Part shown: piece after piece, positions 1 through 64,000 of the stretch
Position numbering within the stretch: position 1 is the first letter of the stretch
Layout of the letters: each line of letters opens with the position of its first letter
IMG/VR virus record: IMGVR_UViG_3300042434_002493
Location: 1 to 64,000 of that record
DNA: 64,000 nt
DNA from: a virus
Direction: 5' to 3' (one strand)
The notes under the pieces: model-generated
Told to the model about the DNA's origin: nothing
Databases searched by the model: none
The model's input: only the letters and a program-made list of their open reading frames with translations
Made by a program: the position numbers and the translations under genes

Positions 1-621
1 ATGATTCCCGGCGAACGAGACCCCATCGAGCACGAGTTGAAGGTGTGGCCGGAGTTCTTCGACGCCCTGGAGAGCGGTCGCAAGACCTTCGAGCTGCGCG
101 AGTTCGACCGCGACTTCCGCGAAGGCGACACGCTCCGATTGCGCGAGTACGACCCGAAGAACGACGACACGCAGCCGCCCGGCGGCATCTGCATCGGGCG
201 CATCCGAGATGGGTACAGCGGTCGAGAGGTGCGCCGCCTGGTGACATACGTCTTCGGCGGCGCCAAGCCCACCCGTCGCTCCTTCGAGACGAAGGTTGCG
301 CCAGGCTGGTGCATACTGGGTCTCGCCGTCATCGACCCGCCCGTCGCGCCCGCGGCCGGGAACCCTGGCGAGTGGTACACCTACGACCCGGAAGACGGAT
401 ACGAGCGGTTCAAGACGGAGGCGGAGGCGGAGGCCCACGCGGAGGCCGTACTCTCCGGCTACCGCGATGAATCGTCCGAAGGGTGGCATGATGCCGTCGG
501 GGATATTGAGTACGGCCGGCTCATCCCGGTGAAGTACGCGATGCAGGTAGACCGACACGACACCCCCGAAGGCGACTTCGACTTCGTGTGCAACTACGTT
601 CTCGCGCCGGTTTTGCCGTGA
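1..621 (+). CDS. DUF3850 / ASCH (PUA-like) domain protein with an additional C-terminal domain
   Basis: HELKVWPEFFDALESGRKTFELREFDRDFREGDTLRLREY matches the DUF3850/ASCH signature. The start is at the window edge, so it is uncertain. Confidence 0.8.
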   Translation: MIPGERDPIEHELKVWPEFFDALESGRKTFELREFDRDFREGDTLRLREYDPKNDDTQPPGGICIGRIRDGYSGREVRRLVTYVFGGAKPTRRSFETKVAPGWCILGLAVIDPPVAPAAGNPGEWYTYDPEDGYERFKTEAEAEAHAEAVLSGYRDESSEGWHDAVGDIEYGRLIPVKYAMQVDRHDTPEGDFDFVCNYVLAPVLP

Positions 622-655
622 TCGGCTTTCACAACGCCAAGAAGGAGCCGCCGAC

Positions 656-934
656 ATGCGACGCCTGAGCCCGCAGCAGGTTGAAATGTTGAACCGCGTC
701 GCGCAGAAGCAGGCACCGATCCCCGACGGATGGACCGGCGCCAAGCGCACCGGCGCCGAGCGGACACGGTTCGCGCTTCAGCGCATGGATCTGCTCGAAA
801 TTCGCTTCGAGCTTGGCAGACTCGCCACAACCTACCGTTGGCTCGTGACCGACAAGGGCCGCAAGGCCCTCGCGCAGTTCAACGCCCGCGACCCCGGGGC
901 GGTTCCGCCGTCGGTGCAGCCGGCGGAGGCATGA
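656..934 (+). CDS. Hypothetical protein, possibly winged-helix-like
   Basis: AAGGAG RBS upstream; C-terminal pattern L.RMDLLE...WLVTDKGRKAL. Confidence 0.6.
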   Translation: MRRLSPQQVEMLNRVAQKQAPIPDGWTGAKRTGAERTRFALQRMDLLEIRFELGRLATTYRWLVTDKGRKALAQFNARDPGAVPPSVQPAEA

Positions 935-1481
935 CGTAGACCGGAGGCTGAATCTGGGCCGGGGCGGGACCGTCCGAGGTGACGACGCGAAAGGGCAGCA
1001 TCGCCCAGACGACCGTGGCGACTGCGATCACGACCGCCAACCCGCCGCCCCACCGGGTCACGGTCGTTTTGAGCGCGTCCAACTCGGTCGAGAACTTGCT
1101 GACCTCGGTCGCCACCTTGCCGTCGGTGTCGCGGAGCTGGCGAACCGACTCTTGCAGCCCGCGCAACTCCGCGATCTGCCCCTCGCCGCGGTCCATGCGC
1201 GTCTGGAGTTCTTGGACGTTGCGCGCAAGTCCCCCGACGACCTCGACCGTGACTGCGAGCTGGCGCGCCGTCTCCTGCACCATTTGGCGCACCGCGGGCC
1301 ACTCTTCCTTCCAAAAGTGGGAGTGCCGCGCGCCCGCCTCGCCGTCTTTCGCCTTCAGCGCCGCGACATCCACCTGGATCGCCGACAGTCGCTCATTTTG
1401 CGCGTCTAGTTTTCCTTCCAGTCGCGCAAGCACGCTCTTGCCCCCACTCACAGCGTCTAGCAGCAGGTTTATCACGGACAT
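879..1481 (-). CDS. Coiled-coil protein with C-terminal transmembrane helix (lysis cassette; XhlA/holin-accessory-like)
   Basis: Start reassigned to MSVINLLL (ATG at 1481). Long heptad region followed by the TM segment WGGGLAVVIAVATVVWAML. Confidence 0.6.
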   Translation of the reverse strand: MSVINLLLDAVSGGKSVLARLEGKLDAQNERLSAIQVDVAALKAKDGEAGARHSHFWKEEWPAVRQMVQETARQLAVTVEVVGGLARNVQELQTRMDRGEGQIAELRGLQESVRQLRDTDGKVATEVSKFSTELDALKTTVTRWGGGLAVVIAVATVVWAMLPFRVVTSDGPAPAQIQPPVYVMPPPAAPTAEPPRGRGR

Positions 1482-1810
1482 CCCCCGATGCCTACAACGA
1501 GCGCCAGGGCCGCAGCAGCCCCGACGGAGAGCCACACGAGGCGACTGGGCGAGTCGTGCGCATCGAGCGCCGCCTGGACCTCGCGCGCGCCCGCCGCCGC
1601 GCGCTGAAGGGCGCTGGCCGCCGTAAGCCGCTCGCACAGGAGCAGGTCACGCATGCCGTCGATGGTGGTCGGTTCCGGGGCCGCCAGGACGGCCGCGCAG
1701 CCCGGAGGCACGACGATCTCCGCCTGAGTCTGGGCCGGCGCTTGAGCCTGGGCTGGCACGGAGAGCGCCTCGCAGGCGACCACCACACACGCAACAACAA
1801 AGCGTTTCAT
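1472..1810 (-). CDS. Envelope protein with signal peptide and C-terminal TM, possible spanin-like lysis protein
   Basis: Start at MKRFVVACVVVAC (1810) overlaps the upstream stop; C-terminal LVWLSVGAAAALALVVGIGG; lies downstream of endolysin and holin. Confidence 0.5.
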   Translation of the reverse strand: MKRFVVACVVVACEALSVPAQAQAPAQTQAEIVVPPGCAAVLAAPEPTTIDGMRDLLLCERLTAASALQRAAAGAREVQAALDAHDSPSRLVWLSVGAAAALALVVGIGGCP

Positions 1811-2064
1811 CGTGACCCCGCCGGCTCTTTGCCCGACCCCACGCAACGGGCGCAGATCGCCCCGTCGATGTACCCCGCTCCACGACAGGGGATGCACGGA
1901 GAGCGCATGCGTCGCAGGATGAGCGCGGAAACGGCAGTCGCGTCCGCCTCGACCCGGCCGGCCGCCTCCTTCGCCCTGCGCTGGGCGTCATCGTCCGCTG
2001 CATCGTCCGCGGACGCCTTCCGCGCGAGGCCGAGCAGTTCGCCGAGGGCTTGCAGGAACTTCAA
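1807..2064 (-). CDS. Small protein with DnaJ-type CxxCxGxG zinc finger
   Basis: CIPCRGAG and CARCVGSG; start and stop overlap the neighbours by 4 nt on both sides. Confidence 0.6.
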   Translation of the reverse strand: MKFLQALGELLGLARKASADDAADDDAQRRAKEAAGRVEADATAVSALILRRMRSPCIPCRGAGYIDGAICARCVGSGKEPAGSR

Positions 2065-2429
2065 TGGCCACCATCCAGACTCGACAGTTCGCGCCGCAGC
2101 GCGCCCAAGTCGATGCCAGCCGCGAGGGCCGCATGCACCGCAGGTGTGTGCTTGGGGGCCGTGACTTCGGCCGGCGGAGGCGCGGGCGCGGGTCGCGCGC
2201 CGTTGGGCCGCACCGGCAAGGGAGGAAGGGCAATCCGCGCCGCGCGCGCCGAGGCGAAATGCTCACCCACGTTCCCGCTGACGTAGGCCGCGAAGACGCC
2301 GCCGAGGAACGTGGCGATGGTCGCATCGAACTGACCCTGAAGTTGCAAGATGGTCGCGCAGACCGTCGTCGAGGCGAACGCGAGTAGCTTCTTCATCCCC
2401 GCGAGGCGAGGCACCGCCGGCCCACTCAC
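2061..2429 (-). CDS. Putative holin
   Basis: Two short hydrophobic segments (KKLLAFASTTVCATIL; IATFLGGVFAAYVSGNVG) immediately downstream of the amidase. Confidence 0.6.
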   Translation of the reverse strand: MSGPAVPRLAGMKKLLAFASTTVCATILQLQGQFDATIATFLGGVFAAYVSGNVGEHFASARAARIALPPLPVRPNGARPAPAPPPAEVTAPKHTPAVHAALAAGIDLGALRRELSSLDGGH

Positions 2430-3199
2430 GACACCAACTCCGCGAGGACCTCAGCGTGTGGCCACACCCGCGCGTCGGGGTCCCAGTGGCGCCCGATGAT
2501 TTTCGTGTTCCGTTTCACCGTACCGCGCTCGACCGGAGAGGCCAGGGTGTGCGTAGTGACGTGCCGAGCGTCCAGCGGGAAGCCGTGGGCCTGGGAGAGC
2601 AGGCGCACGAGCCGGACGAACGCCGACCGCTGCGCCGGGGTGTACTCGCCGGTGTTCGGGTCGGGCAGCAGATCGATGCCGATGCAGTCGTTGGGCGCGT
2701 CGCGCCAGGGATAGACTTCGAGAGGCGTCACCGCGCCAGGCCAAGCAGCGTCCCAGAAGTCGTAGACCTGGTGCCCCGGCCGGCCGTGTTTCTGCCACCC
2801 CGAGCCATCCGAAGGGCTCGCCCAGTCACGCCAGGCGCCGGAGGCGTAGACGTTGGGCACCGGGGAATCGCCGCCGAGCTTCCCCGCGTGATTCGTGCGC
2901 TTCGCGTCGGACTCCAAGATGAAGACCGCCCCCGTCTGCCCGAGCAAGTAGCCGGGCTGGAACTGAGCCGCGTCGAAGCGCCGAGCCGCCGCGCGATCAA
3001 ACTCAGCGAGCGCGGGTTTCTTCCCACCGTTCGCCGCCTGCGCGGTCATCCACGCGCGTTGCGCGAAGGGTGTGCCCGGCGTGTGGACGATCACGCCCTT
3101 GGGGGCCGATGCACGGGGCCGGTTCGGAGTGCCGGACACCGCCAGGTCGAACGTGGGCAGCCCGGCCGCGACGAGGTCGTTCAGGGTGAGCGCATTCAT
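2426..3199 (-). CDS. Endolysin, N-acetylmuramoyl-L-alanine amidase (Amidase_2-like)
   Basis: GVIVHT, HAG, NDCIGID, YTPAQ...LVRLL...HVTTH...DP pattern; GGAGG RBS. Confidence 0.75.
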   Translation of the reverse strand: MNALTLNDLVAAGLPTFDLAVSGTPNRPRASAPKGVIVHTPGTPFAQRAWMTAQAANGGKKPALAEFDRAAARRFDAAQFQPGYLLGQTGAVFILESDAKRTNHAGKLGGDSPVPNVYASGAWRDWASPSDGSGWQKHGRPGHQVYDFWDAAWPGAVTPLEVYPWRDAPNDCIGIDLLPDPNTGEYTPAQRSAFVRLVRLLSQAHGFPLDARHVTTHTLASPVERGTVKRNTKIIGRHWDPDARVWPHAEVLAELVS

Positions 3200-3226
3200 C
3201 GTGCAGCCTCCGGCAGTTGAGGGTGA

Positions 3227-3255
3227 ATGCTACTATCCGAGGCGCCTGACACCAA
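3227..3255. promoter_or_regulatory. Overlapping divergent promoters for the lysis cassette (-) and terminase operon (+)
   Basis: Plus strand: extended -10 TGcTACTAT (3228-3236). Minus strand: TTGGTG-N17-TAGCAT (3255-3227). Confidence 0.45.
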
Positions 3256-3268
3256 CCGGAGAACGAAC

Positions 3269-3913
3269 GTGGCAAAGAAAGAACGCCCACGAGAGAAATG
3301 TACAGCGCATAAGAAAGACGGCTCGCCATGCGGACGGTGGGCGCGCGAGGGCTACCCAGTCTGCCCGATGCACGGCGCCGGGACCGCGAAGCGTGTGCGG
3401 GAGGGCAAGCGCAAAGACCCAGGAAGCGCCGCCCTCAAGAGCGGGCTCTACGCGAAGAAGGCGCACACGCAACTCCGGGAGACCATCAGCGACTACCTCA
3501 AGAGGAAGGCTGACCTCTGGAACCTGAACGCCGTGGCCGCTCGACTTTGGGCGGCGCTCGAACGCTCCGACCAAATCGAGTACGCCATCGACGTCAAGGA
3601 ACTGGAGTCGGCGACTGGTGAGGATCGCGTAGGGCTCGCCGTGGACATGATTCGCCGGCTCCAGTCGTCCGTGACCATCCTCGACAAGCTGGGCAACCTC
3701 ATCTTGAACCGGGAGAAGTTGCTCGTAGCCGGCTCCGACACCCTGACCCGCGGCCAGGTGGTTGCGATGTTCCTTCAGATCCTCAACATCGTGCGCGAGG
3801 TCGCGAGCGACTCGAAGATCGCCCGCGAGGACATCGCGGTGCGGGTGGCCGAGCGCCTTGAAGCCCTCGCGATTCAGCTCGACGGACAGCAGGGCCCGAA
3901 GGCGCGCGCATGA
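3269..3913 (+). CDS. terS: Terminase small subunit (N-terminal HGGxSTG-like Cys/His domain)
   Basis: CTAHKKDGSPC...VCPMHGAG...ALKSGLY. GTG start at 3269 with GGAGA RBS; overlaps the terL start. Confidence 0.75.
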   Translation: MAKKERPREKCTAHKKDGSPCGRWAREGYPVCPMHGAGTAKRVREGKRKDPGSAALKSGLYAKKAHTQLRETISDYLKRKADLWNLNAVAARLWAALERSDQIEYAIDVKELESATGEDRVGLAVDMIRRLQSSVTILDKLGNLILNREKLLVAGSDTLTRGQVVAMFLQILNIVREVASDSKIAREDIAVRVAERLEALAIQLDGQQGPKARA

Positions 3914-5805
3914 GCGTTGCCGTCGAGCACGGCCTCGCCGCCGCGCTGCGCGAGGCGTCAACGCTGTACCGTGGGCAGGACGATCTGCACCGACTCCGGC
4001 ACCGCTTGTCGCAGACGTGCAACCCGTTGGAGTGGGTCGAGCAACTGATCCCGACCGAGATCCCGACCGACGTGGGCCGCCCGCTGACCTTTCGTGGTCG
4101 CGAGTTCTGGCGCCCCATCTACCGCGACGGAATGGGGCGTCGCCTGGTGGTCATGTCTGCCGCGCAGGTCGGCAAGAGCATCATGGACTTCTACTTGATC
4201 ACCGCGCTGGCCCACCTCGACTACTACGCCGGGCGCGGGGTCTGGATCGGCATGTACCTGCCGACGCAGGAGATGGTCCGGGTGTTCTCGCAGGCCCGGT
4301 TCAAGTCCATTTTGACCGCGGTGGGCGAGCGCACAGGGCTTGCATGCGGAGACGCCAGGCCGGCCGATCTTGGGGAGACCAAGAACGCCGTCGCCAAGAC
4401 GCAGGACTCGTACAACCTGAAGCGAATCGGGCCCTCGTGGGTTCTACTCGGGTGGATGCAAGGGCAGGGCGTCGATGCGTTCCCCCTCGACCGGCTCCTC
4501 CTCGACGAGGTCCGCCTCATGGACCCGGCCCGAGTGGACCGCGTGGAAAAGCGCATCATGGCGAGCGCCCTGGGGACCATCGCCTACACATCGACCGCCG
4601 GCATGCCCGGCGACGCCCTCGACGTGCGCTGGGAGCAGAGCACACAGTACCGATTCCATCACGCGTGCCGGTGCCGGGACGGCATCGTGCTCCCGGACGC
4701 CTGGCCGAATTGCCTGGGAGAGGTCAAGAGCCCGTCCGAAGGCGAGGACCGCTACTACCTCTACTGCCCGCGCTGCGACCACCGCATCGTGGACCGCAGC
4801 GCGGGCCGGTGGGTCGCGCACAACGAGAGCGGGCGCTTCCCGGGATACAACCCGACGCAGCTCATGACGCAGCAGCCCATCGACAGCATCGCCGACGCCT
4901 TCTTTCGGCCGGACAGCGACCGCGGCGAGTTCACCAGATCGGTGCTCGGTCAGATGTGGATGGACGCCGACAGCGTGCCGATCACACAGGACATCCTCGA
5001 CGCATGCGCCAACGAGGATCTGCTCTGGGCCGAGCCCGGCGACGTGCAGAACACCTGCATGGGCATCGACCAGATGGGCCAGAACAACTACTACGTCATC
5101 TCCTCACGCACCGCGGCGGGGAAGCGCCGCGTCGTTCACCTCGAAGTGGTCTGGGCAGAGGACCCGTGGGTTCGGGGCGCGCAGCTCATGCGCGAGTACG
5201 ACGTGAGCATCTGTTGCGTCGAGCCCAACCCCAACTACAACGACGCGCTCGCCTTCGCGAACGCCCACAAGGGGCGTGTGTTCCTCGTGACCTACGCCAA
5301 CAACAACACCGACCCCCGCGTGATCAAGTGGGGTGACCGCTCCGACGGCCAGGAGGCCGAGAAGGACAAGAAGACCGCGAGCGCCTTCAAGGTGAAGCAC
5401 AGCGTCAACATCCACCGGAGCAGGGCCATCGACCTGATGGCGCAGGCGTGGACCGACCGGCAGGTCGAGACGCCGAACAAGAAGACCTTGCTCCAGAAGG
5501 TGCTCGACCCGTACGGCCGAGAGTTCGTCGCGTCAGTCTGCGACGACCTCTACCACGATCACCTGCAACGCATGGCGAAGCGCAAGGTGAGCGAGGAGAA
5601 GCGCGCCGACGGGGTCGAGATCGCCGAGCAGACCGGCGTGGTCAAGGTCCACTGGTCCAAGCTCGCCCGAGCGCCGGGACGGCCACGCCCGTTGACCCTG
5701 AAGGGCGATGCGTCCGATCCTCACTTCTTCTTCGCCGACCTGCTCTGCCACATCGCCTGGACTCGACTGCCCCAGGGCCGCAAGGTGCGCGCCGCGTACT
5801 TCTGA
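3910..5805 (+). CDS. terL: Terminase large subunit, GpA-type
   Basis: Walker A VVMSAAQVGKS, Walker B LLLDEV, STAG coupling motif, CRC/CPRC zinc site, nuclease MGIDQ. Confidence 0.93.
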   Translation: MSVAVEHGLAAALREASTLYRGQDDLHRLRHRLSQTCNPLEWVEQLIPTEIPTDVGRPLTFRGREFWRPIYRDGMGRRLVVMSAAQVGKSIMDFYLITALAHLDYYAGRGVWIGMYLPTQEMVRVFSQARFKSILTAVGERTGLACGDARPADLGETKNAVAKTQDSYNLKRIGPSWVLLGWMQGQGVDAFPLDRLLLDEVRLMDPARVDRVEKRIMASALGTIAYTSTAGMPGDALDVRWEQSTQYRFHHACRCRDGIVLPDAWPNCLGEVKSPSEGEDRYYLYCPRCDHRIVDRSAGRWVAHNESGRFPGYNPTQLMTQQPIDSIADAFFRPDSDRGEFTRSVLGQMWMDADSVPITQDILDACANEDLLWAEPGDVQNTCMGIDQMGQNNYYVISSRTAAGKRRVVHLEVVWAEDPWVRGAQLMREYDVSICCVEPNPNYNDALAFANAHKGRVFLVTYANNNTDPRVIKWGDRSDGQEAEKDKKTASAFKVKHSVNIHRSRAIDLMAQAWTDRQVETPNKKTLLQKVLDPYGREFVASVCDDLYHDHLQRMAKRKVSEEKRADGVEIAEQTGVVKVHWSKLARAPGRPRPLTLKGDASDPHFFFADLLCHIAWTRLPQGRKVRAAYF

Positions 5806-5810
5806 GCCCG

Positions 5811-5839
5811 TTGACCGCGCCGACCCCCCGCCGTACATT
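5811..5839 (+). promoter_or_regulatory. Sigma70-like promoter
   Basis: TTGACC-N17-TACATT in the intergenic gap after terL. Confidence 0.65.
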
Positions 5840-5882
5840 CCGACTGCACAGCGCCCCACAACAGTCTCAGGAGCCCGAGCAG

Positions 5883-6347
5883 ATGCGAACCACCGGCAAC
5901 ACCGCCTCCACCGACATCGACCGCCTGAACAACGTCGGGTCGAATCCCAGCTTCCCCTACGCCGACGGCGGCACGCTCGCCGACACCCTGCGGCGCGTGC
6001 TCGCCAACGCGAACGTCTCCGCCTACGGCACCCAGACGACCGCCGGTGCGGCCATCGTCCTGGGCCCGGCCGTGGACGCCGACGCGGGCGTCGTCGCCGA
6101 TACCGTCAACACGCGGCTCGCCGACTTCGAGGTCGTGGAAGAGGTGACCGTCCACGACGTCACTCTCAACGTGACGTTCGTGTGGACGGCCAGCATGGCC
6201 GCGGCCAAGGCGAAGAAAATCGCGGCCGACGGCACGACCACGTTCGTGGCCGCCGCGGGTGTCACGGTGTCCGGTCGGAACGTGACTCTGGGCACCGCCA
6301 TCGCCGCGAACAACAGCGTGCTCCACTACGTCATTCGGGGCCGCTGA
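5883..6347 (+). CDS. Putative virion structural protein (T/A/V-rich, beta-rich)
   Basis: Start MRTTGNT with AGGAG upstream; composition and position between terL and portal. Confidence 0.6.
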   Translation: MRTTGNTASTDIDRLNNVGSNPSFPYADGGTLADTLRRVLANANVSAYGTQTTAGAAIVLGPAVDADAGVVADTVNTRLADFEVVEEVTVHDVTLNVTFVWTASMAAAKAKKIAADGTTTFVAAAGVTVSGRNVTLGTAIAANNSVLHYVIRGR

Positions 6348-6364
6348 CCGAGTAGGGGTGGACA

Positions 6365-8215
6365 GTGTTGCTCGACGCGGCGGGTCAACCCATGAGCCGG
6401 AGTGCCCCCGCCGACGTCTCGGCGCAGGCCATCGACCCCCGGCTCGCACAGTTTCTCATGGCCGCGCTCGCACCGGCGTTCAAGGCCGTGGAGCAGCGCA
6501 TCCAGCGGCCCGCCAGGCCGAAGGTCATGGTTCTGCCGCGCACCACCGAGTACATGGCCGACAGCGAGCGGTCGCGTCGCGTGGTCCAGTACGGGCGCGG
6601 CAAACCCGCTGATCTCCTTTCGCACGAGCTGCTACGGACAATTTCGTCCAGCTCGTTGTTGAACGTGGCGATCCACAGCACGCGCCGCCAGCAGGTGCGC
6701 TCCGTCTGTCGCCGCCACGACGGTCGCCGCAACCGGCCAGGCTGGCAGATCGTTCACCGTCGGCACTTCGACCCACGCTTCGACTCGACCCAGGTGCCGA
6801 ACCTCGAAGCGCGCTGCGACGCCATCGCCCAGATCATCGACGCGCCGCACCCGCTCTACGACACGAATCTCGGCGCCGTGCTGGTGAAATGCACAGAGGA
6901 CCACCTCGCGCTCGACAGAGTGTGTGTGAACATGATCCGGGGCATCCTGGACGCGACCGGCACGCTGGGGCCAGTCCAATTCGCCCATGTGGACGGCTCG
7001 ACAGTCTGGCCGATGGAGTTGTACCTCGACCACTTTGTCCGCCTGAACAACCTGGTGCGGTCCAACGGCGAGGCCGATCTCGACGAGGGCATCCGCCAAT
7101 TCCGAGACGCGACCGGGCAGGATCTCCGAGACTGCCGATACCTCCAGGTGGACCCCGAGCGCAGCCTCGCCCCCCTGACCTACCTCACCGACGACGACCT
7201 CCTCATCGCCGTGGCCAATCCCAGTCCCCAGATGCGCCACTGGGGTTACGGGAAGTCGCCGGCCGAGGAGAGCTACATGGCGACGAGCCTGTACCTGCAC
7301 GGGATGGGGTACGTCGCCAGCTTCTTCCGCGACTCCATGAGCGACACGGTCGCGCTCCTGAACGGCACCGAATACGACGACGCCGACGTGCAGCTCATGA
7401 CCGAGATCCTGAAGACGCACCACAGCGGGGCCGGCAAGCAGTTCAACACGCCGCTGATCACCCTGGGGAACGTCGAAGACCTAAAGTTCGTCCCGACCAG
7501 GACCCAGAGCGCCCAGGACATGCAGTTCGCCGAGACGATCCACCACGCGACGATGCTGGGGTGCGCGCCCTATTCCATCGACCCGTCGGAGATCAACCTC
7601 GACCCCAAGGGGCCGGGAGGCGGCACCGCGCTGACCGAGCGCAACCGCGACGGCGAGCGACAGGAGAAGCTCGACCGGGGCCTACTGAATCTCCTCGCGT
7701 TCCTCGCCGACCACGTCCTGACGCCCATCGTGAAGCGTCACGACCCGGATCTCATGTTCGCCTGGTTGGGCATCGACGACCGCGACGAGGAGCAGGAGAT
7801 CACGCTTCTCTCGAAGGAGACCGATTACTGGTTGAGCCTCAACGAGGCGCGCCAGCAGCGCGGACTCCCGCTGTTCCAGGATGAGTGGGCCGCTTACCCG
7901 AAGTGGCGCGCCCAGGCCATCGCCCAGCAGGGCGACCAGCAGAAGATGATGGCGGCGCAACAGGCGCAACAGGCCCAGCCGGGCGACCAGCCAGGCCAGC
8001 CGCCCGGCCCAGGGGATGCGCAAGAAGGCCCGCCGGAGGGCCAGCCCGACCACCTCCAGTGGGATGATGGGATGAGCCAGGGCGGCCAGCAGCCGCCGCC
8101 CGGAGGCCAGGGGCAACCCGGCGGCCAGGAAGCCGGCAAGTCCCCGTCCAAGCAGGTGATCCGCGCAGGCGGGTTCCTGGTCTTCGAGACTGACGACCCG
8201 CCCGCGGGGAGTTGA
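6365..8215 (+). CDS. Portal protein
   Basis: VDGSTV, GYGKSPAE, DMQF, IDPSEIN, GLLNLLAFL and SLNEARQQRGLP motifs; Q/P/G-rich tail; position. Confidence 0.92.
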   Translation: MLLDAAGQPMSRSAPADVSAQAIDPRLAQFLMAALAPAFKAVEQRIQRPARPKVMVLPRTTEYMADSERSRRVVQYGRGKPADLLSHELLRTISSSSLLNVAIHSTRRQQVRSVCRRHDGRRNRPGWQIVHRRHFDPRFDSTQVPNLEARCDAIAQIIDAPHPLYDTNLGAVLVKCTEDHLALDRVCVNMIRGILDATGTLGPVQFAHVDGSTVWPMELYLDHFVRLNNLVRSNGEADLDEGIRQFRDATGQDLRDCRYLQVDPERSLAPLTYLTDDDLLIAVANPSPQMRHWGYGKSPAEESYMATSLYLHGMGYVASFFRDSMSDTVALLNGTEYDDADVQLMTEILKTHHSGAGKQFNTPLITLGNVEDLKFVPTRTQSAQDMQFAETIHHATMLGCAPYSIDPSEINLDPKGPGGGTALTERNRDGERQEKLDRGLLNLLAFLADHVLTPIVKRHDPDLMFAWLGIDDRDEEQEITLLSKETDYWLSLNEARQQRGLPLFQDEWAAYPKWRAQAIAQQGDQQKMMAAQQAQQAQPGDQPGQPPGPGDAQEGPPEGQPDHLQWDDGMSQGGQQPPPGGQGQPGGQEAGKSPSKQVIRAGGFLVFETDDPPAGS

Positions 8216-8216
8216 A

Positions 8217-9476
8217 ATGCGCGTCGCAGCACAGCTCCGCCGCGTCTCCGATCACTCCATCGTCGCCGCGTTCGGCGAGGTCATGGCCGCACGCGGGCTG
8301 ATCCACCACCCCGAGAGCCTCCGCATGCTCGCCCACGGCGACATCGAGGCACTGAAGGCGGCCGAGGACCACGACGAGGGCGACGCCGAAGAGGACTTCC
8401 CCGAGGCCCACATGCGCGAAATGTGGGCGCGCGTCGAGGGCGAGTTCTCCGGCTACATCCAGCAGGTGCTCGACGACGTCGAGGGGATGATGGGCCGCGG
8501 CGAGCTGCACATGCCCATCGACCTCGACCGGGGCGAGCTGGACGCGGTGTGGCGACGCCTCGCGTTTCGTGCCGCCGGCCTGTTGACCCGCCTGGGGTTC
8601 GACGATCCGACGATGGGCCGCGTGGTGGAAGAAGACCTGCGCCGACGCGCCCCGTGGGCCGCGAGCTTCATCGAGCAAGCTTACCGCTTCGGCCTCGTTC
8701 ACCAGGCGGTCGCCCCCGAGGCGCCCATGAACGTCGCGTGGCAGGTGGCCAAGGCCCGCGAGATGCACCCTGTTGACCGCGCTGCCATCGCGCACCTCCG
8801 GGCGCACGCCGGGCAGTTTCTCCGCCCGGTGGCCTACGGCGTCATCGAGCAGGTCAACCAGCGGCTCCTCCAGGTGGACCGCGAGATCGTGCGTCGCCGG
8901 ACACTGGCCGCGCAGCGCGTCCACATCCACCCCGAGCGCCTCTCAGGCTTTCTCGCCGACCTCACCGGCGTGAAGGTGGACCGCGGCGACGGCACCCTGA
9001 TCTGGCAGGGCGGTTCGTGGGCGCGCGACTGGCGGCGCGTTGCCCGCACCGAGATGGCCTACGCCAGCAACGAGGGCCACTTGAGCGCGATGCTCCAGGC
9101 CCACCCGATCAACGACGGGTTGCCCGAGGGCGCACCTCTTCGAGTCCCGAAGGTACTGGTCTACAAGATCCCCCAGGCGACCCGGCGAGACGAACGGGGC
9201 AAGCTCGTTGCCCCCTGTACCCATTGCTTTCGACTCTGGCGCGCCGACGACGAGACGCCCCGCCTCTACCCGCTCGACGAGATCCTCGCGAACGGAGAGA
9301 ACGCCGGGCCCCCGCCGAAGAAAGCGAAGGACTGGACTGCGACCGTCGGACCCACCCATCCGAACGACCTCTGCGGCCCGCTCGTAACCTACGGGCCCGA
9401 AGCTGACAACCTGTTCCCCGGTTTCCGTTCCCAGCTCGCCGCGTTTGCCGGCAAAGGGTACGAGGGAGTCCCATGA
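8217..9476 (+). CDS. MuF / SPP1 gp7-like head morphogenesis protein
   Basis: RDWRRVARTEMAYASNEG, CTHC and GPTHPNDLC (HPxCxC variant); directly after the portal. Confidence 0.85.
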   Translation: MRVAAQLRRVSDHSIVAAFGEVMAARGLIHHPESLRMLAHGDIEALKAAEDHDEGDAEEDFPEAHMREMWARVEGEFSGYIQQVLDDVEGMMGRGELHMPIDLDRGELDAVWRRLAFRAAGLLTRLGFDDPTMGRVVEEDLRRRAPWAASFIEQAYRFGLVHQAVAPEAPMNVAWQVAKAREMHPVDRAAIAHLRAHAGQFLRPVAYGVIEQVNQRLLQVDREIVRRRTLAAQRVHIHPERLSGFLADLTGVKVDRGDGTLIWQGGSWARDWRRVARTEMAYASNEGHLSAMLQAHPINDGLPEGAPLRVPKVLVYKIPQATRRDERGKLVAPCTHCFRLWRADDETPRLYPLDEILANGENAGPPPKKAKDWTATVGPTHPNDLCGPLVTYGPEADNLFPGFRSQLAAFAGKGYEGVP

Positions 9477-12400
9477 GCACCGTCCGCAGCATCCTCGACA
9501 AGGTCCGTCTCATCCGCGCCCAGGTGGGCCAGCCCGAGGGCGCGAAGGCTATCGACAAGAAGGACACGGGCACTTTGTCGATGTTCGACATGCTCAGGGG
9601 TGGCGGCCCGGCCGGAGACCCGAGCCGGTCGGGCACGCTTCACGCGGAGACGCGGACGGACAAGATCGGACGCACCGAGAAGCGATGGGTTGCCGACGCC
9701 GCGATGCCCCAGGCCCAGAAGGACGCCATCGAACAAGCCAGCCAGGGCGCGGCGAAGCACGACAAGCAGGCCGACCTGCACAGGAGCGCGATTGACGCGT
9801 GGGGCGGACTCCGCACCGTCCAAGGTGCCCTGCACGCGAAGGCGCAACGCGCGCACCAGGTCGCCGCGGACGCGCACCGGAACAGCTTGAGCGAGCGCAG
9901 CCCAGACTACGTGCCCCCGGAGCAGGTGAAGCAGCGAGCCGAGTACGCCGAGCAGGTCACACAGGCCGCCGGACACATGGACCCGCAGGTACACCACGAA
10001 GAGCAAATGAACTACCACGGCAGGGAAGCCGAACGCCTCGCAAAGGCGAAGACGCCGAACCTCGCAGCCGTCGCCGCTCACATCCGCGCGCGCGACATGC
10101 ACGACAACGCGACCGACGCTTACCGACTGGAGTCAACGCCCGCCCGGCGCATGGAAGTGTCGAGCAAGGCGCGAGATGCGAGCGCCGCCGCGAAGCAGGC
10201 CACAGGACAGGACGGCGCAGCGCCCGCGGCGCAGCGGTACGACGCCATGCGTGACGCACAGGCGAAGGCCAGAGAGGCGAGCGACCAAGCGAGCAGGGTC
10301 GCGCCGCCCAACACCGGCGCAGCCGGCAAGGCGAAGCCCGGCAAGTCCGTGAAGTTGGGCGCGACCGCCGCGTCCGAATTTGACCTGCTGCGCGAGCTGC
10401 ACGAAGACCCGGACGGCCTGGAAGACGACGAGCGCGAGGCCATTGGCCACCTCGTCGAGCACCACGACCCTGACACTGGGCGTTTGCATCTCCCCGACGA
10501 TCCCGACGTGGCGGACAAGATGGCCGCGCACGTCGCGTCGATGGCATCGTCGTACAGCGACCAGATCGACGACCGGAGCGGTGAGGGCTCACACGCCGAG
10601 GGCCGAGGGCACGCCAAGCGGGCCATGACCGCGCTGGAGAAGTTGCGCGACACCCTCGACGCGCACGCAGCGGACCTCCGCGCCAAAGCGACAGCGGGCG
10701 CAGCCACTACGAAGAAGCAGGAGCACGAAGCCAAGGCCGCGATGCACAGAGCCGAGGCCGGCAAGCTCCCCGACGACGACGTTCGCGTGAAGCTGCACCA
10801 CGCCGCCGCCGACGAGCACGACCGCGCCGCGCGATGGCACGGTTCGACGCACATCAAGAACTGGGATCGCGCCGCCGCCATGACGGGCGAACGGGCGAAC
10901 GGCCTCAGTGCCGAGGTGGAGGCCACCGACGCTCGACTGAAGGCCAACGCAACCGCCGCTGCGGAGGCCAAGCTCAAGAGCGCGACCCACCCCAGCACGA
11001 AGGTCGCCGCAGAGCACGACGCCAAGGCCGCCGAGCACAAGGCCGCCGCCGCCAAGGCCGGGCGCAACAGTTCCGAGGAATCACAGCACCTCTACGCCGC
11101 CCACCTGCACAAGCAGACCGCCCACCTGCACCGGGAAGTCGCCGCCGGCCGAATGGGCGAGGCCAACGCCAAGGCCGCCAGTCTGGGCGCCAACGAGGCC
11201 AGCGAAATCGCGAACAGGACCAGCGCGCCGAGCATGACGCACCAGGAGGCCCAGGCCAAAGCCAGGGAGCACGAGCAGAAGGGCGAGCACTTCGGGACGA
11301 TCAACGGCGGGTATGGCGCTGCGATGTACCACGCGAAGGCCGCTCAGGCGTGGGCCGGAGCCGCGAAGATGCTTCGCGAGGGCTCTCTCGCGCCAGAGCA
11401 CGCCGCCGGCTACCTCGACCACGCCCAGCAGCACAGCGACAGGGCGGCGAAGGAGGAGGCCGAGACGCCGCACCGCATCAGAGCCCGCGAGGCCGCAGCC
11501 GTCCACGAGCACACGGCCAAGCAGCACACCAAGGCCGCCAACGAGGCGACGAAGACGGGCGAGAGATCGGCGCACCTCGAAGCCGCCAAGCTGCACACCC
11601 AGGCGGCCAGGGACGCCCACGGGTACAGCAACTCGACCTTCGATCCGAACGAGATCAGCAACCGCAAGGACTACGAGAGCAGCGTCGTCGCCGCACTGAA
11701 GCAGTCCGAGCACGCCAACACGCTCAGTGGCGCGAAGCCGGCTCAGGCCGCCGCCGAGCCGCAGAAGGCCCCGGTGGCAGCGAGCTTCGACGTCCAGAAG
11801 AACACCGGCCGGGAAACGGTCAACGGGCACCGCATCGGCAACTTCGGCGTCCACGACGACGCCCCCTTGCACGGAGGGCTCGCCACCGTGACGCACATCC
11901 CGACCGGATTGCGTGTCGCGAGCGATCTCTCCCCGGAGGATGGACTCGCGCTCGCCAAGCACCTACACGAGAAGGCCGGAGACGCGCACGGAACGGCAGA
12001 GTTCGGCACCCCGCTGAACAAGGATCACCCCGACAGCAAGCGCGTGCTCGACGCGCTCCAGAGCGCGACCGCGAAGCCCAAGCCGGCCGACGTGGCGAAG
12101 GCGATCCGCAACAGCGCCGCCGATCACCGGGCCCGGCAGGATGCCGCCGTGACCTACGCCGAGCGGGCAGAGACCCACCGAACCAAGGCGCGCGAGGCGA
12201 CCGACACGCGGGTCCGCGAGGCCCACAGCAAGGCCGCCGAGGCCCACGACAAGGCCGCCGTCGAGCTGCGCAAGTTCGCCGGCAACTGGTCTGCGACCCA
12301 CGACGCCGGCAAGGCGAAGCAAACCGCCGAAGACGCAGAGGCGCAGGCCCGACGAGACGCGACGGCCAAGCCGCCCGAGCCGAAGCCAGCCGCCGAGGCC

Positions 12401-12754
12401 AAGCCCGCCAAAGTCGAGCCGGTGGCGCGGGCCATGGAGGCGCTGCGCAAGATCCTGCCCCACCGCGACGCCGACCCGGAGGACCGCTACCGCGCCCGTT
12501 GGCACATCCCGAAGAAGGGTCACATGCACGCGACCTCCATCGAGAACCACCCCGAGATGCAGCGGGCCAAGGTGAGCCCCAGGCACATCGCCGATGCCGT
12601 CAAGCGCCTTCAGATGCGGGGGGAAGTCGAGCAGATGAACACGTCGGCCGCCGGTGGCGGCTACTCCGTGCGTCGCACGGGCGACGGCGGCGTAGATCCC
12701 ACCGTGGACCGACGCCGACGGGACGAAGAGATGGACCGCCTACGCTCATCGTGA
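9473..12754 (+). CDS. Ala/His-rich helical putative internal virion (cargo) protein with N-terminal 25-aa tag
   Basis: 1093-aa ORF coupled to MuF; EGAKA site, tag copy 1 (9617-9691) and many HxxxAxxH repeats. Confidence 0.75.
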   Translation: MSTVRSILDKVRLIRAQVGQPEGAKAIDKKDTGTLSMFDMLRGGGPAGDPSRSGTLHAETRTDKIGRTEKRWVADAAMPQAQKDAIEQASQGAAKHDKQADLHRSAIDAWGGLRTVQGALHAKAQRAHQVAADAHRNSLSERSPDYVPPEQVKQRAEYAEQVTQAAGHMDPQVHHEEQMNYHGREAERLAKAKTPNLAAVAAHIRARDMHDNATDAYRLESTPARRMEVSSKARDASAAAKQATGQDGAAPAAQRYDAMRDAQAKAREASDQASRVAPPNTGAAGKAKPGKSVKLGATAASEFDLLRELHEDPDGLEDDEREAIGHLVEHHDPDTGRLHLPDDPDVADKMAAHVASMASSYSDQIDDRSGEGSHAEGRGHAKRAMTALEKLRDTLDAHAADLRAKATAGAATTKKQEHEAKAAMHRAEAGKLPDDDVRVKLHHAAADEHDRAARWHGSTHIKNWDRAAAMTGERANGLSAEVEATDARLKANATAAAEAKLKSATHPSTKVAAEHDAKAAEHKAAAAKAGRNSSEESQHLYAAHLHKQTAHLHREVAAGRMGEANAKAASLGANEASEIANRTSAPSMTHQEAQAKAREHEQKGEHFGTINGGYGAAMYHAKAAQAWAGAAKMLREGSLAPEHAAGYLDHAQQHSDRAAKEEAETPHRIRAREAAAVHEHTAKQHTKAANEATKTGERSAHLEAAKLHTQAARDAHGYSNSTFDPNEISNRKDYESSVVAALKQSEHANTLSGAKPAQAAAEPQKAPVAASFDVQKNTGRETVNGHRIGNFGVHDDAPLHGGLATVTHIPTGLRVASDLSPEDGLALAKHLHEKAGDAHGTAEFGTPLNKDHPDSKRVLDALQSATAKPKPADVAKAIRNSAADHRARQDAAVTYAERAETHRTKAREATDTRVREAHSKAAEAHDKAAVELRKFAGNWSATHDAGKAKQTAEDAEAQARRDATAKPPEPKPAAEAKPAKVEPVARAMEALRKILPHRDADPEDRYRARWHIPKKGHMHATSIENHPEMQRAKVSPRHIADAVKRLQMRGEVEQMNTSAAGGGYSVRRTGDGGVDPTVDRRRRDEEMDRLRSS

Positions 12755-12760
12755 GCGCGA

Positions 12761-12789
12761 TTGACCAGCCCTCGAAACGTCGTCAGGTT
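12761..12789 (+). promoter_or_regulatory. Putative promoter for a leaderless transcript
   Basis: TTGACC-N17-CAGGTT-N6-ATG(12796). Confidence 0.4.
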
Positions 12790-12795
12790 ACACGC

Positions 12796-13971
12796 ATGAA
12801 GTACGAGATCGTTTTCCGCCAAACGTTCAAGGACATGGGCGAGGATCGGACCCACGGTGGGCACCTGCACGCCGAGCAGCGCACAGACAGCCGCGGCCGG
12901 AACATCACCCGATGGGTCCGCACACCCGGCTCAGACGGGGGCGGCGTGCTGCGGTCGGCCAAGAACCGCGAGTCGCTCGGCGACTTCCACGACGACGCGT
13001 TGCACGCTGCCCGGCACAACATCACCGGCCAGATGCGCGCGCACTCGATGAGATCGACGCCCGATCCTCATCGAGTGCGAGCTGCGGGGCACGCGCTCGA
13101 CGCCATCGACAACGAGCAGGCGAATCGCGGACGTGCCGCCGGGCAAAGCCGAGGGTGGATCGACGCCGCGCCCGCGTTGCCGAAGGACACGCAGAGCGCG
13201 CACCAGCGCGCACCAGGCGTCTACAAGCCCGGCCGCGCCGCGTTCCACGACGCCATCGTCAAGAAGTTCATGCACGGCAAGGCCCCGGCCGCGCCTGGCG
13301 AGAAGCCGCACGCCCTCGTGATGATGGGCGGGCCCGGGTCGGGCAAGAGCAGCATCCTCAAGCAGCTCGGCATCGATCTGGACAGCCACGTCCACATCGA
13401 CCCGGACGAGATCAAGCAGCACATCCCCGAGTACCACGTCGCGCGCGCCCACAACGCGAAGAACGCCGCGTTCATGGCCCACGAGGAGAGCAGCGACGTC
13501 GCGAAGAAGCTCCGCGACCATGCCATCCAGAATCGCCACCACGTCCTGATCGACGGCACCGGCGCCAACGGCCCGAAGCACAAGGCGATGGTCGAGGACC
13601 TGAAACAGCGCGGCTACCACGTCACGCTGGCCATGCCGCACATCAGCAAGGAGGAGGGCTTGAGCCGCGTGGCGAAGCGCGCCGAGGGCAACGGCCGATT
13701 CGTCCCGAGCGATGTTGTGGGCGGCGCCTACGACAAGATCCCGGGCAACTTCCACAAGGTCGCCGCCGCCGCAGACGACGCCTACCTCTTCGACAACCAC
13801 GAGAAGTCCCCCCGCCTCATGTACAAAAAGGAGGGCGGCCAGGAGCGCCAGGGGCCGGACGTTCACACCGATCTCCACGCTCAGTTCCTCGCGGCACACG
13901 GCCGAGGCGACGAGGGCGGTAAAGCACTACGCGCGAGCCGCGCGTCTGGGCGGCATCACAGTAGGCACTGA
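12796..13971 (+). CDS. Zeta-toxin (PezT-like) P-loop kinase with N-terminal 25-aa tag
   Basis: MGGPGSGKS, HIDPDEIK, HEES, VLIDGT, GRFVP and YLFDN motifs. Alternative GTG start at 12751. The upstream 10834-12750 part of the tracked ORF is a shadow frame. Confidence 0.88.
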   Translation: MKYEIVFRQTFKDMGEDRTHGGHLHAEQRTDSRGRNITRWVRTPGSDGGGVLRSAKNRESLGDFHDDALHAARHNITGQMRAHSMRSTPDPHRVRAAGHALDAIDNEQANRGRAAGQSRGWIDAAPALPKDTQSAHQRAPGVYKPGRAAFHDAIVKKFMHGKAPAAPGEKPHALVMMGGPGSGKSSILKQLGIDLDSHVHIDPDEIKQHIPEYHVARAHNAKNAAFMAHEESSDVAKKLRDHAIQNRHHVLIDGTGANGPKHKAMVEDLKQRGYHVTLAMPHISKEEGLSRVAKRAEGNGRFVPSDVVGGAYDKIPGNFHKVAAAADDAYLFDNHEKSPRLMYKKEGGQERQGPDVHTDLHAQFLAAHGRGDEGGKALRASRASGRHHSRH

Positions 13972-14016
13972 AGCGCGTTGCTGGCGCCTGGCCCCAGCCG
14001 GGAGTAGAGTTGAGCC

Positions 14017-14220
14017 ATGCCGAAACCCACCACAGCAATCGACGGATTCCGAAGCAAAATCCTGGCAGCCTTCGCCAAGGGTCACGCGGCCCACGAGGCC
14101 GAGCGCGAGGCCCTGAAGCGGTCTCCCAAGCGTTACCGGGCCGGCGAAGGGATCGACGAGTCCTGCACGCTCAACGACAGCCACATCGGGCCCATCGGAG
14201 AGAACGCCGCCGGCAATTGA
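14017..14220 (+). CDS. Small hypothetical protein (possible partner or antitoxin of the zeta kinase)
   Basis: Fills the gap between large genes; TAGAGT lies 6 nt upstream of the ATG. Confidence 0.5.
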   Translation: MPKPTTAIDGFRSKILAAFAKGHAAHEAEREALKRSPKRYRAGEGIDESCTLNDSHIGPIGENAAGN

Positions 14221-14245
14221 CCCGGCGGCGGGCATGGCGGATTCT
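14217..14245 (+). promoter_or_regulatory. Putative sigma70-like promoter
   Basis: TTGACC-N17-GATTCT upstream of GAGG RBS and ATG 14264. Confidence 0.35.
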
Positions 14246-14263
14246 CGCGGCGAGGTCTGCCCC

Positions 14264-17200
14264 ATGTTTTTCATCCGCATTGAAGGTCTGAAGGCCGAGC
14301 AACTGGCGCTTTTCGGCGGGGCAACACCCGCCTCGAAGCCCCGCCCGACGTCGGCGCCGGCCGGGCAGCTCGACCTCTTCGGAGGCGACCCGACCCACGG
14401 CGGCCACCTGGTCGAGCGCGTGATCTTCACCAAGGCGGGGCACCAGCAGACCTTCCACGTTCTGCCGGTCGAGGCGCCCAAGGCGAAGCGCAAGGCCAAG
14501 CCCGCCATCGGGCCCGACCTGTTCGCCTGGGCAGACCAGGCCACGCCGAGCCAGGTGGCGAGCGCCCTGGTGGACGCGCACCAGCAGGCGAAGCGTCCCG
14601 AGGCGACACCCGAGGACATCGAGCGCCGCGACCAGCTCCTCACGGCCGCGCAGGCACACCAGTCCAACCGGCAGAGCGAGTCGCCCGAGGTCGCGCCGCT
14701 GGCCGATCCGACACCGACTGCAACGCCGGCCGGCACCACGCCCGAAGATGCGCCGGCCGGTACGATCTTCCACGGATACACCTCCGATTACAGCACCCAG
14801 ATCCAGTGGGCGAAACGCGAGGACGGCCAGTGGTTCCGCCGCGGGCAGGACAAGACGCCGCGTGGATACCGCTGGAGCGGGTGGGTCAAGGGCGGCCCGC
14901 CGAACGAGCGCGCGAGCATCCACGGAAGCGGCAACGTAGGGCCCACGCGCATGGCCCGGCTTCCCCAGGAGGGGGGAGCCGACGAGGCCATGGCCGGGGC
15001 GAAGATCATCCCCAACCGCCACACCAAGACCGGCGAGGCGTTGTGGACGGTCCAACTTCAGGACCGTGTCAGCAGCGAGACCTACCAGGAGATCCTCGCC
15101 CACGCGAAGGGCCTGGGGGGCCGCTACAGCAGCTTCAGGGGCAACGGCGCGATCCCCGGCTTCATCTTCAAGACCGAGGACGCCGCCAGAGCGTTCACCG
15201 GCCAGCAGGCCGAAGAGGAGGAGCAGGAGGCCACCGAGCCGGCCGCGGTCAACCCTCCGGTTTCCCCGGAGAGTTCCCCGGCCGAGACGCCCGAGGCCAA
15301 GCCCGATGCCGTCACGCCGACCGCCGACCAGATCCGCAAGGACCCGACCGACGGTGGGCGCCTCCAACCTCGCAAGATCACCGGCAAGGACGGCGTCACC
15401 CGGACGTACTACGTCTCCCAGGACGTCGAGGGCGACGTGGCGGCCAAGCTCGCCGCCAATCCCGACTTCCAGCAGTCGGCCAAGGTCAACCACCGCGACA
15501 ACCTGGTGTTCGCGATCAAGAAGACGGTCGAGGACATGGCCGCCGACGAGGCCGTGGCCCGCAACGAGCTTGGGCACGCCGACGAGCACGCGAAGGGGTG
15601 GGGCCTGTTCTACTTCGACGGCCTCGACCAGATCGGACGCCAGAACTTTTTGGAGGCCGTCGCGAGCAAGCTCGCCCAGAGCGTGCGCGACCAGGAGCCG
15701 GCCAACCTCCCGAGCCGCGAGGCAGAGCCGGCGCAACTACCCGACCCGGTCGCAGAGCCCGCGGAGACCGTCAAGTACCTGGAGAGCGCGCCCGCAGGCG
15801 CCCAGGTGACGCTGGCCCACGACGACGGGCGGCACGTCTGGGAGAAGGGTGAGAAGGGGTGGCGCCCCGAGGGCGCCCCGGATGGCCCGCCCGTCACCGA
15901 CGAGGGCCTGGCGCGCGCCGCCCAGGCCGGCGCCGCGGAGATCGTGGACGGCCCTGCACCGGCGGATGCCGCCCCGCGGCGCACGCTCCAGGAATCCCTG
16001 GAGAGTTTCCGGCAGGGGCTCACGTTGACCGAGGACCAGGCCAAGGGAGACTGGACCCCCCAGCGCATGAGCCGCGCCCACCTGGTAACGAGCATCCTCG
16101 ACCACTTGTGGAGCGACAAGACCGGGCCCAGCGGAGAGCCGACCGACGACATGCAGGCCGCCATGACCCAGGCGGCCGAGGCCGAGGCCGACCGCATCAT
16201 CGCCGAGACGAAGAAGCCCAGGGTCGCGAAGCCCGAGGCTACTGCCAGCGGGCCCAAGGCCAACACCCAGAGCTTCGGCCGCGACCTCACCCCGAAGCAG
16301 CGCAAGGACGCCAACAGCTCCGCCGTCGAGATCATCCAGCGCGCCGTCAGCCAGGGCCGCGAGCTGACCCAGAAGGAGATGGACGAGGTCGCGCTCTACT
16401 CCGGCCGGGGTGGGATCGGCGACTCGCTCAACCAGTACTTCACGCGCCCGGACATCGCCGCGTCCATGTGGGATCTCCTCGCCCATCACGGCCTCGCGCC
16501 GGACGCAAAGGTGCTTGAGCCCGCGTGCGGTTCGGGCGTGTTTATGCAGACCGCCCCCGAGGGCGTGACCATGACCGCCGTGGAGATCGACCCCGAGGTG
16601 GCCCTGGTTGCGTCGAGCCTGCACGGAGCCCGGCACACGGTCCACGCCCAGAGCTTCGAGGAGTTCGCGGTGGCCCGCGAGCGAGGGGTGGGCGACCGCT
16701 TCGACGCGGTCATCACGAACGCGCCGTTCTGCACACGCACCGGCGACGGGGCCCGCATCCACAAGCCCGAGTACACGAGCGCCGACGCCTATTTCGTGGA
16801 CACGGCGCTCGACCAGGTGAAGGAGGGCGGTCTCGTTGCGATGATCGTCCACCGCGGCGTCATGTCGAACGACGGCATGCAGGAGTTCCGGCGCCGAATC
16901 GGAGATCGCGCCGAGCTGGTCGATGCGTTCCGGTTGCCCGTCGAGGCGTTCAAGCACGCCGACACCACCGTCGTTTCCGACGTGATCATCCTGCGGAAGC
17001 GCCCCGAGGTGGTCGCGACCGCGCTCGCCCGCGGCGGCGAGGAAGTCGGGCGAGCCCTCGGGGTGAACGACGAAGACCTCATCTACGGCCGCTGGTTCGA
17101 CGACAAGCCCGACCGCGTCCTGGGGACGGTCGGCAAGGACTGGCGCGGTTCGGATCTCGTCGAGGGCAGCGCCGACGCATGCGCGCCGCTCATCCGCGCC

Positions 17201-20200
17201 CGCGGGGTTGCATCGTGGGCGCACGGCCCGGCCGGCAAGACGATCACGGCCGAGGAGATGGCCGCGCACTCCGACGAGCGCGTGCGCGCCGCCCTGGACG
17301 CCGCGAAGGCCGACGTCGCGATTCCGACGCCGGTGCGCGGCAGCCAGACGGTGATCGCCGGGAAGACGTACATCCTCACCCCGGGCGAGAGCGGGGCCCT
17401 GCGCTGGCGCCGGCTCGACAGCATCGACGACGCACGCGAACTGCTGCACAGCGGAGACGCGGCCCTCAAGAGTGCCGGGGATCTTGCGCTGCGGTACGGG
17501 GATCTGCGCTCCGCGATGGCCCGAGGCGACTACCTGCGGGCCCGTGGCATCCGCCGCAAGCTCCAGAAGGACCTGAACGCCTGGGTCGAGAACTACGGCG
17601 TGCCCGCCAGGCACCCCGAGATCAACGCGCTCGCCGGCCAGGACGCGAACATCGCGCACCTGGTCGCCGCGGTGAATCCCGACAAGACGATGGCCGACAT
17701 CCTGACCTCGGACCCGGTCATCCCGCCCGCCGCCACCGGCGACCGGGCGGTCCCGGCGACGAGCGTCAGCGAGGCCGCCAGCCACCTCGCCACCCACAAT
17801 CCCGGCCAGCCGATCACGGTCGCCAAGCTCCGCGAAGCGTTCCCGAGCACGGCCGAGGACGATGAGATCGTCGCCGGCCTGGTGGAGAGCGGCGAGTACG
17901 TGGACGCCCGCGGGGCCTTCGGTGTCGAGAGCGACGCGCCTGGTGTCTTGCACGCGGACGACTACGCGAGCGGGGATCTCTTCGCTCTGCGCGACCACGA
18001 GTTCGAGCAGGCCGCGAGCGAGGACGACGCGACCCGCCAGCGCGCCGAGGCCCGCCTTGCCCTCGTGCAACGCCACATCGACGAGCGGTGGCGTCCGCTC
18101 GACCAGGTCGAGGTCTCCGTCCGCAGCGGGTGGATTCCGCCCCACGTCATCGAGGCGTGGCTCAACAGCCCCGACGTGATCGCCGACTGGCACAAGGCCA
18201 GTCAGTTCAAGGTCACGGAGGCCGGGGGCGTCTACACGGTCTCCTACTTCGACGAGGCCAAGGGCAAGCGCGTCAAGCACAGCGGAGAGCCGGACCACGT
18301 CCCCGCCCGCAACATCCTGCGCTACATGAACCGCCTACCCCTGCACGGAGAGCGAGCCCGCGACGAGGCCGAGGCTGAGGACGAGAAGTTCCGCTCGTGG
18401 CTCGCCTCTTCGGACCTCCGAGGGGACGTCGAGGAGATTTACAACCGCCGCTTCACCGGGCAGGTCCCGAGGCGTTTGAACAGCACGCCGATGAAGATCG
18501 ACGGGTTGCAGAAGGAGTTGTGGCCCTACCACTACGAACAGATCCGATGGAACACAGACCGCCGGGGCGGGATCGTCGCGATGGACGTCGGACTGGGCAA
18601 GACGTTCAACACCATCGCAACCGCGCGCCAGATGCGCGTCACAGGCCAGGCCCGCAAGGTGGCCGTCACCTGCCCGAAGTCGGTGATCATCAACTGGAGC
18701 AAGGAGATCGAGGACCTGCACCCGGGCGCGAAGGTCATGATCGTGGGGGCGACGAGCAAGGAGAAACCCAAGAAGACCTGGCGCGACCCCACCGTGCCCG
18801 AGTACGTGGCCGTCACCGACAACGACGAGACCTTGACGAAGAAGCTCGCCGACATCGCCGCCAACGACTACGACCTCGTTCTCTTCACCTACGAAGCGCA
18901 GGCCCGCATCCCCGTCCGCGACGACAACGTCACGCGCTTCGAGGGCGATGATTTCTGGTCTCGACGAGCGTCGAAGTTGAGCGACAGCGAGGCCACGGTC
19001 GCCCAGTCCGCCGAGACCCGCCAGAAGAAGCTCGCCCAGGCGCTCGCCTCCTACCAAGCCGAGCGCGCCAAGCTCGGTTTCAACGTGAAGCAGTCCATCA
19101 TCCACTGGGAGGATCTGGGCATCGACACGATGTTCGTGGACGAGGCCCACAACTTCGCCAACCTCGGGAGCCCGCGCTCCCGAGGAGGGCAGGTCAAGAT
19201 GATGGGGAGCAGCTCCGACAACGTGAAGCGGGCTCACGACCTGCAATTGAAGGCCGCTCTGGTGCGCGAGCGCCGCAAGCCCGACGAGACCGACGACGCC
19301 TACCAGCGCCGCATGGACGAGAACAAGGAGCAGGGCCTCGGCGTCAACGGCAACGGCGTCTTCATGCTGACCGCGACGCCTGCGAAGAACAGCCCGATGG
19401 ACGTCTACCACCTCATGCTCCAGGCCACCCCGCAGGTCTGGCGCGAGGTCGGCGTGCGCAACCTCGAAGAGTTCATCGACCGCTACGTGGACATCGAGGA
19501 GCGGCCGATCATCAACACCGAGCAGAAGGCCGAGATGGCGAACTGCGCGGTCGGATTCAAGAACCTCATCGAATTGCGCGCGGTCATGGAGCGCGGACTG
19601 AGGCGCCGCACCGCCAAAGAGGTCAACCTCAAGGTGCCGCAGACCGAGCGCGAGGAGCACCTCGTGGACATGACGCCGCAGCAGCACAAGGCGTTCCGCG
19701 ACATCCGCGACGAGTTCGAGCGCCGCAAGCTCGACAAGGACGAGCGGGTCGCCAATTCCGCGACCCTTTGGCTTCTGCACCAGCTCAACGCCGCCGGCAC
19801 CGATCTGTCCCTACTCTCCGATGAGCACCCAGAGCACGCGGGCGAGTGGCGGCACAGCCCGAAGTACCACGAGGCCGTGGGCACCATCGTGAAGAACCTC
19901 AAGAGCGGGCGTGGCGGCCAGGTCGTATTCATCGACCGCAACGCCAGCCACACGCACATGAAGAATCTCCTGGTGGAGGCAGGCATCCCCGAGAGCGAAA
20001 TCGAGATCCTGAACGCCACGACCGCGGCCGACGCGGACAAGCGGTACGCGGTCAGCGAACGCTTCAACCTGGGCAAGACCCGGGTCGTCATCGGGAACAC
20101 CGGGACGATGGGCGAGGGCGTCAACCTCCAGAAGAACACGAGCGATCTGCACCACCTCGACCTACCGTGGAGCCCCGGCAAGTACCACCAGCGCGAGGGC

Positions 20201-21391
20201 CGCGCCGTCCGACAAGGCAACAAGTACGGCAAGGTGCGGATTCACACCTACTTCTCGAAGCGCAGCTTCGACAGCTACCGCCACGCCATCTTGAGCGGCA
20301 AGCAGGGGTGGGTCTCGAACCTGTACAGCGGAGGCGATTACGCGGAGAACACCGAGGAGGGGGAGGACTTCAGCCCCGAAGAGTTGCAGATCATGTTGGC
20401 CGACGACCCCGACGAGGCCCGCAAGGTCTTCGAGGCGAACAAGGGGGCCCGCGTGGCCGCCCTCCAGGATGCGGCCCGCGCGAAGGCCATGCGCGACTGG
20501 CAGGGAGTCATCAAGCGCCGCAGCGCGCTGGCGAAGATGGCCGACAAGACCAGTCACGCGGCCCGGCGCCTCGAAGACACCATCCGCCTCGACACCGCGC
20601 GACTGAAGCGGGTGACGGAGTTGCCCAAGCCGCTGCGCGCCGCGCTCGACTCCGACCTCCCATGCGTCGCCGTGCCCACCACCGGGGCGATCATCAAGGT
20701 CGGCGACGTCATCCTCCCGAAGAACGGCAACGTGCTCGAAGACGCGCACGTCGTAACCGACGTGGACCCAGTCAAGGGCGCGGTCTCGATTCGACCGTTC
20801 GGCCGCAAGCGCCCCGCCTACTACGGCAAGCACACTCTCACAGCGGCCGAATTGCCGGCCTACGTCCACCACGAGGGCCCGGAGACGGAGGCGGACGCTT
20901 ACAGGCCGCAGGTCCGGGAGAAGCTCGCCGCTGCGGCGAAGTTCCCGACGCTGGCCGGGCACGACCTCGCAGAGATGCGAGACTGGCCGGAGGCGATCCG
21001 GCGCGAGTTCGAGCCCGAGGCCCGACAGATCGCCGCCGCCGCCGTCTCGCACGTCAACCCATACGGCCACGTTTTCGTGCGCCATGGCGACACAGTGAAG
21101 GCTGTCCGCGGCGACAGCCCGGAGGCCAAGAACGCCGCCCCCCTTCTACCGTGGGGCGAAGACCGCGAGGCCATCCTGCGGGGCCTGGTGACTCACCTGC
21201 GCACCGAGGGCAAGAAGCAGGTGGTCACGCAGGGCAAGCGCGGCTCCATGAATTACACCGGGCGCTACGAGTACCAGCCGAGCTACGAATGGAAAAATGC
21301 TCACGCCCGCGTCGTCGGCGGGCGGGGAGACGACTACGGGCTTGAGCAGGAGGCCATCAGGCGCATCCACCAGGAGGACCAGGCGAAATGA
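14264..21391 (+). CDS. DarB-like giant protein: N6-adenine DNA methyltransferase + SNF2 helicase, with tagged N-terminal extension
   Basis: LEPACGSG (~16514), NAPF (16718), DVGLGKT (18584), DEAH (19139), LTATP, GEGVNLQ, QREGRAVRQGN; tag copies at 14387 and 15341. Confidence 0.9.
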   Translation: MFFIRIEGLKAEQLALFGGATPASKPRPTSAPAGQLDLFGGDPTHGGHLVERVIFTKAGHQQTFHVLPVEAPKAKRKAKPAIGPDLFAWADQATPSQVASALVDAHQQAKRPEATPEDIERRDQLLTAAQAHQSNRQSESPEVAPLADPTPTATPAGTTPEDAPAGTIFHGYTSDYSTQIQWAKREDGQWFRRGQDKTPRGYRWSGWVKGGPPNERASIHGSGNVGPTRMARLPQEGGADEAMAGAKIIPNRHTKTGEALWTVQLQDRVSSETYQEILAHAKGLGGRYSSFRGNGAIPGFIFKTEDAARAFTGQQAEEEEQEATEPAAVNPPVSPESSPAETPEAKPDAVTPTADQIRKDPTDGGRLQPRKITGKDGVTRTYYVSQDVEGDVAAKLAANPDFQQSAKVNHRDNLVFAIKKTVEDMAADEAVARNELGHADEHAKGWGLFYFDGLDQIGRQNFLEAVASKLAQSVRDQEPANLPSREAEPAQLPDPVAEPAETVKYLESAPAGAQVTLAHDDGRHVWEKGEKGWRPEGAPDGPPVTDEGLARAAQAGAAEIVDGPAPADAAPRRTLQESLESFRQGLTLTEDQAKGDWTPQRMSRAHLVTSILDHLWSDKTGPSGEPTDDMQAAMTQAAEAEADRIIAETKKPRVAKPEATASGPKANTQSFGRDLTPKQRKDANSSAVEIIQRAVSQGRELTQKEMDEVALYSGRGGIGDSLNQYFTRPDIAASMWDLLAHHGLAPDAKVLEPACGSGVFMQTAPEGVTMTAVEIDPEVALVASSLHGARHTVHAQSFEEFAVARERGVGDRFDAVITNAPFCTRTGDGARIHKPEYTSADAYFVDTALDQVKEGGLVAMIVHRGVMSNDGMQEFRRRIGDRAELVDAFRLPVEAFKHADTTVVSDVIILRKRPEVVATALARGGEEVGRALGVNDEDLIYGRWFDDKPDRVLGTVGKDWRGSDLVEGSADACAPLIRARGVASWAHGPAGKTITAEEMAAHSDERVRAALDAAKADVAIPTPVRGSQTVIAGKTYILTPGESGALRWRRLDSIDDARELLHSGDAALKSAGDLALRYGDLRSAMARGDYLRARGIRRKLQKDLNAWVENYGVPARHPEINALAGQDANIAHLVAAVNPDKTMADILTSDPVIPPAATGDRAVPATSVSEAASHLATHNPGQPITVAKLREAFPSTAEDDEIVAGLVESGEYVDARGAFGVESDAPGVLHADDYASGDLFALRDHEFEQAASEDDATRQRAEARLALVQRHIDERWRPLDQVEVSVRSGWIPPHVIEAWLNSPDVIADWHKASQFKVTEAGGVYTVSYFDEAKGKRVKHSGEPDHVPARNILRYMNRLPLHGERARDEAEAEDEKFRSWLASSDLRGDVEEIYNRRFTGQVPRRLNSTPMKIDGLQKELWPYHYEQIRWNTDRRGGIVAMDVGLGKTFNTIATARQMRVTGQARKVAVTCPKSVIINWSKEIEDLHPGAKVMIVGATSKEKPKKTWRDPTVPEYVAVTDNDETLTKKLADIAANDYDLVLFTYEAQARIPVRDDNVTRFEGDDFWSRRASKLSDSEATVAQSAETRQKKLAQALASYQAERAKLGFNVKQSIIHWEDLGIDTMFVDEAHNFANLGSPRSRGGQVKMMGSSSDNVKRAHDLQLKAALVRERRKPDETDDAYQRRMDENKEQGLGVNGNGVFMLTATPAKNSPMDVYHLMLQATPQVWREVGVRNLEEFIDRYVDIEERPIINTEQKAEMANCAVGFKNLIELRAVMERGLRRRTAKEVNLKVPQTEREEHLVDMTPQQHKAFRDIRDEFERRKLDKDERVANSATLWLLHQLNAAGTDLSLLSDEHPEHAGEWRHSPKYHEAVGTIVKNLKSGRGGQVVFIDRNASHTHMKNLLVEAGIPESEIEILNATTAADADKRYAVSERFNLGKTRVVIGNTGTMGEGVNLQKNTSDLHHLDLPWSPGKYHQREGRAVRQGNKYGKVRIHTYFSKRSFDSYRHAILSGKQGWVSNLYSGGDYAENTEEGEDFSPEELQIMLADDPDEARKVFEANKGARVAALQDAARAKAMRDWQGVIKRRSALAKMADKTSHAARRLEDTIRLDTARLKRVTELPKPLRAALDSDLPCVAVPTTGAIIKVGDVILPKNGNVLEDAHVVTDVDPVKGAVSIRPFGRKRPAYYGKHTLTAAELPAYVHHEGPETEADAYRPQVREKLAAAAKFPTLAGHDLAEMRDWPEAIRREFEPEARQIAAAAVSHVNPYGHVFVRHGDTVKAVRGDSPEAKNAAPLLPWGEDREAILRGLVTHLRTEGKKQVVTQGKRGSMNYTGRYEYQPSYEWKNAHARVVGGRGDDYGLEQEAIRRIHQEDQAK

Positions 21392-21708
21392 CCCCCACGA
21401 AGGAGTCCGCGACCATCCTGGTGCAGATGCTTCAGACGCACCCGGCCTACTACCTGAACTTCGGGCCCTACTGGTGGATCGTGAAGCGGTGGTTGCTGCG
21501 CCTGGGGTTTACGCGCGCCAACACCCGCCACCTGGGAACGTACACGGACCCGCAGGCCCGCGCCTGGTACACCGACCGGCCGTTTCTCAGCGCCATCGAG
21601 CAGGCGTTCGCCTACCAGGCCGAGCGCGCCCAGAACTGCCCCGGCTCGCCGTTCTGCCAGACGCCAGACGGTGAGGACTACATCCTGGAAGACCAGGACG
21701 CCGAATGA
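21388..21708 (+). CDS. Hypothetical protein
   Basis: ATGA overlaps on both sides; aromatic-rich 106-aa product. Confidence 0.7.
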   Translation: MTPTKESATILVQMLQTHPAYYLNFGPYWWIVKRWLLRLGFTRANTRHLGTYTDPQARAWYTDRPFLSAIEQAFAYQAERAQNCPGSPFCQTPDGEDYILEDQDAE

Positions 21709-24700
21709 ACCCCGCCGCCCTGTTGCTCCAGCTCCAAGCCAACCGGGAAGCCGGCAAGGCCATCGACCGCAGCGACACCGCGACCGCATCCCTGCTTCCC
21801 GCGCTGGACGCCGCCGGTGACATCGACCACGGCGGGCGGCTCCACGCCGAGATGCGAACGGACAAGCGCGGGCGGACCCAGCATCGGCACGTCCGATGGG
21901 AGGAATTGAAGGGCGAAGACCTGGTTCACCAGGGCTACGTCAAGGCAGGCAGCCCCGCCGCGTTCGAGGCCCTGGGGGGGGACGAGTTCGCCGATCCGTC
22001 ATGCGCGCGGTGCGGGGCACGGATCAAGCACGCCTACCTGACCAACCACGGGCCCCTGGGGGGCGACTGCCTGGCGACGTTGACTGGCGACGACAGTTCG
22101 CGCGCCGCGGCGCGCCGGTTCGTGGAGAAGCTCGACAAGGCGCAGGACAGCGCCCACCGGAGCAAGCGTACCCTGGCCGTTCTGACACTCAGCTTCGACC
22201 AGCACGCCGGCCAGATTCGTGCCGACTTCCAGCTCACCAACGGCCGCCCGTGGTACGGCGCCGCTGGTGACGCTCGCCACGCGGTCATGTTCCACGCCGC
22301 CGCTTCCCAGTGGGCCGAGGCCCGAGGCTTGGAGGTGGACGAGCATCTCTCCGGGGACGAGAGCGCGCTCGCCGCCGCCAAGCGCATCGCCAGGGAGCGC
22401 CGGGCCGAGTTACAGGCCCGTGCCACCAGCAAGGCCGAGCAGGAAGTAGCCCGCATCCGCAGCGAGTCCCTCCGCCGCCTAGACGGCGTCCTGGCATTCC
22501 TGAAAGCGCCGCAGAACTACCGCCGGGCGCCCGTCGAAGCCGACTGGTTTTTCGGGCCCCTGAAAGCCCAGGCGGCAGACGCGATCCGAGAGCAGGTTGG
22601 CTTCCGCGTTCGCAGGTTCCGCAACAGTCGCGGCGACGAACTGACGGAGGTGTCCGCGCGTCAACAGGGGCGCGGCCCCATCGTCGGCATGTTCCCGCCC
22701 GACGACTACGACGACCTCATCGACCGAATCCAGAGCGCAGGCTTTGAGGTGGAGAGCCAGGAAGCCGCCAAGGCCCTGCCGCTCGACCCCCCGCCGCAGG
22801 TCCGCCGGCCGCAGGAGCACCACCACCACGGCAGCGTGAAGGTGCCGGGTCTGCCGACGGTGGACGTCGAGACGCCCGAGGGCACCGTGCGCCGGGGAAA
22901 GGGCAAGGACGGGGAGCCGTGGGCCGTGCTCATGCCCGCGCACTACGGCGAGTTTCGCGGCACGCTGGGCGTGGACGGCGACGCCGTGGACGTGTTCGTG
23001 GGCCCCGAGCGCGACGCGCCGACCGCGTGGGTCATCCGCGCGAAGGACCCGACGACAGGACGCTACGACGAGGACAAGGTCATGGTGGGGTTCGCCACCC
23101 GCACCGAGGCCATTCGCACCTTCCGCGCCTCGTACAACGTGCGCGGCGTGCTGGGCGAGGTCACGGGCGTCCCGGTCGCCCGTCTTGGGGCGCTCCTCGC
23201 CGATGCGAGGCACCGCGGTCTCCCGCTCAACATGCACAAGGCCGAGAGCCGCGAGCCGCCGCCGGCCGGGCCCGACTCTTCCCTGGACGACGCCTGGCGA
23301 CGCCTGGAGCATGTCCGCCAGCAGATCGCCGAGCTGGCCGACACGCACGAGGGGGGGAAAGCCATCGACAAGAAGGACACCGCCACCACGAGCATGTTCG
23401 ACCTCATGGGCGTGGGCGATCCGAGCCACGCCGGCCGACTTCACGAGGAGACCCGGACGGACGCGACCGGGCGCACCCAGAAGCGGTGGATCGCGTCGCA
23501 AGAGGCGGAGCCCGAAGGCACCATCCGGCATGGCGACCTTGTTTCGCGCCCCGCCACGGTGCGAAGTGAGCACGGCGAAATGATGGGCGGTTCTGGCAAC
23601 GCCTACACCCCAGACGGCGAGGCGTTGATCGCGCTCCCGCAACCGGGATTCGTGATCGGTGACGTGGAGATCGACGCAGCGCACCGTGGAAAGGGCCACG
23701 GACAGGCCCTCTATCTCCGGGCGATGGCCGAGCACGGGAGGCTCTACTCCTCGTGGCCAGTGAGTAAGGATGCGTTTCGCGTTCACGACGCCCTCGTCCG
23801 CAAGGGTCTGGCCACGCGCCGCAACGTCGAGACCGACGGCACCACGTTCACCGTTCTGGAGCCGACTGGGCAAGCCACGACGCCGCCCGAGGGTCTGGTG
23901 CAGATCGGCGAGCGAGCGCCCCGCGGGCGCGCGCCGACGCCCACGACCCCAGGCATGCGCGCCCAGGGCCGTCTCGACGGACTGGGCCACGAGCCGAGCC
24001 CGCCGCCGGCTCACCCCGAGCCGTCTCTGCGCGACTACGACACGATCCTGGTGAACAGCTCCGCCGGCAAAGACAGCCAGGCGATGCTCGACTACGTCGT
24101 CGCGAAGGCGCGCGCCGAGGGTGTGCTCGACCGCGTCGTCGTCGTGCATGCCGATCTGGGCAGGGTCGAATGGGAAGGCACACGCGAGCTGGCCGAGGCG
24201 CAGGCCAAGCACTACGGACTGCGCTTCGAGGTGGTGACGAAGACCAAGGGCGACCTCATCGAGCAGATCGACCAGCGCGCCGTGGACCTTCAGCAGCGCA
24301 GTCACGACGCGGCCACCCTCGCCGCGGCCGGGTTTCGCACTTGGGGCGATCTGGCGGGGGCGAGCGCCGAGACACTGGCCGGGCTGATCGGCAAGGCCCA
24401 GGCGGACGCAGCGCAGCCGACCGAGGAGCGAGCTGCCAAGCTCAAGCAGGCCGCAGAGCGCAAGCTCAAGGGCGGCAAGGCCGCGACAGACCCGGTGGAC
24501 TTCGGCAAGGAGATCGCGTGGCCGTCGAGCGCGTCGCGCTACTGCACCTCCGACCACAAGCGCGGTCCCATCCGCACGCTCATGACGCGCCTGACCAGCG
24601 AGTTCGACCGCAAGGGCGCGCCGGTGCGCATCCTGAACTGTATGGGCCTGCGGGGCGACGAGAGCAGCAACCGCGCCAAGATGCCGACGTTCGAGCACGA

Positions 24701-26234
24701 CGACGCGGCGAGCAACGGCAAGCGTCATGTGGACGAGTGGTTGCCGATCCACCACTGGAATGAGGGCGACGTCTGGCGCCGCATCCGCGACGCCGGCACC
24801 CCCTACCACGGCGCCTACGACCTCGGGATGCGCCGGCTTTCGTGCGTGTTCTGCGTGTTTGCCACCCGCGACGACCTGAAGATCGCCGCCCACGCCAACC
24901 CGGCCCTGTTCCGCGAGTATGTCGCCCTGGAGCGCCGCGTGGGGCACAAGTTCCGGGCGGACCTCGCGCTGGCCGAACTGCACGACGCGATGGCCGCGGA
25001 CGACGACCGCACCGAGGCATCGAAGGCCGCCGAGCAGATGCGCCTCTTCGGTGACCCGACCCACGGCGGCCACCTGCACGTCGAGGTCCGCACCGACAAG
25101 AGCGGCCGCACCGAGCGCCGCCACGTCCGCACCGGCTCGTTGCACACCGAGATGGGCCACGCGGGGGCGCCCGCGCCAGGCGAGCGCGGGCACATCACCC
25201 TCACGCCCGAGCGAGCCGAAGCCGAGCGCCGGGCCGGCAACATCATGGAGCACGTCGGGCGCATCTTCGACGGGGGCGAGGTACACCTCATCGAGGGCGC
25301 CATGCACGACGCCGGGCACACCCGAGAGTGGGCGCCGGACGAGAGCGGGGACGAAACTCCGTTGACCATTCGAGACGACGAGCTGCCCGGTCTGCTTGGG
25401 ATGCCCGAGTGGAGCCCGGAGGACGCCGCCGACGCTGTTGCTCTGGTTGCCGATTCAACCGCGCACGGTGGGGTCATGCCCGGCGCCGTCGTGCGCGAGG
25501 TATTGGCGGACGCCATCGCGCCGGCCGGCAAGCTGCGACTCGTCAACGTGTCGCTCGACGAGGCCCGCGACTTTGTCGCCAAGCACCACAGCCAGATGCC
25601 CGAGATGAACCCCCGCGGGCTGATCTACGCCGTGGGGTGCATGAAGGGCGGGCGCCTGGTGGCCGTCGCGACCGCCGGCACGCCGACCGGGCGATGGGGC
25701 AACGGGCGGGTGGACCCGCGCAACATTCTGGAGCTGACCCGCATCGCGTCCGACGGCACCACGAAGGGGGCGTCGTCGAAGCTCGCCGCGCGCATGATTG
25801 ACCTCCTCGACCGCTCCAAGCGGGGCGACGCCGATGCCCCCGCGCTGTTCGTGACATACAGCCTGGGGACCGAGGACGGCACGACCTACCGCGCGCTGCG
25901 AGAGAAAGGTCTGCGACCCGTGGCGCTGGTCCACGGCAAGGCCGCCGGTGGGGGCGGGGCCCGGTCAGGCAACCGCCTGGGATACGCCGAGCCCGACAAG
26001 ATCCGATGGGAGGCCGGCGCCGCGGCAGGCCCGGCCCGCTGGGATCTGCTCGAAGGCGCGAAGGCCGGACCCATCGCCAACGCCCCCGGCACTGATCCGC
26101 TACTTCCGCCCGACGAGGCTGCCAAGAGCTTCGGCGTCGTCGTCGCGTTCAAGGCCATCGACGAGGCAGATCGGGCAATGGCCCGAGGTACTGCTCCAGG
26201 TCGCCCTGCGGTTCAAGTAGCCGCGGGCGATTGA
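21705..26234 (+). CDS. Polyvalent multi-enzyme protein: unknown Cys domain + inorganic pyrophosphatase-like + GNAT + PAPS-reductase-like + Mom/XF1762-like acyltransferase; three tag copies
   Basis: HYGEFRGTLGVDGDAVDVFVG...YDEDKVMVGF (InPase); HRGKGHGQALY (GNAT); SAGKDS...RYCT...GLRGDES...RLSCVFC (PAPS reductase); EARDFVAKHH...LELTR...VTYS...GTTYRA (Mom/XF1762-like). Confidence 0.85.
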   Translation: MNPAALLLQLQANREAGKAIDRSDTATASLLPALDAAGDIDHGGRLHAEMRTDKRGRTQHRHVRWEELKGEDLVHQGYVKAGSPAAFEALGGDEFADPSCARCGARIKHAYLTNHGPLGGDCLATLTGDDSSRAAARRFVEKLDKAQDSAHRSKRTLAVLTLSFDQHAGQIRADFQLTNGRPWYGAAGDARHAVMFHAAASQWAEARGLEVDEHLSGDESALAAAKRIARERRAELQARATSKAEQEVARIRSESLRRLDGVLAFLKAPQNYRRAPVEADWFFGPLKAQAADAIREQVGFRVRRFRNSRGDELTEVSARQQGRGPIVGMFPPDDYDDLIDRIQSAGFEVESQEAAKALPLDPPPQVRRPQEHHHHGSVKVPGLPTVDVETPEGTVRRGKGKDGEPWAVLMPAHYGEFRGTLGVDGDAVDVFVGPERDAPTAWVIRAKDPTTGRYDEDKVMVGFATRTEAIRTFRASYNVRGVLGEVTGVPVARLGALLADARHRGLPLNMHKAESREPPPAGPDSSLDDAWRRLEHVRQQIAELADTHEGGKAIDKKDTATTSMFDLMGVGDPSHAGRLHEETRTDATGRTQKRWIASQEAEPEGTIRHGDLVSRPATVRSEHGEMMGGSGNAYTPDGEALIALPQPGFVIGDVEIDAAHRGKGHGQALYLRAMAEHGRLYSSWPVSKDAFRVHDALVRKGLATRRNVETDGTTFTVLEPTGQATTPPEGLVQIGERAPRGRAPTPTTPGMRAQGRLDGLGHEPSPPPAHPEPSLRDYDTILVNSSAGKDSQAMLDYVVAKARAEGVLDRVVVVHADLGRVEWEGTRELAEAQAKHYGLRFEVVTKTKGDLIEQIDQRAVDLQQRSHDAATLAAAGFRTWGDLAGASAETLAGLIGKAQADAAQPTEERAAKLKQAAERKLKGGKAATDPVDFGKEIAWPSSASRYCTSDHKRGPIRTLMTRLTSEFDRKGAPVRILNCMGLRGDESSNRAKMPTFEHDDAASNGKRHVDEWLPIHHWNEGDVWRRIRDAGTPYHGAYDLGMRRLSCVFCVFATRDDLKIAAHANPALFREYVALERRVGHKFRADLALAELHDAMAADDDRTEASKAAEQMRLFGDPTHGGHLHVEVRTDKSGRTERRHVRTGSLHTEMGHAGAPAPGERGHITLTPERAEAERRAGNIMEHVGRIFDGGEVHLIEGAMHDAGHTREWAPDESGDETPLTIRDDELPGLLGMPEWSPEDAADAVALVADSTAHGGVMPGAVVREVLADAIAPAGKLRLVNVSLDEARDFVAKHHSQMPEMNPRGLIYAVGCMKGGRLVAVATAGTPTGRWGNGRVDPRNILELTRIASDGTTKGASSKLAARMIDLLDRSKRGDADAPALFVTYSLGTEDGTTYRALREKGLRPVALVHGKAAGGGGARSGNRLGYAEPDKIRWEAGAAAGPARWDLLEGAKAGPIANAPGTDPLLPPDEAAKSFGVVVAFKAIDEADRAMARGTAPGRPAVQVAAGD

Positions 26235-26259
26235 GCCGCGGCGCGGCGCAGGGTACAAC
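26231..26259 (+). promoter_or_regulatory. Putative promoter for a leaderless transcript
   Basis: TTGAGC-N17-TACAAC-N6-ATG(26266); no clear SD sequence. Confidence 0.45.
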
Positions 26260-26265
26260 GGCCGC

Positions 26266-29200
26266 ATGGCCCAGCCCGCGCAGCTCAACATTTTCGGCGG
26301 TCAAGATCCCATCCGCAACGGCGGCGATCCTTCGCACGGCGGGGCCCTTCACCAGGAGCGGCGCACCGACAGCCGAGGAAGGACCGAGACGAAGTGGGTC
26401 CGTGACCCCAACGACCGACGCACCGTGGACTTGGAGAAGCTGATCGCACTCAAGGAAATGGGCCGCCGGGTGGACCGGCCGACCCTGTTCCGGTGGGCAG
26501 CCGGCCGGGTGAAGCACGACCCGGACACCTGGACGGCCTACCGCAAGTCCACAGCCGAGGAGACCCGCCAGGAAGGCGAGCAAGAACTGCGTCGCCGGTA
26601 CGCCTGGCATCAGACGTTCGGCGAGCACACGCCGTTTCACCCCGCAGCGATGAGCGATCACATCACCGGCAGCTTCGAGGCGGAGGCCGCGAAGGCCGTC
26701 ACGTTCTACCTCGCCGTGATCTTCGCCGAGGGTGGCAAGGCCGGCCCCATCGCCAACCGGCCGGGCCTGGTATTCGACTACATGAGCCGCCGTTGGAAGC
26801 GGGTCGAGCCCCACGAGGAGGGCGTTCACCTCGACGAAGAGGCCGGGCAGGCTCACGTCGTCCCTTGGAAGCCGAAGCGCGACAAGAATGAGACGATGAG
26901 CCAGGAGGACTGGCAGGGCTTCATCGACGACGCGAACGAGCCACTCCACGAGCGGGCCGCGAAAATGAACGCCACACTGGCGCACTACAAGGCGGGGCAC
27001 CTGGAGTTCAAGAACCCCAGGGGCGACGGCCACGCGGTCATCATCCCGGATGCGAGCGAGCCGGGCCGCTGGCGTTACTCCGAGTACGACAAGAGTGGTT
27101 TCTCATCGCACACGACTCACGACACCCCAATGCAGGCCGCCGCCGCCGCCGGGGAGGCCGGTTTCACCGAGCCGGCGCCCGGCAGCCTGGATCGGCTTTC
27201 GCAGACCGAGGAGTGGGATCGCGGGACTCGCTCCGCCAAGATCAACCAGCTTGGCGGAGAACTGAACTGGAAGGGGCACCACGAGGCCGACCTGGCGGTG
27301 CGCAATCACTACGCCCGCCACGGCTGGAGCGCCGAAGCCTACCAGCGCATCATGCAGCCCGACGTCCTGGCCGCCGTCCGCGCCGGCCAGGTGCATCCCG
27401 AACTGCTCAAGGCCATCGCCGATCACCGCGAGGGTTTCAAGGCCGCGCCGAAGCTAGACTTCGGCGAGACGGCCCCGTCCGGCGAGCGGTGGATTACCGT
27501 CCGCCCCAACGGACCCGACGCCAAGGGTGTCCCGGTCCTGGTGCAGGTCCACCCCCACAACCCGCGCCAGGGCCACATCATCGGCGGCGCCGGGGGCAAG
27601 ATGAACCTGCGCCGGCTCAACCTCAAGACCCCGGAGGAGTACCGGGCCGCCGCCGCCGCGCGACGCAAGAACCGACGCAAGAGCGAGAGCACGCAGGTTG
27701 ACACAGGCCAGAGGGCCGCGCTCGAAGAGGTCAAGGGCGAGCACCAACAGCGCCGCAGGGCCGCCGCCGCCCAGGTACTCCGCCACGCCGGGCATCACGA
27801 GCTGGCCGACAAGATCGCCGCCGGCCCGCTGGCAGGCCAGGAGAGCGAGCACAAGGAGGCCGTCGCCGACGGCTACCGCAAGGTTCGCGTGCTCATGGCC
27901 AACGCCCGCCGAACGCTCGCCCAGGACACCGACGCCCGCGAGGCCGCAGGTCTGGGGGAGCTTCCGGCGACGAGCGGAGACGGGGGAATCGGGGCGAGCG
28001 ACATCGCCGGCAGGCAGGTCATGCAGGGGGGCCTCGACTACAAGCGCGACCGGGCCGCCCTGAGCGACCAACAGGCCGATCTCGCCCGCGCCCAGGCCCT
28101 TCGCTCGCGCCTGGACGCCGATCTGCAACACGGCGAGCCCATCGACGCGCTCACCACAGCGCAGCGGTACGCCCGCGCCGCGAACCTTACCCACCGCGAC
28201 ATCGAGGCCGCGGGCCCCGTCGAGATCGCCGCGTTCGCCCGGCTGGCCAGCCGGCGCCTGAAAGCGTTCCGGCGGCTCCAGGAGGCCGTCACCGAGGCCG
28301 GCGGGGACAACACCGCGCCCACCATGCCCGACGAGGCTCGCGAGGCGATGGACGACATGGCCGCGGTCGTCAGCGGCAGCGGGCAGGATGCCATCGACGC
28401 CATGACCGATCCCGCGCGGAACGAAACCGCGCGCAAGGGACTACAGGCCGCCGTGGACCACGGCCTCATGGACCCGCAGCGCGAGCGGGACATGACGGCC
28501 CGTATCGAGCAGGCGCGCCGACAGTCCGCCGGGGCTCCCGAGCTTTCGCAGCTCAACCAGGAGCACGTCGAGTCTCTCCCGGCCCGCGCCATCGCCATCG
28601 TGGCCAACGACGCCGCGCACGCGATCCGCCGCATGCGCACCGCGGCCCCCGAGGATCTGCGCAAGCTCGCCGAGCAGGTGGGCGAGGAGGTGCCGACCAT
28701 CAAGGGCGCCGCCGATGCGCTCGGCGAAGAGGCCCTGATCTCCGGCGAAGCCACCGACGCACAGCGCCGCTCGTTCTTGCGCCAGGCGCTCGCGTCCGGC
28801 GTGCTCACCGGCGACGCCACACCGCCGAAGGCTGCCGCCGATCCGTCCCTCGAAGTGAACGACGGGGCAAAGGCCCGCGCGATCTTCGAGGCCGGGTTGA
28901 AGGTCAAGGGTCTCGACAAGGAGGCCCGGCGCCGCCGCAACGCCATCATGGCCGGAGACCTGGCGGGCGCCGCCTCGCAACAGTGGGAGGCCCCCCGCGG
29001 CGGAGCCAACGACCCGACGCAGCAGCTCGCCGACCACCCTTCGACCGAGATGGTCGCCGCGGTGCAAGGCGAGGTCCGCACCCAGCGCGCCCGCGCGTTT
29101 CTGGGGCAGGTCAATCAGACCTACCAGGACATCGGCCAGATGCTCGACGAGGACCAGGACGCGGCGCACGCCGATCTGGGCCGCCACATGAGCCGGGGCA

Positions 29201-32200
29201 GCTTCGACGCGGTCAACCACCACGCTCAAGAGATCCTGCGCAGCGCGACCATCGACCGCAACGTCGTAGACCTCCTCGGTTCGGAGGGGGCCGCACAACT
29301 CCTCGCTTGGCAGATCCGTCAGACGCACCCGGAGCAGGCCGAGGCATTGACGCAGGCGGTCGGCGACTATCACCTGCGCCTCCAGGACACCCACATCCCC
29401 GAGGCGATGGACACCTCGCGCGACGCCTACGAGGCCGCCCACGAGGTTCACCAGGGCATGCAGGAGCAGGGCGACCTGCGCGAGTGGCAGGCGCTCAACC
29501 GCCAGCGCATCGAGCACCTCGACCAGTCGCGGCAAACGCTGGGCCGGACCTTGGGTTACCTGGAAACGTCCGCGGCTTTGCACGCCGCGATGCTTTCGCC
29601 GGCAGCGCACCCGATCCGCGTCTCCGCCGGGCCGGTCGATGCGACGCAGCTCGCAGCCCACGCGCGCGCCGCCGGACTCGGAGACGACGACTTCCACATC
29701 GAGCACGACGGCAAGAACGGGTGGTTGACGGTGCAGCCGGCAGCGTTCGGCAAACTTGTCCGCCCGGTCGATGCCGAAGAGGTCCGCCTCGACCGTGACA
29801 TGGAGGCCATCCGCACGGGCCAGCAGGACGACCCGACGTGGCGCCCGGCCGGGTTTATGCAGCGCACCGACGTCCGCCCCGAGCAGCGTTTCAAGGGTGA
29901 GGTCCCGCAGAACGCGCAGCCCTTCGACTACGGACTCGCCGAGCACGCGAACATGCACGAGGCGATGGGCACCTACATCGCCCAGCGCGTCCACGACGGG
30001 TGGCGGCCCGTGGACATCATGCGCGATCTCCAGAACACCGGCGAGCACATGGGCGGCATCGCCGCGGGGGTCGGCGAGGCCGACCTCCAGAGCCCGCAGG
30101 TGCAGGCGTGGCAGGAGTTGCACCCCGAGCCGCCGAAGACCGTGGCAGCCCAGGACGACGGGCAGGCGCGAATGCCCTGGGACCCCGAGCCCGAGCCCGG
30201 ACCCAACCCCGCCCACGCCAGTTGGGAGCAGGACCGGCGCGAGATCGCGGCCAAGGGCAAGCTTGCCGCGTTCCACGAGGCTTTGGCCGCCCACATGCCA
30301 TCGAGAGCGCAGGACAAGAATCAGAGCCTCCAGCAGGCCGAGGAGCACGCCCCGCACTTCATGGAGCTGGCCAGGCAGCACGCCGAGCGGGTGGGCACAG
30401 CGGGGACGTTGCACCACCAGCAACTCGACCCGACGTTGGCGAATGACCTCGCCTTTCGGGTGCTGGGCCGGCACCCGGCCGCGGTGGGCGCGTGGAAGCC
30501 CGTCGAACAGTTGGGCCACCACGAGCGCGCCGCTTTGCGCGAGTCGTTCTACCGCTACTTCCACAGCCGACAGGGGGAGATGCCGCAGGAGCTTCACCCC
30601 GAGGCCGTCATGGCAAAGTGGGCGAGCAAGAACCCGGAGCCGGCCCGCGACAACACCGCGCAGGGCGATCTCCTCGGTTTCGGCAGTCTCCCCGGCATGG
30701 GGGGATTCGGCGCGCCGTCGCCGGAGGACATCGAAGCCGCCGAGGCCGAAGCTGGCCACGCGCACGAGCGATGGGAACAAGCCCTCGTTGAGCACGAGCG
30801 CGCCCAGGCGGGCATCGCCGATCCCAAGGCCGCGTTTCTCTCCCAGGCGAAAGAGCACGTCGAAAGCGTCGCCCGCCACCTGGCCAAGACGACGAAGACG
30901 CACAACGACGACGCCCACCCCGAGGTCGCCGCGGCCCGGGAACGACACAGGCACGCGCAGGACGTGGCCGCGTTGCGCGCCGAGCCCGACGCGGCCACGC
31001 CCGACGCGCTCCGCGCAGCGCACGGAGCCTACCGATCCGCCACAGGTGCGGCTCAGAGCGCCGTCGTGCAGTTGGCGCGAGCCGAAGACGCGCGGAGCCG
31101 CTCCGCCGCGCAGGCGTTCGATGCCCGTCACCACGACGCGAGCCCGGAGTGGAAGGCGTGGCGCAAGGAGCGCGACGAAGCCGAGCGCGCCGCACACCGG
31201 GCAGCCTCGCGCTACGACGCCCCCGACTGGAACACCTACGTCGCCAGCCACGGCGGCGCGCCGCAGGCGTACCAGGCGCTTCAGGATTTCGTGCGCTCCC
31301 GGTTCGTGCAGGAGTTCCGCACGCTCTACCAGGACCACGCCCAGAGCCCGCTCCAGATCGGCGTGCAGGCGGTGGCCGGCGCCGCAGGCCACCGCCTCGC
31401 CTTCGACCCAGACTGGCGCGACCGTGTGCGCCGCACCGCCAACGCAGCCGGCGCGACCGCGCGCACACGCGCAGCCGGCGGGCGGTTCAGTTCGGACCCG
31501 TACAAGGAGGCGCGCGAGCGGTTCCAGGCCCAGGCCCGCGAGATGGCCAATCGACAGACCAGCAACGTGGGCGAGGTCAATCCCGATCCGCGGCGAGCGC
31601 CCGACCTGGACGAGCGATACACCCTCGGGCAGGCCGCCGAGGGCCAGCTCGCCAACATCGTCGGGCAGCACGCGAGCATCATCGACCCGAGGCAGACGTT
31701 CGAGGCTCGCTCCGCTGACTTTTCGGGGCCGGGCGCCAAGCGGCAGCGCGCGATCAAGGCGTGGAAGCGCAGCCGCAAGATCGGGATGTTCCTCGGGACG
31801 GGCCAGGGCAAGACGACCGTCGCGTTCGGCACCTTCGCCGACCTCAAAGGCGAGGGCCGGGTCCAGCGGGGCGTGTTCGCCGTGCCCAGCATCGTGCAGG
31901 GCCAGTTCGGAGGCGAGGCGTTGTCCTTTGTGGACCCCGCCCACATGCGCTGGCACGCGAAGCCCGGCGAGGGCAAGGCCGAGCGCATGGCCGCCTACGC
32001 CGACCCGGAGAAGCACGTTGTCGTCGTGACGCACCAGGCGCTTCGCGACGACGTCACCGAGATGGTCGCGAAGCACCTCGGGATGAGCCGCGAGCAGGTC
32101 GCCGCACACATGACGGACGGCGAGGTGCAAGCCCAGGCGCCGGAGGTCCCCCACCTCGACAAGATGCGCGACCTGGCGAGGATCACGCCCGAGCAGATGC

Positions 32201-34761
32201 TCCGAGACAGCGACTACGACAAGGCGATGCGCAACGCCTACGTCGGCGGCGCGAGCAGCCGCACTACGCCCGCCCAGGTGCCGAGCTACCCGGTGGGCAC
32301 CTGGAAGGTGGACGACACCTTCCGCGGCTTGTACGGGTCCGACGTCGAGCACCTCCAGGAGTTCGACCCCGACGATCTTGTCGCGACGGAGAACAACGTC
32401 GCCACGAACGCAGAGGGCCGCGGCACCGACGCCGACCGCTATGCCGAGTGGGCCCGCAGCGGAGAGCACGGGGAGCCGCCCCCGATCCGCGTCGTCCAGG
32501 CCGAGGACGGCAGCATGCGCATCACCGACGGACACCGTCGCCACGCCGCGGCGAAGAAGAACGGCCAGAAGATCAAGGCGTGGGTCAGCTATGCAGCGCA
32601 CACCGGGCGCCTCGACAGCAACGGCAAACCCATCGTGACCGGACTGACGCACGAGATGGCAATCCACCGAGCCCGAGAAGCCGGCGACCCCGCCGAGGCG
32701 TGGCATGCCCAGACGTTCCCGGACCTCGCGGAGAAGATGCAGACGGCCGACGTGCAGCCGGTCAAGGGGGCCGCCGCGCGCACCGTCCAGCCGTGGACAG
32801 AGGACGAGACCGACCAGCACGTCAGGGCAGCCCTCACGGCCCACGAGGCCCACGGACTCCTCGACTACATGGCCGTGGACGAGGGGCACGTCGCCTTGAA
32901 CCGAAAGGGCAAGCAGGACAGCCACCTCGCCCGCGTCATCGACAGCCTGGGCCGCTTGGCGAAGTACGCCGGCTACATGACCGGGACGCCCGTCAAGAAC
33001 GACACCAGCGAGCTGTACGACCAGCTCCGCAAGGTCGCGCCCCACAAGTACGGCGACGGGGAGGGTAAGACCAGCCTCCAGGAGTTCACCCGGCGCTACG
33101 GGACCGATCCGACGACCGCCGGGCCCGCCCTGCGCACAGAGATGCGGCGTCACGCCTTCATGGCCGAGGCGCCCATGCCCTTCGAGCCGAACTACCACAC
33201 CGACAAGCTCGACCCCACCCCCGAGCAGTCGCGAGACCTCGACGACGTGCATCGGTCATACGAGCGGGTGGCAGCCGCCCGCCGGGCCGGTACGCTCAAC
33301 ATCGAGGCCGCCCGCGCGCTCGCCCCGAGCGCCTTCGCCAGCGTCGCGCCGGGGGACGAAGAGGCCGCCCGCGCCGTGGCCGAGAAGGTCCACCGCAGCC
33401 CGGTGACGTTCCGCGAGGCCGCGCTCAACCGCCACATCAACATGCACGCCCAGGGCGCCAAGCTCGCCCACCTCGACCAGTTGATCGGAGGCTACCGCTC
33501 GCAGCCGCTCCCCAGGGGCGCCCGCGAGAGCGAGGCCGCCTACCAGGCACGCACCGCCGCGGGCGACACGCACCGCCGCGCCGGAGTCATCTTCGCCCAC
33601 AACCACGAGGCCGTGGCCCAGATCGCCGAGCACCTCAAAGCCAAGGGGCACCGCGTCGAGACCATCACCGGCAAGGACACCGGGCAGCTCAAGACCAGGA
33701 AGCGCGAGGCGTTCGACAGGGGCGAGCACGACATCCTCATCCTCAGCGACGCCGGAGCCACCGGCGCGAACCTTCAGTCGCGGGCGAGTTGGATCATCAA
33801 CCACGACACCCCGGCGACCTACCACACCTGGAAGCAACGCAACGCGCGCATCCTCCGCGTGGGGCAGCGCATGGACCGCCCCGACGTCCACACGCTCCAG
33901 GTAGACCACCCCTGGGAGCACGACGCCGCCGCGCGCATGGAGCGCAAGCGCAGCCTGCACGACCCCCTGTACGCCGAGGACGACGAGAGCCAGGACGAGG
34001 GCGGACTCGCCCACATCATCCGCCAACACCTGCACGAGGCCGCTTCGCCGCTCACGCCGCAGTCCTACGGGCCGCCGGCCCGCGAGACGCCCACGTCGGC
34101 GCCCGCGCGTGCCGAGCCTCACACGTTCCACGGCAGCAAAGAACAGTGGGATGCGTTGCCCGTCGCCTACCACACGACCGTGGACGAGGCCGGCGTGCGC
34201 GCTCACGGGTTCAAGCCAGACGCCTTCGCCGAGCAAGGGTACGGCGGGGGGCGCCAGCCTGGCGCGGTGTGGGCACACCACGGGCCGGGAGCCGCAGAGA
34301 GAGCGCAGGCGATGGCCGACTACATGAACGACGTGCAGGACATCGCCAGGCACCCCGAGCCGATGAAGCACGCACGCGAGAAGTTGCAACAGCTCGCCGC
34401 GAGAACACCCGGCGCAACCCCGCGAGACATGGACAACGCCACCTCGACGGGCGATTTTTTGATGAAGTACGGCGACAGCCACGCGTCCGAGTTCCCGCAC
34501 CTGCAACCAAAGACAGACGCCCAACGCGCGGCCATGTGGTACGGCCACGCGCGCGGCTCTGCAAACGGTGGGCGACTGGGGGGGCAGAATGCGCCCGTGA
34601 CACCCGAGGCCGTGGATCGTGCAGCCGCGCGCACGTCGCGCGCGTCCGTCGTACAGATCCGCCACACCCCCATTGGAAGCCAGAAGGGCGTCGGGATCGA
34701 GCACAACAGCGACCGCGCTATCGAGCCCAATCACATATTCCTGCGGCACGGGGGCGGGTAG
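26266..34761 (+). CDS. Giant 2831-aa polyvalent protein: tag, SNF2/SF2 helicase with inserted ParB/Srx domain, possible C-terminal ADP-ribosyltransferase-like domain
   Basis: GTGQGKT (31795), VDEGH (32875), MTGTPVKN, GATGANLQ, QRNARILRVGQ; PPIRV...ITDGHRRHAA (ParB); YHTT...GF...GYG...GAVW near the C-terminus. Confidence 0.85.
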   Translation: MAQPAQLNIFGGQDPIRNGGDPSHGGALHQERRTDSRGRTETKWVRDPNDRRTVDLEKLIALKEMGRRVDRPTLFRWAAGRVKHDPDTWTAYRKSTAEETRQEGEQELRRRYAWHQTFGEHTPFHPAAMSDHITGSFEAEAAKAVTFYLAVIFAEGGKAGPIANRPGLVFDYMSRRWKRVEPHEEGVHLDEEAGQAHVVPWKPKRDKNETMSQEDWQGFIDDANEPLHERAAKMNATLAHYKAGHLEFKNPRGDGHAVIIPDASEPGRWRYSEYDKSGFSSHTTHDTPMQAAAAAGEAGFTEPAPGSLDRLSQTEEWDRGTRSAKINQLGGELNWKGHHEADLAVRNHYARHGWSAEAYQRIMQPDVLAAVRAGQVHPELLKAIADHREGFKAAPKLDFGETAPSGERWITVRPNGPDAKGVPVLVQVHPHNPRQGHIIGGAGGKMNLRRLNLKTPEEYRAAAAARRKNRRKSESTQVDTGQRAALEEVKGEHQQRRRAAAAQVLRHAGHHELADKIAAGPLAGQESEHKEAVADGYRKVRVLMANARRTLAQDTDAREAAGLGELPATSGDGGIGASDIAGRQVMQGGLDYKRDRAALSDQQADLARAQALRSRLDADLQHGEPIDALTTAQRYARAANLTHRDIEAAGPVEIAAFARLASRRLKAFRRLQEAVTEAGGDNTAPTMPDEAREAMDDMAAVVSGSGQDAIDAMTDPARNETARKGLQAAVDHGLMDPQRERDMTARIEQARRQSAGAPELSQLNQEHVESLPARAIAIVANDAAHAIRRMRTAAPEDLRKLAEQVGEEVPTIKGAADALGEEALISGEATDAQRRSFLRQALASGVLTGDATPPKAAADPSLEVNDGAKARAIFEAGLKVKGLDKEARRRRNAIMAGDLAGAASQQWEAPRGGANDPTQQLADHPSTEMVAAVQGEVRTQRARAFLGQVNQTYQDIGQMLDEDQDAAHADLGRHMSRGSFDAVNHHAQEILRSATIDRNVVDLLGSEGAAQLLAWQIRQTHPEQAEALTQAVGDYHLRLQDTHIPEAMDTSRDAYEAAHEVHQGMQEQGDLREWQALNRQRIEHLDQSRQTLGRTLGYLETSAALHAAMLSPAAHPIRVSAGPVDATQLAAHARAAGLGDDDFHIEHDGKNGWLTVQPAAFGKLVRPVDAEEVRLDRDMEAIRTGQQDDPTWRPAGFMQRTDVRPEQRFKGEVPQNAQPFDYGLAEHANMHEAMGTYIAQRVHDGWRPVDIMRDLQNTGEHMGGIAAGVGEADLQSPQVQAWQELHPEPPKTVAAQDDGQARMPWDPEPEPGPNPAHASWEQDRREIAAKGKLAAFHEALAAHMPSRAQDKNQSLQQAEEHAPHFMELARQHAERVGTAGTLHHQQLDPTLANDLAFRVLGRHPAAVGAWKPVEQLGHHERAALRESFYRYFHSRQGEMPQELHPEAVMAKWASKNPEPARDNTAQGDLLGFGSLPGMGGFGAPSPEDIEAAEAEAGHAHERWEQALVEHERAQAGIADPKAAFLSQAKEHVESVARHLAKTTKTHNDDAHPEVAAARERHRHAQDVAALRAEPDAATPDALRAAHGAYRSATGAAQSAVVQLARAEDARSRSAAQAFDARHHDASPEWKAWRKERDEAERAAHRAASRYDAPDWNTYVASHGGAPQAYQALQDFVRSRFVQEFRTLYQDHAQSPLQIGVQAVAGAAGHRLAFDPDWRDRVRRTANAAGATARTRAAGGRFSSDPYKEARERFQAQAREMANRQTSNVGEVNPDPRRAPDLDERYTLGQAAEGQLANIVGQHASIIDPRQTFEARSADFSGPGAKRQRAIKAWKRSRKIGMFLGTGQGKTTVAFGTFADLKGEGRVQRGVFAVPSIVQGQFGGEALSFVDPAHMRWHAKPGEGKAERMAAYADPEKHVVVVTHQALRDDVTEMVAKHLGMSREQVAAHMTDGEVQAQAPEVPHLDKMRDLARITPEQMLRDSDYDKAMRNAYVGGASSRTTPAQVPSYPVGTWKVDDTFRGLYGSDVEHLQEFDPDDLVATENNVATNAEGRGTDADRYAEWARSGEHGEPPPIRVVQAEDGSMRITDGHRRHAAAKKNGQKIKAWVSYAAHTGRLDSNGKPIVTGLTHEMAIHRAREAGDPAEAWHAQTFPDLAEKMQTADVQPVKGAAARTVQPWTEDETDQHVRAALTAHEAHGLLDYMAVDEGHVALNRKGKQDSHLARVIDSLGRLAKYAGYMTGTPVKNDTSELYDQLRKVAPHKYGDGEGKTSLQEFTRRYGTDPTTAGPALRTEMRRHAFMAEAPMPFEPNYHTDKLDPTPEQSRDLDDVHRSYERVAAARRAGTLNIEAARALAPSAFASVAPGDEEAARAVAEKVHRSPVTFREAALNRHINMHAQGAKLAHLDQLIGGYRSQPLPRGARESEAAYQARTAAGDTHRRAGVIFAHNHEAVAQIAEHLKAKGHRVETITGKDTGQLKTRKREAFDRGEHDILILSDAGATGANLQSRASWIINHDTPATYHTWKQRNARILRVGQRMDRPDVHTLQVDHPWEHDAAARMERKRSLHDPLYAEDDESQDEGGLAHIIRQHLHEAASPLTPQSYGPPARETPTSAPARAEPHTFHGSKEQWDALPVAYHTTVDEAGVRAHGFKPDAFAEQGYGGGRQPGAVWAHHGPGAAERAQAMADYMNDVQDIARHPEPMKHAREKLQQLAARTPGATPRDMDNATSTGDFLMKYGDSHASEFPHLQPKTDAQRAAMWYGHARGSANGGRLGGQNAPVTPEAVDRAAARTSRASVVQIRHTPIGSQKGVGIEHNSDRAIEPNHIFLRHGGG

Positions 34762-34762
34762 G

Positions 34763-35056
34763 ATGGACCCGATGGACGCCGATCACACCCGCGAAGCGCG
34801 CGACCGCGTCGAGGCGAACCTCGCCCGCGTCGAGGCCGTGCGCCGCCGCGCCGTTCAACACGGCCACATTCACCGGGTCGGAGTCATCGGGCCGCGAATC
34901 GAGGCCCTGCGCGAGGAGCGTGCCGCGATGGAGCGCCAGATCGGGACCGACCCCCGACACTGGCACGAGGACGACGTGCGCGCGCTCCAGGCCATCGACC
35001 AGGAGTTGCGCGGGCTGATGCTGACCTACCACGCCGATCACACGAAGGGGACTTGA
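34763..35056 (+). CDS. Hypothetical helical protein
   Basis: Starts 1 nt after the previous stop; codon usage matches neighbours. Confidence 0.6.
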   Translation: MDPMDADHTREARDRVEANLARVEAVRRRAVQHGHIHRVGVIGPRIEALREERAAMERQIGTDPRHWHEDDVRALQAIDQELRGLMLTYHADHTKGT

Positions 35057-35058
35057 GG

Positions 35059-35340
35059 ATGCCGATCTACGAGTACCGCTGTGCCGAGGGGCACACGCAC
35101 GAGGCGATCCGCAGCGTCGCCCACCGCAACGAGCCGACCGAGTGCCCAACGTGCCACGGGCCGGCCGGGCGGGCCGGCGTGGAGCGGTGCTTCTTCGACC
35201 TCGTGGACAACGCCTTTCAGAGCTGCGGGTGGACGCGCCCCGGCATGAGCGGGGTGAACTACCAGAGCGGCAGGGCCCCCGATGGCATCCGCCGCCGAGA
35301 ACTGCATCCCCTGGAGCGTGGCGCGGCGCGAGGGGACTGA
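35059..35340 (+). CDS. FmdB-family zinc-ribbon protein
   Basis: MPIYEYRC...H...CPTC signature. Confidence 0.8.
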   Translation: MPIYEYRCAEGHTHEAIRSVAHRNEPTECPTCHGPAGRAGVERCFFDLVDNAFQSCGWTRPGMSGVNYQSGRAPDGIRRRELHPLERGAARGD

Positions 35341-35558
35341 TGGACTTGACCTGCGGCGGATGCGGGTGGCGCTTGGGGGCCGTGGAGGCCGCCAAGGGCG
35401 ACGAGCCCGCCGAGGGCTACAGCGTGGCCCGCACCCTGCACTTCCGGGCCGGCCAAGTGGTCGCCCGGTGCGGCAAGTGCAAGGCAGATACGCCCTTGCC
35501 GCTCCAGGTCCGCGTCATGTTCGGTCGCGGCGCGGCCGACGAGCCGCCCGCAGCCTGA
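35340..35558 (+). CDS. Small zinc-ribbon protein (Mu Com-like pattern)
   Basis: LTCGGCGWRL...ARCGKCK; TGATG coupling with the upstream gene. Confidence 0.6.
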   Translation: MDLTCGGCGWRLGAVEAAKGDEPAEGYSVARTLHFRAGQVVARCGKCKADTPLPLQVRVMFGRGAADEPPAA

Positions 35559-35567
35559 TCAGACCGC

Positions 35568-35597
35568 TTGCGCGCGGCCGAATGGCGCCGTTAGAGT
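35568..35597 (+). promoter_or_regulatory. Putative promoter of the protease-scaffold-capsid operon
   Basis: TTGCGC-N18-TAGAGT in the intergenic gap; GAGGAG RBS downstream. Confidence 0.45.
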
Positions 35598-35642
35598 CGC
35601 ACGCAAGCCCAATGGCGGATCGCCGGGCATCGAGGAGATTCG

Positions 35643-36674
35643 ATGCGCGCGACCCCACACCAGAGCCACGTTGAATACAGCCATGCCCACGCCGACGTGG
35701 ACATCGAGCTGCTCACGCGCCGCGTGGCCGTGTTCGACGGGTTCGAGGCGTTCAAGGCCGCGACCGGCGAGTTGCCGATGCACCGGCCGGACCTGAAGCG
35801 GGAGCGCCGCGATGGCGCCGACGTCTGGACGCGCAACGGCATCATCGTGCCGCACCCGGACAAGGTCCGCTGGTTGTGGGCGCGTTTCAGCGACCCGTCG
35901 CCGGACCTCGAAGGCGAGAGTGTGTCCGCCGCGCCGTTCCGCCAGTTCGCCGACGACAGCGTCCGCAAGTGGGGCGGGTGGATCGACATGAACCACTGGT
36001 CTCGCCCTCAGCGGTTCCCCGAGCAGATGGCCAAGGCCGGCCGGTCCCCCGAAGAGTACGTCATCGGCAAGCTCACGGAGATCCGTGTGAGCGGCGACGA
36101 CACAAGCTACGCCGAGGGCTACCTCTGGCCCGAGGGCGTCAACGAGCACGCCGACACCGCCGCCGGTTGGCTCCGGTACGCCCCCGACATGGTCCACTGT
36201 TCCGCCGGTGGGCCCATCGTGAAGGGGCACCCGCAGATCGTCGGTGGCCGCAAGGTCGTGCCCGTTCAGATTTTCCTGAACCACCTGGCCATCGCGCTCC
36301 AGGGTGTTCACAACGAGACCGCCGTCAAGACCACGCCCTTCGGGGAGTTCTACAAGGCACTGGCCGATGGGATCTCCGAGACCGAATGCGCGGGTGACAG
36401 CAGTTTCGCCAAGCACGTCCGCGGCATGCCCGAGGGCACCAAGGCCATGACGGCCGCCGCCGTGGCGCCCGCCGTGCCCGAGGATCTGGAGGGCGCCAAG
36501 ACCACGAAGCCGGCAGGCCCGCGAGACGTGACCGACGTGACCGACTGCGACCACTGGATCGCCGGCACCCGGAAGTTCCATTCCACCGCCGCCGCGCACG
36601 AACACCTGACGCGATGTTGCGGCTGGCCAGCGACGCGCGCGCGCGATTACCTCGCCGCCGCCACCCGATCCTGA
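35643..36674 (+). CDS. Prohead protease (HK97/herpes-fold, SPO1-like)
   Basis: DLEGE, GWIDMNH, VIG, YAEGYL, SAGG and NHLAI motifs; position before scaffold and capsid. Confidence 0.75.
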   Translation: MRATPHQSHVEYSHAHADVDIELLTRRVAVFDGFEAFKAATGELPMHRPDLKRERRDGADVWTRNGIIVPHPDKVRWLWARFSDPSPDLEGESVSAAPFRQFADDSVRKWGGWIDMNHWSRPQRFPEQMAKAGRSPEEYVIGKLTEIRVSGDDTSYAEGYLWPEGVNEHADTAAGWLRYAPDMVHCSAGGPIVKGHPQIVGGRKVVPVQIFLNHLAIALQGVHNETAVKTTPFGEFYKALADGISETECAGDSSFAKHVRGMPEGTKAMTAAAVAPAVPEDLEGAKTTKPAGPRDVTDVTDCDHWIAGTRKFHSTAAAHEHLTRCCGWPATRARDYLAAATRS

Positions 36675-36688
36675 AGGAGACGACCCCT

Positions 36689-37498
36689 ATGTCCAACACC
36701 GTCGAGTCCATCCAGCGCAACCTCGCCGTACTGCGTGACGCGCTGCCCGAGGGGGCCAAGGCGATGCCGCCTGGCATGCCTCCGATGGGCGCCCCCCCCG
36801 GCGGCGCCCCGCCTGGCGGCGCTCCCGGGCCGAGCCCCATGCCCGCGCTCCCCGGCTCCCCCCCGCCCGGCATGGGGATCTCGCCCCCGCCCCCCACCCC
36901 CGAAGGGGACGAGGAGGAGAATCCCGAAGGGGACGAGGAAGAGAATCCCGAGGACGAGGAGGGCACCAAGGCTTTCTACGAGGGGTGCAAGAGCGCCGAG
37001 TGCGGTCGATGCTTGCCGTGCATCAACGCCGAGGCCGAGAACGAGGGCGCCAAGTCCTACCAGGACGGCCAGGCCGCCGCCCAGGTCGGCAGCACCGTGC
37101 TCGCGCGCCTCATCGAGGGCGCCGTTCACGCGGCCGTGGGGTCGCGCCTGCGTCGCATCGAGCGGCAGCTCGAAGCCGTCGCGCAGGGCGTGGACGGCAA
37201 CCTGACGCTGGGGCTCAAGAGCGCCGAGAGCCTGGGCGCTCTGCGCCGGGCCCCCGGCGTGCTCCCCCGCGGCCCCGGCGTCGCGGTCGCCAACGCCCGT
37301 GGCGGGAATCCCGCGCCGGGCGTTCACCTGCCGCCTCCGGTCGAGGAGGGTGGTAAGTGCCCCTACAACGAGCAGCAGCTTCTCATCGCCGTGCAGAAGG
37401 GCGTCCTGACGGGCGCCGAGGCGCAGCTCTGGATGAACCGTGACCAGCCCCCTGCCCGTCTGCGCAACCCCGTCGAAGCCGTGAAGTCCGTCCTCTGA
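36689..37498 (+). CDS. Capsid scaffolding protein
   Basis: AAGGAG RBS; P/G-rich and acidic low-complexity N-terminal half, coiled coil, multiple EGxK[AS] sites; lies between protease and capsid. Confidence 0.7.
   Translation: MSNTVESIQRNLAVLRDALPEGAKAMPPGMPPMGAPPGGAPPGGAPGPSPMPALPGSPPPGMGISPPPPTPEGDEEENPEGDEEENPEDEEGTKAFYEGCKSAECGRCLPCINAEAENEGAKSYQDGQAAAQVGSTVLARLIEGAVHAAVGSRLRRIERQLEAVAQGVDGNLTLGLKSAESLGALRRAPGVLPRGPGVAVANARGGNPAPGVHLPPPVEEGGKCPYNEQQLLIAVQKGVLTGAEAQLWMNRDQPPARLRNPVEAVKSVL
36899..36946 (+). repeat. 24-bp tandem repeat (PEGDEEEN x2, plus a partial third unit) in scaffold
   Basis: CCCGAAGGGGACGAGGA(G/A)GAGAAT repeated. Confidence 0.85.
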
Positions 37499-37536
37499 GG
37501 CCACAGGCCCAATTTCAGAAAGAAGGAGAGAACAGC

Positions 37537-39024
37537 ATGAACACCCCCGCTGGCCTGTACCTGCCGCTCACCCCCGACCTCATGCACCTGGTCGGAGGCG
37601 AGCAGGGCCTCAAGGCGATGACCGCCGAAGTCGGCAGCCGCGCCATCAACGTCATGGGCGCCGTCCCCGAGAACCTGGAGATGCAGGCGCACGTCGCCCT
37701 CTGGGATCGCGACGACCTCCGCCTCCTCCGCGAACTGCCGAGCGTGGACGCCGAGAGCATCTCGCACGAGTTCGGCGTCGTGGACTCCTACGGCAACGTG
37801 CAGGGCACCTCCCTGTTCGCGCCCGAGGGCGGTCTCGGCATGCAGACCGGCTACAGCCTGGCCAAGCTCATGACGCGGATCGTCACGCTCCAGCTCGTGA
37901 ACAAGGTGACGGGCACCGCCCGCGCGCAGAAGACCATGTCGGTCCTGGGGAGCACGGATGCGCTCGTGAGCAACCGCGAGGCGATCATGAGGAACTTCCT
38001 CATGGTCAAGTCCATCGCGACGATCCACGCGCGAGCCGGCGCCTCGACCTCGACCCTGCGATTCTCCGGTCTCCTGGAGCAGTTCCAGGTGCGCAACCAG
38101 TCCGCGGACTTCGCGCACCGGCTCTACTCCTGCGACCCGACCCTCGTCATCGACAAGCGCGGCACCTGGATGAACCGATCCGACGTCAAGAGCGCCGGCA
38201 CCCAGATGTACAAGAACGGGTGGGGCAAGCTGAACCGGATCTTCATGACGCCGGAGACGAGCGAGAACTTCCAGGGCGAGGTGGAGACGAACTTCCCCAT
38301 CGAGCGCGCGGACATCAAGGACATCGGCGACAACGGTCTCATCATCGGTGCGACCATCGCCGGCATCCGTCACCAGGGCGGCGTCGCCCTGTTCATGACG
38401 GACAACAGCTTGGACCCGGGCCTCACCCACGGCGAGTTCAAGGGCGATCCCCCGCCCAACAGCCCGGTGCGCCCCGACGCCCCCACCATCGTGACCGCGA
38501 ACAACGTCGCCAACTCGAAGTGGGAAGCCATCGACGTCCCCGCTGACGCGGGCGTGATCAAGTACAAGGTGTGCTTCGAGAACGACTTCGGGCCCAGCCA
38601 GCCCAGCGTCGCGTCGGCCGGGACCAACCCGGTCGCCGGGTGCCGCCAGCGCCTCACGATCAACACCCGCGCCGACGCCAAGAGCGTGAAGATCCTGCGC
38701 AACAGCGCGCAGCGTCCGACCGAGTTCTACGTCATCGGCGAGATCCCCAACAGCGGCGCCGTGCTCACGTTCGACGACCTGAACTGGAAGATCCCCGGTT
38801 CCGCCGTGGCCATCGGCCTGGAGATGATGTACGGCAAGAGCCAGACGAACCGGCTCAACGCCCGCGCCCGGGACAACGCGGTGCGCTTCGCGCAGCTCGA
38901 AGAGATGCACAGCGTCCCCCTCGCCAAGATCGGCGACTTCGACTGGGAGATGATCATCGAGCGCACCGCGCCCGAGCTGGTCCAGAAGCTCCGCATGGTG
39001 GTCTGGGAGAACATCGGCCGCTAG
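37537..39024 (+). CDS. Major capsid protein (SPO1/Twort-like, with Ig-like insertion)
   Basis: Strong AAGGAG RBS; GLK/AMTA N-terminal processing-like site; ENLE, HEF, F.PEGG and PLAKI...MVVWENIG motifs. Confidence 0.88.
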   Translation: MNTPAGLYLPLTPDLMHLVGGEQGLKAMTAEVGSRAINVMGAVPENLEMQAHVALWDRDDLRLLRELPSVDAESISHEFGVVDSYGNVQGTSLFAPEGGLGMQTGYSLAKLMTRIVTLQLVNKVTGTARAQKTMSVLGSTDALVSNREAIMRNFLMVKSIATIHARAGASTSTLRFSGLLEQFQVRNQSADFAHRLYSCDPTLVIDKRGTWMNRSDVKSAGTQMYKNGWGKLNRIFMTPETSENFQGEVETNFPIERADIKDIGDNGLIIGATIAGIRHQGGVALFMTDNSLDPGLTHGEFKGDPPPNSPVRPDAPTIVTANNVANSKWEAIDVPADAGVIKYKVCFENDFGPSQPSVASAGTNPVAGCRQRLTINTRADAKSVKILRNSAQRPTEFYVIGEIPNSGAVLTFDDLNWKIPGSAVAIGLEMMYGKSQTNRLNARARDNAVRFAQLEEMHSVPLAKIGDFDWEMIIERTAPELVQKLRMVVWENIGR

Positions 39025-39079
39025 TCTGCGGCCCTGCACCCTGACCTGAATCGTCGCCGACACCCCGAGGAAGCCGACC

Positions 39080-39862
39080 ATGAAGCACTGTATCATCCGA
39101 GCCCTGCGACCCTTCGAGGGCTCCATCATCTTTGCCCACGTCGAGACGCGATGCCGGGCCGATGGCCTGGTGGAGGCCGTCATGACGGGGCAAACCGAAC
39201 TGCCCATCGAGTGCGCCACGTTCGCGCAGGCGTACTCGCAATTCGAGGTCCAGGTGGTCGATGGCGCCGCCCCGCCTCTGGTCCCCCAGGGGCTCCGCAT
39301 CGCCCAGCCCTGGCACGGCATGGTGCCCACGGTGCCCACCCTGGACGAACTGGTGACGAGCGGCGTCGCCGAGGCCGACGCCGAGGCCATCCGCGACCAC
39401 GAGGCTCGTTGCGCCGAGGCCGGTCTCTGGCCCTACGGTGTCAACCCGCCCCCCGCAATCTGGACGGAGCACCTGGCGCAGCGCGACCCGCCCGTCGAGG
39501 CGCCCGGCGAGGTGTTCACCCCGGAGCCTGGCGAGATTGCCGATCCCGTGGCCTACGAGGCCGCCTTGGCGGCCGGCGCCATCGGGGAGATCCCGGCCGG
39601 CGACCTGCCCGCCGCGGCACCCGCCGCCGAGGACGGCCCCAAGCTCGACCTGCCCGCCGCGGCACCCGCACCCGCCGCGGAACCCGCCGCAGGGGTGTCT
39701 CACTTCGAGGCGCGGCGCGCCGAACTGATGCGCCTCGCCGAGCTTCCCGACCGTGGAGGTGCGCTGCGGGAGATCGTCCGCAACCACAACATGACCGGGG
39801 TCGGCAACGCCAAGACCGAAATGATTGAGGCGATCCTCGCGCAAGAGTTCCCGAACGGGTGA
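39080..39862 (+). CDS. Hypothetical head protein with C-terminal Rho-N/HeH-like motif
   Basis: LREIVRNHNMTGVGNAKTEMIEAIL; contains a 24-bp direct repeat (39601 and 39646). Confidence 0.6.
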   Translation: MKHCIIRALRPFEGSIIFAHVETRCRADGLVEAVMTGQTELPIECATFAQAYSQFEVQVVDGAAPPLVPQGLRIAQPWHGMVPTVPTLDELVTSGVAEADAEAIRDHEARCAEAGLWPYGVNPPPAIWTEHLAQRDPPVEAPGEVFTPEPGEIADPVAYEAALAAGAIGEIPAGDLPAAAPAAEDGPKLDLPAAAPAPAAEPAAGVSHFEARRAELMRLAELPDRGGALREIVRNHNMTGVGNAKTEMIEAILAQEFPNG

Positions 39863-39870
39863 GGTGAGAC

Positions 39871-40365
39871 GTGTCGAACAATCGCGACCCGCATGAACTG
39901 CTCCAGCGGGGATTCCAGGTCCCCGGCGCCGATGCGCTGGCCGTCCGCCAGACGGGCGGCGCGGTGCGTCACGCGCTCCAGAGCGCCAGCCACCAGCGGG
40001 CCGTCGTGGTCGCCGCCGGTGGCAACCTGGGGGACGACGAGCCCGCAGCCCCGACGTCGATTGCCGACCACACCACCACCACGCGCAGCATGGTCAGCGG
40101 TGTCACCGAGCACTTCGACGCGGCGCGCCTGTTTCTGCGCGCACCGGACGGCGGCGCCGCCTTCGAGGCCGACATCGAGGTCTACCGCGTGACCGACCTG
40201 GGGGACATCGTGCGAGCCGGCACGCTGACCGGCGTGCCGGCTCTGACCGAGGTGCGCGATGCCGGAATCGGGCATCGCCGGAGCCTCTACCGCCTCACGA
40301 ACATCACCCTCGACGGCGCCTCCGGGATCACGCTCTGCGTGGCCGGCGAGGGCGCCCCGCTCTAA
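39871..40365 (+). CDS. Hypothetical (virion) protein
   Basis: GAGGTG RBS and GTG start; structural operon context. Confidence 0.6.
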   Translation: MSNNRDPHELLQRGFQVPGADALAVRQTGGAVRHALQSASHQRAVVVAAGGNLGDDEPAAPTSIADHTTTTRSMVSGVTEHFDAARLFLRAPDGGAAFEADIEVYRVTDLGDIVRAGTLTGVPALTEVRDAGIGHRRSLYRLTNITLDGASGITLCVAGEGAPL

Positions 40366-40374
40366 CTGGGGAAG

Positions 40375-40659
40375 ATGCGCCGTCGCAACCCGCCACCGCC
40401 GGCAGCCGCCTCGACCGCCGACGACTGGCAGCGCATCTCTCTCACCGTCGAGTCGGACGATCAGCGAGCGTTCACCCTGGATGCCGCCGCGGCCCTGGAC
40501 GAGGATGGCGACCCGAAGGCACGCATCGAATACAGCGGGGGCACCTACAACGCTCCCGACGATTTCACGACCGCGGGCACCACGCTGACGTGGGCCGGAA
40601 CGATTCCCCTGGTTGTGGGGGAGTCGTTGACCCTCTGGATTGTGCCGCAGCGCACATAA
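40375..40659 (+). CDS. Small beta-rich structural protein
   Basis: DDFTTAGTTLTW...VGESLTLW resembles the C-terminal domain type of the next gene. Confidence 0.55.
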   Translation: MRRRNPPPPAAASTADDWQRISLTVESDDQRAFTLDAAAALDEDGDPKARIEYSGGTYNAPDDFTTAGTTLTWAGTIPLVVGESLTLWIVPQRT

Positions 40660-40678
40660 CAAGCACAGGAGAAGGAAC

Positions 40679-42469
40679 ATGGGGAAGATCAAGGCCAAGC
40701 AGCTCGCGCTCGTCGCGGCATTCGTTTCCGGCACGGGCGGGGCGCTCGACCTCGCGGACGAAGGCATCGCCGCATCGAAGCTGGCGGGCAACATCGGAGC
40801 CGACAAGCTCAGTCAGGCGTTGCTCAACCAGATCGTCACCGGCCAGCGCCAGCGCGAGAGCGTGCTGGTGGAGCAGCAACTCCTCGGCAGCAGCGGGGCG
40901 GGCGTCGCTCCCGCGACGGTGATCAAGATCGCGACGAACCCCAACCAGAACGAGAACATCTACATCAAAAACTCGGAGCAGACCGAGAATTTCGTATTCA
41001 AGAACGCCGAGGCCGCGGCGTTCGACGTGCTCATCGGCGCCAACGCGGATGAGACCGCGGCGAACCTCGCCGCCGCGATCAACGCGGACTCCGCCGGCTG
41101 GTCGGCCGTGGTGAAGACGAACCTGGACGCCATCGCCGGGACCGTCGTCATCATCTACCGCAAGACCACCACGGCCGGCCTCGCCGACCGCGTCTACAAG
41201 CTCACCGGCGGTGGCCTCCGCACCGTCAACTTCGCGGGCGGCCGGTACGACGCGACGGTCAGCTCCGAGGGCGTGATGACCGCCATCGACGCGGACAACC
41301 TCACCACCCTGAGCCCGTCGGACCCGGCGACGGCGACCTTCGGTTTCGGGCGCGTCGCGGCCGATCTCATCGACGGCGATCTGCGCTTCGTGATGGCCGG
41401 CGGCGCTTCGTATGTCTACGACGCGGACGCGGCACAGTGGGACAACGCCGGGGCGGCCATCATCGGCGAGGGCGCGGTCGGGGTGGACGAGATCAGCAGC
41501 GCCATCGCGGGCGCCGGTCTGCTGGGCGGCTCCGGCTCCGCCCTGTCGGTCAACGTGGACGACACGGGCATCGAGATCAGCTCGGATGCCCTTCGCCTGA
41601 AGGACGGCGGCGTCTCGGCCGGCAAGCTGGGCACCAACGCCGTGACGACCGCGAAGATCGCCGACGCGAACGTGACGACGGCGAAGCTCGCCGACGACGG
41701 CGTGACCACGGCGAAGATCCTCGACGCGAACGTGACGACGGCGAAGCTCGCCGACGCGAACGTCACCACGGCGAAGATCGCCGACGCGAACGTGACGACG
41801 GCGAAGCTCGCCGACGACGGCGTGACCACGGCGAAGATCCTCGACGCCAACGTGACGACGGCGAAGCTCGCCGACGCGAACGTGACGACGGCGAAGATCG
41901 CCGACGCGAACGTGACCGCCGCGAAGCTCGCCAGCGACGCCGTGACCACGGCGAAGATCCTCGACGCCAACGTGACGACGGCGAAGCTCGCCGACGCAAA
42001 CGTGACGACGGCCAAGCTCGCCGCGACGTGCGTCACCGCGGCCAAGCTCGGCAGCGACGTTGCCGGCAACGGCCTCACCGGGGGCAACGGCGCGGCCCTC
42101 GCCGTGCTCGCCGCCAACACGTCGGTCAACGTCGCCACTGGCGGCGTCAAGGCCGCCGTGCCCGTCCTGGACGACAAGGCGCGCGCCCCGAGCGGCGCGG
42201 TCACGACGGACGAGGCCACCACCGGGCTCACCATCACGAAGACCCCGGCCGCCGGCAGCTACATCCGCGTGTCGCTCAACGGCGTCGGTGTGGAGCTGGG
42301 CGGCGACAAGACGAAGGACTGTTACTTCAGCGACGACGGAGGCACCACCGCGCGTGCCCTCGCCAGTGTGGTCGCGGGTGACACGCTCTACTGGAATGCC
42401 GTGATCAGCGGTGTCAATCTCTCGACCGACGATGAGATCGACTTCGACTACCTCAACACCACCGCCTGA
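40679..42469 (+). CDS. Head/collar fiber-like protein with VTTAK decapeptide repeats
   Basis: AGGAGAAGG RBS; AGAGL/AGNGL fiber motifs; 14 VTxAK[IL]xxxx repeats. Confidence 0.75.
   Translation: MGKIKAKQLALVAAFVSGTGGALDLADEGIAASKLAGNIGADKLSQALLNQIVTGQRQRESVLVEQQLLGSSGAGVAPATVIKIATNPNQNENIYIKNSEQTENFVFKNAEAAAFDVLIGANADETAANLAAAINADSAGWSAVVKTNLDAIAGTVVIIYRKTTTAGLADRVYKLTGGGLRTVNFAGGRYDATVSSEGVMTAIDADNLTTLSPSDPATATFGFGRVAADLIDGDLRFVMAGGASYVYDADAAQWDNAGAAIIGEGAVGVDEISSAIAGAGLLGGSGSALSVNVDDTGIEISSDALRLKDGGVSAGKLGTNAVTTAKIADANVTTAKLADDGVTTAKILDANVTTAKLADANVTTAKIADANVTTAKLADDGVTTAKILDANVTTAKLADANVTTAKIADANVTAAKLASDAVTTAKILDANVTTAKLADANVTTAKLAATCVTAAKLGSDVAGNGLTGGNGAALAVLAANTSVNVATGGVKAAVPVLDDKARAPSGAVTTDEATTGLTITKTPAAGSYIRVSLNGVGVELGGDKTKDCYFSDDGGTTARALASVVAGDTLYWNAVISGVNLSTDDEIDFDYLNTTA
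41642..42061 (+). repeat. 14 x 30-bp coding tandem repeat with 120-bp higher-order period
   Basis: VTTAKIADAN / VTTAKLADDG / VTTAKILDAN / VTTAKLADAN block occurs about 3 times. Confidence 0.95.
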
Positions 42470-42502
42470 GCCCGCCCGTGAGGCGCGGCAGGAGGAAGCA
42501 CC

Positions 42503-43309
42503 TTGCCGCGCCTCGCCCGCCTCGCCCGCGATCCATTCAATCTCCCAGGCCGCATCGTGAACGACGCGCAAACGTCGTGCAAACCGGCCTCGCGAGTTCT
42601 CGTGTCCGACCCAGCGTTGGTCGCCGCGTTCGGCGTGGCCGGCCGGTGGGACGAGTCGGCCCGCCGCGTCGAGTACGGCGCGGACCCCTCCGAGCCGGGC
42701 GCCATGCTCGACATGGAGACGGCCCTGCGCATCCTGATCAACGAGCTACGCAGGCTCGAACGCGACCGGGCCACCACGGCCCTGTTGCTGCGAGCCATCC
42801 TGAACGGGGCCATCGCCGAGGGCCTGCGGTTGCAGGCGGTCAAGGGCTCGCGCCAACTTCACATGAGCGGGGGCACCGCGATCCTCTTCGAGCGCGACCC
42901 CGTGACCGGCGGCTACGACATCAACCGCTACATGATTCCGGTGCTGAACCCGCTCAAGTTCTACACGGCCTCCGGTTCCGCCCTCATCGACCCGAGCCTG
43001 TTCCACACGCTCCCGAGCGTGTGCGCTGGCGAAGGCCCAGGCGAGATTGTGGCATGGCCCGCCAAGACGTACCGCGTGGACACGCTCGCGCTGATACCCA
43101 AGGGCGAAGACCCGGTGCCCGAGTGGTATCTCTTCCTGGGTCGGCCGACCCAGGCGCGCACCGTGGACGAGATCCCGAGCGTGCCCACGCCCGCCATCCC
43201 GGCAGAGCACGCGGGCGAGTGCCTGCCCCTCTACCGCATCGTGACGCGCCAAGGGGACAAGGGGATCTGGGGGGTCGAGCAGATCGCCAACCGCGTCAAC
43301 GGGGTGTAG
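42503..43309 (+). CDS. Hypothetical (virion) protein
   Basis: AGGAGG RBS and TTG start; structural operon context. Confidence 0.65.
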   Translation: MPRLARLARDPFNLPGRIVNDAQTSCKPASRVLVSDPALVAAFGVAGRWDESARRVEYGADPSEPGAMLDMETALRILINELRRLERDRATTALLLRAILNGAIAEGLRLQAVKGSRQLHMSGGTAILFERDPVTGGYDINRYMIPVLNPLKFYTASGSALIDPSLFHTLPSVCAGEGPGEIVAWPAKTYRVDTLALIPKGEDPVPEWYLFLGRPTQARTVDEIPSVPTPAIPAEHAGECLPLYRIVTRQGDKGIWGVEQIANRVNGV

Positions 43310-43318
43310 GGTAAGGAC

Positions 43319-44818
43319 ATGCCGAAGGTCGGGACCGCCATCACCGTCAGCTTCGCCCTTTTCGAGGCCGACGCCTTCACGCGCCTGACGGGCCGCGCCG
43401 CCGCCGTGGACGTCGAGTTGTGGCGCGCCGACGACGACGGCGGGCGGGTGACGATCTACCGGCGGGACGCCGGTGTCGTGGAGGTTGACGACCTCATCGT
43501 CACCGTCACCGAGACCGCGACGGCCGGCGAGTACGACGCCGTCTTCACCCCGGCGACCGCCGGGCGATACTTCCTGGTGGTCCGCGACGGGCAGAGCCAG
43601 ACGGACCTCGACGAGTCGCCCATCGACGTCACCGCGTTGAGCATCGACGACATCGGGGCGCCGGGCTACCTGGTCGCACTGGACGGGGCCGCCTACGGCA
43701 TCGGCGCCCCCCTGGTGCTCACCTGGCAGTTCCGCTCGAACCGCGCGCCGTACAACGTCGTCGGAGCCCCGGCGATCACCCGCGCCGAGCTGATCGCGCG
43801 CGACGCCGTGACTGTGCTCCAGACGATCCAGGGAGCCGCGTTCGAGGCGCCAAGCCCGACCCTGCGCCGGGCGACGTTCGCCCAGGTCGCCCAGATCGGC
43901 ACCTACTTTGTCCGCCTGATCTTCGCGGGCAACCCCGGCGAGGTCATCGACCGAGTTCCGGTGGACAACCTCGACGCCGAGCCCGTGGCCGGCGTCATGA
44001 GCCTGGCGACGTTCTTCGAGCAGTTCTGCGGGGCGTTCCCTGGAGAGCCGCCCGGACGCGACCTCTTGCGTGGGGACAACGGCGAGCAACTCATCGGCGA
44101 CGAGGGGGTCGCCGCCGCCATCCGCGGCGAGTCCGTCTACGTCGGCCGGCGCATGGGCGTCACGCTGGCCTCGACCCGCTACGCCACCCACCCAGGCGTC
44201 GCCAGCCCCGGAGGCGCTCCCCTGGTGCAGGGCAGCGACTACGACGTCGAGGAGGACCCCTACGACTGGAGCGTCCACAACAGCCTGCGACTGGGCATCT
44301 TGACCCTCCGCCACGGCCCGCTCATCCGCATCAACCGCATCCGCCTGTTCCACGGGCATACGCCCCTGTTCCAGCTCCCGACGCGGTGGGGCGTCATCCG
44401 CCGCAAGGCCGCCGTGGTCGAGATCATCGTGGACCGGGGCGATCTGATCTCCTACGGCGAGAGCGTGCTCGCGCCCGCCGTGACCGGCATGATTCAGAGC
44501 GTGATCGCGTTCAACCGCATGCCCGCCGTCTGGTGCCTCGACTACGAGGCCGGCCTGGAGACGGTGCCCGACGACGTCGTCGCGGTCATCGGCATGCGCG
44601 CCCTGGCCCGCATCCTGACCATCATCGGGACGAAGGCGAACAAGATGGGCGTCTCGTCGCAGAGCACGGGCAAGGACGGACTCTCCCGATCCGTCAGCGT
44701 CACCGCCGACCGCTACCAGCGCATCATGCAGAGCCCGTACATGCAGGCGATGATTTCGGAGGACCAGCTCAACCGGCTCCGAAAGAGCCTCAAGCCCGGG
44801 ATCAAGGTGTTCTCGTGA
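43319..44818 (+). CDS. Head-tail connector/neck protein with N-terminal Ig-like extension
   Basis: C-terminal WCLDYEAG..VPDDVVAVIG...GVSSQSTGKDGLSRS pattern; beta-rich N-terminal half. Confidence 0.6.
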   Translation: MPKVGTAITVSFALFEADAFTRLTGRAAAVDVELWRADDDGGRVTIYRRDAGVVEVDDLIVTVTETATAGEYDAVFTPATAGRYFLVVRDGQSQTDLDESPIDVTALSIDDIGAPGYLVALDGAAYGIGAPLVLTWQFRSNRAPYNVVGAPAITRAELIARDAVTVLQTIQGAAFEAPSPTLRRATFAQVAQIGTYFVRLIFAGNPGEVIDRVPVDNLDAEPVAGVMSLATFFEQFCGAFPGEPPGRDLLRGDNGEQLIGDEGVAAAIRGESVYVGRRMGVTLASTRYATHPGVASPGGAPLVQGSDYDVEEDPYDWSVHNSLRLGILTLRHGPLIRINRIRLFHGHTPLFQLPTRWGVIRRKAAVVEIIVDRGDLISYGESVLAPAVTGMIQSVIAFNRMPAVWCLDYEAGLETVPDDVVAVIGMRALARILTIIGTKANKMGVSSQSTGKDGLSRSVSVTADRYQRIMQSPYMQAMISEDQLNRLRKSLKPGIKVFS

Positions 44819-45105
44819 GCCGCCTCACCCGCGCCATCGGCGCCGCCATCCTGCTTGGGGTCCAGGGCACCCCTCTGCGCCGCCCCGTGGAGACCCGCGC
44901 GTCCCTGGGCCCGCCCGTCGAGGGCCCGCCCACGGGCCGATGCACCTGCGGGGCGGAGATGCTCCCGGCCGAGACTGTCAACGAGCAGGACCCGCGGGCG
45001 TCTCTGGCCGCCTGTGGCGTCGTGCGGTGCCCGAACTGCGGCATGGTGGGGACCGCGCCGGACATCCGCCCGGACGTCGTCGCCGCCCTGCGCCGGGGGA
45101 TCTGA
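44815..45105 (+). CDS. Small zinc-ribbon protein
   Basis: GTGA overlap with the upstream stop; CTCG...CPNCG. Confidence 0.55.
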   Translation: MSRLTRAIGAAILLGVQGTPLRRPVETRASLGPPVEGPPTGRCTCGAEMLPAETVNEQDPRASLAACGVVRCPNCGMVGTAPDIRPDVVAALRRGI

Positions 45106-45107
45106 CC

Positions 45108-45827
45108 GTGTTGCCGTGGCCGCCGTTTCCTCACGGCCTGGTGCTCGACGGCGCCGACTTCGACGACCAGCTCACGCGCAACGACGGCGAGGCGACCCTG
45201 GTTCGGCGCGCCGTGACCTGCACCTGTATCACCCACGGTGGCCGACAGGTGGCCACCTGCGCGCTCTGTAACGGGTTCGGGTGGCGCTACCCCGAGGAGT
45301 TGACGCTCCCCGATCTCATGGTCCAGTGGGTCGGCCCCAACCCCAAGCACCAGATCATCCCCGGCGGCAGTCACGACGGCGCCGACTACGGCGTGACGTG
45401 GCCTTCGACCCAGCCGCTTGGGGTGGGCGACGTGTTCGTCCACCCCCACGAGGAGGGCGTCACCGACGAGTCCCTGCGGCGTGGCATGCAGGACCCGACC
45501 GGGGCCACGCTGGAGCGACTTCGCTACCACTTCCCGACCGTGCTGGAGGACGTGCGCGACAGCACGCGCCGGTACACGCGCGGGGTCGAGTTCGACCTGG
45601 GGGAGGACGGGCGCACCGTCGAGTGGGTCGTTGGCCAACCCGCGCCGGCCGAGGGCGCCGCCTACACGATCCGCTATCGGCACCGCTCCGAGTACGTGAT
45701 CTTCAAGGAGCCCGCGAAGGCTCGCCACGACGTCGCGAACGTGCTCCCATTCACCGCCCGTGTGACCCGCCTGGTGCCGATGGGGCGCCAGCAGGGAACC
45801 CAACTGACCGAGGGCGTCGAGCCGTGA
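45108..45827 (+). CDS. Head-closure/neck protein (SPO1-like, Cys motif)
   Basis: RRAVTCTC...CALCNGFGWRY and GVEFDL...VEW...YTIRY. Confidence 0.65.
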   Translation: MLPWPPFPHGLVLDGADFDDQLTRNDGEATLVRRAVTCTCITHGGRQVATCALCNGFGWRYPEELTLPDLMVQWVGPNPKHQIIPGGSHDGADYGVTWPSTQPLGVGDVFVHPHEEGVTDESLRRGMQDPTGATLERLRYHFPTVLEDVRDSTRRYTRGVEFDLGEDGRTVEWVVGQPAPAEGAAYTIRYRHRSEYVIFKEPAKARHDVANVLPFTARVTRLVPMGRQQGTQLTEGVEP

Positions 45828-46843
45828 CCAACTTCCCCGCCTACGTCATCGACGTTGACCTTCCGCAGGCCGAAAGCGGGGCGCCCGTCGAGTTCCGCGC
45901 GTTGCGCGCCGCCGTCTTCCAGGCGGGGCAGTTCATCAAGGCCGCCTGGTTGCGCGCCGCCGACGGGCAGGTCGTCAACCGTTCGAGCGGCGACTACATC
46001 GCCGGCCTGCGGGGCGCCGGCAGTCTCCGCTACCCCCTGGACGGCGACCGCTTCGCCGTGGGCGTCTTCAACGTCGCCCGCCACGCCGCGGTCATCGAGG
46101 ACGGCCACCCCGCGTTCAACCTCGCCACGGCAATCGACTGGGGCAACACCCCCAAGAGCAAGCCGACGAAGGCAGGGTCCTGGTACATCGTGATCCCGTT
46201 CCGGCACTACACCCCGCCCCGGAACGGCGAGGGCGCGACGGTGTCGCGTTTCAAGAAGTCGATGCCCGCGGCGGTCCACCGGGTCGCGAAGAAGCTCGAA
46301 CCGGGCGAGCACATGACGTTCCGCGACCGAGAGAGCCACGAGAAGGTGGCCGACGTCACAGCGGGGCGCCACGGCGCCATCAAACTCGGCGAGCGCCGCA
46401 TCGGTCCCGGGGGCGGGCGCTACCTGCACGTCACCTCGGCAGCCGCCCGATCCGCAGCGTTCGCCGGACGCACCGAGGTGGACGCGGGCGGTGGCAAGAC
46501 GGTCATCCGCCACCCCGGCCAGATCAAGAGCCCCGCCAGCCACCGGGCCCACGTCCAGCACTGGAAGGACACCGGCAAGGACGGCCCCGAGCCCAGCGCC
46601 GCGCGCAAAGCGTGGAGCATCTACGAGGGCATGGTGAAAAGCGGGTCGAAGGGGCACACCCAGTACATGACGTTCCGGGTCATCACTCCCAGGTCGAACT
46701 GGTGGATTCCTGCCCGCCGCGGGTTGCGGGTTGCCGAGGCCGTCCACGCCCAGACCGCGCCGACAGTCCGGGCCATGTTCCAGAGCGCCTTCCGCCAGGA
46801 CGTCGAGCGCGCGCTGGCGCGAGCCCTCAGCGGAGCCGCGTGA
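45824..46843 (+). CDS. Neck/tail-completion protein
   Basis: IEDGHPAFNL, GSWYIVIPFRH, YEGMVK, QYMTFRVI..SNWWIP pattern; position. Confidence 0.6.
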   Translation: MTNFPAYVIDVDLPQAESGAPVEFRALRAAVFQAGQFIKAAWLRAADGQVVNRSSGDYIAGLRGAGSLRYPLDGDRFAVGVFNVARHAAVIEDGHPAFNLATAIDWGNTPKSKPTKAGSWYIVIPFRHYTPPRNGEGATVSRFKKSMPAAVHRVAKKLEPGEHMTFRDRESHEKVADVTAGRHGAIKLGERRIGPGGGRYLHVTSAAARSAAFAGRTEVDAGGGKTVIRHPGQIKSPASHRAHVQHWKDTGKDGPEPSAARKAWSIYEGMVKSGSKGHTQYMTFRVITPRSNWWIPARRGLRVAEAVHAQTAPTVRAMFQSAFRQDVERALARALSGAA

Positions 46844-47691
46844 TGGAGCGCACCCTCATGCGCCTCATCGAAGGGGGCCTGGACAGCCTCCGCGGCAATC
46901 CAGGCGCCATGCTCGCCGCCATCGTGGGCGAGGAGCCATACGAGCTGACGGGGACCGTCACGGGCATCGACGGGGCCGTGCTCACCGACACCGATCAGGC
47001 GTGGGTCTACGACGTCTTCGGCCGCCAGGCGAGCAACGGAACGCCTCGACCAGCATGCGCGCTGACCTTCCTCGACGGCGCCGCCGTGGGCGAGGTCTTC
47101 GAGGTGGTCGAGGTGGACGGACAGCAGCTTGAGGCTGGCGAAGACCTCGAAGCGGCCGGTGTCGCCGTCGGCGACCGCTACCAGATCCTCCGCCCAGAGG
47201 ACATGGCCGCTCAAGAGTGGGTCACGACTCGTGCGTTGCGGGTGACCATCGAGTACCCCGTCGAGGCCGAGCAACTGCCCTGTTACGTCGTGAGGCCGGG
47301 CCCAGCGAACAAGCTCCCCGTGGACGCCATTGGGCGCGTCCACGCCGAGCACGAGGACGCGAGCGGCGTCGCGCGCGTCGAGCGTCACCCCTGGCATCGC
47401 CAGTACCAGATCGAGATCGTGTCGGTGTCCGAGGACGAGCTGCTTTGGATGAGCGCGGCCCTCGAACGCATCCTCGAAGAGTCGTCGTTCTTCTTCGAGC
47501 GCCTGTTCGAGCCTGGTTTCGACATCCAGGGCAGCCCGATCATGCGCACCGAGGACGTACAGCCCACCGGGGCGTTCAACCGCACCTACACGATTTCGGG
47601 CGTGAAGCTCCGATTCCTCACCAGGAGACCCGCATGGACGAACGGCCCACCCCCACTGGCAGCTCCCCGCCCGATCCGCGTCCGCCCGTGA
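46843..47691 (+). CDS. Putative tail terminator
   Basis: Position before the sheath; TGATG coupling. Confidence 0.5.
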   Translation: MERTLMRLIEGGLDSLRGNPGAMLAAIVGEEPYELTGTVTGIDGAVLTDTDQAWVYDVFGRQASNGTPRPACALTFLDGAAVGEVFEVVEVDGQQLEAGEDLEAAGVAVGDRYQILRPEDMAAQEWVTTRALRVTIEYPVEAEQLPCYVVRPGPANKLPVDAIGRVHAEHEDASGVARVERHPWHRQYQIEIVSVSEDELLWMSAALERILEESSFFFERLFEPGFDIQGSPIMRTEDVQPTGAFNRTYTISGVKLRFLTRRPAWTNGPPPLAAPRPIRVRP

Positions 47692-47846
47692 TGATGGCCG
47701 CAGACGCCGCCACGACGCTCAACGCCGTGGACTCCGCAGCCGTCCGAGGGTACGTTTCGCGCACGGGCGACCGCCGCCCCCGCACGCGACAGGAGTGGGC
47801 CGACCTGGCCCGCCTGGAGCGCGTTCGACCCATCGCTCAGGAGTGA
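47691..47846 (+). CDS. Small pre-sheath protein
   Basis: 51-aa ORF filling the gap, RTRQEW motif; usual position in myoviruses. Confidence 0.45.
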   Translation: MMAADAATTLNAVDSAAVRGYVSRTGDRRPRTRQEWADLARLERVRPIAQE

Positions 47847-47851
47847 CTCAG

Positions 47852-49684
47852 ATGGCAAACCCTCTCGACGTGCTCGACGACGACGGCCGACCCCATGTGT
47901 TCCCGAGCGTCCGGTCGCGCATTCGGGTCATCGAGTCCGCACCGTCCGGTGTCGCCAATCCGTTCCCCGCGATCTTCCTCGGGAAGCTCAACGCCGGCCC
48001 GCAGACGCTTTCGGACTGCGGCTCACTCGCGGTGTTCAAGGAGACGCACAACCCGGAGGACGTCGCCGACGTTGCGACGGACGCCGTCGCCCACGCTTTC
48101 CGGCCGTCGCCCGATCCAGACACGGCCGGCGCGCCGTTCGTGCGGGTCGCCCGCGTCGGGCAGCCGACGGCCGCGTACATCGACCTGATCGACTCCGAAG
48201 ATGATGCCGCGTGCATCCGTGTGACGAGCCTCGACAAGGGCGACATCTACAACGGCCTGCGCCTACGGGTGGACAACACGGACGACCAGGCCCTCGCCGC
48301 CGGGCGTAACGTCTCCGTCGGGTTCCGCCAGCGGCCCGCCGACGTCAAGGTGGGGCGCCGTCTCGGGCCCGTCATGACGGTGCAGTACACGGCCGGAGCG
48401 ACGACCGCGACCCTGACGATCACGGCCGCCACGCCCGGGGCCGCGACCCGGTTGCAGACGGCACTCACCGACGGCGCCGCCGGCACCGCAGCCCTCGACA
48501 TCGACCTCACCCGGCCCGAGTTCCGCACCTGCAAGCAGGTGCTCGACTACATCAACAGCCAGGCCGGCTACACCGCCACGTTCCGCAGCACCGACGCGCC
48601 GGTCGCCGAGATGAGCGCGCGCGAGTTGGACGCCGTCAACGCCGGCAGTATCGACGGCGTCGATCTCCTTCTCAGCGCGAAGATCGGCGCGATCTGCGCG
48701 TGGATCAACAGCGCGTGCAGAGTGATCGGGCCGGTCAAGGGCATCGTGGCCACACGCACGGCAGGCGCGACGCTCTACCCTCTGGAGACCGAGGTGTGGG
48801 TCCCCTTTGCCCACGGAAGCAATCCCGCAGCCGTGCTCGCGGACTACGTCGCCGCACTCGCCGTGCTCGCGGCCACCCCGGTCAAGAGCGGGGTGATCTT
48901 CCTCGACACCCAGGACGTCACGGTGCAGGGCGCCGTGCTCGACTGGACGGACGACCAGAGGGCCCAGCATGGACGCCGGTTCCGCGCGGTTTTCGGGTGC
49001 GACCCGACCTTGACGGACGCGGTCATCCAGGCCCGCGCCGCGGCCATCGGCCGCACCGAGGTCGCGCTCTATTGCCAGCGCGTCGTCGATGCGGTGGACC
49101 CCACGCGCGTCCACCAGCCCCTCGTCACGGCCGCCGCCGTGGCCGGACTGACCGCGGGCATGAATCCCGAGCTGGACGTCAACAGCCTGGTGATCACCGA
49201 CCGGCTGCTTCGCGGCTCCGCCATCTACCCGGCCGACGTGCGCGAGATCCGCACCGGCGAGGACAACGCCCGCGGGGGCGTCTCGATGCTTCAGTACGAC
49301 GGCGGCGTCCGCATCGCCCTCGCCCTCAGCACGAGCCAGTCCCCGAAGGTCGCCTACCGGAAGTGGTCCGAGACGGTCTGCATCGACTTCCTCGCCTACA
49401 ACATCGAGGCCGGCGTCTACGCCATCAAGACCGCATGGGCCACGCCTCAGTGGGTCAAGGCCGTTCTCCGCCGCGCCGCGAAGGTGCTCCAGGCCGCCGA
49501 GAAGGTGGGCATGATCACGCCGGGCATCGACGTCGAGACGAACATCCCCGTGGACGCGTGGACCGTGAACGGGGTGGAGACCTACAACGGCCGCACCGTC
49601 GTGGATTTCAACGCCTCGCTTGCGGGCGAGAACGACCACATCCAGATTCGCGGCACGGTTCTGAAGGTGGCCCTTCAGGGCTAA
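47852..49684 (+). CDS. Tail sheath protein
   Basis: AGGAG RBS; 610 aa; G...GP, VARVG, AAAVAGL.AG, GGV and C-terminal NDHIQI patterns; precedes the tube gene. Confidence 0.85.
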   Translation: MANPLDVLDDDGRPHVFPSVRSRIRVIESAPSGVANPFPAIFLGKLNAGPQTLSDCGSLAVFKETHNPEDVADVATDAVAHAFRPSPDPDTAGAPFVRVARVGQPTAAYIDLIDSEDDAACIRVTSLDKGDIYNGLRLRVDNTDDQALAAGRNVSVGFRQRPADVKVGRRLGPVMTVQYTAGATTATLTITAATPGAATRLQTALTDGAAGTAALDIDLTRPEFRTCKQVLDYINSQAGYTATFRSTDAPVAEMSARELDAVNAGSIDGVDLLLSAKIGAICAWINSACRVIGPVKGIVATRTAGATLYPLETEVWVPFAHGSNPAAVLADYVAALAVLAATPVKSGVIFLDTQDVTVQGAVLDWTDDQRAQHGRRFRAVFGCDPTLTDAVIQARAAAIGRTEVALYCQRVVDAVDPTRVHQPLVTAAAVAGLTAGMNPELDVNSLVITDRLLRGSAIYPADVREIRTGEDNARGGVSMLQYDGGVRIALALSTSQSPKVAYRKWSETVCIDFLAYNIEAGVYAIKTAWATPQWVKAVLRRAAKVLQAAEKVGMITPGIDVETNIPVDAWTVNGVETYNGRTVVDFNASLAGENDHIQIRGTVLKVALQG

Positions 49685-49696
49685 GGAGCACACGAG

Positions 49697-50143
49697 ATGG
49701 CAACGAAAGTCGAATCGGGATCTACCTGCATCCTCGTGGTCTACGCGGCCGGCGACGACGCGGGCGTCACCTGGGGCCTCGTGGACAACGTCACGATCAA
49801 CGACCGCCACATCAGCGAGTTCTTGACCGGGATCGGCGCGATGGAGCCGCAGGAGCCCGTGTACCACGGCAAGGGCCCGGTGTCCGTCTCGTGGGGCCGC
49901 GCCGTGACCACCATCCAGGAGAGCCCGCAGTCCGTGGGCATCGTGCCCCTCCGGCGCAACATGGTGGGCCACGAGCCCTGTGACCTGGAGTTCCAGAGCC
50001 TCAAGAGCGGGCGGACGATCCTGCGCGTCTCCGACGTCCTCCCCGGCAGCTTCAGCACCCAGGTCGGCGAACAAAAGGCCATCCGCCAGAACGGTGATTG
50101 CCAGGGCCGGATCTCCGAACACATGGCCGATCTCGCTTCCTGA
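49697..50143 (+). CDS. Tail tube protein
   Basis: 148 aa after the sheath; TAAGGAG RBS; GIGAMEPQE.V motif. Confidence 0.8.
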   Translation: MATKVESGSTCILVVYAAGDDAGVTWGLVDNVTINDRHISEFLTGIGAMEPQEPVYHGKGPVSVSWGRAVTTIQESPQSVGIVPLRRNMVGHEPCDLEFQSLKSGRTILRVSDVLPGSFSTQVGEQKAIRQNGDCQGRISEHMADLAS

Positions 50144-50224
50144 TACCCACGAGGCGGGGCCGAGCCGCTCCCAGGCGGCCTCCCCTCGCCCAGTCTGACC
50201 TGACAGAGAGGACCATTCGACGTC

Positions 50225-50629
50225 ATGAGCATCCAGCCTAAGCTCCTGCCCAAGAGCATCACCCTCGACACCGGCGCCACAATCGAGGTGGTCTTCCGCC
50301 GCCCCGGCTACGAGGGCATCAAGCGCATCGCGAAGCACTACGCGAGCGCGGTCGCCGACCCCAACCCGTTCGCGGGCGGGGCGCCGTCCAACCTGGTCGA
50401 GAGCGAGGTGGGCCGCGGCGCCCTCATGGAGGCCGTGCTCATCGAGTACCTCGTCGAAGCGCCGGCCCACTGGTGGATCGGCGGCAAGCAGCCCGCCGCG
50501 GGCGAGCGCGGGCGCGTGAACACGGATCAGGACGTTGCCGAGTTCCTGGCCGTGGGCAAGGAGGCGTTGACGTTCCACGAGTCCTTTCGCGTCGTGGACG
50601 TTGGCCTCCGCGCTACCCGCGGCGCGTGA
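50225..50629 (+). CDS. Tail assembly chaperone (G-like)
   Basis: Between tube and tape measure; ends ESFR... at a candidate shift site. Confidence 0.7.
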   Translation: MSIQPKLLPKSITLDTGATIEVVFRRPGYEGIKRIAKHYASAVADPNPFAGGAPSNLVESEVGRGALMEAVLIEYLVEAPAHWWIGGKQPAAGERGRVNTDQDVAEFLAVGKEALTFHESFRVVDVGLRATRGA

Positions 50630-51002
50630 CGAGAGGGCCCAGTGGGCCGTCTACCGGACGTTCCCGCAGCTCCTCACCGCGCCGGACGGTCTGACGCCCG
50701 AGCAGGAAGTGTCGATGCAGATTCACATGGCCCTCGACAGGGGCATGGTGATCTGCACGCCATGCGCGACCGTCGTGCCCAGCGGGAAGTTCTGCGGCCG
50801 GTGCGGGCAGCCGTTCCACGCGACCGAGACGGCGCCGATGCTCAAGTGCCAGTCCTGCGAGACGTGGGCCTCGACGACGTTCTGCCCCGGGTGCGGGGAG
50901 CGCCTGGTGTCGGACGCCATGCTGGAAATTGGCAGCGACGTGGACAAGGCGCGAGACCTCATCGCCCAGGCTCAGGCCCGCGCGAGGAGTGAGAAGGGGT
51001 GA
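50571..51002 (+). CDS. Tail chaperone T-like extension with double zinc ribbon, probably reached by +1 frameshift
   Basis: Frame open from 50571, overlapping the upstream gene; CTPC/CGRC/CQSC/CPGC. Confidence 0.6.
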   Translation, partial: RSTSPFASWTLASALPAARDERAQWAVYRTFPQLLTAPDGLTPEQEVSMQIHMALDRGMVICTPCATVVPSGKFCGRCGQPFHATETAPMLKCQSCETWASTTFCPGCGERLVSDAMLEIGSDVDKARDLIAQAQARARSEKG

Positions 51003-53554
51003 AGACGAAGCCAGACCGCACGGTCGGCATCATCGCCCGCGCCGATCTCGCCGACAGCGAACAGAATCTCTCCGCGCTCCAGCAGTTCGCTCAGGGCGTG
51101 CCGGAGAACCTCGCCGAAGCCGAGGACCACGTCCGCGACGCCGCGGACAGCGTGCGGGCCCTCGACAGCATGCAGGGGGCCGAGGGACTCCCGACCCGAT
51201 ACAGGCCCGTCCTGCGCGAGGCGATGGAGGCGCTGCGCAAAGAGGAGTTGTTCCGCGAGGCGAAGATGGGCGAGGCGTCCGACGCTCTGCGCGACATGCA
51301 GGGGCGACAGGACATCGCCGAGTGGCGCGCGCTCAACATGGACGTCCGCGCCCACGGGTTACAGCTCGCCCGCGTCAGGGCCGCGTTGCAGCTCGCCGAG
51401 CGCCTTCAGATGCGGCGCATCCCCTGGGGGCGCATCGCCAGGCGCATCATGTTCGGGCAGACGGGCACACTCGGGGGGTTCGTCCGCGAAGGCGCCGCCC
51501 ACGCCTACAACCGCTTGCGCTCCCTGGCCGACTACGCCCAGCAGGCCGCCGTCTTCGCCATCATCAGCGAGGTGCGCAAGGCCGCCGACGTCGCCGAGGA
51601 CTACGAGGAGGGCCTGGGAGCGTTCGCCGTGGGTCACGGAATGACCGACCCGGGCCGGGGCAACGCCTGGACGGATGCCCCGTGGGTCACGGGCGACGAC
51701 CGCGTCCTGGTGGGCGACGAGTACCAGGTGGGCTTGGGGGGGATCGGCCGGTTGCGCTCCGCCATGATGGCCATGCGCCAGGGGTTCCTGGCCACCGGCG
51801 CCGAGGCGCTCTCGACCTTCGGTGGACTCGGGGACCGCTACACGAAGACCCGCGCCATCGCCGCGATGCAGTTCGCCCGCCGCACCGGAGAGGACCCCGG
51901 CAACGTGGCCGCCCGATACGGGCGGACCCTCATGTACGCCCACGAGTCGGTGACGGGCTTCTTGCCCGAGCAGCGCGAGCCGGCGCCCGAGGTCCACTTC
52001 GAGGTGCCGGAGAGGACACACATGGGCCTGGGCGCGGGCGATGGGGGCACCGGGTCCACCTTCGCGCTGGGGGAGGGGCTCGTCACCAAGACCCGGACCA
52101 TGAGCTTGCAGCAGCTCATCGGCGACGCCGCGGTCGATGCAGGCGAGGGCGCCCGCGTCCCCCTCTTCGCCGAACGGGTCTCCGACTACGCCGAGGACAT
52201 GGGCCGCCGGGCGGGCATGACCGACGCCGTCGCCCCCGTGGGCCTCGCCAGGTGGTCGGCGCAGGCCGGCCTCTTTGGGCGCCCCGAGATCGTCCGGGGC
52301 ATGTTGGCCGGGACGGCCAACATCGGCAGCGACACGATGCTCGCCGCCAAGCTCGCCGCGGTGCGCCGGTTCATGCCGTCGCAGGTCGGGATCGGCGGAG
52401 GCTCGTATGCCCAGGTGCTCAGGCCGGGCAACTTCCGCCAGGCGCGCACCCTCATCGAGTCGGGCGATCCGCAGGTGATCCTCGCCTTCGCCAAGTACGC
52501 CGGAGCAGCCGCGGCCGAAAACGGTCTCGGCGAAGACGGGCGCTCGCTCATCTTCGAGCGCCTGACGGGACTGGGGCCGATGGCCGCCTCGCGCGTGCTC
52601 GCACACGTCGAGCAGTTGGCCGACGTGCGCGCCGTCTCGCCCGAGAAGGGCCTCACCGACCGATGGGTCGAGGGCCCGATGTACCGCGGAGTGTCCGGCG
52701 GGTCGTGGGATAGTGTCGCTCGCGTCCGCAGCGAGCGCGACGCGATGGGTCACGAGTTGGGGCTCCAGGTTCTACAAGTGACCTGGAACATGCGCGAGGC
52801 GATGTTCGTCCTTCGCGACGGCATCAAGGAGGGAAAGCCCTTCACCGACGCCATCGCCGAGGCCGTCGGGAGTCTCTCCGAGACGTCGGTCGCGTGGCTT
52901 ACTGCCAGCCAGGCAGCGAACGGCAAGGTCGGCACGGCCGGCGCTACAGGGGTGACGTGGGCGAGCCAGCAGGCGGGCAAGCCCGGGAACGACTGGGGTG
53001 CGTTCAAGGCGAGCATCGGCAGCCTCTTCGGAGGCCCAGAGCCGAGGCAACCATGGGAGCAGGAGCGAATCGAGCAGAGCCCCGGCCCGAGCGGGCTGAT
53101 CAACCCGGTGCCCGGTGCCCGACTCGGCGACGATCTCGGCGCGCCGCGGAGGCGCAACGGGACCGTCGTGCATCACCATGGCCTCGACCTATTCGCCGAC
53201 GTCGGCACGCCCGTTCAGGCCGCAGCGGCGGGCCAGGTGTATCTCGCCCGAGACCGCTCGACCTGGGAGACCGCCAACACGAGTAGCAGCCGCTCGGCGG
53301 GGATCACCGTTTGGCTCAACCACGCGGACGGAACGCAGACCAGGTACATGCACCTCGACCAGATCGCGATCAACCCGAGAACCGGGGCGCCATTTCGGCA
53401 GGGCGACACCGTGACGCAGGGGCAGGACATCGGCACGGTCGGCACCACGGGCATCCACAACTCACGGTCTCACCTGCACTTCGAGGTCCGGGGCCAATAC
53501 GACCAGGGCCAGCGCCCGGTGATTTCGCCACGCGCAGCACTGGGCATCGAGTAG
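50999..53554 (+). CDS. Tape-measure-like protein with C-terminal M23 peptidase
   Basis: Helical A/G-rich body; HHGLDLFA...YMHL...HLHFEVR M23 motifs. Confidence 0.8.
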   Translation: MKTKPDRTVGIIARADLADSEQNLSALQQFAQGVPENLAEAEDHVRDAADSVRALDSMQGAEGLPTRYRPVLREAMEALRKEELFREAKMGEASDALRDMQGRQDIAEWRALNMDVRAHGLQLARVRAALQLAERLQMRRIPWGRIARRIMFGQTGTLGGFVREGAAHAYNRLRSLADYAQQAAVFAIISEVRKAADVAEDYEEGLGAFAVGHGMTDPGRGNAWTDAPWVTGDDRVLVGDEYQVGLGGIGRLRSAMMAMRQGFLATGAEALSTFGGLGDRYTKTRAIAAMQFARRTGEDPGNVAARYGRTLMYAHESVTGFLPEQREPAPEVHFEVPERTHMGLGAGDGGTGSTFALGEGLVTKTRTMSLQQLIGDAAVDAGEGARVPLFAERVSDYAEDMGRRAGMTDAVAPVGLARWSAQAGLFGRPEIVRGMLAGTANIGSDTMLAAKLAAVRRFMPSQVGIGGGSYAQVLRPGNFRQARTLIESGDPQVILAFAKYAGAAAAENGLGEDGRSLIFERLTGLGPMAASRVLAHVEQLADVRAVSPEKGLTDRWVEGPMYRGVSGGSWDSVARVRSERDAMGHELGLQVLQVTWNMREAMFVLRDGIKEGKPFTDAIAEAVGSLSETSVAWLTASQAANGKVGTAGATGVTWASQQAGKPGNDWGAFKASIGSLFGGPEPRQPWEQERIEQSPGPSGLINPVPGARLGDDLGAPRRRNGTVVHHHGLDLFADVGTPVQAAAAGQVYLARDRSTWETANTSSSRSAGITVWLNHADGTQTRYMHLDQIAINPRTGAPFRQGDTVTQGQDIGTVGTTGIHNSRSHLHFEVRGQYDQGQRPVISPRAALGIE

Positions 53555-53563
53555 GTTTGGGGC

Positions 53564-55432
53564 ATGGAGCAGGCCAACGTCACCCTCAACCTCCAGACGC
53601 AGGACTCCCACCTGCGGCTCGCGAGACTGGCCCTCGACTCCGCCACCGTGCGGCAGAGCTGGGCCGCCCTCCCCGCCGACGTTCGACAGGCCCACAACGA
53701 GCTTTTCCGCCTGACCCAGGAGCAGACGCGACTCGGGCACCTGCGCAGCCAGGAGCGCCAGAGCGTCGAGATGCACTTGGGGTACGTCAACCAGCACCGC
53801 GACCGGGTCCGCAGCCAGGCCGAGGAACTGCGGCAGACGATGGAGTCGCACGACAGGTTCGGCGACTTCCGCAAGAGCGTCAGCGCCGGCACCATCGACA
53901 AGGACGTCCGCTCCGACCCTGCGCTGGCGCACCTTCAGGCCCTCGACAACGAGGCGCGCCACTTCGAGGGGCAGGCCCAGGTCATCGGCCAGACGCAGCA
54001 GGTCTTCGGCCGGTACGGGCTGAGTCCCGACTTCAACATGGGCAACGCCGCAGGCTACTACGGCCGGCGCGCGATGTTCGGGACCAACCAGGATGGCAGC
54101 CCCCGCACGCCCGGCGAGTGGGCCACGAAGGGCGCTTCGGAGACCTTCGGCCGGATGCGCAACACGGCCCGCCAGGCCGCCGGCATCTTCGCCGCCTTCG
54201 AGGGGATCAGCCTCATCACGAACAGCATGCGCGCCTTCGAGGAGCGCGCCGAGACCGTTCAGCGTCTCGGCACTTCGATGGGCGCGAACTTCGGCGAGGT
54301 CGGCACCCGACTGGGCCTCTTGCGCGACGTCTTCCGGTACTCCCGCGCCGAGATGGTCCCGGCCATGCAGGAGTTGGCGCACCACATGGGCAGTCTGTAC
54401 GACTCCCCCGCGGTGCTGCACATGGCCCGCGTGACCGGCATGGACCCGGCAGCGGTGGCGAGCATCGCCGGCAAGGCCCACCCCTACGGGCACATGGACT
54501 ACAACCTCGTTCAGCGCATGACCAACTTCGCCGGGATGGGTTCTCGCCGGCAGATGGCCGTGCAAATGTGGAGCGCCGCTCAGGGGACGCTGGGGCCGGG
54601 CTACTACGAGACGCCCGACGACGCCGCGGCCCGGTACGTCGCCCTCACGTCTCGCGCGATGGGGGAGCCCTACCAGAGCGAGCGCGGCGCCGAGTTCGTG
54701 CAGCGGTTGATCTCCGGCGTGCGGGCGCCCGGCGGGCAGATGATGCACGCCCTGAAGATGAACGCGGTGCGGGGCCTGAAGGTGCCCGGCCTCGACATGG
54801 ACACCAACAGCTACCGGGGCATGCGCGCGGCCCTGGAGACGGGCGGGCCCGAGGTCCTCGAAGCCCTGTTTCGCATGAGCACGCAGCAGGGCGGCACGGG
54901 CGAGATCGGCGCGGAGTTCTTCCAGCAGGCCACCGGCCTTTCGACCATCGAGAGCGACCGCCTGTTCCAGGACATGCAGAAGGGCGGAGGCCGGATGCCG
55001 ACCGGCGCAGCGATCCGCCAGGCGCCCGACATGCGAGACACCTGGAAGCAGGTCACGAACGAGACCTTGAATCCCGCGTGGCGATCCGCCGGGATCAAGA
55101 CGGGCATGGAGAGCGTGCACGAGGAGGTGGGTCAGTACGTCGTGCCCATCGCTCAAGATTTCCGGTCGGCGATGGTGGACTTCCTGGGGGGCCTGACCCG
55201 GACGGGCGACATCCTTCTGAGCCTGAAGAACGCCATGGGCCACCTCACAGGAGATCAAGCGTCGTCGCCCTACACCATGCCCCTGTTCCACGCCATGCAG
55301 GCCCTCAACAGCGACAGCCTCATGGGGTTCCTCACTCGCGAGATGGCAGCCGGCGGCGCGGCCCACGGTTACGACGCCTGGGAAGGCGCAAAGCGCGCCT
55401 GGAAATCGGCGTTCGGAGGATCGAAGCCATGA
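53564..55432 (+). CDS. Second tape-measure-like helical tail protein
   Basis: 622 aa, helical, A/G/M-rich; between the M23 protein and the hub. Confidence 0.6.
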   Translation: MEQANVTLNLQTQDSHLRLARLALDSATVRQSWAALPADVRQAHNELFRLTQEQTRLGHLRSQERQSVEMHLGYVNQHRDRVRSQAEELRQTMESHDRFGDFRKSVSAGTIDKDVRSDPALAHLQALDNEARHFEGQAQVIGQTQQVFGRYGLSPDFNMGNAAGYYGRRAMFGTNQDGSPRTPGEWATKGASETFGRMRNTARQAAGIFAAFEGISLITNSMRAFEERAETVQRLGTSMGANFGEVGTRLGLLRDVFRYSRAEMVPAMQELAHHMGSLYDSPAVLHMARVTGMDPAAVASIAGKAHPYGHMDYNLVQRMTNFAGMGSRRQMAVQMWSAAQGTLGPGYYETPDDAAARYVALTSRAMGEPYQSERGAEFVQRLISGVRAPGGQMMHALKMNAVRGLKVPGLDMDTNSYRGMRAALETGGPEVLEALFRMSTQQGGTGEIGAEFFQQATGLSTIESDRLFQDMQKGGGRMPTGAAIRQAPDMRDTWKQVTNETLNPAWRSAGIKTGMESVHEEVGQYVVPIAQDFRSAMVDFLGGLTRTGDILLSLKNAMGHLTGDQASSPYTMPLFHAMQALNSDSLMGFLTREMAAGGAAHGYDAWEGAKRAWKSAFGGSKP

Positions 55433-56946
55433 GCAGCTCGCGCGTGCGCACAACCTGGTGCCAGGTGCGCATCATCACCCCGCAGATCGGCGTCGGCCCG
55501 TCTGAAGAGTTCACCTTTCGCACTGGCCGCTCCGGGCCTCTTCGGCAGGTGACGACCAACAGCAACACCGAGTCGTGGTCCGGCTCATTCACGTTGCAGT
55601 TCGCGCCCGAGGGCATCGGCAGCGGCGAGGCCATCGCCGCCCGCGTGCCGCCCTACAGCCTGGTGATCATCGAGGCAGGCAGTTCCGAGGGCGAGGGCGA
55701 CGACCCGACACTCATGGTGGGCCTCACGAGCCCGGCCGACTCGTCAGAGACCTACGGGCCGAGCCCGCAGCGCAGCTTGACGATCTCCGGCCGCGGCATC
55801 GAGTGTGTGCTCGAAGACGCGAAGGTCTGGCACGCCCCCTACCTCGAAGGCCAGAGCATCGACGCATTCCTCGACCGCACAGTGCGTCCCGCCTACCTCG
55901 ACGACCTGACCGGCACGCTCACATGGGCCCGTGGCTTCTGGGGGGGCGCCATCGACCCGCGCGAGGCCATGCTGCGCATCCTGCTCTACTATCTCGGACA
56001 CCGCGCGACCGGCGTGGTCTCGCTACTCCTGCCCCAGGGATACCAGCTTCGGCGACTCCTGGTGCCCGGCACGCTCGATTCGCTCCCCGGAGGCATCGAG
56101 GCGTGGGCGCCCGTGCTGGACACCATCGGCGACATCGTGCCCGCGGTGCGCGTGCTGGCCACCCTCACGACCGCGCCGCAGATCCCGCCCAACTGGACGA
56201 TGCTGCGCCCGGACTTCAAGATCCTGACCTCGCAATTGTCGCCGCAGCCCGGCGACATCGTGAACATGCTCCGCCAGGTACACGACAACACGTTTCACGA
56301 GCTGTTCGTGCGCCACGAGGACGGGGCCGCCCGCATCATCCACCGCACCCGCCCGTTCCTGCGACAGACACCCACGGTGGGCGCGTCAGCGTTCGCCCCG
56401 GGCGTGACCGACCTCCCCACGGTCCACATCGGCGCCGACGACCTGCGCGCGATGCAGCTCCGCCACGGCGTCGAGCCGGTATTCAACCTGTTTTATGTGA
56501 CGCCGGCCGCCGGCACCACGTTCAATTGGGAGAGCTTCAAGGCCCTCGTGTCACCCTCGTTTTGCGGCCGCTCCGACGAGCCCGCGTTCGTCGGACGCTA
56601 CGGCGTCCGTCCCTTGGACGTGCAGAGCCCGTACATCAGCGCGGACAACGAGAGCGACCCCAACACGACCCCCGAGATCATCGAGATGGCGAAGGACATG
56701 GCCGAGACCCTCCGCGCCTGGTACTCGCCGCACCCGTCGATGAAGCAGGGCCGGATCAGCGTCCGAGGCCGGAGCACGATGCGTCCGGGCGTCCGCGTCG
56801 TCCGCGACGCCGTTGGGTCCAGGCCGGCCGAGGAGTTCTACGCGACCGCCGCCGGCCATACCATCGACCTGCACACGGGCGAGTGGAGCGCCACGCTCCA
56901 GATCACTCGCGGGTGGCCGCTCCGCAGCCAGGAGATCACGCCATGA
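55429..56946 (+). CDS. Baseplate hub protein
   Basis: Start MSSSRV (55429, GGAGG RBS); GSFTLQF, LTISGR, FHELF, RYGVRPL, G.ISVRG...RPG, TLQITRG. Confidence 0.75.
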   Translation: MSSSRVRTTWCQVRIITPQIGVGPSEEFTFRTGRSGPLRQVTTNSNTESWSGSFTLQFAPEGIGSGEAIAARVPPYSLVIIEAGSSEGEGDDPTLMVGLTSPADSSETYGPSPQRSLTISGRGIECVLEDAKVWHAPYLEGQSIDAFLDRTVRPAYLDDLTGTLTWARGFWGGAIDPREAMLRILLYYLGHRATGVVSLLLPQGYQLRRLLVPGTLDSLPGGIEAWAPVLDTIGDIVPAVRVLATLTTAPQIPPNWTMLRPDFKILTSQLSPQPGDIVNMLRQVHDNTFHELFVRHEDGAARIIHRTRPFLRQTPTVGASAFAPGVTDLPTVHIGADDLRAMQLRHGVEPVFNLFYVTPAAGTTFNWESFKALVSPSFCGRSDEPAFVGRYGVRPLDVQSPYISADNESDPNTTPEIIEMAKDMAETLRAWYSPHPSMKQGRISVRGRSTMRPGVRVVRDAVGSRPAEEFYATAAGHTIDLHTGEWSATLQITRGWPLRSQEITP

Positions 56947-57788
56947 TGATGCCCGACCCCGCCCGCTTGATGCTCACCGTGCGCTTGGCGCGCGTGCTGC
57001 GCGTGAAGGCCGGCGAAGGCCGTTCGCCTGGACAGAAAGCGTCCCAGTGGATCGTGGACCTCGAAGACCTCGACTCCGGGGCCATCGTGGTCGGGGCCCT
57101 GGTGGTCGGCAGCCGGCGGCCAATCGCTACGTCGAAGACCCGCGCGAGCATCGGGGTCTACACCGCGCTCGCGGGAAACTCCGCGAAGTGCGTCTTCTGG
57201 GCGCTCACCTGGCCGTCGTGCAGCAAGCGCGACATCGCGAGTCACGACCTCCTCGACGAGCACGAGACCATCACCTTCCACATCGAGCGCGGGGCCCGGT
57301 CGGGGAACACGGCCTACACGATCAAGAAGCCGGACCTCGACCGCTCCGACGACAACGAGTTCGAGGCCGGCCAGGTCTACCAGCGCGACTACATGCAGGA
57401 GCGATACCTCCAGATCCTCGCCGACAAGGAGGGGCGCGGCGTCTCGTTCGAGATGCTCGGAGGCAGCCGCCGCATGGCCCGCGCAGGCACGACCGACGAG
57501 GGCGGGAAGGGCGACTACGTCCAGATCGACGCCGAGACCTCGCCCAACTTTGCCGCGTGGATGACGTGGGTCACGAGCGCGATCACCGCGTTGTCGGGCG
57601 TCTCCCAGGGTGGTGGCGGTCCCATCCCGCCCGCGGTCATTCCCCCGTTTCCGACTCTGGGGCCCGATGGCAGCCCGGCGGGCGACCCCGTGCCCGCGGT
57701 AGACGGAGCCGAACCAGGGCCGCCGCCGGTCGGCGCGAGCGTCGTCGGCGCCATCGTCACCGGCTCACCCAGCACGAGAGGGAAGTAA
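56943..57788 (+). CDS. Putative baseplate spike (gpV/gp5-like)
   Basis: Follows the hub; N-terminal ARVLRV OB-like strand; C-terminal GAIVTGS. Confidence 0.55.
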   Translation: MMMPDPARLMLTVRLARVLRVKAGEGRSPGQKASQWIVDLEDLDSGAIVVGALVVGSRRPIATSKTRASIGVYTALAGNSAKCVFWALTWPSCSKRDIASHDLLDEHETITFHIERGARSGNTAYTIKKPDLDRSDDNEFEAGQVYQRDYMQERYLQILADKEGRGVSFEMLGGSRRMARAGTTDEGGKGDYVQIDAETSPNFAAWMTWVTSAITALSGVSQGGGGPIPPAVIPPFPTLGPDGSPAGDPVPAVDGAEPGPPPVGASVVGAIVTGSPSTRGK

Positions 57789-57792
57789 GGCC

Positions 57793-59694
57793 ATGCCCGG
57801 CTACCTCGACCAGGCCGCAGCCATCCTCGGACTGACCAAGCCGAAGAAGGTCAACCCCGCCGCGTTCGACCCGTTGGCGCCCAACCGACGCGGCTACCCC
57901 CTGCACATGGAGTTCCGCCTGGTACAGCGCCAGCCGTGGAAGATCGTGCGCGCCCACCAGCTCGAAATGGTCGTCAACAGCTACCAGCGCATCCCCGAGG
58001 TGCGCGCGACGATCCACCCCACGGCCGGCGGGTTCCATGTGGACATGCCCGAGGGTGACGCGCGGGGCCTCGTGCATTACATCATCCAGGGTGTCGCCGG
58101 CCTGTGGCCGGGCGGCAGCCGGCCGGGGCACGCAGAGACCGGGAAGGGCGACGGGCAGGCCCAACTCTACGCCCTGCAAGCCCTCTTCGACGACTACACG
58201 CAGGGCACCATCGACGGGCGCCCCCGCAGCGAGTTTCAGTTGGAGTTTTTGAACTTCGACGAGCCCGTCACCGCCACCGACCGCGTCGGGCACAGCGCCT
58301 ACATCATCATCCCCGAGCGCAGCCTGGTCGAGACGACTCGCAGCTCCGCCCGACCGCAGGTGTGGACGTGGACGCTGCGGATTGCCGGTCTCGCCGAGGC
58401 CAAGGGCGAGGCTCACGCGGTCAAGCGCGACAAGGAGAAGAAGCGCAACTGGCTCGAAAAGGGCCTCGCCTTCCTCGACGCCGTGGATACGTTCACGACG
58501 CGGTACAGCTTCGGTGCGATGTTCTCGAAGTACCAGCGCCTCATGGCGCCGTTCGTCCGCGTCCAGGACAGCATCGGGAGAACCGGCGACTTCGTCGAGG
58601 GGTGGGCCTCCGGCGCGAAGACGTTCGTGGACTACCACAAGGCCATGTTCGACCGGACGGCGACCGACCTCAGCGGTCTCGTGGCCGTGTTCACCCGCGA
58701 GGAGTTCGACGCGAAGGCCGCGGCCGGTGTGCGCGTGCGACTGGGCCAGACCGGGCCCAACAGTCGATTCCAAGGCGGCATGGCCCGCGGCGTGGACCAG
58801 ATGCGCCGCAGCGTGGACCGCGTGCGCTTCGGCGCCCGCGTGCAGATCGGGCAGACGTCGGCCGGACTCCAGTCCCCAGGAGACGAGATCGGTGCCCGCG
58901 GGATCGACAGCGCCGCCCGAGGCCCCGCCGGGCCCCTGGAGGCCGCCGCCCAGTCTACCGCGCTCATGGCCCGCGACAGACTCAACGGAACGCCCCGCGC
59001 CGCCCAGGCGGGGCGCGCGCTGGCCACCGTGGCCGCCGTCGTCCGGCCGGGGGACACCATCGAGCAGTTTGTTCCACCGGGCTTCACCATCTACGACGTG
59101 ATCCGCGCGAACCCCGGTCTCGTCTGGCCGTTCGTGGACGGCGGGCGCCTGCGACCGGGCGGAGGCGCCCGCCCGACCGATCCGCGCGTCGAGTGGACCG
59201 CCTACGTCGGCGACCAGATCCTCGTGCCGACCACAGAGGGGCCGCCGCAGACCGTGTCCGGGCAGGACTCGCCCCAAGCCGCGCGCGCCCGGCGCCTCGA
59301 CACGGCCGACGAACGCATCTTCGGCCGCGACCTCTACATCGACTCCGAGACGCGATCCCTTGAGTTCGACCCGGCGGCCGGCGACCTGCGCACCGTCGGG
59401 GGGGCCCCCAACCTGGTGCAGCGCCTCGAAACGTTGTGCCTGATCCCGATGGGCAGCCTCACCTACGCGCCCGACATCGGCAGCCTCATCGGCGCCGAGG
59501 GCGCGGGAGCATGGTCGAGCGACATCCGCCGCCGCGCGCTGGCGCTGGCGACCGAGCGCACACTCCGGCAGGATGCGGGCGTCGAGCGAATCGACAGGGT
59601 GACGGTGCATCAGGCCAACGGCCAGACCGTCATCGACTTCCAGGTGGTAGCGATCTCCGGTGCGGCTTTGGGCCGTTCCGGCTTGGCGGTGTGA
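57793..59694 (+). CDS. Fused baseplate protein: tube-initiator-like + LysM-like + gp25/W-like wedge
   Basis: VVRPGDTI...IRANPGL...VGDQILVP (LysM); FGRDL...GDLRTVGG..NLVQRL...GSL...PDIGS (gp25-like). Confidence 0.7.
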   Translation: MPGYLDQAAAILGLTKPKKVNPAAFDPLAPNRRGYPLHMEFRLVQRQPWKIVRAHQLEMVVNSYQRIPEVRATIHPTAGGFHVDMPEGDARGLVHYIIQGVAGLWPGGSRPGHAETGKGDGQAQLYALQALFDDYTQGTIDGRPRSEFQLEFLNFDEPVTATDRVGHSAYIIIPERSLVETTRSSARPQVWTWTLRIAGLAEAKGEAHAVKRDKEKKRNWLEKGLAFLDAVDTFTTRYSFGAMFSKYQRLMAPFVRVQDSIGRTGDFVEGWASGAKTFVDYHKAMFDRTATDLSGLVAVFTREEFDAKAAAGVRVRLGQTGPNSRFQGGMARGVDQMRRSVDRVRFGARVQIGQTSAGLQSPGDEIGARGIDSAARGPAGPLEAAAQSTALMARDRLNGTPRAAQAGRALATVAAVVRPGDTIEQFVPPGFTIYDVIRANPGLVWPFVDGGRLRPGGGARPTDPRVEWTAYVGDQILVPTTEGPPQTVSGQDSPQAARARRLDTADERIFGRDLYIDSETRSLEFDPAAGDLRTVGGAPNLVQRLETLCLIPMGSLTYAPDIGSLIGAEGAGAWSSDIRRRALALATERTLRQDAGVERIDRVTVHQANGQTVIDFQVVAISGAALGRSGLAV

Positions 59695-59695
59695 C

Positions 59696-60871
59696 ATGGC
59701 GGACCTCAAAACGCGAACCGACGACGAGATGCGGGACGACGCGGTCAACGCAGTCATCGCCCAGACCGACGGCGTGACCGACCTCAACCCCCACGCCGTA
59801 CTGACGATGCTCGCGGGGGCGATGGCCGGCGAGGTGGCCGGCGTCCAGGTGGGCGTGATCGAAGCGATGGCCCGCTTCTACGTCACCACCGCGGAGGGCG
59901 TCGCCCTCGACCGACGCCTGGCAGACTTCGGCCTCGTCCGCACGCCGGCCCGTGCTTCTTACGGCCGGGTGACGTTCCGCCGCGCCGACGACGCCAACCT
60001 CGACTTCGAGATCGCCATCAGCGCCGGCTTCCGCGTCTCTGCCCAGACCTACAACGGCGTGCAGGTGATGTACACGGTGCGCGAGGCCGCGGTCATCCCG
60101 GCGAACGCCGCTTCGGTGTCCGTCGTTGTGGACGCGGTGCAGGCCGGACGCGAGGGCAACGCCGGGTCCGGCGCCATCGACACCCTGGTGGACGCCCCCC
60201 CGAACGGACTCGGCACGGTCACAAACCTTTCGGCATTCACGTCGGGGCGAGACCTCGCCACCGACGAAGAGTTCCGCGCCGCGTTCTGGGCGTTTTGGGA
60301 TGCCCGCCGCCGCACGACCCCGACGGCCGCCAAGTACGGCGCGGCTACCTACTCCGAGACGGGCGCAGACGGCGTCACGCGCGAGCCGGTCGCGTCCGCA
60401 GCCATCGTCGAGTACCTCGACGCGGTCGGCCCCGACAACGTCGCCATGGACGTGCTCATCATCGGCCACGGCGCCGACGCCGAGAACCCGGGCCTCACCG
60501 ACCAGCAGGTCGCCAACGTGCAACTCCGCATCGACGGCTACACCGACTCCGAGGGCGTCGAACAGGAGGCGTGGCGCCCCGCGGGGTGCAAGGCCCGCGT
60601 CATGGTCGCCTCGCGGCAGGCCATGGACATCCGCGTTCGCCTCGACCCAACCCCCACCGCGCCCGCCACCCTGCGGGCCCGCGTCCGGCAGGCGTTCAGC
60701 CTGGCCATCGCCGCACGGCCCATCGGGGCGCCCGGTGCGATCAAGATCCTGTACGACACCCTCGCCCAGTTCAGCGCGGACCTGGACAACGCCACCATCA
60801 TCGAGCCCGCGGGCGACGTCGTCGTCGGCCCCACGGTCAAGCTCGTCCCCGGCGCCATCGAGGTGCTGTAA
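59696..60871 (+). CDS. Baseplate J/gp47-like wedge protein
   Basis: TAEGVALDRRLADFGLVR, AVQAGREGN, VTNLSAFTSGRD.ATDEEFR, RPAG. Confidence 0.9.
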   Translation: MADLKTRTDDEMRDDAVNAVIAQTDGVTDLNPHAVLTMLAGAMAGEVAGVQVGVIEAMARFYVTTAEGVALDRRLADFGLVRTPARASYGRVTFRRADDANLDFEIAISAGFRVSAQTYNGVQVMYTVREAAVIPANAASVSVVVDAVQAGREGNAGSGAIDTLVDAPPNGLGTVTNLSAFTSGRDLATDEEFRAAFWAFWDARRRTTPTAAKYGAATYSETGADGVTREPVASAAIVEYLDAVGPDNVAMDVLIIGHGADAENPGLTDQQVANVQLRIDGYTDSEGVEQEAWRPAGCKARVMVASRQAMDIRVRLDPTPTAPATLRARVRQAFSLAIAARPIGAPGAIKILYDTLAQFSADLDNATIIEPAGDVVVGPTVKLVPGAIEVL

Positions 60872-63800
60872 TGCCGCGCTGGCGCCGCTACCGACGATCC
60901 GACCAGGTCAACGACTTCGCTCGCGACTTGCCCTTCAACGGCCGGGCCCGCATCCCATACCCGCCCGTCGAGGCAGATGCCGATTTCGTGACCCCCGACG
61001 GCGTCGAAGGGTGGCATGGGTATGGCGCGGACGGGTGGTATCGGGCGGACGGCCGCAAGGTCGAGGCCGAGGTGAGCGAGGAGTTTTTCGACGACAGTTG
61101 GCCGTTCAACACGAGCAAGTGGACCATCACGACGCCGTCGAACTGGTTGACCGCCTACGGGACCGGCCTCGCCGCCACGACGGGCGGACTGAGCGCGAGC
61201 ACCTGGCAGTCACGCGCGAAGCGGTGGGATCTACGGGGCGACTTTTTCCTGCGCCTGGTGATCCGCGCCCCCAGCATGCGCAACGGCAGCCTGGACGCGA
61301 CCGAGGGCGCCGACAACGCCGTCTGGTTGGGCGTGACGCCCCGGAGTGACTCCGGCGGGTTCGTCCGGGTGAAGCAGTATTTCGGGAAGGTGGACAAGGG
61401 TTTCGCCGTCGAGGTGGATGGCGACGCCTTTTCGGGCGACACGCAGATCGACGGCGACTTCCCGCCTATCGTCTGGTTGGAGCTTCAGCGCAGCAACGGG
61501 CAGATCAGCGCGCGCTACCGGGACGCCACGCCGGGGCAGCCTCCGGGCGACCCGGTTGCCTTGTTCGGCCCTGTCGCCTTGCCCGGCATCGTCGAGGTGG
61601 ACTTCGGCGCCCGGAACGCCAGCAGCAGCGGCCCGTGGGGCTGCATCTTCAACGCCTTTCGCGTGTTCCACGGCTCGCACACTTACAGCCCCGTCGCGAG
61701 TTGGCGCCGCGAGACGACGCACGGTTCGGTGCTCGACCTGTTCCCCGGCGACCAGCTCGACCCGGACCTCTACACCGTCGAGACCACGGGCACCGCGACA
61801 GCGGCGCCGATCCCCGGCGTGGACGCAGCCCCGGGCGCCGGACTGCGCATGCACTGTGCCGGAGGGACCGCCACCGTCGAGACCCGGCCAATCCACGGCG
61901 ACATGGCCGCCCAGATCGAGGTGACACTCGCGGCCGAGACGTTGAGCGCCAACAACAGCGGCGTGGCCATCGGCCTGCACGCTTACGTCCCCATCGCCGA
62001 CGCGACCCTGCGCGTCGAGGTGCGCACGGGCGACACAGGCGTTCTGACCGCCCGCATCGACTACGCCGGAGCCGAGGACCCCGAGGCCGAAGCGGAGATC
62101 GACGTCGATGCCGACATCGCGTTGATCCTGCGCATCGAGCGCCAGGCGACCCTCACCTTCTGCGCCATCTACGGCCGCAACGGCCGAGAGATCGTCAGCG
62201 CGCGCGTGACCGACCTGCCCACCCTGCCCACCCACCTGCGTTTCCACCAGGCGCAGCAGAGCGCGTCCGACCCAGTCACAGCTCACGTCCGCCGCTTCCA
62301 CGTCACGAGCCCGTGGGCCCTGCGCATGGAGGCGTGGCCGGCGACGACCTACGCGACCGCAGCCAACGCCCACCCCTACGAACTGTCCGTGCTCACCCAG
62401 GCGAGCGACGTCACGCTCATCGACCCCGAGACGCGGGCGACCGCGTGGGCGATCTACGCCTGCAACGAAGCCGGCGAGGCCATCGAAGACGCCGAGCGCC
62501 CCGCGATGCAGCCGGGGCAGATCGGCCGGCCTTACTTCGACCCCCGAGAGGTCGCGCTCTGGTTGCCCGTCACCGAGCCAGGCAGCACGACGACGGGCGC
62601 GTTCGTCGAAGTGAACCTGCGCGAGGACCTCATCCGCAGCCACACGCACGACGGCGTCGAAGAGTTCGTCGGCCGCGTGGGCCGCCGCCATTGGGGACTC
62701 GGGTACACCGCCGGCACGACCACGGTGCCACGGCCGCCGGAGGGCGCGCCCGTCACCTTCCATCGGCTCACTACCGCACGCGGCGACCTCTTGCTCTGGG
62801 CGACGAAGACCGGCGGAGTCTCCGCGTGGCAGTACCTCGCCGGAGACTGGCGCGAAGCCGGCGTCGCCGTGGACGCCACCGACGACGACCCCGACCTCAC
62901 CTTGCCCTTCGAGGTGGGCGACGTCCGCGTCTACTCCGAGAGCCCGAACGCTGGGATCGTGGTCTCCGCGCTCGCGTTCGGCGTCGAGCGGGTGATCTGC
63001 GTCTACCGCGACCTCGAAATGCTGATCGACGGGGGGCTGGTTCTCGCGCCCGCCAACCGCCACGCCCACGCCAGCTACGGGGGCGCGGACCCTGACGCCC
63101 GGTGGGCGTCACGCGAGGCCGCAGGCCGCTCGGGGCCCGCGCCGCACGCCCGCCTGAACGGAGACGCCGCAGACGGCGGGGCCCCGCTCCTGGACGTCAT
63201 CGTGCCGCCCGCGCATGCTCTCCCCGATGGCGACGGCCTACCGCTCATCGCAACCGTCCGCCCGCTCGCCGTGACCCTGATCCAGGACTCCGAGGTTCCC
63301 GCCGACGCGCCGGTCGCGAGTTGGGGCACCCCGGACGCGCCCGAGCCCGTGGCCCATGCCCTTGTCCGTGCGCCCACGAGCGCGGCCCTCTCCCCGCGCG
63401 CCGACATCGAGACCCGCGCCGGTTACCTGGCCGTCGGCGAGCGTCTCTCCGAAGGGTTCGGTTACCTGACCACGATCTCGCTCGCCCAGGGGAACGTCCG
63501 GCAGCGCCTCACGCCGGCAGGCATCGACCCGAGCATGGCCTCGACCGGCTCCGCGGTGTCCGGCCTGGTCTCGCTCGGAGCCCCACCCGACACGCTCGCG
63601 GGGTGGCGCATCGCCGCGGGGTTCTCCCGGTTCATCCAGACGAGGCCCGGAAGCGGCATCGGGATCGGCGGCGGGGTCGTCATCGTGCTCAAGCCCACGC
63701 TGGTGCTCGAATACGACGTCTACGCCGTGAACGCGCCCGACGGCGAGACGTACCCGCCCAGCGGGCCCCACATCGGCGGGGACCGGGTCGGGCTGGTCGG

Positions 63801-64000
63801 ATACGACTGGACGGGCGAGGAGCGCGTCTACACGCGCCGCGCCGGCCGCGACGTCGAGGCTTTCCGCGTGGCCATCGAGGACGTCACGCCGGGCGCCCCG
63901 CCGGAAGCCCCGAAGCTCCTTTCCGCCGTCGTCCGGGCGCTGGGGTGGCATGAGCACGCCAACACCCCGGTCATGGGCGACGACGAGCTGGCCGCCACCG
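60871..64000 (+). CDS. Large (>1040 aa) baseplate/tail-fiber-region protein, truncated by the window end
   Basis: ATG overlaps the TAA of baseplate J (MPRWRRYRRSDQVNDF...). Spot checks of the frame found no stop, and its absence from the ORF track is consistent with no stop before 64000. Beta-rich, Trp-rich product. Confidence 0.75.
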   Translation, partial: MPRWRRYRRSDQVNDFARDLPFNGRARIPYPPVEADADFVTPDGVEGWHGYGADGWYRADGRKVEAEVSEEFFDDSWPFNTSKWTITTPSNWLTAYGTGLAATTGGLSASTWQSRAKRWDLRGDFFLRLVIRAPSMRNGSLDATEGADNAVWLGVTPRSDSGGFVRVKQYFGKVDKGFAVEVDGDAFSGDTQIDGDFPPIVWLELQRSNGQISARYRDATPGQPPGDPVALFGPVALPGIVEVDFGARNASSSGPWGCIFNAFRVFHGSHTYSPVASWRRETTHGSVLDLFPGDQLDPDLYTVETTGTATAAPIPGVDAAPGAGLRMHCAGGTATVETRPIHGDMAAQIEVTLAAETLSANNSGVAIGLHAYVPIADATLRVEVRTGDTGVLTARIDYAGAEDPEAEAEIDVDADIALILRIERQATLTFCAIYGRNGREIVSARVTDLPTLPTHLRFHQAQQSASDPVTAHVRRFHVTSPWALRMEAWPATTYATAANAHPYELSVLTQASDVTLIDPETRATAWAIYACNEAGEAIEDAERPAMQPGQIGRPYFDPREVALWLPVTEPGSTTTGAFVEVNLREDLIRSHTHDGVEEFVGRVGRRHWGLGYTAGTTTVPRPPEGAPVTFHRLTTARGDLLLWATKTGGVSAWQYLAGDWREAGVAVDATDDDPDLTLPFEVGDVRVYSESPNAGIVVSALAFGVERVICVYRDLEMLIDGGLVLAPANRHAHASYGGADPDARWASREAAGRSGPAPHARLNGDAADGGAPLLDVIVPPAHALPDGDGLPLIATVRPLAVTLIQDSEVPADAPVASWGTPDAPEPVAHALVRAPTSAALSPRADIETRAGYLAVGERLSEGFGYLTTISLAQGNVRQRLTPAGIDPSMASTGSAVSGLVSLGAPPDTLAGWRIAAGFSRFIQTRPGSGIGIGGGVVIVLKPTLVLEYDVYAVNAPDGETYPPSGPHIGGDRVGLVGYDWTGEERVYTRRAGRDVEAFRVAIEDVTPGAPPEAPKLLSAVVRALGWHEHANTPVMGDDELAAT

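Follow-up and report, generated by a model that had tools for sequence, protein, structure and literature searches.

To our knowledge, the way in which a phage chooses the proteins that it packs and injects is known for a few models only (T4, P1 and N4), each with idiosyncratic signals of its own. The cargo-loading peptides of encapsulins are short, are common to unrelated enzymes and direct them inside an HK97-fold shell; they are terminal and extended, bind the shell protomer directly and work without protease processing. In phage T4, the capsid-targeting sequence (CTS) is a short N-terminal signal on injected cargo and is portable to foreign proteins (summarised in PMC9024508). The P1 protein DarB carries an N-terminal signal of less than 30 residues, its N-terminal 30 residues suffice to bring a reporter into the capsid, and the Dar N-termini have, according to the authors, no consensus in common (PMC9024508). 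The DarA-Hdf proteins of P1 lie on the inner capsid wall, and the N-terminus of DarA is cleaved by the head protease (PMC12810830). Packaging and injection are predicted for the phage-type polyvalent proteins (Iyer, Burroughs, Anand, de Souza, Aravind 2017, PMC5512222). The same survey catalogues LPD1-40 and other domains, proposes processing by zincin metallopeptidases and describes polyvalent proteins as common on plasmids and conjugative elements (PMC5512222).

The window analysed here is a stretch of 64,000 nucleotides from an IMG/VR virus record (IMGVR_UViG_3300042434_002493), and its head module has the gene order terminase, portal, MuF-like gene, five cargo genes (A-E), protease-like gene, scaffold-like gene and capsid protein gene (Table 1). 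The first-pass annotation of this DNA had described a tag of 25 aa, in eight gapless copies confined to five giant and otherwise unrelated proteins, as a portable beta-hairpin label that loads any attached enzyme into the head. All eight quoted 25-mers were reproduced letter for letter by translation, with three plus-strand frames in use. A profile of 42 columns, built from the eight window copies and run on the whole 80,435-b provirus record, recovered exactly these eight tags (E 3e-23 to 5e-19) and no further tag at E<=10, which bears out that no other gene carries it. The five carriers were also found as described, except that B, with 391 aa, is not giant. Among A-E, BLASTP detected only the tag cassette and a weak match of the helicase in C to that in E (E 4e-4), in agreement with the claim that the carriers are otherwise unrelated.

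Table 1. Features of the head module and its tagged cargo genes (positions in the window).
Feature	Position	Strand	Description
Portal	6365..8215	+	phrog_11117; C-terminal EAGKS at 8129-8143
MuF-like head-morphogenesis gene	8217..9476	+	419 aa; adjoins tagged cargo in Myxococcota and Bacteroidota phages too
Cargo A	9473..12754	+	1093 aa, Ala/Lys/His-rich; without family match
Tag copy 1	9617..9691	+	protein A, residue 49; DPSRSG...RWV; profile E 1.6e-21
Cargo B	12796..13971	+	391 aa; tag and zeta-toxin-type kinase; C-terminal EGGKA at 13912-13926
Tag copy 2	12844..12918	+	protein B (zeta-toxin kinase), residue 17; found by translation and profile
Cargo C	14264..21391	+	~2375 aa; N6 DNA methylase and SNF2 helicase; P1 DarB homologue
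Site before tag copy 3	14282-14296		EGLKA
Tag copy 3	14387..14461	+	protein C, residue 42 (start 14264); divergent subtype LVERVIFTKAGH...
Site after tag copy 3	14471-14485		EAPKA
Tag copy 4	15341..15415	+	protein C, residue 360; divergent subtype, TYYV at end
Ulx-like gene	21388..21708	+	106 aa; immediately 3' of the DarB-like gene, as in P1
Cargo D	21705..26234	+	1509 aa polyprotein; 3 tags, six E[GA]xK[AS] sites
Tag copy 5	21819..21893	+	protein D, residue 39; EAGKA (21747-21761) 20 residues upstream
Tag copy 6	23418..23492	+	protein D, residue 572; EGGKA (23349-23363) upstream
Tag copy 7	25053..25127	+	protein D, residue 1117; EASKA (25014-25028) and QMRLF (25035-25049) upstream
Cargo E	26266..34761	+	2831 aa; SF2 helicase; tag near N-terminus
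Tag copy 8	26326..26400	+	protein E, residue 21; QLNIF (26281-26295) upstream
Putative prohead protease	35643..36674	+	343 aa; EAFKA and EGTKA near the two ends
Probable scaffold	36689..37498	+	Pro-rich linker, acidic cluster, five E[GA]xK[AS] sites
Major capsid protein	37537..39024	+	phrog_752; conserved N-terminal G-G-E-x-x-L-K-A-M

The eight copies have a mean identity of 58% at the nucleotide and 51% at the amino-acid level, and the same codon is used at only 56% of their identical residues. This codon divergence argues for selection on the peptide rather than for a recent DNA duplication, and by the same measure the copies are old. In line with the first-pass annotation, the protein E tag is a hairpin in the AlphaFold2 model, its strands spanning residues 28-34 and 40-46 (pLDDT 76-88), and a Foldseek search of this model against the PDB gave generic hairpins only (E>1). 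The window tags are weakly basic, with a net charge of 0 to +2. The sequencing runs listed as holding DNA of the phage are lake-water metagenomes only, with no RNA run among them.

Protein C is a homologue of P1 DarB (BLASTP E 3e-39, 5e-34 and 4e-24) with the Pfam domains N6_Mtase, SNF2 and Helicase_C. The next gene is a homologue of Ulx (phrog_1629, E 4e-11; 32% identity to P1 Ulx, E 3e-8), so that the two genes stand in P1 order, beside the portal gene. Relative to DarB, protein C has a tag-bearing N-terminal extension of ~680 aa. Unlike P1, the window phage has one conserved tag on five cargo proteins, repeated inside polyproteins; no match to DarA, Hdf, DdrA or DdrB was detected among A-E (BLASTP, E<=0.01), and the tag profile scored at or below zero bits on DarB, DarA, Hdf, DdrA, DdrB and Ulx. 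With the T4 internal proteins and Alt, the cargo has in common a short element, a putative signal, that adjoins a probable head-protease site. However, the T4 CTS, of ~10 residues, precedes the cut (after Glu) and is lost with it, whereas the window hairpin lies downstream of a predicted Lys-Ala/Ser cut, would be retained and is internally repeated, and the two sequences are unrelated. The encapsulin peptides differ in having neither a hairpin nor sequence similarity to the tag.

Proteins C and D resemble polyvalent proteins in combining disparate effector domains among late virion genes. The D polyprotein holds an InPase domain (residues 372-494; PF18823, E 3e-31) and a PAPS-reductase-like domain (979-1050; Pfam PAPS_reduct). 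These two domains, together with the DarB and Ulx homologues, mark the cargo as effectors of polyvalent type, a class that the first-pass annotation had cited, and the cargo domains match the phage polyvalent-protein repertoire. The hairpin header and the head-protease cassette are absent from the description of these proteins in the survey (PMC5512222), and no model fitting the tag exists in Pfam, where the survey families are included. In protein B, the Zeta_toxin domain (PF06414) covers residues 165-334 (Pfam, E 1e-31), while protein A had no usable match in the ESM Atlas.

Among cultured phages, the Bordetella phage vB_BbrM_PHB04 has portal, cargo, DarB-like (33% identity over 1552 aa), Ulx-like and helicase genes in the same order, and its cargo N-termini consist of a hydrophobic strand, K-A and a short hairpin. 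When 50,697 cultured phages were searched by tblastn with tag peptides and the small tag proteins, the one match obtained, to PHB04, was weak and was real on inspection. The RelA/SpoT-like protein gp034 of PHB04, whose gene adjoins the portal gene, reads ..FFKA..ANRAGLTRKQIVDRTGRKQTKWV and matches the tag profile at E 2e-6 (11 proteins searched). In PHB04 and the Pseudomonas phage Dolphis, unlike in the window, most headers are an H/Q-V-x-G-Y-T-R-x-D-G-T-x-V hairpin without the DPxHGG cap. No virion proteomics on PHB04 or Dolphis was found.

A profile search beyond this phage had been proposed as a check on the label. In an exhaustive search of 1.84 billion proteins (cut-off E<=1e-3), 61 profile matches were obtained, and the tag is carried by ~50 protein clusters, in which phages of high and of low GC are both represented, the low-GC versions being lysine-rich. 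The consensus of 59 aligned instances is D-P-S-H-G-G-K/R-L-x-x-x-x-x-T-D-K-x-G-x-x-x-T-x-W-V, and D1, G6, L8, G18 and W24 are near-invariant in the 59 full-length instances. The cargo of the family includes NUDIX, InPase, ADP-ribosyltransferases, TopoIB, LPD1, 2H phosphoesterase, methylases, helicases, zeta toxin, PBECR3, RadC and Mom, and the definition of InPase (present in the window) and of LPD1, ART-PolyVal and PBECR3 (in the relatives) comes from polyvalent proteins. None of 57 tag proteins has a Phage_Mu_F Pfam domain. The first-pass annotation did not recognise the tag as a named family, and indeed no Pfam or NCBIfam family covers it, whether in the eight excised copies (at E<=10), in the whole proteins or in the 57 relatives; a literature search for the tag motif strings found none either. 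The earlier reading had missed that other phages carry the tag as well.

The genomic context of the tagged genes could be read in six contigs of three lineages, namely the window, G001, two contigs of a Myxococcota MAG and two Bacteroidota-type phages. In all six, every tag falls in the interval that runs from the portal/MuF-like gene to the protease-scaffold-capsid genes, and the contigs have the capsid protein family phrog_752 in common. The other ~45 tag-bearing clusters are Logan/ENA singletons on contigs of 3-90 kb and are outside this count. Searches of IMG/VR, GTDB genomes and JGI metagenomes with degenerate DNA patterns led only to G001, the two Bacteroidota-type phages and one Myxococcota MAG; four other pattern matches in IMG/VR were set aside as chance. 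The G001 phage is a close relative, with a capsid protein 90% identical to that of the window. Its protein A is 38% identical overall versus 76% in the tag, its gene at position B is RelA/SpoT-like with a hybrid header and replaces the zeta toxin, and its D modules are rearranged at site boundaries relative to the window. On this comparison, tagged modules have been swapped and reshuffled between the window phage and G001, and the tag is a selected, portable unit on unrelated cargo, as the word portable in the first description implied.

The alignments place the 25-aa tag as the core of a longer header cassette of ~45-60 aa. The cassette starts with a short hydrophobic strand, E-[GA]-x-K-[AS] and a hydrophobic x-F-[GD] (often Q-L-x-L-F-G-G), followed by a variable linker, D-P-x-H-G-G-x-L and the two-stranded hairpin with its R-W-V end. 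The motif E-[GA]-x-K-[AS] is probably a head-protease site, cut after K. It occurs 22 times in the portal, MuF-like, A-E, protease and scaffold proteins, against ~1.7 expected, and in none of 12 other proteins, including terminase, capsid protein and the Ulx-like protein. In the family, E-x-x-K-[AGS] lies within 45 residues upstream of the tag in 57% of 56 instances (background 10%). We infer cleavage at the K-[AS] sites from such patterns; in 45 of the 56 instances a predicted cut precedes the tag, so that the mature fragments would keep it N-terminally. The predicted InPase fragment of D (residues 357-552) is without a tag, and other predicted fragments start with different short headers, the tag thus not being the sole header type. 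Protein E also has a header of a second type at 26743 (GPIANRPGLVFD..RRWKRV) and one of a third type at 27481 (GERWITVRPNG). The opening of the longer cassette, with its probable protease site, had escaped the earlier reading. Autocleavage at D-P, as in the NPTH site of FlhB/YscU, was considered and dropped; the Pro at position 2 is substituted in 16 of 59 instances.

The natural N-terminus of protein E resembles a post-cleavage N-terminus: without Met it reads A-Q-P-A-Q-L-N-I-F-G-G..., like the predicted post-cut N-termini of C and D3.

The placement in the head module and the DarB/Ulx homology, with the P1 loading precedent, make capsid loading of the tagged cargo plausible. We propose that the phage would pack the tagged proteins into the capsid, cut them with the head protease and deliver them with the DNA. 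The hairpin would be a virion-trafficking label, through which cargo attaches to a conserved component of the head interior during procapsid formation and which, being downstream of the cut, stays on every mature fragment and positions it until ejection. This is our preferred reading and is held tentatively, with a confidence just short of even; the cassette, its conservation, its restriction to head-module genes and the DarB and Ulx homology are observed, and packaging, the docking role and the receptor are inferred. A broader version of the proposal takes the hairpin header as a general portable loading and delivery label, recognised by some conserved part of the head (MuF-like protein, capsid wall or portal) across a widespread head lineage that covers Actinobacteria-like, Myxococcota, Bacteroidota and Proteobacteria phages. 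We regard this broader version as possible and rather doubtful. If it holds, anything fused behind a cut site and the hairpin would be packed, protease-released and injected, and the label would be a shared consensus signal such as neither P1 nor T4 has. Co-folding of the tag (55 aa, 19-row alignment) with MuF-like residues 150-419 and the capsid protein, run without controls, gave a score of 0.00, which speaks neither for nor against binding. Binding of the tag to the acidic scaffold cluster was judged weak, in that scaffolds vary between lineages while the tag is conserved and barely basic.

A pure loading signal need not persist on each fragment or recur three times in one polyprotein. The predicted retention of the tag on mature fragments makes a role after cleavage a serious rival to loading, in which the header would lead each fragment out by way of portal and tail or would address it on the host side. 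It gains from the fact that the tag follows a predicted cut or a natural N-terminus in nearly all cases, and from the post-cut appearance of the native protein E N-terminus, which would make the mature N-terminal module the functional form. In the host-side version, Q-L-x-L-F would dock on the host sliding clamp and the hairpin would contact DNA or the clamp, whereby the injected enzymes would act on incoming or host DNA. Of 56 tags, 13 have the pattern Q-[LMI]-x-[LMI]-F in the 30 residues before them (background 1%), with QLDLF, QLSLF and QLGLF as family examples; all three fit the Dalrymple/Wijffels motif, the published consensus for binding to the sliding clamp. In the window, tag 3 is preceded by two peptides of this class, QLALF and QLDLF, tag 7 by QMRLF and tag 8 by QLNIF. 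Tag positions 7, 16, 19 and 23 are usually basic in the family, although the window tags are only weakly so. The low-GC members have no Q-L-x-L-F at all and yet retain the hairpin, so that the role of the hairpin cannot rest on the peptide. The unrelated cargo proteins have a virion route in common, not a target, and neither 72,556 plasmids, searched by tblastn with tag queries of 35 aa, nor conjugative elements yielded a tag, although polyvalent proteins are common on plasmids and conjugative elements (PMC5512222). A role after cleavage is on balance unlikely, yet it has to be taken seriously.

The hairpin might instead be a docking element of the head protease, recruiting the enzyme to the adjacent K-[AS] bond at module boundaries. 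The cassette does repeat at module junctions, and site and tag are closely coupled, often by 1-2 residues in low-GC and most often by 7-9 residues in high-GC members. However, the spacing ranges from 1 to 40 residues over the family, many predicted sites are without a tag (in scaffold, portal and protease, and before the InPase), and E has its tag at the natural N-terminus, where there is nothing to cleave, all of which leaves protease docking improbable. We give equally little credence to a passive junction, that is, a stable hairpin linker derived from gene fusions that merely separates domains. Shuffling of the modules as units would suit such a linker, as would the fact that no partner was found, but the tag is conserved across phyla far above the neighbouring linkers, and it also stands at the very N-terminus of single-domain proteins (B; P0035). 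Finally, the motif could be a chance or low-complexity match or a part of a named, unrelated domain. Nine of the 61 profile matches were unrelated repeat proteins (SpaA, MucBP and PKD-domain neighbours), which shows that generic hairpins fit part of the profile, and the sole Pfam match over a tag was a sub-threshold overlap of Bflower_2 (beta-flower petal) on one tag, at E 3e-4. Set against per-copy E-values of 1e-19 to 1e-23, the near-invariant residues of the 59 full-length instances and the Pfam and NCBIfam negatives, this reading is largely excluded and very improbable.

Dozens of unrelated enzymes of counter-defence and toxin type, from distant phage lineages, thus have one recognisable, conserved cassette as their header. 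If the cassette is the sorting signal, injected effectors could be predicted in metagenomes by a sequence rule, the receptor inside the head could be sought with it, and proteins of choice could be brought into phage particles by means of a compact tag. Even if its role is post-cleavage, the cassette is an uncatalogued building block of polyvalent proteins, and its motifs point to polyprotein processing by the head protease, not by the metallopeptidases proposed earlier. The Bordetella phage PHB04, the Pseudomonas phage Dolphis and the Morganella phage Mecenats66 are cultured phages with the same architecture, which makes direct tests possible.

The first-pass annotation had named the genes on either side of the cargo MuF and prohead protease; the location between head genes stands, while the two names are weakly supported. 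The MuF-like protein of the window had no match of its own in Pfam, PHROG or NCBIfam, and no Pfam domain was found in 20 of its homologues. Its identity runs via the Bacteroidota-phage homologues (BLASTP E 1e-14 and 3e-10; one of them 25% identical), which match phrog_758 (E 8e-5) and phrog_115 (E 0.02), labelled 'head morphogenesis' and 'minor head protein', and the motifs C-x-H-C and T-H-P-x-x-x-C are common to the window protein and the Bacteroidota homologue. The gene at 8217-9476 may on this basis be called MuF-like. The protease-like protein had no significant family or PDB match, an hhalign comparison with phrog_1028-type proteases gave a probability of <4%, with D-x-EGE, N-H and S-x-G aligned, and the AlphaFold2 model from a 2-row alignment was unusable (pLDDT 37). 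It is 44% identical to its Myxococcota counterpart, with D-x-x-x-E, N-H and S-x-G-G invariant, and the position and motifs of the gene at 35643-36674 suggest a prohead protease. In the capsid protein, the conserved G-G-E-x-x-L-K-A-M looks like a propeptide cut.

The IMG/VR provirus record is 80,435 b long with 70% G+C, the window being its first 64 kb, and the same DNA is contained in lake-water metagenomes. The eight 25-residue copies of the tag quoted in the first-pass annotation were recovered exactly on translation, and a 42-column profile built from them and searched against the whole record returned the same eight (E 3e-23 to 5e-19) and no others. The copies are carried by five consecutive genes, A–E, here called cargo genes. 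Their products had been described as otherwise unrelated, and BLASTP among the five bears this out, aligning only the tag region and, weakly, the helicases of C and E. Identity among the copies averages 58% at the nucleotide and 51% at the amino-acid level, with the same codon used at just 56% of identical residues, which points to old copies maintained by selection on the peptide.

Coordinates of cargo genes, predicted cleavage sites, headers and neighboring features in the window
Feature	Position	Strand	Description
Cargo A	9473-12754	+	tag-bearing
Cargo B	12796-13971	+	tag-bearing
Cargo C	14264-21391	+	tag-bearing; start preferred to 14234 from comparison with relatives
Cargo D	21705-26234	+	tag-bearing
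Cargo E	26266-34761	+	tag-bearing
Three small ORFs	34764-35558		between E and putative protease
Putative prohead protease	35643-36674		343 aa
Scaffold-like protein	36689-37498		
609-aa protein	40640-42469		3' of head genes
E-[GA]-x-K-[AS] site	8129-8143		portal C-terminus
E-[GA]-x-K-[AS] site	8346-8360		MuF-like N-terminus
E-[GA]-x-K-[AS] sites	35745-35759, 36432-36446		either end of putative protease
E-[GA]-x-K-[AS] sites (5)	36749-37489		scaffold-like protein
QLALF	14300-14314		between predicted cut and tag
QLDLF	14366-14380		between predicted cut and tag
QMRLF	25035-25049		between predicted cut and tag
QLNIF	26281-26295		between predicted cut and tag
Second header, D	26067-26110		after predicted site; truncated
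Second header, E	26743-26830		after predicted site
Third header, E	27481-27560		after predicted site

Along the window, the genes for the large terminase (phrog_675) and the portal are followed by a 419-aa gene, A–E, three small ORFs, a 343-aa gene, a Pro-rich and acidic (scaffold-like) protein of 270-294 aa and major capsid protein (phrog_752), and a 106-aa gene sits between C and D. Domain searches identified B as a zeta-toxin-type kinase, C as N6 methylase plus SNF2 helicase, D as InPase plus a PAPS-reductase-like domain and E as an SF2 helicase, and gave no match for A. The 419-aa gene had been called MuF. Its product shares 50% identity with that of a gene placed after the portal in a Myxococcota MAG and 25% (E 1e-14) with a protein from a Bacteroidota phage that has the same C-x-H-C and T-H-P-x-x-x-C motifs and itself matches the "head morphogenesis" family phrog_758. 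A family search of the protein itself gave no match. This homologue and the motifs tentatively link it to head morphogenesis, and MuF-like is used here. That the 343-aa gene encodes the prohead protease is inferred from where it lies, from D/E, N-H and S-x-G-G motifs that are invariant, and from an alignment with phrog_1028 proteases that falls short of significance. Among the three small ORFs is one for a CxxC zinc ribbon of the FmdB type (TIGR02605, E 1e-10). Neither a gene of tape-measure size nor a tail sheath was recognized among the ORFs to about 61 kb, and the 609-aa protein matches the Pfam Decapeptide repeat region below threshold (37 bits, cut-off 45 bits).

Alignment of the tag flanks and of the N-termini of relatives revealed a cassette consisting, in order, of a short hydrophobic strand, E-[GA]-x-K-[AS], a hydrophobic x-F-[GD] motif (in many cases Q-L-x-L-F-G-G or T-x-S-M-F-D), a variable linker, D-P-x-H-G-G-x-L and a hairpin with R-W-V at its end. 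Together, the portal, MuF-like, A–E, putative protease and scaffold proteins contain 22 copies of E-[GA]-x-K-[AS], where about 1.7 are expected, and the motif is absent from twelve other proteins, including terminase, capsid protein, the Ulx-like protein and downstream gene products. Near residue 26 the capsid protein carries a close variant, G-G-E-x-x-L-K-A-M, whose core G-G-E..L is kept in all three lineages. E-[GA]-x-K-[AS] is a probable head-protease site, with the predicted cut after Lys, and its distribution, resembling that of prohead protease substrates, is independent though indirect evidence that places A–E inside the prohead. Of 56 family tags, 32 are preceded at a distance of up to 45 residues by E-x-x-K-[AGS] (background 10%) and a further 13 by a looser hydrophobic-x-K-[AGS], and three begin at a natural N-terminus. 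Protein E minus Met starts A-Q-P-A-Q-L-N-I-F-G-G, resembling the ends that cutting is predicted to leave on C and on the third module of D. The upstream position of the predicted cuts and the natural N-termini argue that the tag stays at the N-terminus of mature fragments. The scaffold-like protein of the window and its counterpart in the Myxococcota prophage (L039:12278-13114) show no BLAST similarity and have a common layout: an N-terminal helix, a G-x-K-A-M site, a Pro/Gly/Ala-rich linker, a strongly acidic cluster terminating in a second site, and a helical C-terminal part.

A word-indexed search with the tag found seven proteins, and HMMER, run exhaustively over 1.84 billion cluster representatives, gave 61 tag-profile matches at E<=1e-3. 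Nine of these were unrelated repeat proteins (SpaA, MucBP and PKD-domain neighbors) matching only half of the profile, and were rejected. The remainder yielded 59 full tag instances, in which D1, G6, L8 and G18 are near-invariant and W24 is present in 43. Lysine-rich low-GC tags, G-D-P-S-H-G-G-K-L-V-K-K-x-I-T-D-K-x-G-x-K-x-T-x-W-V, are included, with L-I-K-A or I-x-K-G just upstream. The domains in the 57 tag proteins are NUDIX (6), InPase, ADP-ribosyl exotoxin-type and topoisomerase IB (4 each), LPD1, helicase C-terminal and 2H phosphoesterase (3 each), SNF2, ART-PolyVal, PAPS reductase and methylases (1-2 each), and zeta toxin, PBECR3, RadC, Acb1-like and Mom (1 each); Phage_Mu_F is absent from all. 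This set corresponds to the polyvalent-protein repertoire set out in PMC5512222, in whose sections no description of the header was found. Pfam, NCBIfam and a full-text literature search with the motif strings likewise gave none, and the tag peptides had zero matches among 72,556 plasmids.

The proposed beta-hairpin was reproduced by AlphaFold2 from the N-terminal 55 residues of E and a 19-row alignment, with two predicted strands that cover positions 8-14 and 20-26 of the tag (pLDDT 76-88 for the hairpin and 67 overall). Foldseek with this model returned generic hairpins and nothing more specific. Residues 316-350 of one low-GC tag protein (P0060) match a petal of the "5-fold beta-flower" family below threshold (Bflower_2, E 3e-4), which may be mere hairpin likeness. 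Other headers follow predicted sites in D and E. The second reads G-P-I-A-N-x-P-G-L-x-F-D-x-x-S-R-R-W-K-R-V and the third G-E-R-W-I-T-V-R-P-N-G..IIGGAGGK; GERWITVRPNG also begins helicase gp025 of Bordetella phage vB_BbrM_PHB04 and a 1902-aa Myxococcota prophage protein. In the close relative G001, a RelA/SpoT-like gene (L044:3158-4222, minus strand) has a hybrid of I-A-N-R-P-G-L and a tag-like hairpin (MQITVIFGEGLK DTGGIANRPGLVLTTITDRAGRKTRRWT). This suggests that the headers form a family of related types, of which the tag is one.

Comparison with G001, whose capsid protein is 90% identical to that of the window, revealed seven tags, all in syntenic genes. Cargo A is 38% identical overall and 76% within the tag, and at position B, where the window has the zeta toxin, G001 has the RelA/SpoT-like gene under its hybrid header. 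The modules of D are reordered: DIDHGG comes first in the window but is the fourth module of G001, and the breakpoints fall at the K-A sites. In the Myxococcota MAG, protease-, scaffold- and capsid-like genes lie downstream of a gene with one tag, and the gene that directly follows the portal and MuF-like genes has another. One tag each is present in two Bacteroidota-type phages of 36-37% G+C, in a NUDIX polyprotein directly upstream of the head-maturation protease, which is fused to a scaffold domain in one phage; a phrog_752 capsid protein comes next in the one where the following gene was scanned. The expected confinement of tags to head-module genes therefore held for every tag found in the six contigs read, including the window.

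In P1, DarB enters the capsid by means of an N-terminal signal, which brings in a reporter as well (PMC9024508), and DarA-Hdf, on the inner capsid wall, contacts DNA and exits with it, DarA being trimmed by the head protease (PMC12810830). In its methylase and helicase portions cargo C is a homologue of DarB (E 3e-39, 5e-34, 4e-24), the product of the 106-aa gene matches Ulx (phrog_1629, E 4e-11; 32% identity), and 14264-21708 keeps the darB-ulx order beside the portal gene as in P1; BLASTP found no DarA, Hdf or Ddr homologues. The tag system appears to work like the capsid-targeting systems of P1 and T4, as part of the polyvalent-protein theme. It differs from these in that its hairpin tag follows one shared consensus, conserved across phyla, lies downstream of the predicted cut and would be retained, and is repeated inside polyproteins, implying their processing by the head protease.

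Since the cargo proteins have a route and not a target in common, and DarB and DarA offer a precedent, the reading we tentatively favor is that the tag is a virion-trafficking label. It would dock cargo onto a conserved component of the head interior, the head protease would cut at K-[AS] sites, and the tag would remain on every fragment. The MuF-like (E 1e-14) and capsid (E 8e-6) proteins are taken as receptor candidates because they are conserved between lineages and the scaffolds are not. Retention after the predicted cut and repetition within polyproteins would also suit a tag acting after cleavage, as an exit leader or, inside the host, as a tether to DNA or the clamp. So would Q-L-x-L-F, which adjoins 13 of the 56 family tags (high-GC members only; background 1%) and whose window copies fit the bacterial sliding-clamp-binding consensus. 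Such a post-cleavage role is somewhat unlikely. Less likely than either, and about equally improbable, are a docking element for the head protease and a passive junction formed by the cassette.

The trafficking label may be approached in two cultured phages. PHB04, reached through one weak tblastn match, has the order (L050, record 26262-39176) portal, gp034 and other small cargo, DarB-like, Ulx-like and E-like helicase. Its DarB-like protein is 33% identical to C over 1552 aa, gp034 is a RelA/SpoT-like protein with a tag-like hairpin, and its cargo N-termini show a hydrophobic strand, then K-A, then a short hairpin. The literature on PHB04 and the Pseudomonas phage Dolphis yielded no virion proteomics, and both are candidate experimental systems. 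Dolphis (L051, record 83718-89137) has the same portal-cargo layout, and the two phages share another hairpin header type, H/Q-V-x-G-Y-T-R/K-x-D-G-T-x-V, after the hydrophobic strand and K-A/G.

Follow-up and report, generated by a model that had tools for sequence, protein, structure and literature searches.

Clamp-motif-like peptides on predicted head cargo of an uncultured phage: a possible means for delivered enzymes to ride the host sliding clamp

Why do several large enzymes from the head gene block of an uncultured phage carry, beside a recurring tag, short peptides that resemble the motif by which bacterial proteins bind the sliding clamp, DnaN? The window analysed here is a stretch of 64,000 nucleotides (positions 1 to 64,000 of IMG/VR record IMGVR_UViG_3300042434_002493); the record is classified as a provirus and its sequencing runs are lake-water metagenomes. 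Peptides with Gln at position 1 are termed Q-type, and those with Thr at that position Thr-type.

Tagged enzymes in a head module

The window is a phage head module. Terminase, portal and major capsid protein genes flank the cargo genes, which sit between portal and capsid. The genes that concern us are:

12796-13971, + strand: zeta-toxin-type kinase
14234-21391, + strand: P0001, a DarB-like methylase-helicase (N6_Mtase, SNF2 and Helicase_C domains)
21388-21708, + strand: small Ulx-like protein, directly 3' of the DarB-like gene (phrog_1629, E 4e-11)
26266-34761, + strand: P0003, an SNF2 helicase protein of 2831 residues
37537-39024, + strand: major capsid protein

An Ulx-like gene following a DarB-like gene is a P1 Dar-type context. 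Two further tagged proteins are P0004, of 1093 residues, and P0002, whose three modules are a pyrophosphatase (InPase, PF18823), a GNAT-like plus PAPS-reductase-like unit (PAPS_reduct) and a Mom/GNAT-like unit. Several unrelated enzyme domains are thus mixed in one polypeptide (P0001, P0002), as in polyvalent proteins, and homologues carry LPD1 and ART-PolyVal. Judged by sequence, the tagged multi-enzyme proteins of the window are P1-Dar-like polyvalent cargo, predicted to be packaged. We found no phage-encoded clamp in the record, no host marker in its remaining 16 kb, and no relative of the capsid protein in scans of species-representative genomes.

The tag is about 27 residues long, with the pattern DPxHGGxLHxExRTDxxGRTxxRWV, and occurs eight times in the window:

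9617-9697, + strand: tag of P0004
12844-12924, + strand: tag of the zeta-kinase, with neither a Q-type nor a Thr-type motif upstream
14387-14467, + strand: tag of P0001, a predicted basic beta-hairpin
15341-15421, + strand: second, divergent tag inside P0001, read from the translation, with no motif upstream
21819-21899, + strand: tag of P0002 module 1
23418-23498, + strand: tag of P0002 module 2
25053-25133, + strand: tag of P0002 module 3
26326-26406, + strand: tag of P0003

AlphaFold2, run on an alignment of the cassette, modelled the tag as two strands, with a pLDDT of 76-91 over the hairpin. Neither Pfam, searched at E values up to 10, nor a profile comparison with PDB sequences yielded a family or match for it, and a literature search with the tag letters found no paper. 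Among 50,697 isolated phages, tblastn with two tag-bearing queries gave no match under a tag (for P0042, only residues 202-535 matched), and the leader of the DarB-like protein, that is, the segment preceding its tag, had no match either; there is no cultured relative. When IMG/VR and metagenome contigs were scanned for the pattern, just three loci came to light besides a close relative, and a word-index search of proteins with the tag profile gave four, long proteins crowding the candidates. The sole tag match in species-representative genomes was spurious: it lies in a cobalamin gene read in the wrong frame.

Q-type and Thr-type motifs in the leaders

Translation bore out most of the preliminary description of this DNA, which had listed Q-type peptides next to tags and a longer Thr-containing pattern before three others; four of the Q-type peptides lie 1-24 residues before a tag. 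The peptides are:

14300-14314, + strand: QLALF, first Q-type motif of the P0001 leader, one residue past EGLKA and 24 before the tag
14366-14380, + strand: QLDLF, second Q-type motif of the P0001 leader, 2 residues before the tag
25035-25049, + strand: QMRLF, before P0002 module 3, 1 residue before the tag at 25053
26281-26295, + strand: QLNIF, residues 6-10 of P0003, 10 residues before the tag at 26326
30661-30681, + strand: QGDLLGF, outside the cassette
9545-9586, + strand: Thr-type leader KAIDKKDTGTLSMF of P0004, directly after an EGAKA cut motif and kept in the closest relative, G001 (P0011)
21756-21797, + strand: Thr-type leader KAIDRSDTATASLL of P0002 module 1, from the translation
23358-23399, + strand: Thr-type leader KAIDKKDTATTSMF of P0002 module 2, from the translation

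QGDLL(GF) at 30661 had been counted with the others; we removed it from the pattern because no tag follows it and the 87%-identical relative, G001, has other residues there in its orthologue. Two of the eight tags, those of the zeta-kinase (12844) and inside the methylase-helicase (15341), have no motif upstream. The leader holding the motifs was modelled by AlphaFold2, on the cassette alignment, without regular structure at a pLDDT of about 50, and the motifs are accordingly modelled as residing in a disordered segment.

Pentapeptides are short, and these are long proteins with much Ala, Gly and Leu, which would favour chance matches in low-complexity sequence. That explanation is refuted. 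Across the 25 likely proteins of the window (16,550 residues in total), Q[LMI]x[LMI]F occurs four times where 0.33 would be expected, a count that none of 2000 shuffles reached; all four lie just upstream of a tag, and none lies elsewhere in those proteins. Of 22 tags in independent high-GC homologues, 15 are preceded at a distance of at most 45 residues by [QT][LMI]x[LMI]F, where 0.024 were expected per stretch, and the motifs are strictly conserved beside linkers that diverge.

A canonical clamp-binding motif is defined as Q-phi-x-[L/M]-[F/L] or Q-phi-x-[L/M]-x-[F/L] (PMC11139829). The fit to the DnaN-binding consensus that had been proposed holds for three of the four Q-types of the window, QLALF, QLDLF and QMRLF; QLNIF falls just outside, with Ile at position 4, and the Thr-types (TLSMF, TASLL, TTSMF) also fail, with Thr in place of Gln. 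Homologues supply QLGLF, QLSLF, QLNLF, QMNLF and QIGLF, all of which fit. Of the forms known, QLxLF has the highest affinity, and QLDLF, the consensus, is the strongest pentapeptide; loss of Gln greatly lowers affinity, and among known clients only the delta subunit is without it (PMC11139829).

The Thr-type pattern before the three tags reads KAIDxxDTxTxS[ML][FL], and where P0002 module 1 has its leader, the relative P0055 has TASLF. Described as a variant of the Q-type motif, the Thr-type is without the Gln that counts for clamp affinity, yet the two kinds of leader align at the same position, and in a homologous Mom-like module from another phage (P0024, 58% identity) the place of QMRLF is taken by KALDVGDQRTGDLF. 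If both kinds have one common partner, that partner may not be the clamp. The Thr-type leader may resemble TonB boxes or the clamp-binding tails of T4/RB69. Carriers of Q-types with known domains are DNA enzymes (N6-methylase with SNF2, SNF2, C5-methylase, Mom-like). A division in which Q-types mark DNA enzymes and Thr-types other enzymes was ruled out, as there are Thr-types in front of an N6-methylase and of a Mom-like module too.

Cut site, conservation and candidate partners

Two segments bear on processing:

14264-14296, + strand: MFFIRIEGLKA, the likely true N-terminal propeptide of P0001 (homologues P0005 and P0043 start at the equivalent Met)
37600-37617, + strand: EQGLKA, cut-site motif of the major capsid protein (N-terminal propeptide), not followed by a Q/T motif

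The P0001 propeptide ends with the cut-site motif E-[GA]-x-K-A (EGLKA, 14282-14296). Sites of the form E-[GA]-x-K-[AS] are found at the capsid N-terminus, three times in a scaffold-like protein, in a 343-residue protein, at the portal C-terminus and in all cargo. Cleavage at E-[GA]-x-K-A is a prediction from these letters; no prohead protease gene was recognisable by sequence. Many Q-types begin 0-1 residue past K-A, and every Thr-type stands at a set distance from it, as though the motif were the downstream (P') half of the protease site or set the order of cleavage. We regard this as very improbable: the cut motifs of capsid, scaffold-like, portal and other proteins are followed by no such peptide, several motifs are found past the tag or with 20-40 residues between them and any K-A, and low-GC relatives have the tag directly after K-A.

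Three orthologues (including G001 and P0005) have the same QLALF and QLDLF, with a diverging linker between them, and G001 also keeps QMRLF and QLNIF (the latter in P0017). The Phe is often followed by a conserved Gly-Gly. The gap from motif to tag ranges from 1 to 38 residues, copy number reaches 2-3 (P0015 has three QLGLF), and in P0010, P0023, P0009 and one G001 module the motif lies downstream of the tag. None of the 13 tags in low-GC homologues is preceded by [QT][LMI]x[LMI]F. The motif is a separate, optional short linear motif, distinct from cut site and tag, because its spacing, copy number and order vary, the low-GC tags are without it, and the leader around it is modelled at low confidence. 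The cassette of cut site, clamp motif and tag put forward earlier recurs in the close relative and in many independent high-GC homologues, with an optional motif and without fixed spacing or order; likewise, the co-occurrence of motif and tag extends to the high-GC homologues and not to the low-GC ones.

The motif is absent from the phage's other DNA enzymes; it is confined to head-module cargo, where it invariably sits in the leader near cut site and tag. This would suit an anchor or address that a phage partner recognises in the assembling head (the inner capsid surface, scaffold, a DarA/Hdf-like organiser or the Ulx-like protein), its likeness to a clamp motif being coincidental and Q- and Thr-types forming one hydrophobic peg, h-x-h-F. 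The two types swap on the same enzyme even though published rules make the Thr-type a poor clamp motif, a repetitive capsid lattice could well be bound by two or three copies carried on Pro-rich linkers, and packaging of P1 Dar proteins is ordered and partner-dependent (PMC12810830). Against an address stand the variable position of the motif, even downstream of the tag, and the exact QLxLF matches (QLDLF, QLGLF, QLNLF), which would be a striking coincidence. Moreover, packaging in this family seems not to need the motif, because the zeta-kinase module and all 13 low-GC proteins keep cut site and tag only; the motif is probably dispensable for packaging. We consider the address unlikely, though a serious contender. 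Were it correct, the motif would amount to a packaging signal of a new sort, one mimicking a motif of the host.

The reading we place first, a fair-sized possibility that stops short of probable, is that the optional Q-type motif docks delivered enzymes on host DnaN. In its favour count the enrichment of the motif beside tags, its conservation as islands, its variable placement, its apparent dispensability for cleavage and packaging, the fit to the published definition, the modelled disorder of the leader, the DNA enzymes that carry Q-types, the precedent of phage Mu and a record in which no phage clamp was found. We co-folded residues 12-85 of P0001 with two copies of E. coli DnaN, which stood in for the clamp of the host. 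The leader scored 0.59 with this stand-in, against 0.00 for the best of three controls, a result rated as weak support; the runs shared at least 69% of contacts, and partner pLDDT was at least 53. Of 78 solved complexes 51 attained the mark for a pass, as did 2 of 108 mismatched pairs, but passes at or under 0.60 comprised only 5 of the 78 solved complexes and all four passing mismatches. The pass may reflect likeness or memory only, because many clamp-peptide complexes are solved.

Several points sit awkwardly with docking on DnaN: the Gln-less Thr-types align with Q-types and can take their place, QLNIF has Ile at position 4, the clamp must be loaded on the incoming DNA before tethering helps, the Gly-Gly after Phe and the triple copies are foreign to known clamp clients, and restriction to head-module cargo also suits a packaging role. 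The partner might instead be another host hub, or a phage factor used in ejection, for example at a membrane or tail-channel step. Such a partner would be suited by an optional linear motif that is conserved, disordered and left at the mature N-terminus, and the longer fixed Thr-type pattern, KA-x4-D-x2-T-h-[SD]-h-F, exceeds any clamp motif. Literature searches with the motif gave clamp papers, apart from one chance match in mosquito proteomics, and we know of no other hub with a clamp-like consensus; we hold this alternative to be quite improbable.

The leader of each module consists of the cut-site motif E-[GA]-x-K-A, an optional [Q/T]-[L/M]-x-[L/M/I]-[F/L], a variable Pro/Ala/Gly linker and the tag of about 27 residues. 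Under docking on DnaN, a prohead protease would cut at K-A inside the head, with packaging or ejection served by the universal tag, the removed propeptide or both. The cut would leave the Q-type motif at or near the new N-terminus, and after injection the motif of the methylase-helicase, Mom-like modifier or SNF2 helicase would enter the hydrophobic pocket of host DnaN. Docking would then keep the enzymes on DNA, as may be compared with the N-terminal clamp motifs of Hda and of MuC of phage Mu. Both tracking of DNA and sequestration of the clamp had been suggested; sequestration by a few dozen injected molecules is unlikely, and tethering to DNA is the more plausible version. As a general principle for a widespread uncultured lineage, in which packaged anti-defence and DNA-modifying enzymes would have a clamp peptide exposed by the head-protease cut and would load onto and travel with the clamp after injection, the idea is plausible but rather doubtful.

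Proposed clamp docking and known systems

If the motif binds DnaN, the host replication clamp becomes a track for injected phage enzymes. Its use would account for the ability of delivered methylases, helicases and base modifiers, a few dozen molecules in all, to find DNA and remain on it. They would form a new class of clamp clients, paralleling MuC on the clamp in phage Mu; DNMT1 on PCNA is a parallel among modifying enzymes of animals. Because the leader is modular, with cut site, optional motif and hairpin tag, it could also serve to load foreign proteins into phage heads.

Known clamp clients (Pol II, Pol III alpha, Pol IV, UmuC, MutS and Hda, with QL[SD]LF) share the pentapeptide pattern seen here; QLDLF is the consensus clamp peptide, and the QLGLF of homologues is the motif of Pol II (PMC11139829). 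The motif of the cargo leaders lies in a disordered terminal segment, like the N-terminal one of Hda, and is conserved as an island (PMC11139829). Unlike these clients, the carriers here are polyvalent enzymes predicted as virion cargo rather than replication or repair proteins, their binding is a prediction, and their motifs often come with Gly-Gly, in two or three copies, or replaced in some modules by a Thr-type lacking Gln.

MuC and Mor recruit the host clamp; MuC has clamp motifs at both termini, with a near-consensus QHDLF at the extreme N-terminus, and Mor functions with only the DLF of the consensus (PMC12867686). The DLF-only motif of Mor is a partial precedent for the Gln-less Thr-type. 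Like the cargo, MuC and Mor are phage proteins with peptides near the clamp consensus, two per protein in their case; unlike it, they are small regulators made after infection, unpackaged and unprocessed, with no tag or cut site.

In the P1 Dar system (DarB, Ulx, DarA, Hdf) and among polyvalent proteins (Iyer et al. 2017), as here, a giant N6-methylase with SNF2 is followed by an Ulx homologue in a head block, and the polyvalent-specific InPase domain (PF18823) is shared. P1 DarA loses a propeptide to the head protease, as predicted for the cargo. Neither for P1 nor in the polyvalent-protein survey (0 mentions of 'clamp') are a clamp motif, a hairpin tag or a repeated leader cassette described, and we found no published report of the cassette. 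The internal proteins of T4 have in common a short N-terminal capsid-targeting propeptide that ends at the head-protease site. In T4 this address is removed, whereas here motif and tag follow the predicted cut and would remain on the mature enzyme.

Tags and leader motifs of the putative head cargo

The tag, a basic beta-hairpin module of ~27 residues with the consensus DPxHGGxLHxExRTDxxGRTxxRWV, occurs eight times in the window (9617, 12844, 14387, 15341, 21819, 23418, 25053 and 26326). Three of the eight have a Q[LMI]x[LMI]F-like peptide upstream (Q-type) and three a KAIDxxDTxTxS[ML][FL] leader (Thr-type); two have neither, namely that of the zeta-toxin-type kinase and the internal one of P0001, a DarB-like methylase-helicase. 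The parent record (80,435 bp, ~70% G+C, 93% complete, classed as a provirus by IMG/VR), whose first 64 kb make up the window, is present as DNA in lake-water metagenome runs. Its tagged genes lie among the head genes.

Features of the head block and its putative cargo genes
3910-5805, + strand, large terminase (phrog_675)
6365-8215, + strand, portal
between portal and P0004, + strand, unknown protein of 419 residues
9473-12754, + strand, P0004, Ala/Lys-rich protein of 1093 residues
12796-13971, + strand, zeta-toxin-type kinase (Pfam Zeta_toxin, E 1e-31)
14234-21391, + strand, P0001, N6-methylase and SNF2 helicase, 2385 residues
21388-21708, + strand, Ulx-like protein
21705-26234, + strand, P0002, 1509 residues, with InPase, GNAT-like plus PAPS-reductase-like, and Mom-like modules
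26266-34761, + strand, P0003, helicase protein of 2831 residues
between P0003 and major capsid protein, + strand, 343-residue protein and 294-residue scaffold-like protein
37537-39024, + strand, major capsid protein

QLDLF stands 2 residues before its tag, with QLALF 17 residues further upstream; the gap to the tag is 1 residue for QMRLF and 10 for QLNIF. Over the 16,550 residues of the window's likely proteins, Q[LMI]x[LMI]F matched four times against 0.33 expected, a count reached in none of 2000 shuffles, and all four matches adjoin tags. Translation recovered these four of the five Q-type motifs listed in the preliminary description, and all three of its Thr-type leaders, at the positions given there. 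The fifth, QGDLLGF at 30661, falls outside the pattern because no tag lies downstream and it is not kept in the closest relative.

A further peptide, QAGLF at 52262, lies in an 853-residue protein whose gene (50999-53554) belongs to the block that follows the tail-fibre-like gene. It is kept in the closest relative, and is probably part of a folded domain unrelated to the cassette. Beyond the window, an MT-A70-type methyltransferase and a RecU-like protein (L023:5221-6516, - strand; record 69221-70516) both lack a Q-type motif.

Homologues and leader anatomy

The closest relative, G001 (a 64.6-kb IMG/VR contig with an 87% identical portal), has the same cassettes of putative cut site, short motif and tag, and their motifs are identical. 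Two features are additional: one more tagged module, EGAKA-M-QLSFL followed by a tag (L010:11286-11501, - strand), and a QLALF downstream of the Mom-like module's tag. Evidently, near-identical phages gain and lose cassettes.

We searched 1.84 billion representative proteins with the tag profile, obtaining 49 matches, of which ~35 are real and the remainder unrelated repeat proteins. The tag matched nothing in Pfam, PDB sequences or species-representative genomes, and two tag-bearing queries against 50,697 isolated phages gave no match under the tag; the tagged lineage is known from metagenomes only.

Co-occurrence of motif and tag in homologues, a check named in the preliminary description, differed with base composition. 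Among independent high-GC homologues, [QT][LMI]x[LMI]F lies at most 45 residues upstream of 15 of the 22 tags, against 0.024 expected per stretch, and nine of those 15 are strict Q-type. Usual forms are LKA-QLGLF-GG, LKA-L-QLSLF-GG, MKS-QMNLF-GG and KA-x4-D-x2-T-M-D-L-F-GG. Low-GC homologues place the tag (DPSHGGKLVKKQITDK...) at most 6 residues after a hydrophobic-hydrophobic-K-A motif, and none of the 13 has a Q/T motif.

Motif and tag are separated by 1 to 38 residues of a linker rich in Pro, Ala and Gly. P0001 and its orthologues have two motif copies and the homologue P0015 three, while in P0010, P0023, P0009 and G001 a motif lies downstream of the tag. AlphaFold2, given a 13-row cassette alignment, modelled the tag as a hairpin of two strands (block pLDDT 76-91) and left the two-motif leader unstructured (pLDDT ~50). 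Because gap, copy number and order relative to the tag all vary, and the leader is unstructured, the motif is a short linear motif, independent and optional, within a disordered leader.

Putative cut sites and propeptides

The putative cut-site motif E-[GA]-x-K-[AS] is found at module starts. It recurs at the N-terminus of the capsid protein (EQGLKA, 37600), at three places in the scaffold-like protein, close to the C-terminal end of the 343-residue protein and at the C-terminus of the portal. Judged from sequence, a head-protease site would be expected to show such a spread. The Q/T motif follows none of the sites in the capsid, scaffold-like, 343-residue or portal proteins. It therefore appears dispensable for the predicted cleavage, and a protease role is very improbable.

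The N-terminal 27 residues of the major capsid protein (37537-37617) end in EQGLKA, the motif of cargo module boundaries, and are 100% kept in G001. The zeta-toxin-type kinase, with its tag at residue 17 and EGGKA near its C-terminus, has no Q/T motif and is presumably another packaged effector.

The ATG annotated at 14234 is probably not the true start of P0001; its homologues start at the Met (14264) that opens MFFIRIEGLKA. P0001 would then begin with a hydrophobic propeptide of 11 residues ahead of the cut motif, resembling MIVRIFGLVEALKA and MLIVFQAAAKA in other members; this propeptide may serve in capsid targeting and be removable.

Another peptide, EG[AG]KAG-PIAN[AR]PG, recurs directly after a cut-site motif, at 26052-26090, near the P0002 C-terminus, and at 26728-26766 (P0003 residue 155). 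Related are GGIANRPGLV, before a weak tag-like match in G001, and a PIANKPG at the start of the homologue P0024. It may be a further leader type.

Candidate partners of the motif

The preliminary description had Q-type motifs docking injected enzymes on the host clamp, DnaN. Canonical clamp-binding motifs are defined as Q-phi-x-[L/M]-[F/L]; among them QLxLF has the highest affinity, and no pentapeptide is stronger than QLDLF (PMC11139829). QLALF, QLDLF, QMRLF and nearly all homologue Q-type motifs fit this definition; QLNIF has Ile at position 4. Hda is a precedent for an N-terminal clamp motif (PMC11139829), and MuC of phage Mu has two, both required for clamp binding and function (PMC12867686). 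The phage record (80,435 bp) has no clamp gene of its own.

Residues 12-85 of P0001, co-folded with a pair of E. coli DnaN chains as a stand-in for the host clamp, scored 0.59 against 0.00 for the best of three controls, a weak pointer to the clamp. The mark was reached by 51 of 78 solved complexes and 2 of 108 mismatches; at ≤0.60 it was reached by only 5 of the 78 and by all 4 mismatches that passed. Runs agreed in at least 69% of contacts, and the partner's pLDDT was 53 or more. With many clamp-peptide complexes already solved and a stand-in DnaN in use, this result speaks for likeness, not binding.

Two observations count against the clamp. Thr-type leaders share an alignment column with Q-type motifs, and the P0024 module, 58% identical to the window's Mom-like module, has KALDVGDQRTGDLF where QMRLF stands here; the two types thus look interchangeable, though the Thr-type has no Gln. 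The Gln of clamp motifs is important, not absolutely essential (PMC11139829), and of the consensus Mor of phage Mu has DLF alone (PMC12867686). The motif also occurs on head cargo alone; the other DNA enzymes of the phage lack it. Both observations would suit binding to a phage head or packaging partner during head assembly, but the zeta kinase and all low-GC relatives keep tag and cut site without the motif, and we consider this reading somewhat less probable than the clamp. Some other partner is less probable still. Docking of delivered enzymes on the host clamp is our tentative reading, at somewhat under an even chance; tethering is its plausible form, and sequestration is unlikely given the few copies per virion.

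A survey of polyvalent proteins does not mention the clamp (PMC5512222), and our literature search brought up no clamp motif on an injected or virion protein. The window shares its gene order, methylase-helicase then Ulx, with the Dar system of phage P1, whose antirestriction proteins are packaged and then injected (PMC12810830; PMC11437467), and the definition of the InPase domain comes from polyvalent proteins (PMC5512222). Relative to this literature, the cassette would unite two classes already known, the clients of clamp motifs and the polyvalent proteins that are packaged.

Follow-up and report, generated by a model that had tools for sequence, protein, structure and literature searches.

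What does the long open reading frame at 21705-26234 of this viral DNA encode, and is its product delivered in the phage head? A sequence-only reading of the window (the whole stretch of 64,000 nucleotides that was analysed) proposed a polyprotein that is cut into separately tagged enzymes, which would modify DNA or counter restriction. The frame is on the plus strand and encodes a single protein of 1509 amino acids, with a coding-type composition (GC3 of 0.87), and its several domains are where that reading had placed them. IMG/VR classes the source record as a provirus; the provirus is about 80 kb long and its host is probably a myxobacterium.

We found predicted cut sites after K18, K356, K552, K1107, K1453, and K1474. 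All six lie between domains, as had been proposed for the putative cut sites, and cutting at them would divide the protein as follows. (Here and below, a downward arrow marks a predicted cut.)

21705-21758, plus strand: predicted removable N-terminal leader, amino acids 1-18, ending in E-A-G-K (the motif at amino acids 15-18).
21759-22772, plus strand: piece 1, amino acids 19-356, 37 kDa; tag copy 1 (core at nt 21840), a three-cysteine ribbon, and an orphan region.
22773-23360, plus strand: piece 2, amino acids 357-552, 21 kDa; InPase (PF18823), with no tag.
23361-25025, plus strand: piece 3, amino acids 553-1107, 60.5 kDa; tag copy 2 (core at nt 23439), a probable small GNAT, and a PAPS-reductase-type PP-loop domain.
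25026-26063, plus strand: piece 4, amino acids 1108-1453, 36.7 kDa; Q-M-R-L-F and tag copy 3 (core at nt 25074), a helical region, and a Mom-type GNAT-fold domain.
26064-26231, plus strand: a short remnant of a second type of tag, A-G-P-I-A-N-A-P-G (amino acids 1454-1474), and a hydrophobic, strand-like C-terminal tail (amino acids 1475-1509), with sites at K1453 and K1474.

Three of the domain assignments held up well. The InPase family (PF18823) matches amino acids 372-494 (nt 22818-23186; E = 3e-31) over model positions 8-130 of 135, and the score of 108.5 bits clears Pfam's gathering threshold of 26.8. The paper that defined this domain described it as peculiar to phage polyvalent proteins, and those that bear it were predicted to be virion cargo (PMC5512222). 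The InPase piece also has a match in a phage portal of solved structure, over the portal's C-terminal domain (PDB:9b41; 7.6e-15), and the protein's only match to a DarB-like PHROG lies over the InPase region (amino acids 274-491). The PAPS-reductase-like domain matches PF01507 (57.6 bits versus a gathering score of 22.5) and phrog_424 (amino acids 777-1103, nt 24033-25013; E = 3.6e-37). It has an intact PP-loop (S-A-G-K-D-S at amino acids 786-791, which fits S-x-G-x-D-S) and cysteines at 947, 979, 1047, and 1050. The domain had also been linked to DndC, and this link found no support: the NCBIfam matches at E <= 0.01 are to general APS/PAPS-reductase models, with none to DndC, and we saw no DndA, DndD, or DndE partners among the window genes that were scanned.

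The third is the Mom/XF1762-like domain. The XF1762 model from NCBIfam (NF045478) matches amino acids 1279-1435 over nearly its full length (positions 2-142 of 143; E = 3.9e-12), at 46.2 bits, which is under its cut-off of 50; Pfam's Mom family (PF25680) gives 12.9 bits, under its cut-off of 27.1. The "Mom-like" family phrog_1384 also matches (2.7e-9). A search of PDB sequences with a profile of the Mom module gave no match, and Mom came up only in a search by fold: the best PDB match of the AF2 model of piece 4 (pLDDT 71.5) is Mu Mom (PDB:8bv8; Foldseek E = 1.8e-6; VIA Z 13.3; 171 residues aligned with rmsd 4.1 and 11% identity).

The other two assignments were partly sustained. Amino acids ~600-740 are probably a GNAT, judging from a weak match to Acetyltransf_1 (PF00583; E = 0.023; 15.4 bits versus a gathering score of 20.7) that covers motif A (R-G-K-G-H-G) only, and from a protein-atlas feature search in which GNAT families account for 13 of the 30 nearest clusters (scores of 0.92-0.93). 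In piece 1, which had been read as a cysteine domain, the three-cysteine ribbon (C100, C103, and C122) is real and is kept in two metagenomic proteins (P0069 and P0070), but the rest of this 338-residue module is an orphan. Piece 1 has no family match, and amino acids 66-356 have only two homologues, both partial and over the ribbon. For the same region, a Pfam match to SIP was at chance level and was rejected, and the closest lead in the atlas, DUF6011, scored only 0.84.

The protein has at least two unrelated effector domains (InPase, PAPS reductase, and Mom-type, plus the probable GNAT) in one polypeptide, and its gene is among virion and packaging (late) genes. In these respects, and in having an InPase, it resembles the polyvalent proteins of Iyer, Burroughs, Anand, de Souza, and Aravind (2017; PMC5512222), for which delivery alongside the DNA and processing into separate units have likewise been predicted. 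Because this class is already known (polyvalent proteins and the Dar proteins of phage P1), a "virus-style polyprotein toolkit" is a variant and not a new kind. The variant does differ from what those authors described. PAPS-reductase and Mom domains have 0 occurrences in their paper; they proposed self-processing by a zincin-like peptidase domain, and Pfam finds no such domain in the 1509-residue protein; and they described neither a common tag nor E-x-x-K↓A joints linked to a prohead protease (PMC5512222).

A protease-processed cargo polyprotein is the best reading because of the gene's site among head genes, a common tag and Lys-Ala motif, the shuffling of modules at the joints, and a phage in which the cargo genes are separate. 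They support the earlier proposal in part, as a processed cargo polyprotein, while its DndC link is unsupported.

First, the gene is in a block of head genes, with terminase, portal, protease, and capsid genes on its flanks. The main neighbours are:

6365-8215, plus strand: portal (phrog_11117, 1.4e-18), with an E-A-G-K↓S site 25 residues before the C-terminus.
14234-21708, plus strand: DarB-like methylase-helicase (2385 amino acids) and Ulx-like gene (106 amino acids), in translational coupling to 21705-26234.
35643-36674, plus strand: prohead protease (343 amino acids), the predicted processing enzyme, from comparison of its AF2 model with T4 gp21.
36689-37498, plus strand: scaffold-like protein, in which the motif has four sites: E-G-A-K↓A, E-G-T-K↓A, E-G-A-K↓S, and E-G-G-K↓C.
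37537-39024, plus strand: major capsid protein (phrog_752, 2.5e-24), with E-Q-G-L-K↓A after residue 26.

The gene sits between the portal and the protease, scaffold, and capsid genes (35643-39024). The DarB-like protein has N6_Mtase and SNF2 domains and matches phrog_10089 (DarB-like, 2.7e-87), and the Ulx-like gene matches phrog_1629 (4.2e-11). ATGA overlaps join both of these genes and 21705-26234, whose start codon overlaps the stop codon of the upstream gene. The P1 Dar system (DarB, Ulx, DdrA/B, DarA, and Hdf, with a signal for capsid targeting at DarB's N-terminus; PMC9024508) is similar in that its cargo is loaded into heads and is thought to enter the cell, as we infer here, and its DarB and Ulx have likenesses directly upstream in the same operon. 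However, P1 Dar has no counterpart of the 1509-residue protein; we saw no homology of this protein to a P1 Dar protein, and no P1-type record is among the tblastn matches listed. A 419-residue gene at 8217 has no match in Pfam, PHROGs, or NCBIfam. It may be MuF-like, solely from a C-x-x-C ... H-P-N-x-x-C motif that is also in the MuF-type N-termini of two distant relatives (P0004 and P0005).

Second, the protein has its cut motif and its tag in common with other head-block proteins. A candidate for the processing enzyme is close by: as modelled, the gene at 35643-36674 has the assemblin / T4 gp21 fold. Pfam, PHROGs, and NCBIfam gave no match for this protein, or for the scaffold. The AF2 model (core pLDDT ~80) matches T4 gp21 (PDB:5jbl; Foldseek E = 7.9e-4; VIA Z 10.4; rmsd 3.2 over 143 of 165 residues), and the next fold matches are herpesvirus assemblins, with Z <= 7.0. 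H118, S120, H169, S187, and H214 are invariant in 11 homologues, and the C-terminal E..K and P-E-D-L-E-G-A-K sites are conserved among the protease homologues.

We defined the motif as E-[GAEQ]-[GALTS]-K followed by A or S. There are 23 matches in 11 head-block proteins, versus 4.4 +/- 2.0 in 500 shuffles (maximum 10), a figure that is inflated because the motif was defined after viewing the data. In 14 other phage proteins (5984 amino acids), there is 1 match. The motif is present in the scaffold (four times), in the tails of the protease and the portal, and at each module border of the 1509-residue protein; a related site of five residues lies at the N-terminus of the capsid protein. The four scaffold sites are all kept in a relative (L005) whose capsid N-terminal sequence is the same, and sites persist in protease homologues down to 29% identity. 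Similarly, in T4 (gp21, and capsid-targeting sequences on internal proteins) and in phiKZ and SPN3US (ejection proteins that the prohead protease cuts; PMC5694885, PMC10052503), which also have gp21-fold proteases, a short motif is common to scaffold, capsid, protease, and cargo, and an N-terminal leader ends at the cut site. But T4 gp21 cuts after Glu, whereas here the cut is predicted after Lys, and cargo of the T4 type consists of small internal proteins, whereas here it would be a chain of enzymes with a conserved tag that would stay on the mature pieces.

This tag is about 40 residues long, with the core D-P-S-H-G-G-x-L...R-W-V. Besides the three copies in the 1509-residue protein, three neighbouring head-block proteins, giants or enzymes, start with it, and there is a degenerate copy in the DarB-like protein. 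The earlier remark that most predicted pieces keep their own tag agrees with this: three of the four would, and the InPase piece would not. In P1, no signal shared by the Dar proteins was found (PMC9024508), whereas here one recognisable tag is on all of the giant cargo proteins. A profile of the tag, compared to 1.84 billion proteins, found only 43 cluster representatives. (Matches P0021, P0025, P0036, P0047, and P0056 were set aside as unrelated repeat proteins.) Many proteins of the tag family have a hydrophobic leader that ends in E-A-L-K↓A and is followed by the tag, and among the cargo of the family are Mom-type, methylase, InPase, and DarB-like units.

Third, relatives of the protein swap, lose, or gain modules at K↓A joints. 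In P0003, piece 1 is missing, deleted exactly from one K↓A joint to the next, and an extra tagged module is inserted; the GNAT and Mom units are missing from P0002. Both keep the N-terminal leader even though the next module differs. In both, A-G-P-I-A-N stands at the start of one more module, and the protein ends in a similar tail. Relatives also carry DdrB-ParB, LPD3, and MuF_C, which are among the domains that Iyer et al. described in polyvalent proteins. The fused architecture is in no record of the phage GenBank collection, where blastn and tblastn matches are to single domains only and where tblastn at 1e-3 gives nothing for the tag plus the Mom-type module. Scans of IMG/VR found one related contig only. 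Genomic context was compared in loci from IMG/VR (L004 and L005) and GTDB.

Fourth, the cultured Bordetella phage vB_BbrM_PHB04 (NC_047861) is syntenic, with its head block in matching order (portal, cargo genes, DarB-like methylase, Ulx-like gene, giant helicase, protease, scaffold, and capsid), but its cargo enzymes are separate small genes. Its InPase is a separate gene of 169 amino acids, and an HD hydrolase and a phosphatase are separate genes as well. Leaders that end in L-K↓A or T-K↓A are present on its InPase, HD hydrolase, methylase, and helicase, and the capsid protein has E-L-Q-K↓A in the region of the E-Q-G-L-K↓A site. PHB04 differs in that it lacks a PAPS-reductase or Mom-type unit and in the sequence of the hairpin that follows the leader.

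Overall, we have moderate confidence that the protein is a phage-type polyvalent head cargo, encoded in a P1 Dar-like anti-restriction block and processed by the prohead protease. The precursor would be loaded into the procapsid, and the T4 gp21-type protease would cut after the Lys in E-x-x-K↓A or E-x-x-K↓S. This would remove the 18-residue leader and free four main pieces: the cysteine-ribbon module, the InPase, the GNAT with the PAPS-reductase-type PP-loop enzyme, and the Mom-type enzyme. All but the InPase would begin with the conserved tag. At infection, the pieces would exit together with the DNA and act early, with the incoming DNA or the host's defences as their most likely targets. 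The InPase could pull adenylation by the PP-loop enzyme forward by removing pyrophosphate, as had been proposed; this seems reasonable, and pyrophosphate removal was suggested in general for InPases in polyvalent proteins (PMC5512222). Several points weigh against this overall reading: the untagged InPase piece, the sub-threshold GNAT scores, the lack of a DndC-specific match, and the late action of Mu Mom in the producing cell, as well as the points on internal tags and on MuF fusions given next.

The tag might instead be an address that is used after ejection, and not mainly a loading signal. Cleavage would then expose a Q-L-x-L-F-like peptide and a basic hairpin, which would dock the enzymes on the host's sliding clamp or on DNA. 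This idea, which we consider possible but doubtful, is compatible with cleavage, so it competes only with the loading role of the tag. The peptide Q[LM]x[LIM]F resembles the clamp-binding pentapeptide of bacteria. Of 49 tags, 12 have it no more than 45 residues upstream of the core, versus 21 of 897 background windows. In piece 4, for example, it is found as A-E-Q-M-R-L-F, and the DarB-like protein has Q-L-A-L-F and Q-L-D-L-F. The tags are also mildly basic and rich in His. If the precursor enters the procapsid whole, then its internal tags are not needed for loading. And in P0004 and P0005, which are fused to MuF, a different short motif recurs between the domains; the MuF fusion should already ensure loading, so these per-unit peptides may serve something else. 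On the other hand, tag copies 1 and 2 have the pentapeptide in a loose form only, and it is absent from low-GC members of the tag family. A more elaborate proposal is that a three-part cassette before each enzyme (a leader or linker ending in E-x-x-K, the Q-L-x-L-F-like peptide, and the basic hairpin) would allow this phage lineage to load any enzyme, free it with the head protease, and dock it by its new N-terminus on the host's clamp or the entering DNA, so that the Mom-type and PAPS-reductase-type modifiers would be processive on the arriving genome. We view this as speculative and quite improbable.

It is also conceivable, though we would not favor it, that the cargo is not a kit for modifying DNA. 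The Mom-type enzyme and the GNAT would acylate host proteins or small molecules, and the PP-loop enzyme and the InPase would act on nucleotides or defence signals. GNAT-fold enzymes have substrates of many kinds, and the next PDB matches of the piece 4 model after Mom are ordinary acetyltransferases (Z 10-11.8). The lack of Dnd partners among the genes scanned and of a DndC-specific match fits this idea, and Iyer et al. proposed that GNATs in polyvalent proteins modify proteins and that the InPases may target nucleotides made upon infection (PMC5512222). But no structure matches better than Mu Mom, whose match takes in the extra N-terminal helices too (model residues 4-301), and untagged homologues of the Mom-type unit in Myxococcota genomes adjoin DarB-like methylase-helicase giants. 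Furthermore, the gene is translationally coupled to the DarB-like and Ulx-like anti-restriction genes, and relatives fuse the PAPS-reductase unit to DdrB-type ParB domains (PF18763). PAPS-reductase-fold enzymes carry out phosphorothioation in Dnd and Ssp. A phage-encoded enzyme of this fold is reported to aid in the evasion of Dnd (as cited in PMC13551039).

Another explanation, which we think is unlikely, is that the cargo is packaged but uncut. At most the N-terminal leader would be removed, and the cassettes of E-x-x-K↓A and tag would be relics of fusion that are kept as linkers or recombination points. There are precedents for uncut cargo: the N4 virion RNA polymerase and TraC1 are polyvalent proteins that are delivered at full length (PMC5512222), and in P1 the DarB that is packaged has a size of 250 kDa (PMC9024508). 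The tag-coding DNA forms short dispersed repeats (27-79 nt, 71-96% identity) that could drive the exchange of cassettes, and PHB04 displays the separate-gene state. Relics would be expected to drift, however, and the internal sites hold the full motif (P4 is E, P1 is K, and P1' is small) across relatives with 87-92% identity and distant members of the tag family, with retention equal to that of the scaffold and protease sites. Also, a protease inside the same shell would normally cut accessible sites.

Finally, although its packaging is a prediction, it is very improbable that this is an ordinary cytoplasmic phage protein that is in the head block by chance and is never packaged, as its tag and cut motif are common with structural proteins and the neighbouring DarB-like cargo, InPase units are fused to portals (including the solved 9b41), and the gene order agrees with PHB04 and the P1 Dar genes.

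If the cuts and the delivery of a processed cargo polyprotein are real, then the anti-restriction cargo of phage heads goes well beyond methylase-helicases of the P1 DarB type. It would add a PAPS-reductase-type enzyme and an adenine modifier of the Mom type, both of which are absent from the survey of polyvalent proteins. The cut site and the tag would form a readable grammar from which one could predict the phage proteins that are loaded, the positions at which they are cut, and the units that can be exchanged. Such a grammar would be useful for annotating the many giant "hypothetical" proteins in head blocks and in the design of phage particles that deliver proteins, and since PHB04 is cultured, it is testable now. 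Mu Mom is a cytoplasmic enzyme that acts late, in the producing cell, and is not injected, whereas the Mom-type domain here (under both curated cut-offs) is fused into putative virion cargo. If this reading is true, it suggests that Mom-type enzymes can be injected and act early.

The protein encoded at 21705-26234 (+) contains, at the places given by a sequence-only reading, every domain that this reading had called by eye, with the GNAT call weaker than the rest. PF18823 matches the InPase over aa 372-494 (E 3e-31). (A phage portal of known structure, 9b41, has a C-terminal domain that this region also matches, at 7.6e-15.) The PAPS reductase is matched by PF01507 (57.6 bits) and by phrog_424 (aa 777-1103, 3.6e-37); its PP-loop is intact (S-A-G-K-D-S, aa 786-791), and it has four cysteines (positions 947, 979, 1047, and 1050). 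The Mom-type unit aligns nearly end-to-end with the XF1762 family model (3.9e-12; 46.2 bits, slightly below the cut-off of 50) and matches the PHROG "Mom-like" family (2.7e-9). When we modelled this unit with AF2 from a nine-sequence alignment (pLDDT 71.5), the top match in the PDB was Mom from phage Mu (8bv8; Foldseek E 1.8e-6; VIA Z 13.3, 171 residues). Ordinary GNATs ranked after it (VIA Z <= 11.8). The region at aa ~600-740 is a probable GNAT: its neighbours in feature space with GNAT families score 0.92-0.93, but its Pfam match, on the motif R-G-K-G-H-G, is below threshold (E 0.023). What had been called a Cys domain has a conserved three-cysteine ribbon (C100, C103, and C122), which is common to two metagenomic proteins (50-56% identity). 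No relatives were found for the remainder of this 338-residue module.

The ORF lies in a block of head genes. The IMG/VR provirus record has 80,435 bp, an estimated completeness of 93%, and a G+C content of ~70%, and the window is its first 64 kb. Once filtered on third-codon-position GC, the gene set of the window is almost purely plus-strand.

Head-gene block of the window (the tag is a conserved peptide of ~40 residues; a slash marks a predicted cut after Lys)
3910-5805 (+): large terminase (phrog_675, 2e-60)
6365-8215 (+): portal (family search of window genes)
8217-9476 (+): MuF-like candidate, 419 aa, C-terminal motif C-x-x-C ... H-P-N-x-x-C
9473-12754 (+): Ala/Lys/Glu-rich protein, 1093 aa, with tag and E-G-A-K/A site
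12796-13971 (+): tagged P-loop kinase (phrog_16619 "minor head protein", 4.7e-17; phrog_505, 1.6e-7)
14234-21391 (+): DarB-like methylase-helicase, 2385 aa, N6_Mtase + SNF2 (phrog_10089, 2.7e-87)
21388-21708 (+): Ulx-like gene (phrog_1629, 4.2e-11)
21705-26234 (+): the ORF in question, between the Ulx-like gene and the 2831-aa giant
26266-34761 (+): helicase-bearing giant, 2831 aa, helicase C-terminal domain near aa 2200-2574
35643-36674 (+): prohead protease candidate, 343 aa (fold match of AF2 model)
36689-37498 (+): scaffold-like gene, with cut-site motifs
37537-39024 (+): major capsid protein (phrog_752)

ATGA overlaps join the DarB-like gene, the Ulx-like gene, and the ORF, so we consider these three to be a single translationally coupled operon. 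The product of 8217-9476 has no family match in Pfam, PHROGs, or NCBIfam. It is probably a MuF-like head protein, as judged from one feature: its C-x-x-C ... H-P-N-x-x-C motif is also present in the MuF-type N-termini of two metagenomic proteins, P0004 and P0005. The 1093-aa protein has no family match either; it may be located inside the head or resemble a scaffold protein. (At its N-terminus, a helical leader is followed by the E-G-A-K/A site and then the tag; a homologue, P0016, has both tag types.) We predict that the kinase, which resembles zeta toxins or polynucleotide kinases, is a further cargo enzyme. It has the tag at its very N-terminus and an E-G-G-K/A site 16 residues before its C-terminus. 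The 2831-aa giant starts with Q-L-N-I-F and the tag; near aa 158 it has an E-G-G-K/A site, followed by a second type of tag (A-G-P-I-A-N-R-P-G). Its helicase C-terminal domain is the only one recognised, which leaves over 2000 residues without an assignment. Downstream of the block, the genes at 40640-42469 (+) and 44940-45827 (+) probably encode tail or fibre proteins and contain none of the cut-site motifs. (Their Pfam matches are sub-threshold: Decapeptide repeat, 37.3 bits vs. a cut-off of 45, and DUF4815, 19.7 bits vs. 30, respectively.)

The window has six copies of the tag core, H-G-G-x-L-H-x-E-x-R-T-D-x-x-G-R-T-x-x-R-x-V. Three of them are in the ORF, while the 1093-aa protein, the kinase, and the 2831-aa giant have one each, at the N-terminus. 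A degenerate seventh copy sits in the DarB-like protein, and the tail genes and other genes of the window lack the tag. A profile of 11 tags matched only 43 proteins (E <= 1e-3) among 1.84 billion cluster representatives, from which unrelated repeat proteins were removed before comparison. Many of the remaining proteins have a short hydrophobic leader ending in E-A-L-K, then Ala, often Q-L-G-L-F-G, and then the tag; low-GC members retain L-I-K/A followed by D-P-S-H-G-G. Their cargo includes Mom-type units (P0014, P0015, P0018, and P0024), an adenine methylase (P0019), a zincin with an InPase (P0018), and DarB-like giants (P0029).

The cut-site motif, E-[GAEQ]-[GALTS]-K, is nearly always followed by Ala or Ser. 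We found 23 sites in 11 head-block proteins (10,482 aa), as compared to 4.4 +/- 2.0 (at most 10) in 500 shuffles of the residues and to one site in 14 other phage proteins (5,984 aa), but the pattern was set after the data were seen, so the size of this excess is overstated. The placement of the motif is a stronger argument than its count. In the ORF, the sites (K18, K356, K552, K1107, K1453, and K1474) all fall between domain envelopes. The scaffold-like protein has four sites, the 343-aa protein has two, both in its disordered C-terminal tail, and the portal has one, 25 residues from its C-terminus. The capsid protein has a related five-residue site (E-Q-G-L-K/A) after residue 26, and the leaders of cargo proteins have the motif as well. 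The sole close IMG/VR relative (L005) retains the sites of the scaffold, protease, and capsid proteins, and homologues with as little as 29% identity still have both sites in the protease tail.

A reading of the ORF as a polyprotein requires a protease. The 343-aa protein has no family match in Pfam, PHROGs, or NCBIfam, but its AF2 model (from an 11-sequence alignment; core pLDDT ~80) matches the capsid assembly protease of T4, gp21 (Foldseek E 7.9e-4; VIA Z 10.4, rmsd 3.2, 143 of 165 residues aligned). Herpesvirus assemblins come next (VIA Z <= 7.0), and the alignment contains invariant His and Ser residues, among them Ser187. The fold match suggests that the head block itself supplies the required type of enzyme from an adjacent gene.

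Relatives of the ORF differ by whole modules. Two relatives, P0002 and P0003, are 92% and 87% identical to the ORF where aligned. Both have its 18-residue leader and, at the C-terminus, a hydrophobic tail similar to its own, but their interiors differ. P0003 (on contig L004) lacks the first piece, and the deletion spans exactly one K/A joint to the next. It also has an additional tagged module of ~480 residues between the PAPS-reductase and Mom units, and one more module headed by the second tag type (A-G-P-I-A-N-x-P-G). In P0002, neither the GNAT nor the Mom unit is present. Short dispersed repeats (27-79 nt, 71-96% identity) overlie the DNA that encodes the tags. In the more distant P0004 and P0005, PAPS-reductase and InPase units like the ORF's are fused to a MuF-type N-terminus. 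Their domains are separated by a different recurring peptide, G-G-P-x-I-G-P-R-G-G-x-W-x-D-x-x-H-T-I-P-W, often after E-Q-L-D-L-F; this recurring peptide is perhaps distantly analogous to the tag.

The cultured Bordetella phage PHB04 (NC_047861, 18956-39176) has the same order as the window: portal, cargo genes, DarB-like methylase, Ulx-like gene, giant helicase, protease, scaffold, and capsid. Here separate genes encode the InPase (169 aa), an HD hydrolase, and a Ser/Thr phosphatase, so PHB04 represents the unfused state of the ORF's system. The InPase, HD hydrolase, methylase, and helicase have a hydrophobic leader ending in L-K/A or T-K/A (with a basic hairpin after it in the HD hydrolase and the methylase), and the capsid protein, the portal tail, and the scaffold have Q-K/A or G-K/S sites.

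The sequence-only reading had proposed a polyprotein that is cut into separately tagged enzymes. The domains, the tag, the placement of the motif, the gp21-fold protease, the exchange at joints, and the split-gene relatives support this proposal in part, while we infer the loading, cutting, and exit. The precursor would enter the procapsid; the protease would take off the leader and separate pieces of 37, 21, 60.5, and 36.7 kDa and two short C-terminal peptides; and the pieces would exit with the DNA. Head maturation in T4 and phiKZ would be analogous in its logic.

A serious alternative for the tag is that it acts after cleavage, in retention, ejection, or docking on DNA or the sliding clamp. 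If the precursor is loaded whole, then repeated internal tags are superfluous for loading, and the MuF-fused relatives also retain per-unit peptides. Docking would involve a Q-L-x-L-F-like peptide, which lies between the K/A site and the tag core (at 14294-14458, 25026-25050, and 26266-26300, and in tag-family proteins). It occurs within 45 residues upstream of the core for 12 of 49 tags, vs. 21 of 897 background windows, and it resembles the sliding-clamp-binding pentapeptide of bacteria.

As for the function of the released pieces, we favour a DNA-level, anti-restriction role, given that the ORF shares an operon with the DarB-like and Ulx-like genes and given the Mom-type fold. Two further observations point the same way. 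First, untagged standalone Mom-type genes (41-47% identity) lie directly downstream of DarB-like giants (Eco57I methylase + SNF2 helicase) in Myxococcota MAGs and in one MAG labelled as Alphaproteobacteria (loci L007 9869-10957, L008 3290-10957, and L011 45-10759). Such neighbourhoods suggest that Mom-type and DarB-type proteins act as partners on other mobile elements. (One of these loci also has a ParA-like gene.) Second, in the relatives P0007 and P0009, the PAPS-reductase unit is joined to a DdrB-type ParB domain. A passage in PMC13551039 describes PAPS-reductase-fold enzymes as producing phosphorothioate DNA, and work cited there reports that a phage-encoded enzyme of this fold aids Dnd evasion. 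The InPase could plausibly clear PPi for adenylation by the PP-loop; PPi clearance is a general idea proposed earlier for InPase (PMC5512222). The host is probably a myxobacterium, since the untagged Mom-type homologues are mainly from Myxococcota (Nannocystis and other MAGs, besides the Alphaproteobacteria-labelled MAG and one from Solirubrobacterales) and their sources have the same G+C as the window.

By its sequence, the ORF's product belongs to the polyvalent proteins of Iyer et al. 2017 (PMC5512222). Its set of units is new relative to that survey, which lacks PAPS-reductase and Mom-type units. It also differs from polyvalent proteins in having no zincin self-processing domain and in its explicit, shared cassette of cut site and tag. 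We found no description of this cassette in the open-access full-text literature. The ORF sits in a block like that of P1 Dar, and the P1 authors sought a common signal among Dar proteins and found none (PMC9024508). PHB04 is the most practical place for testing the grammar of the cut sites.
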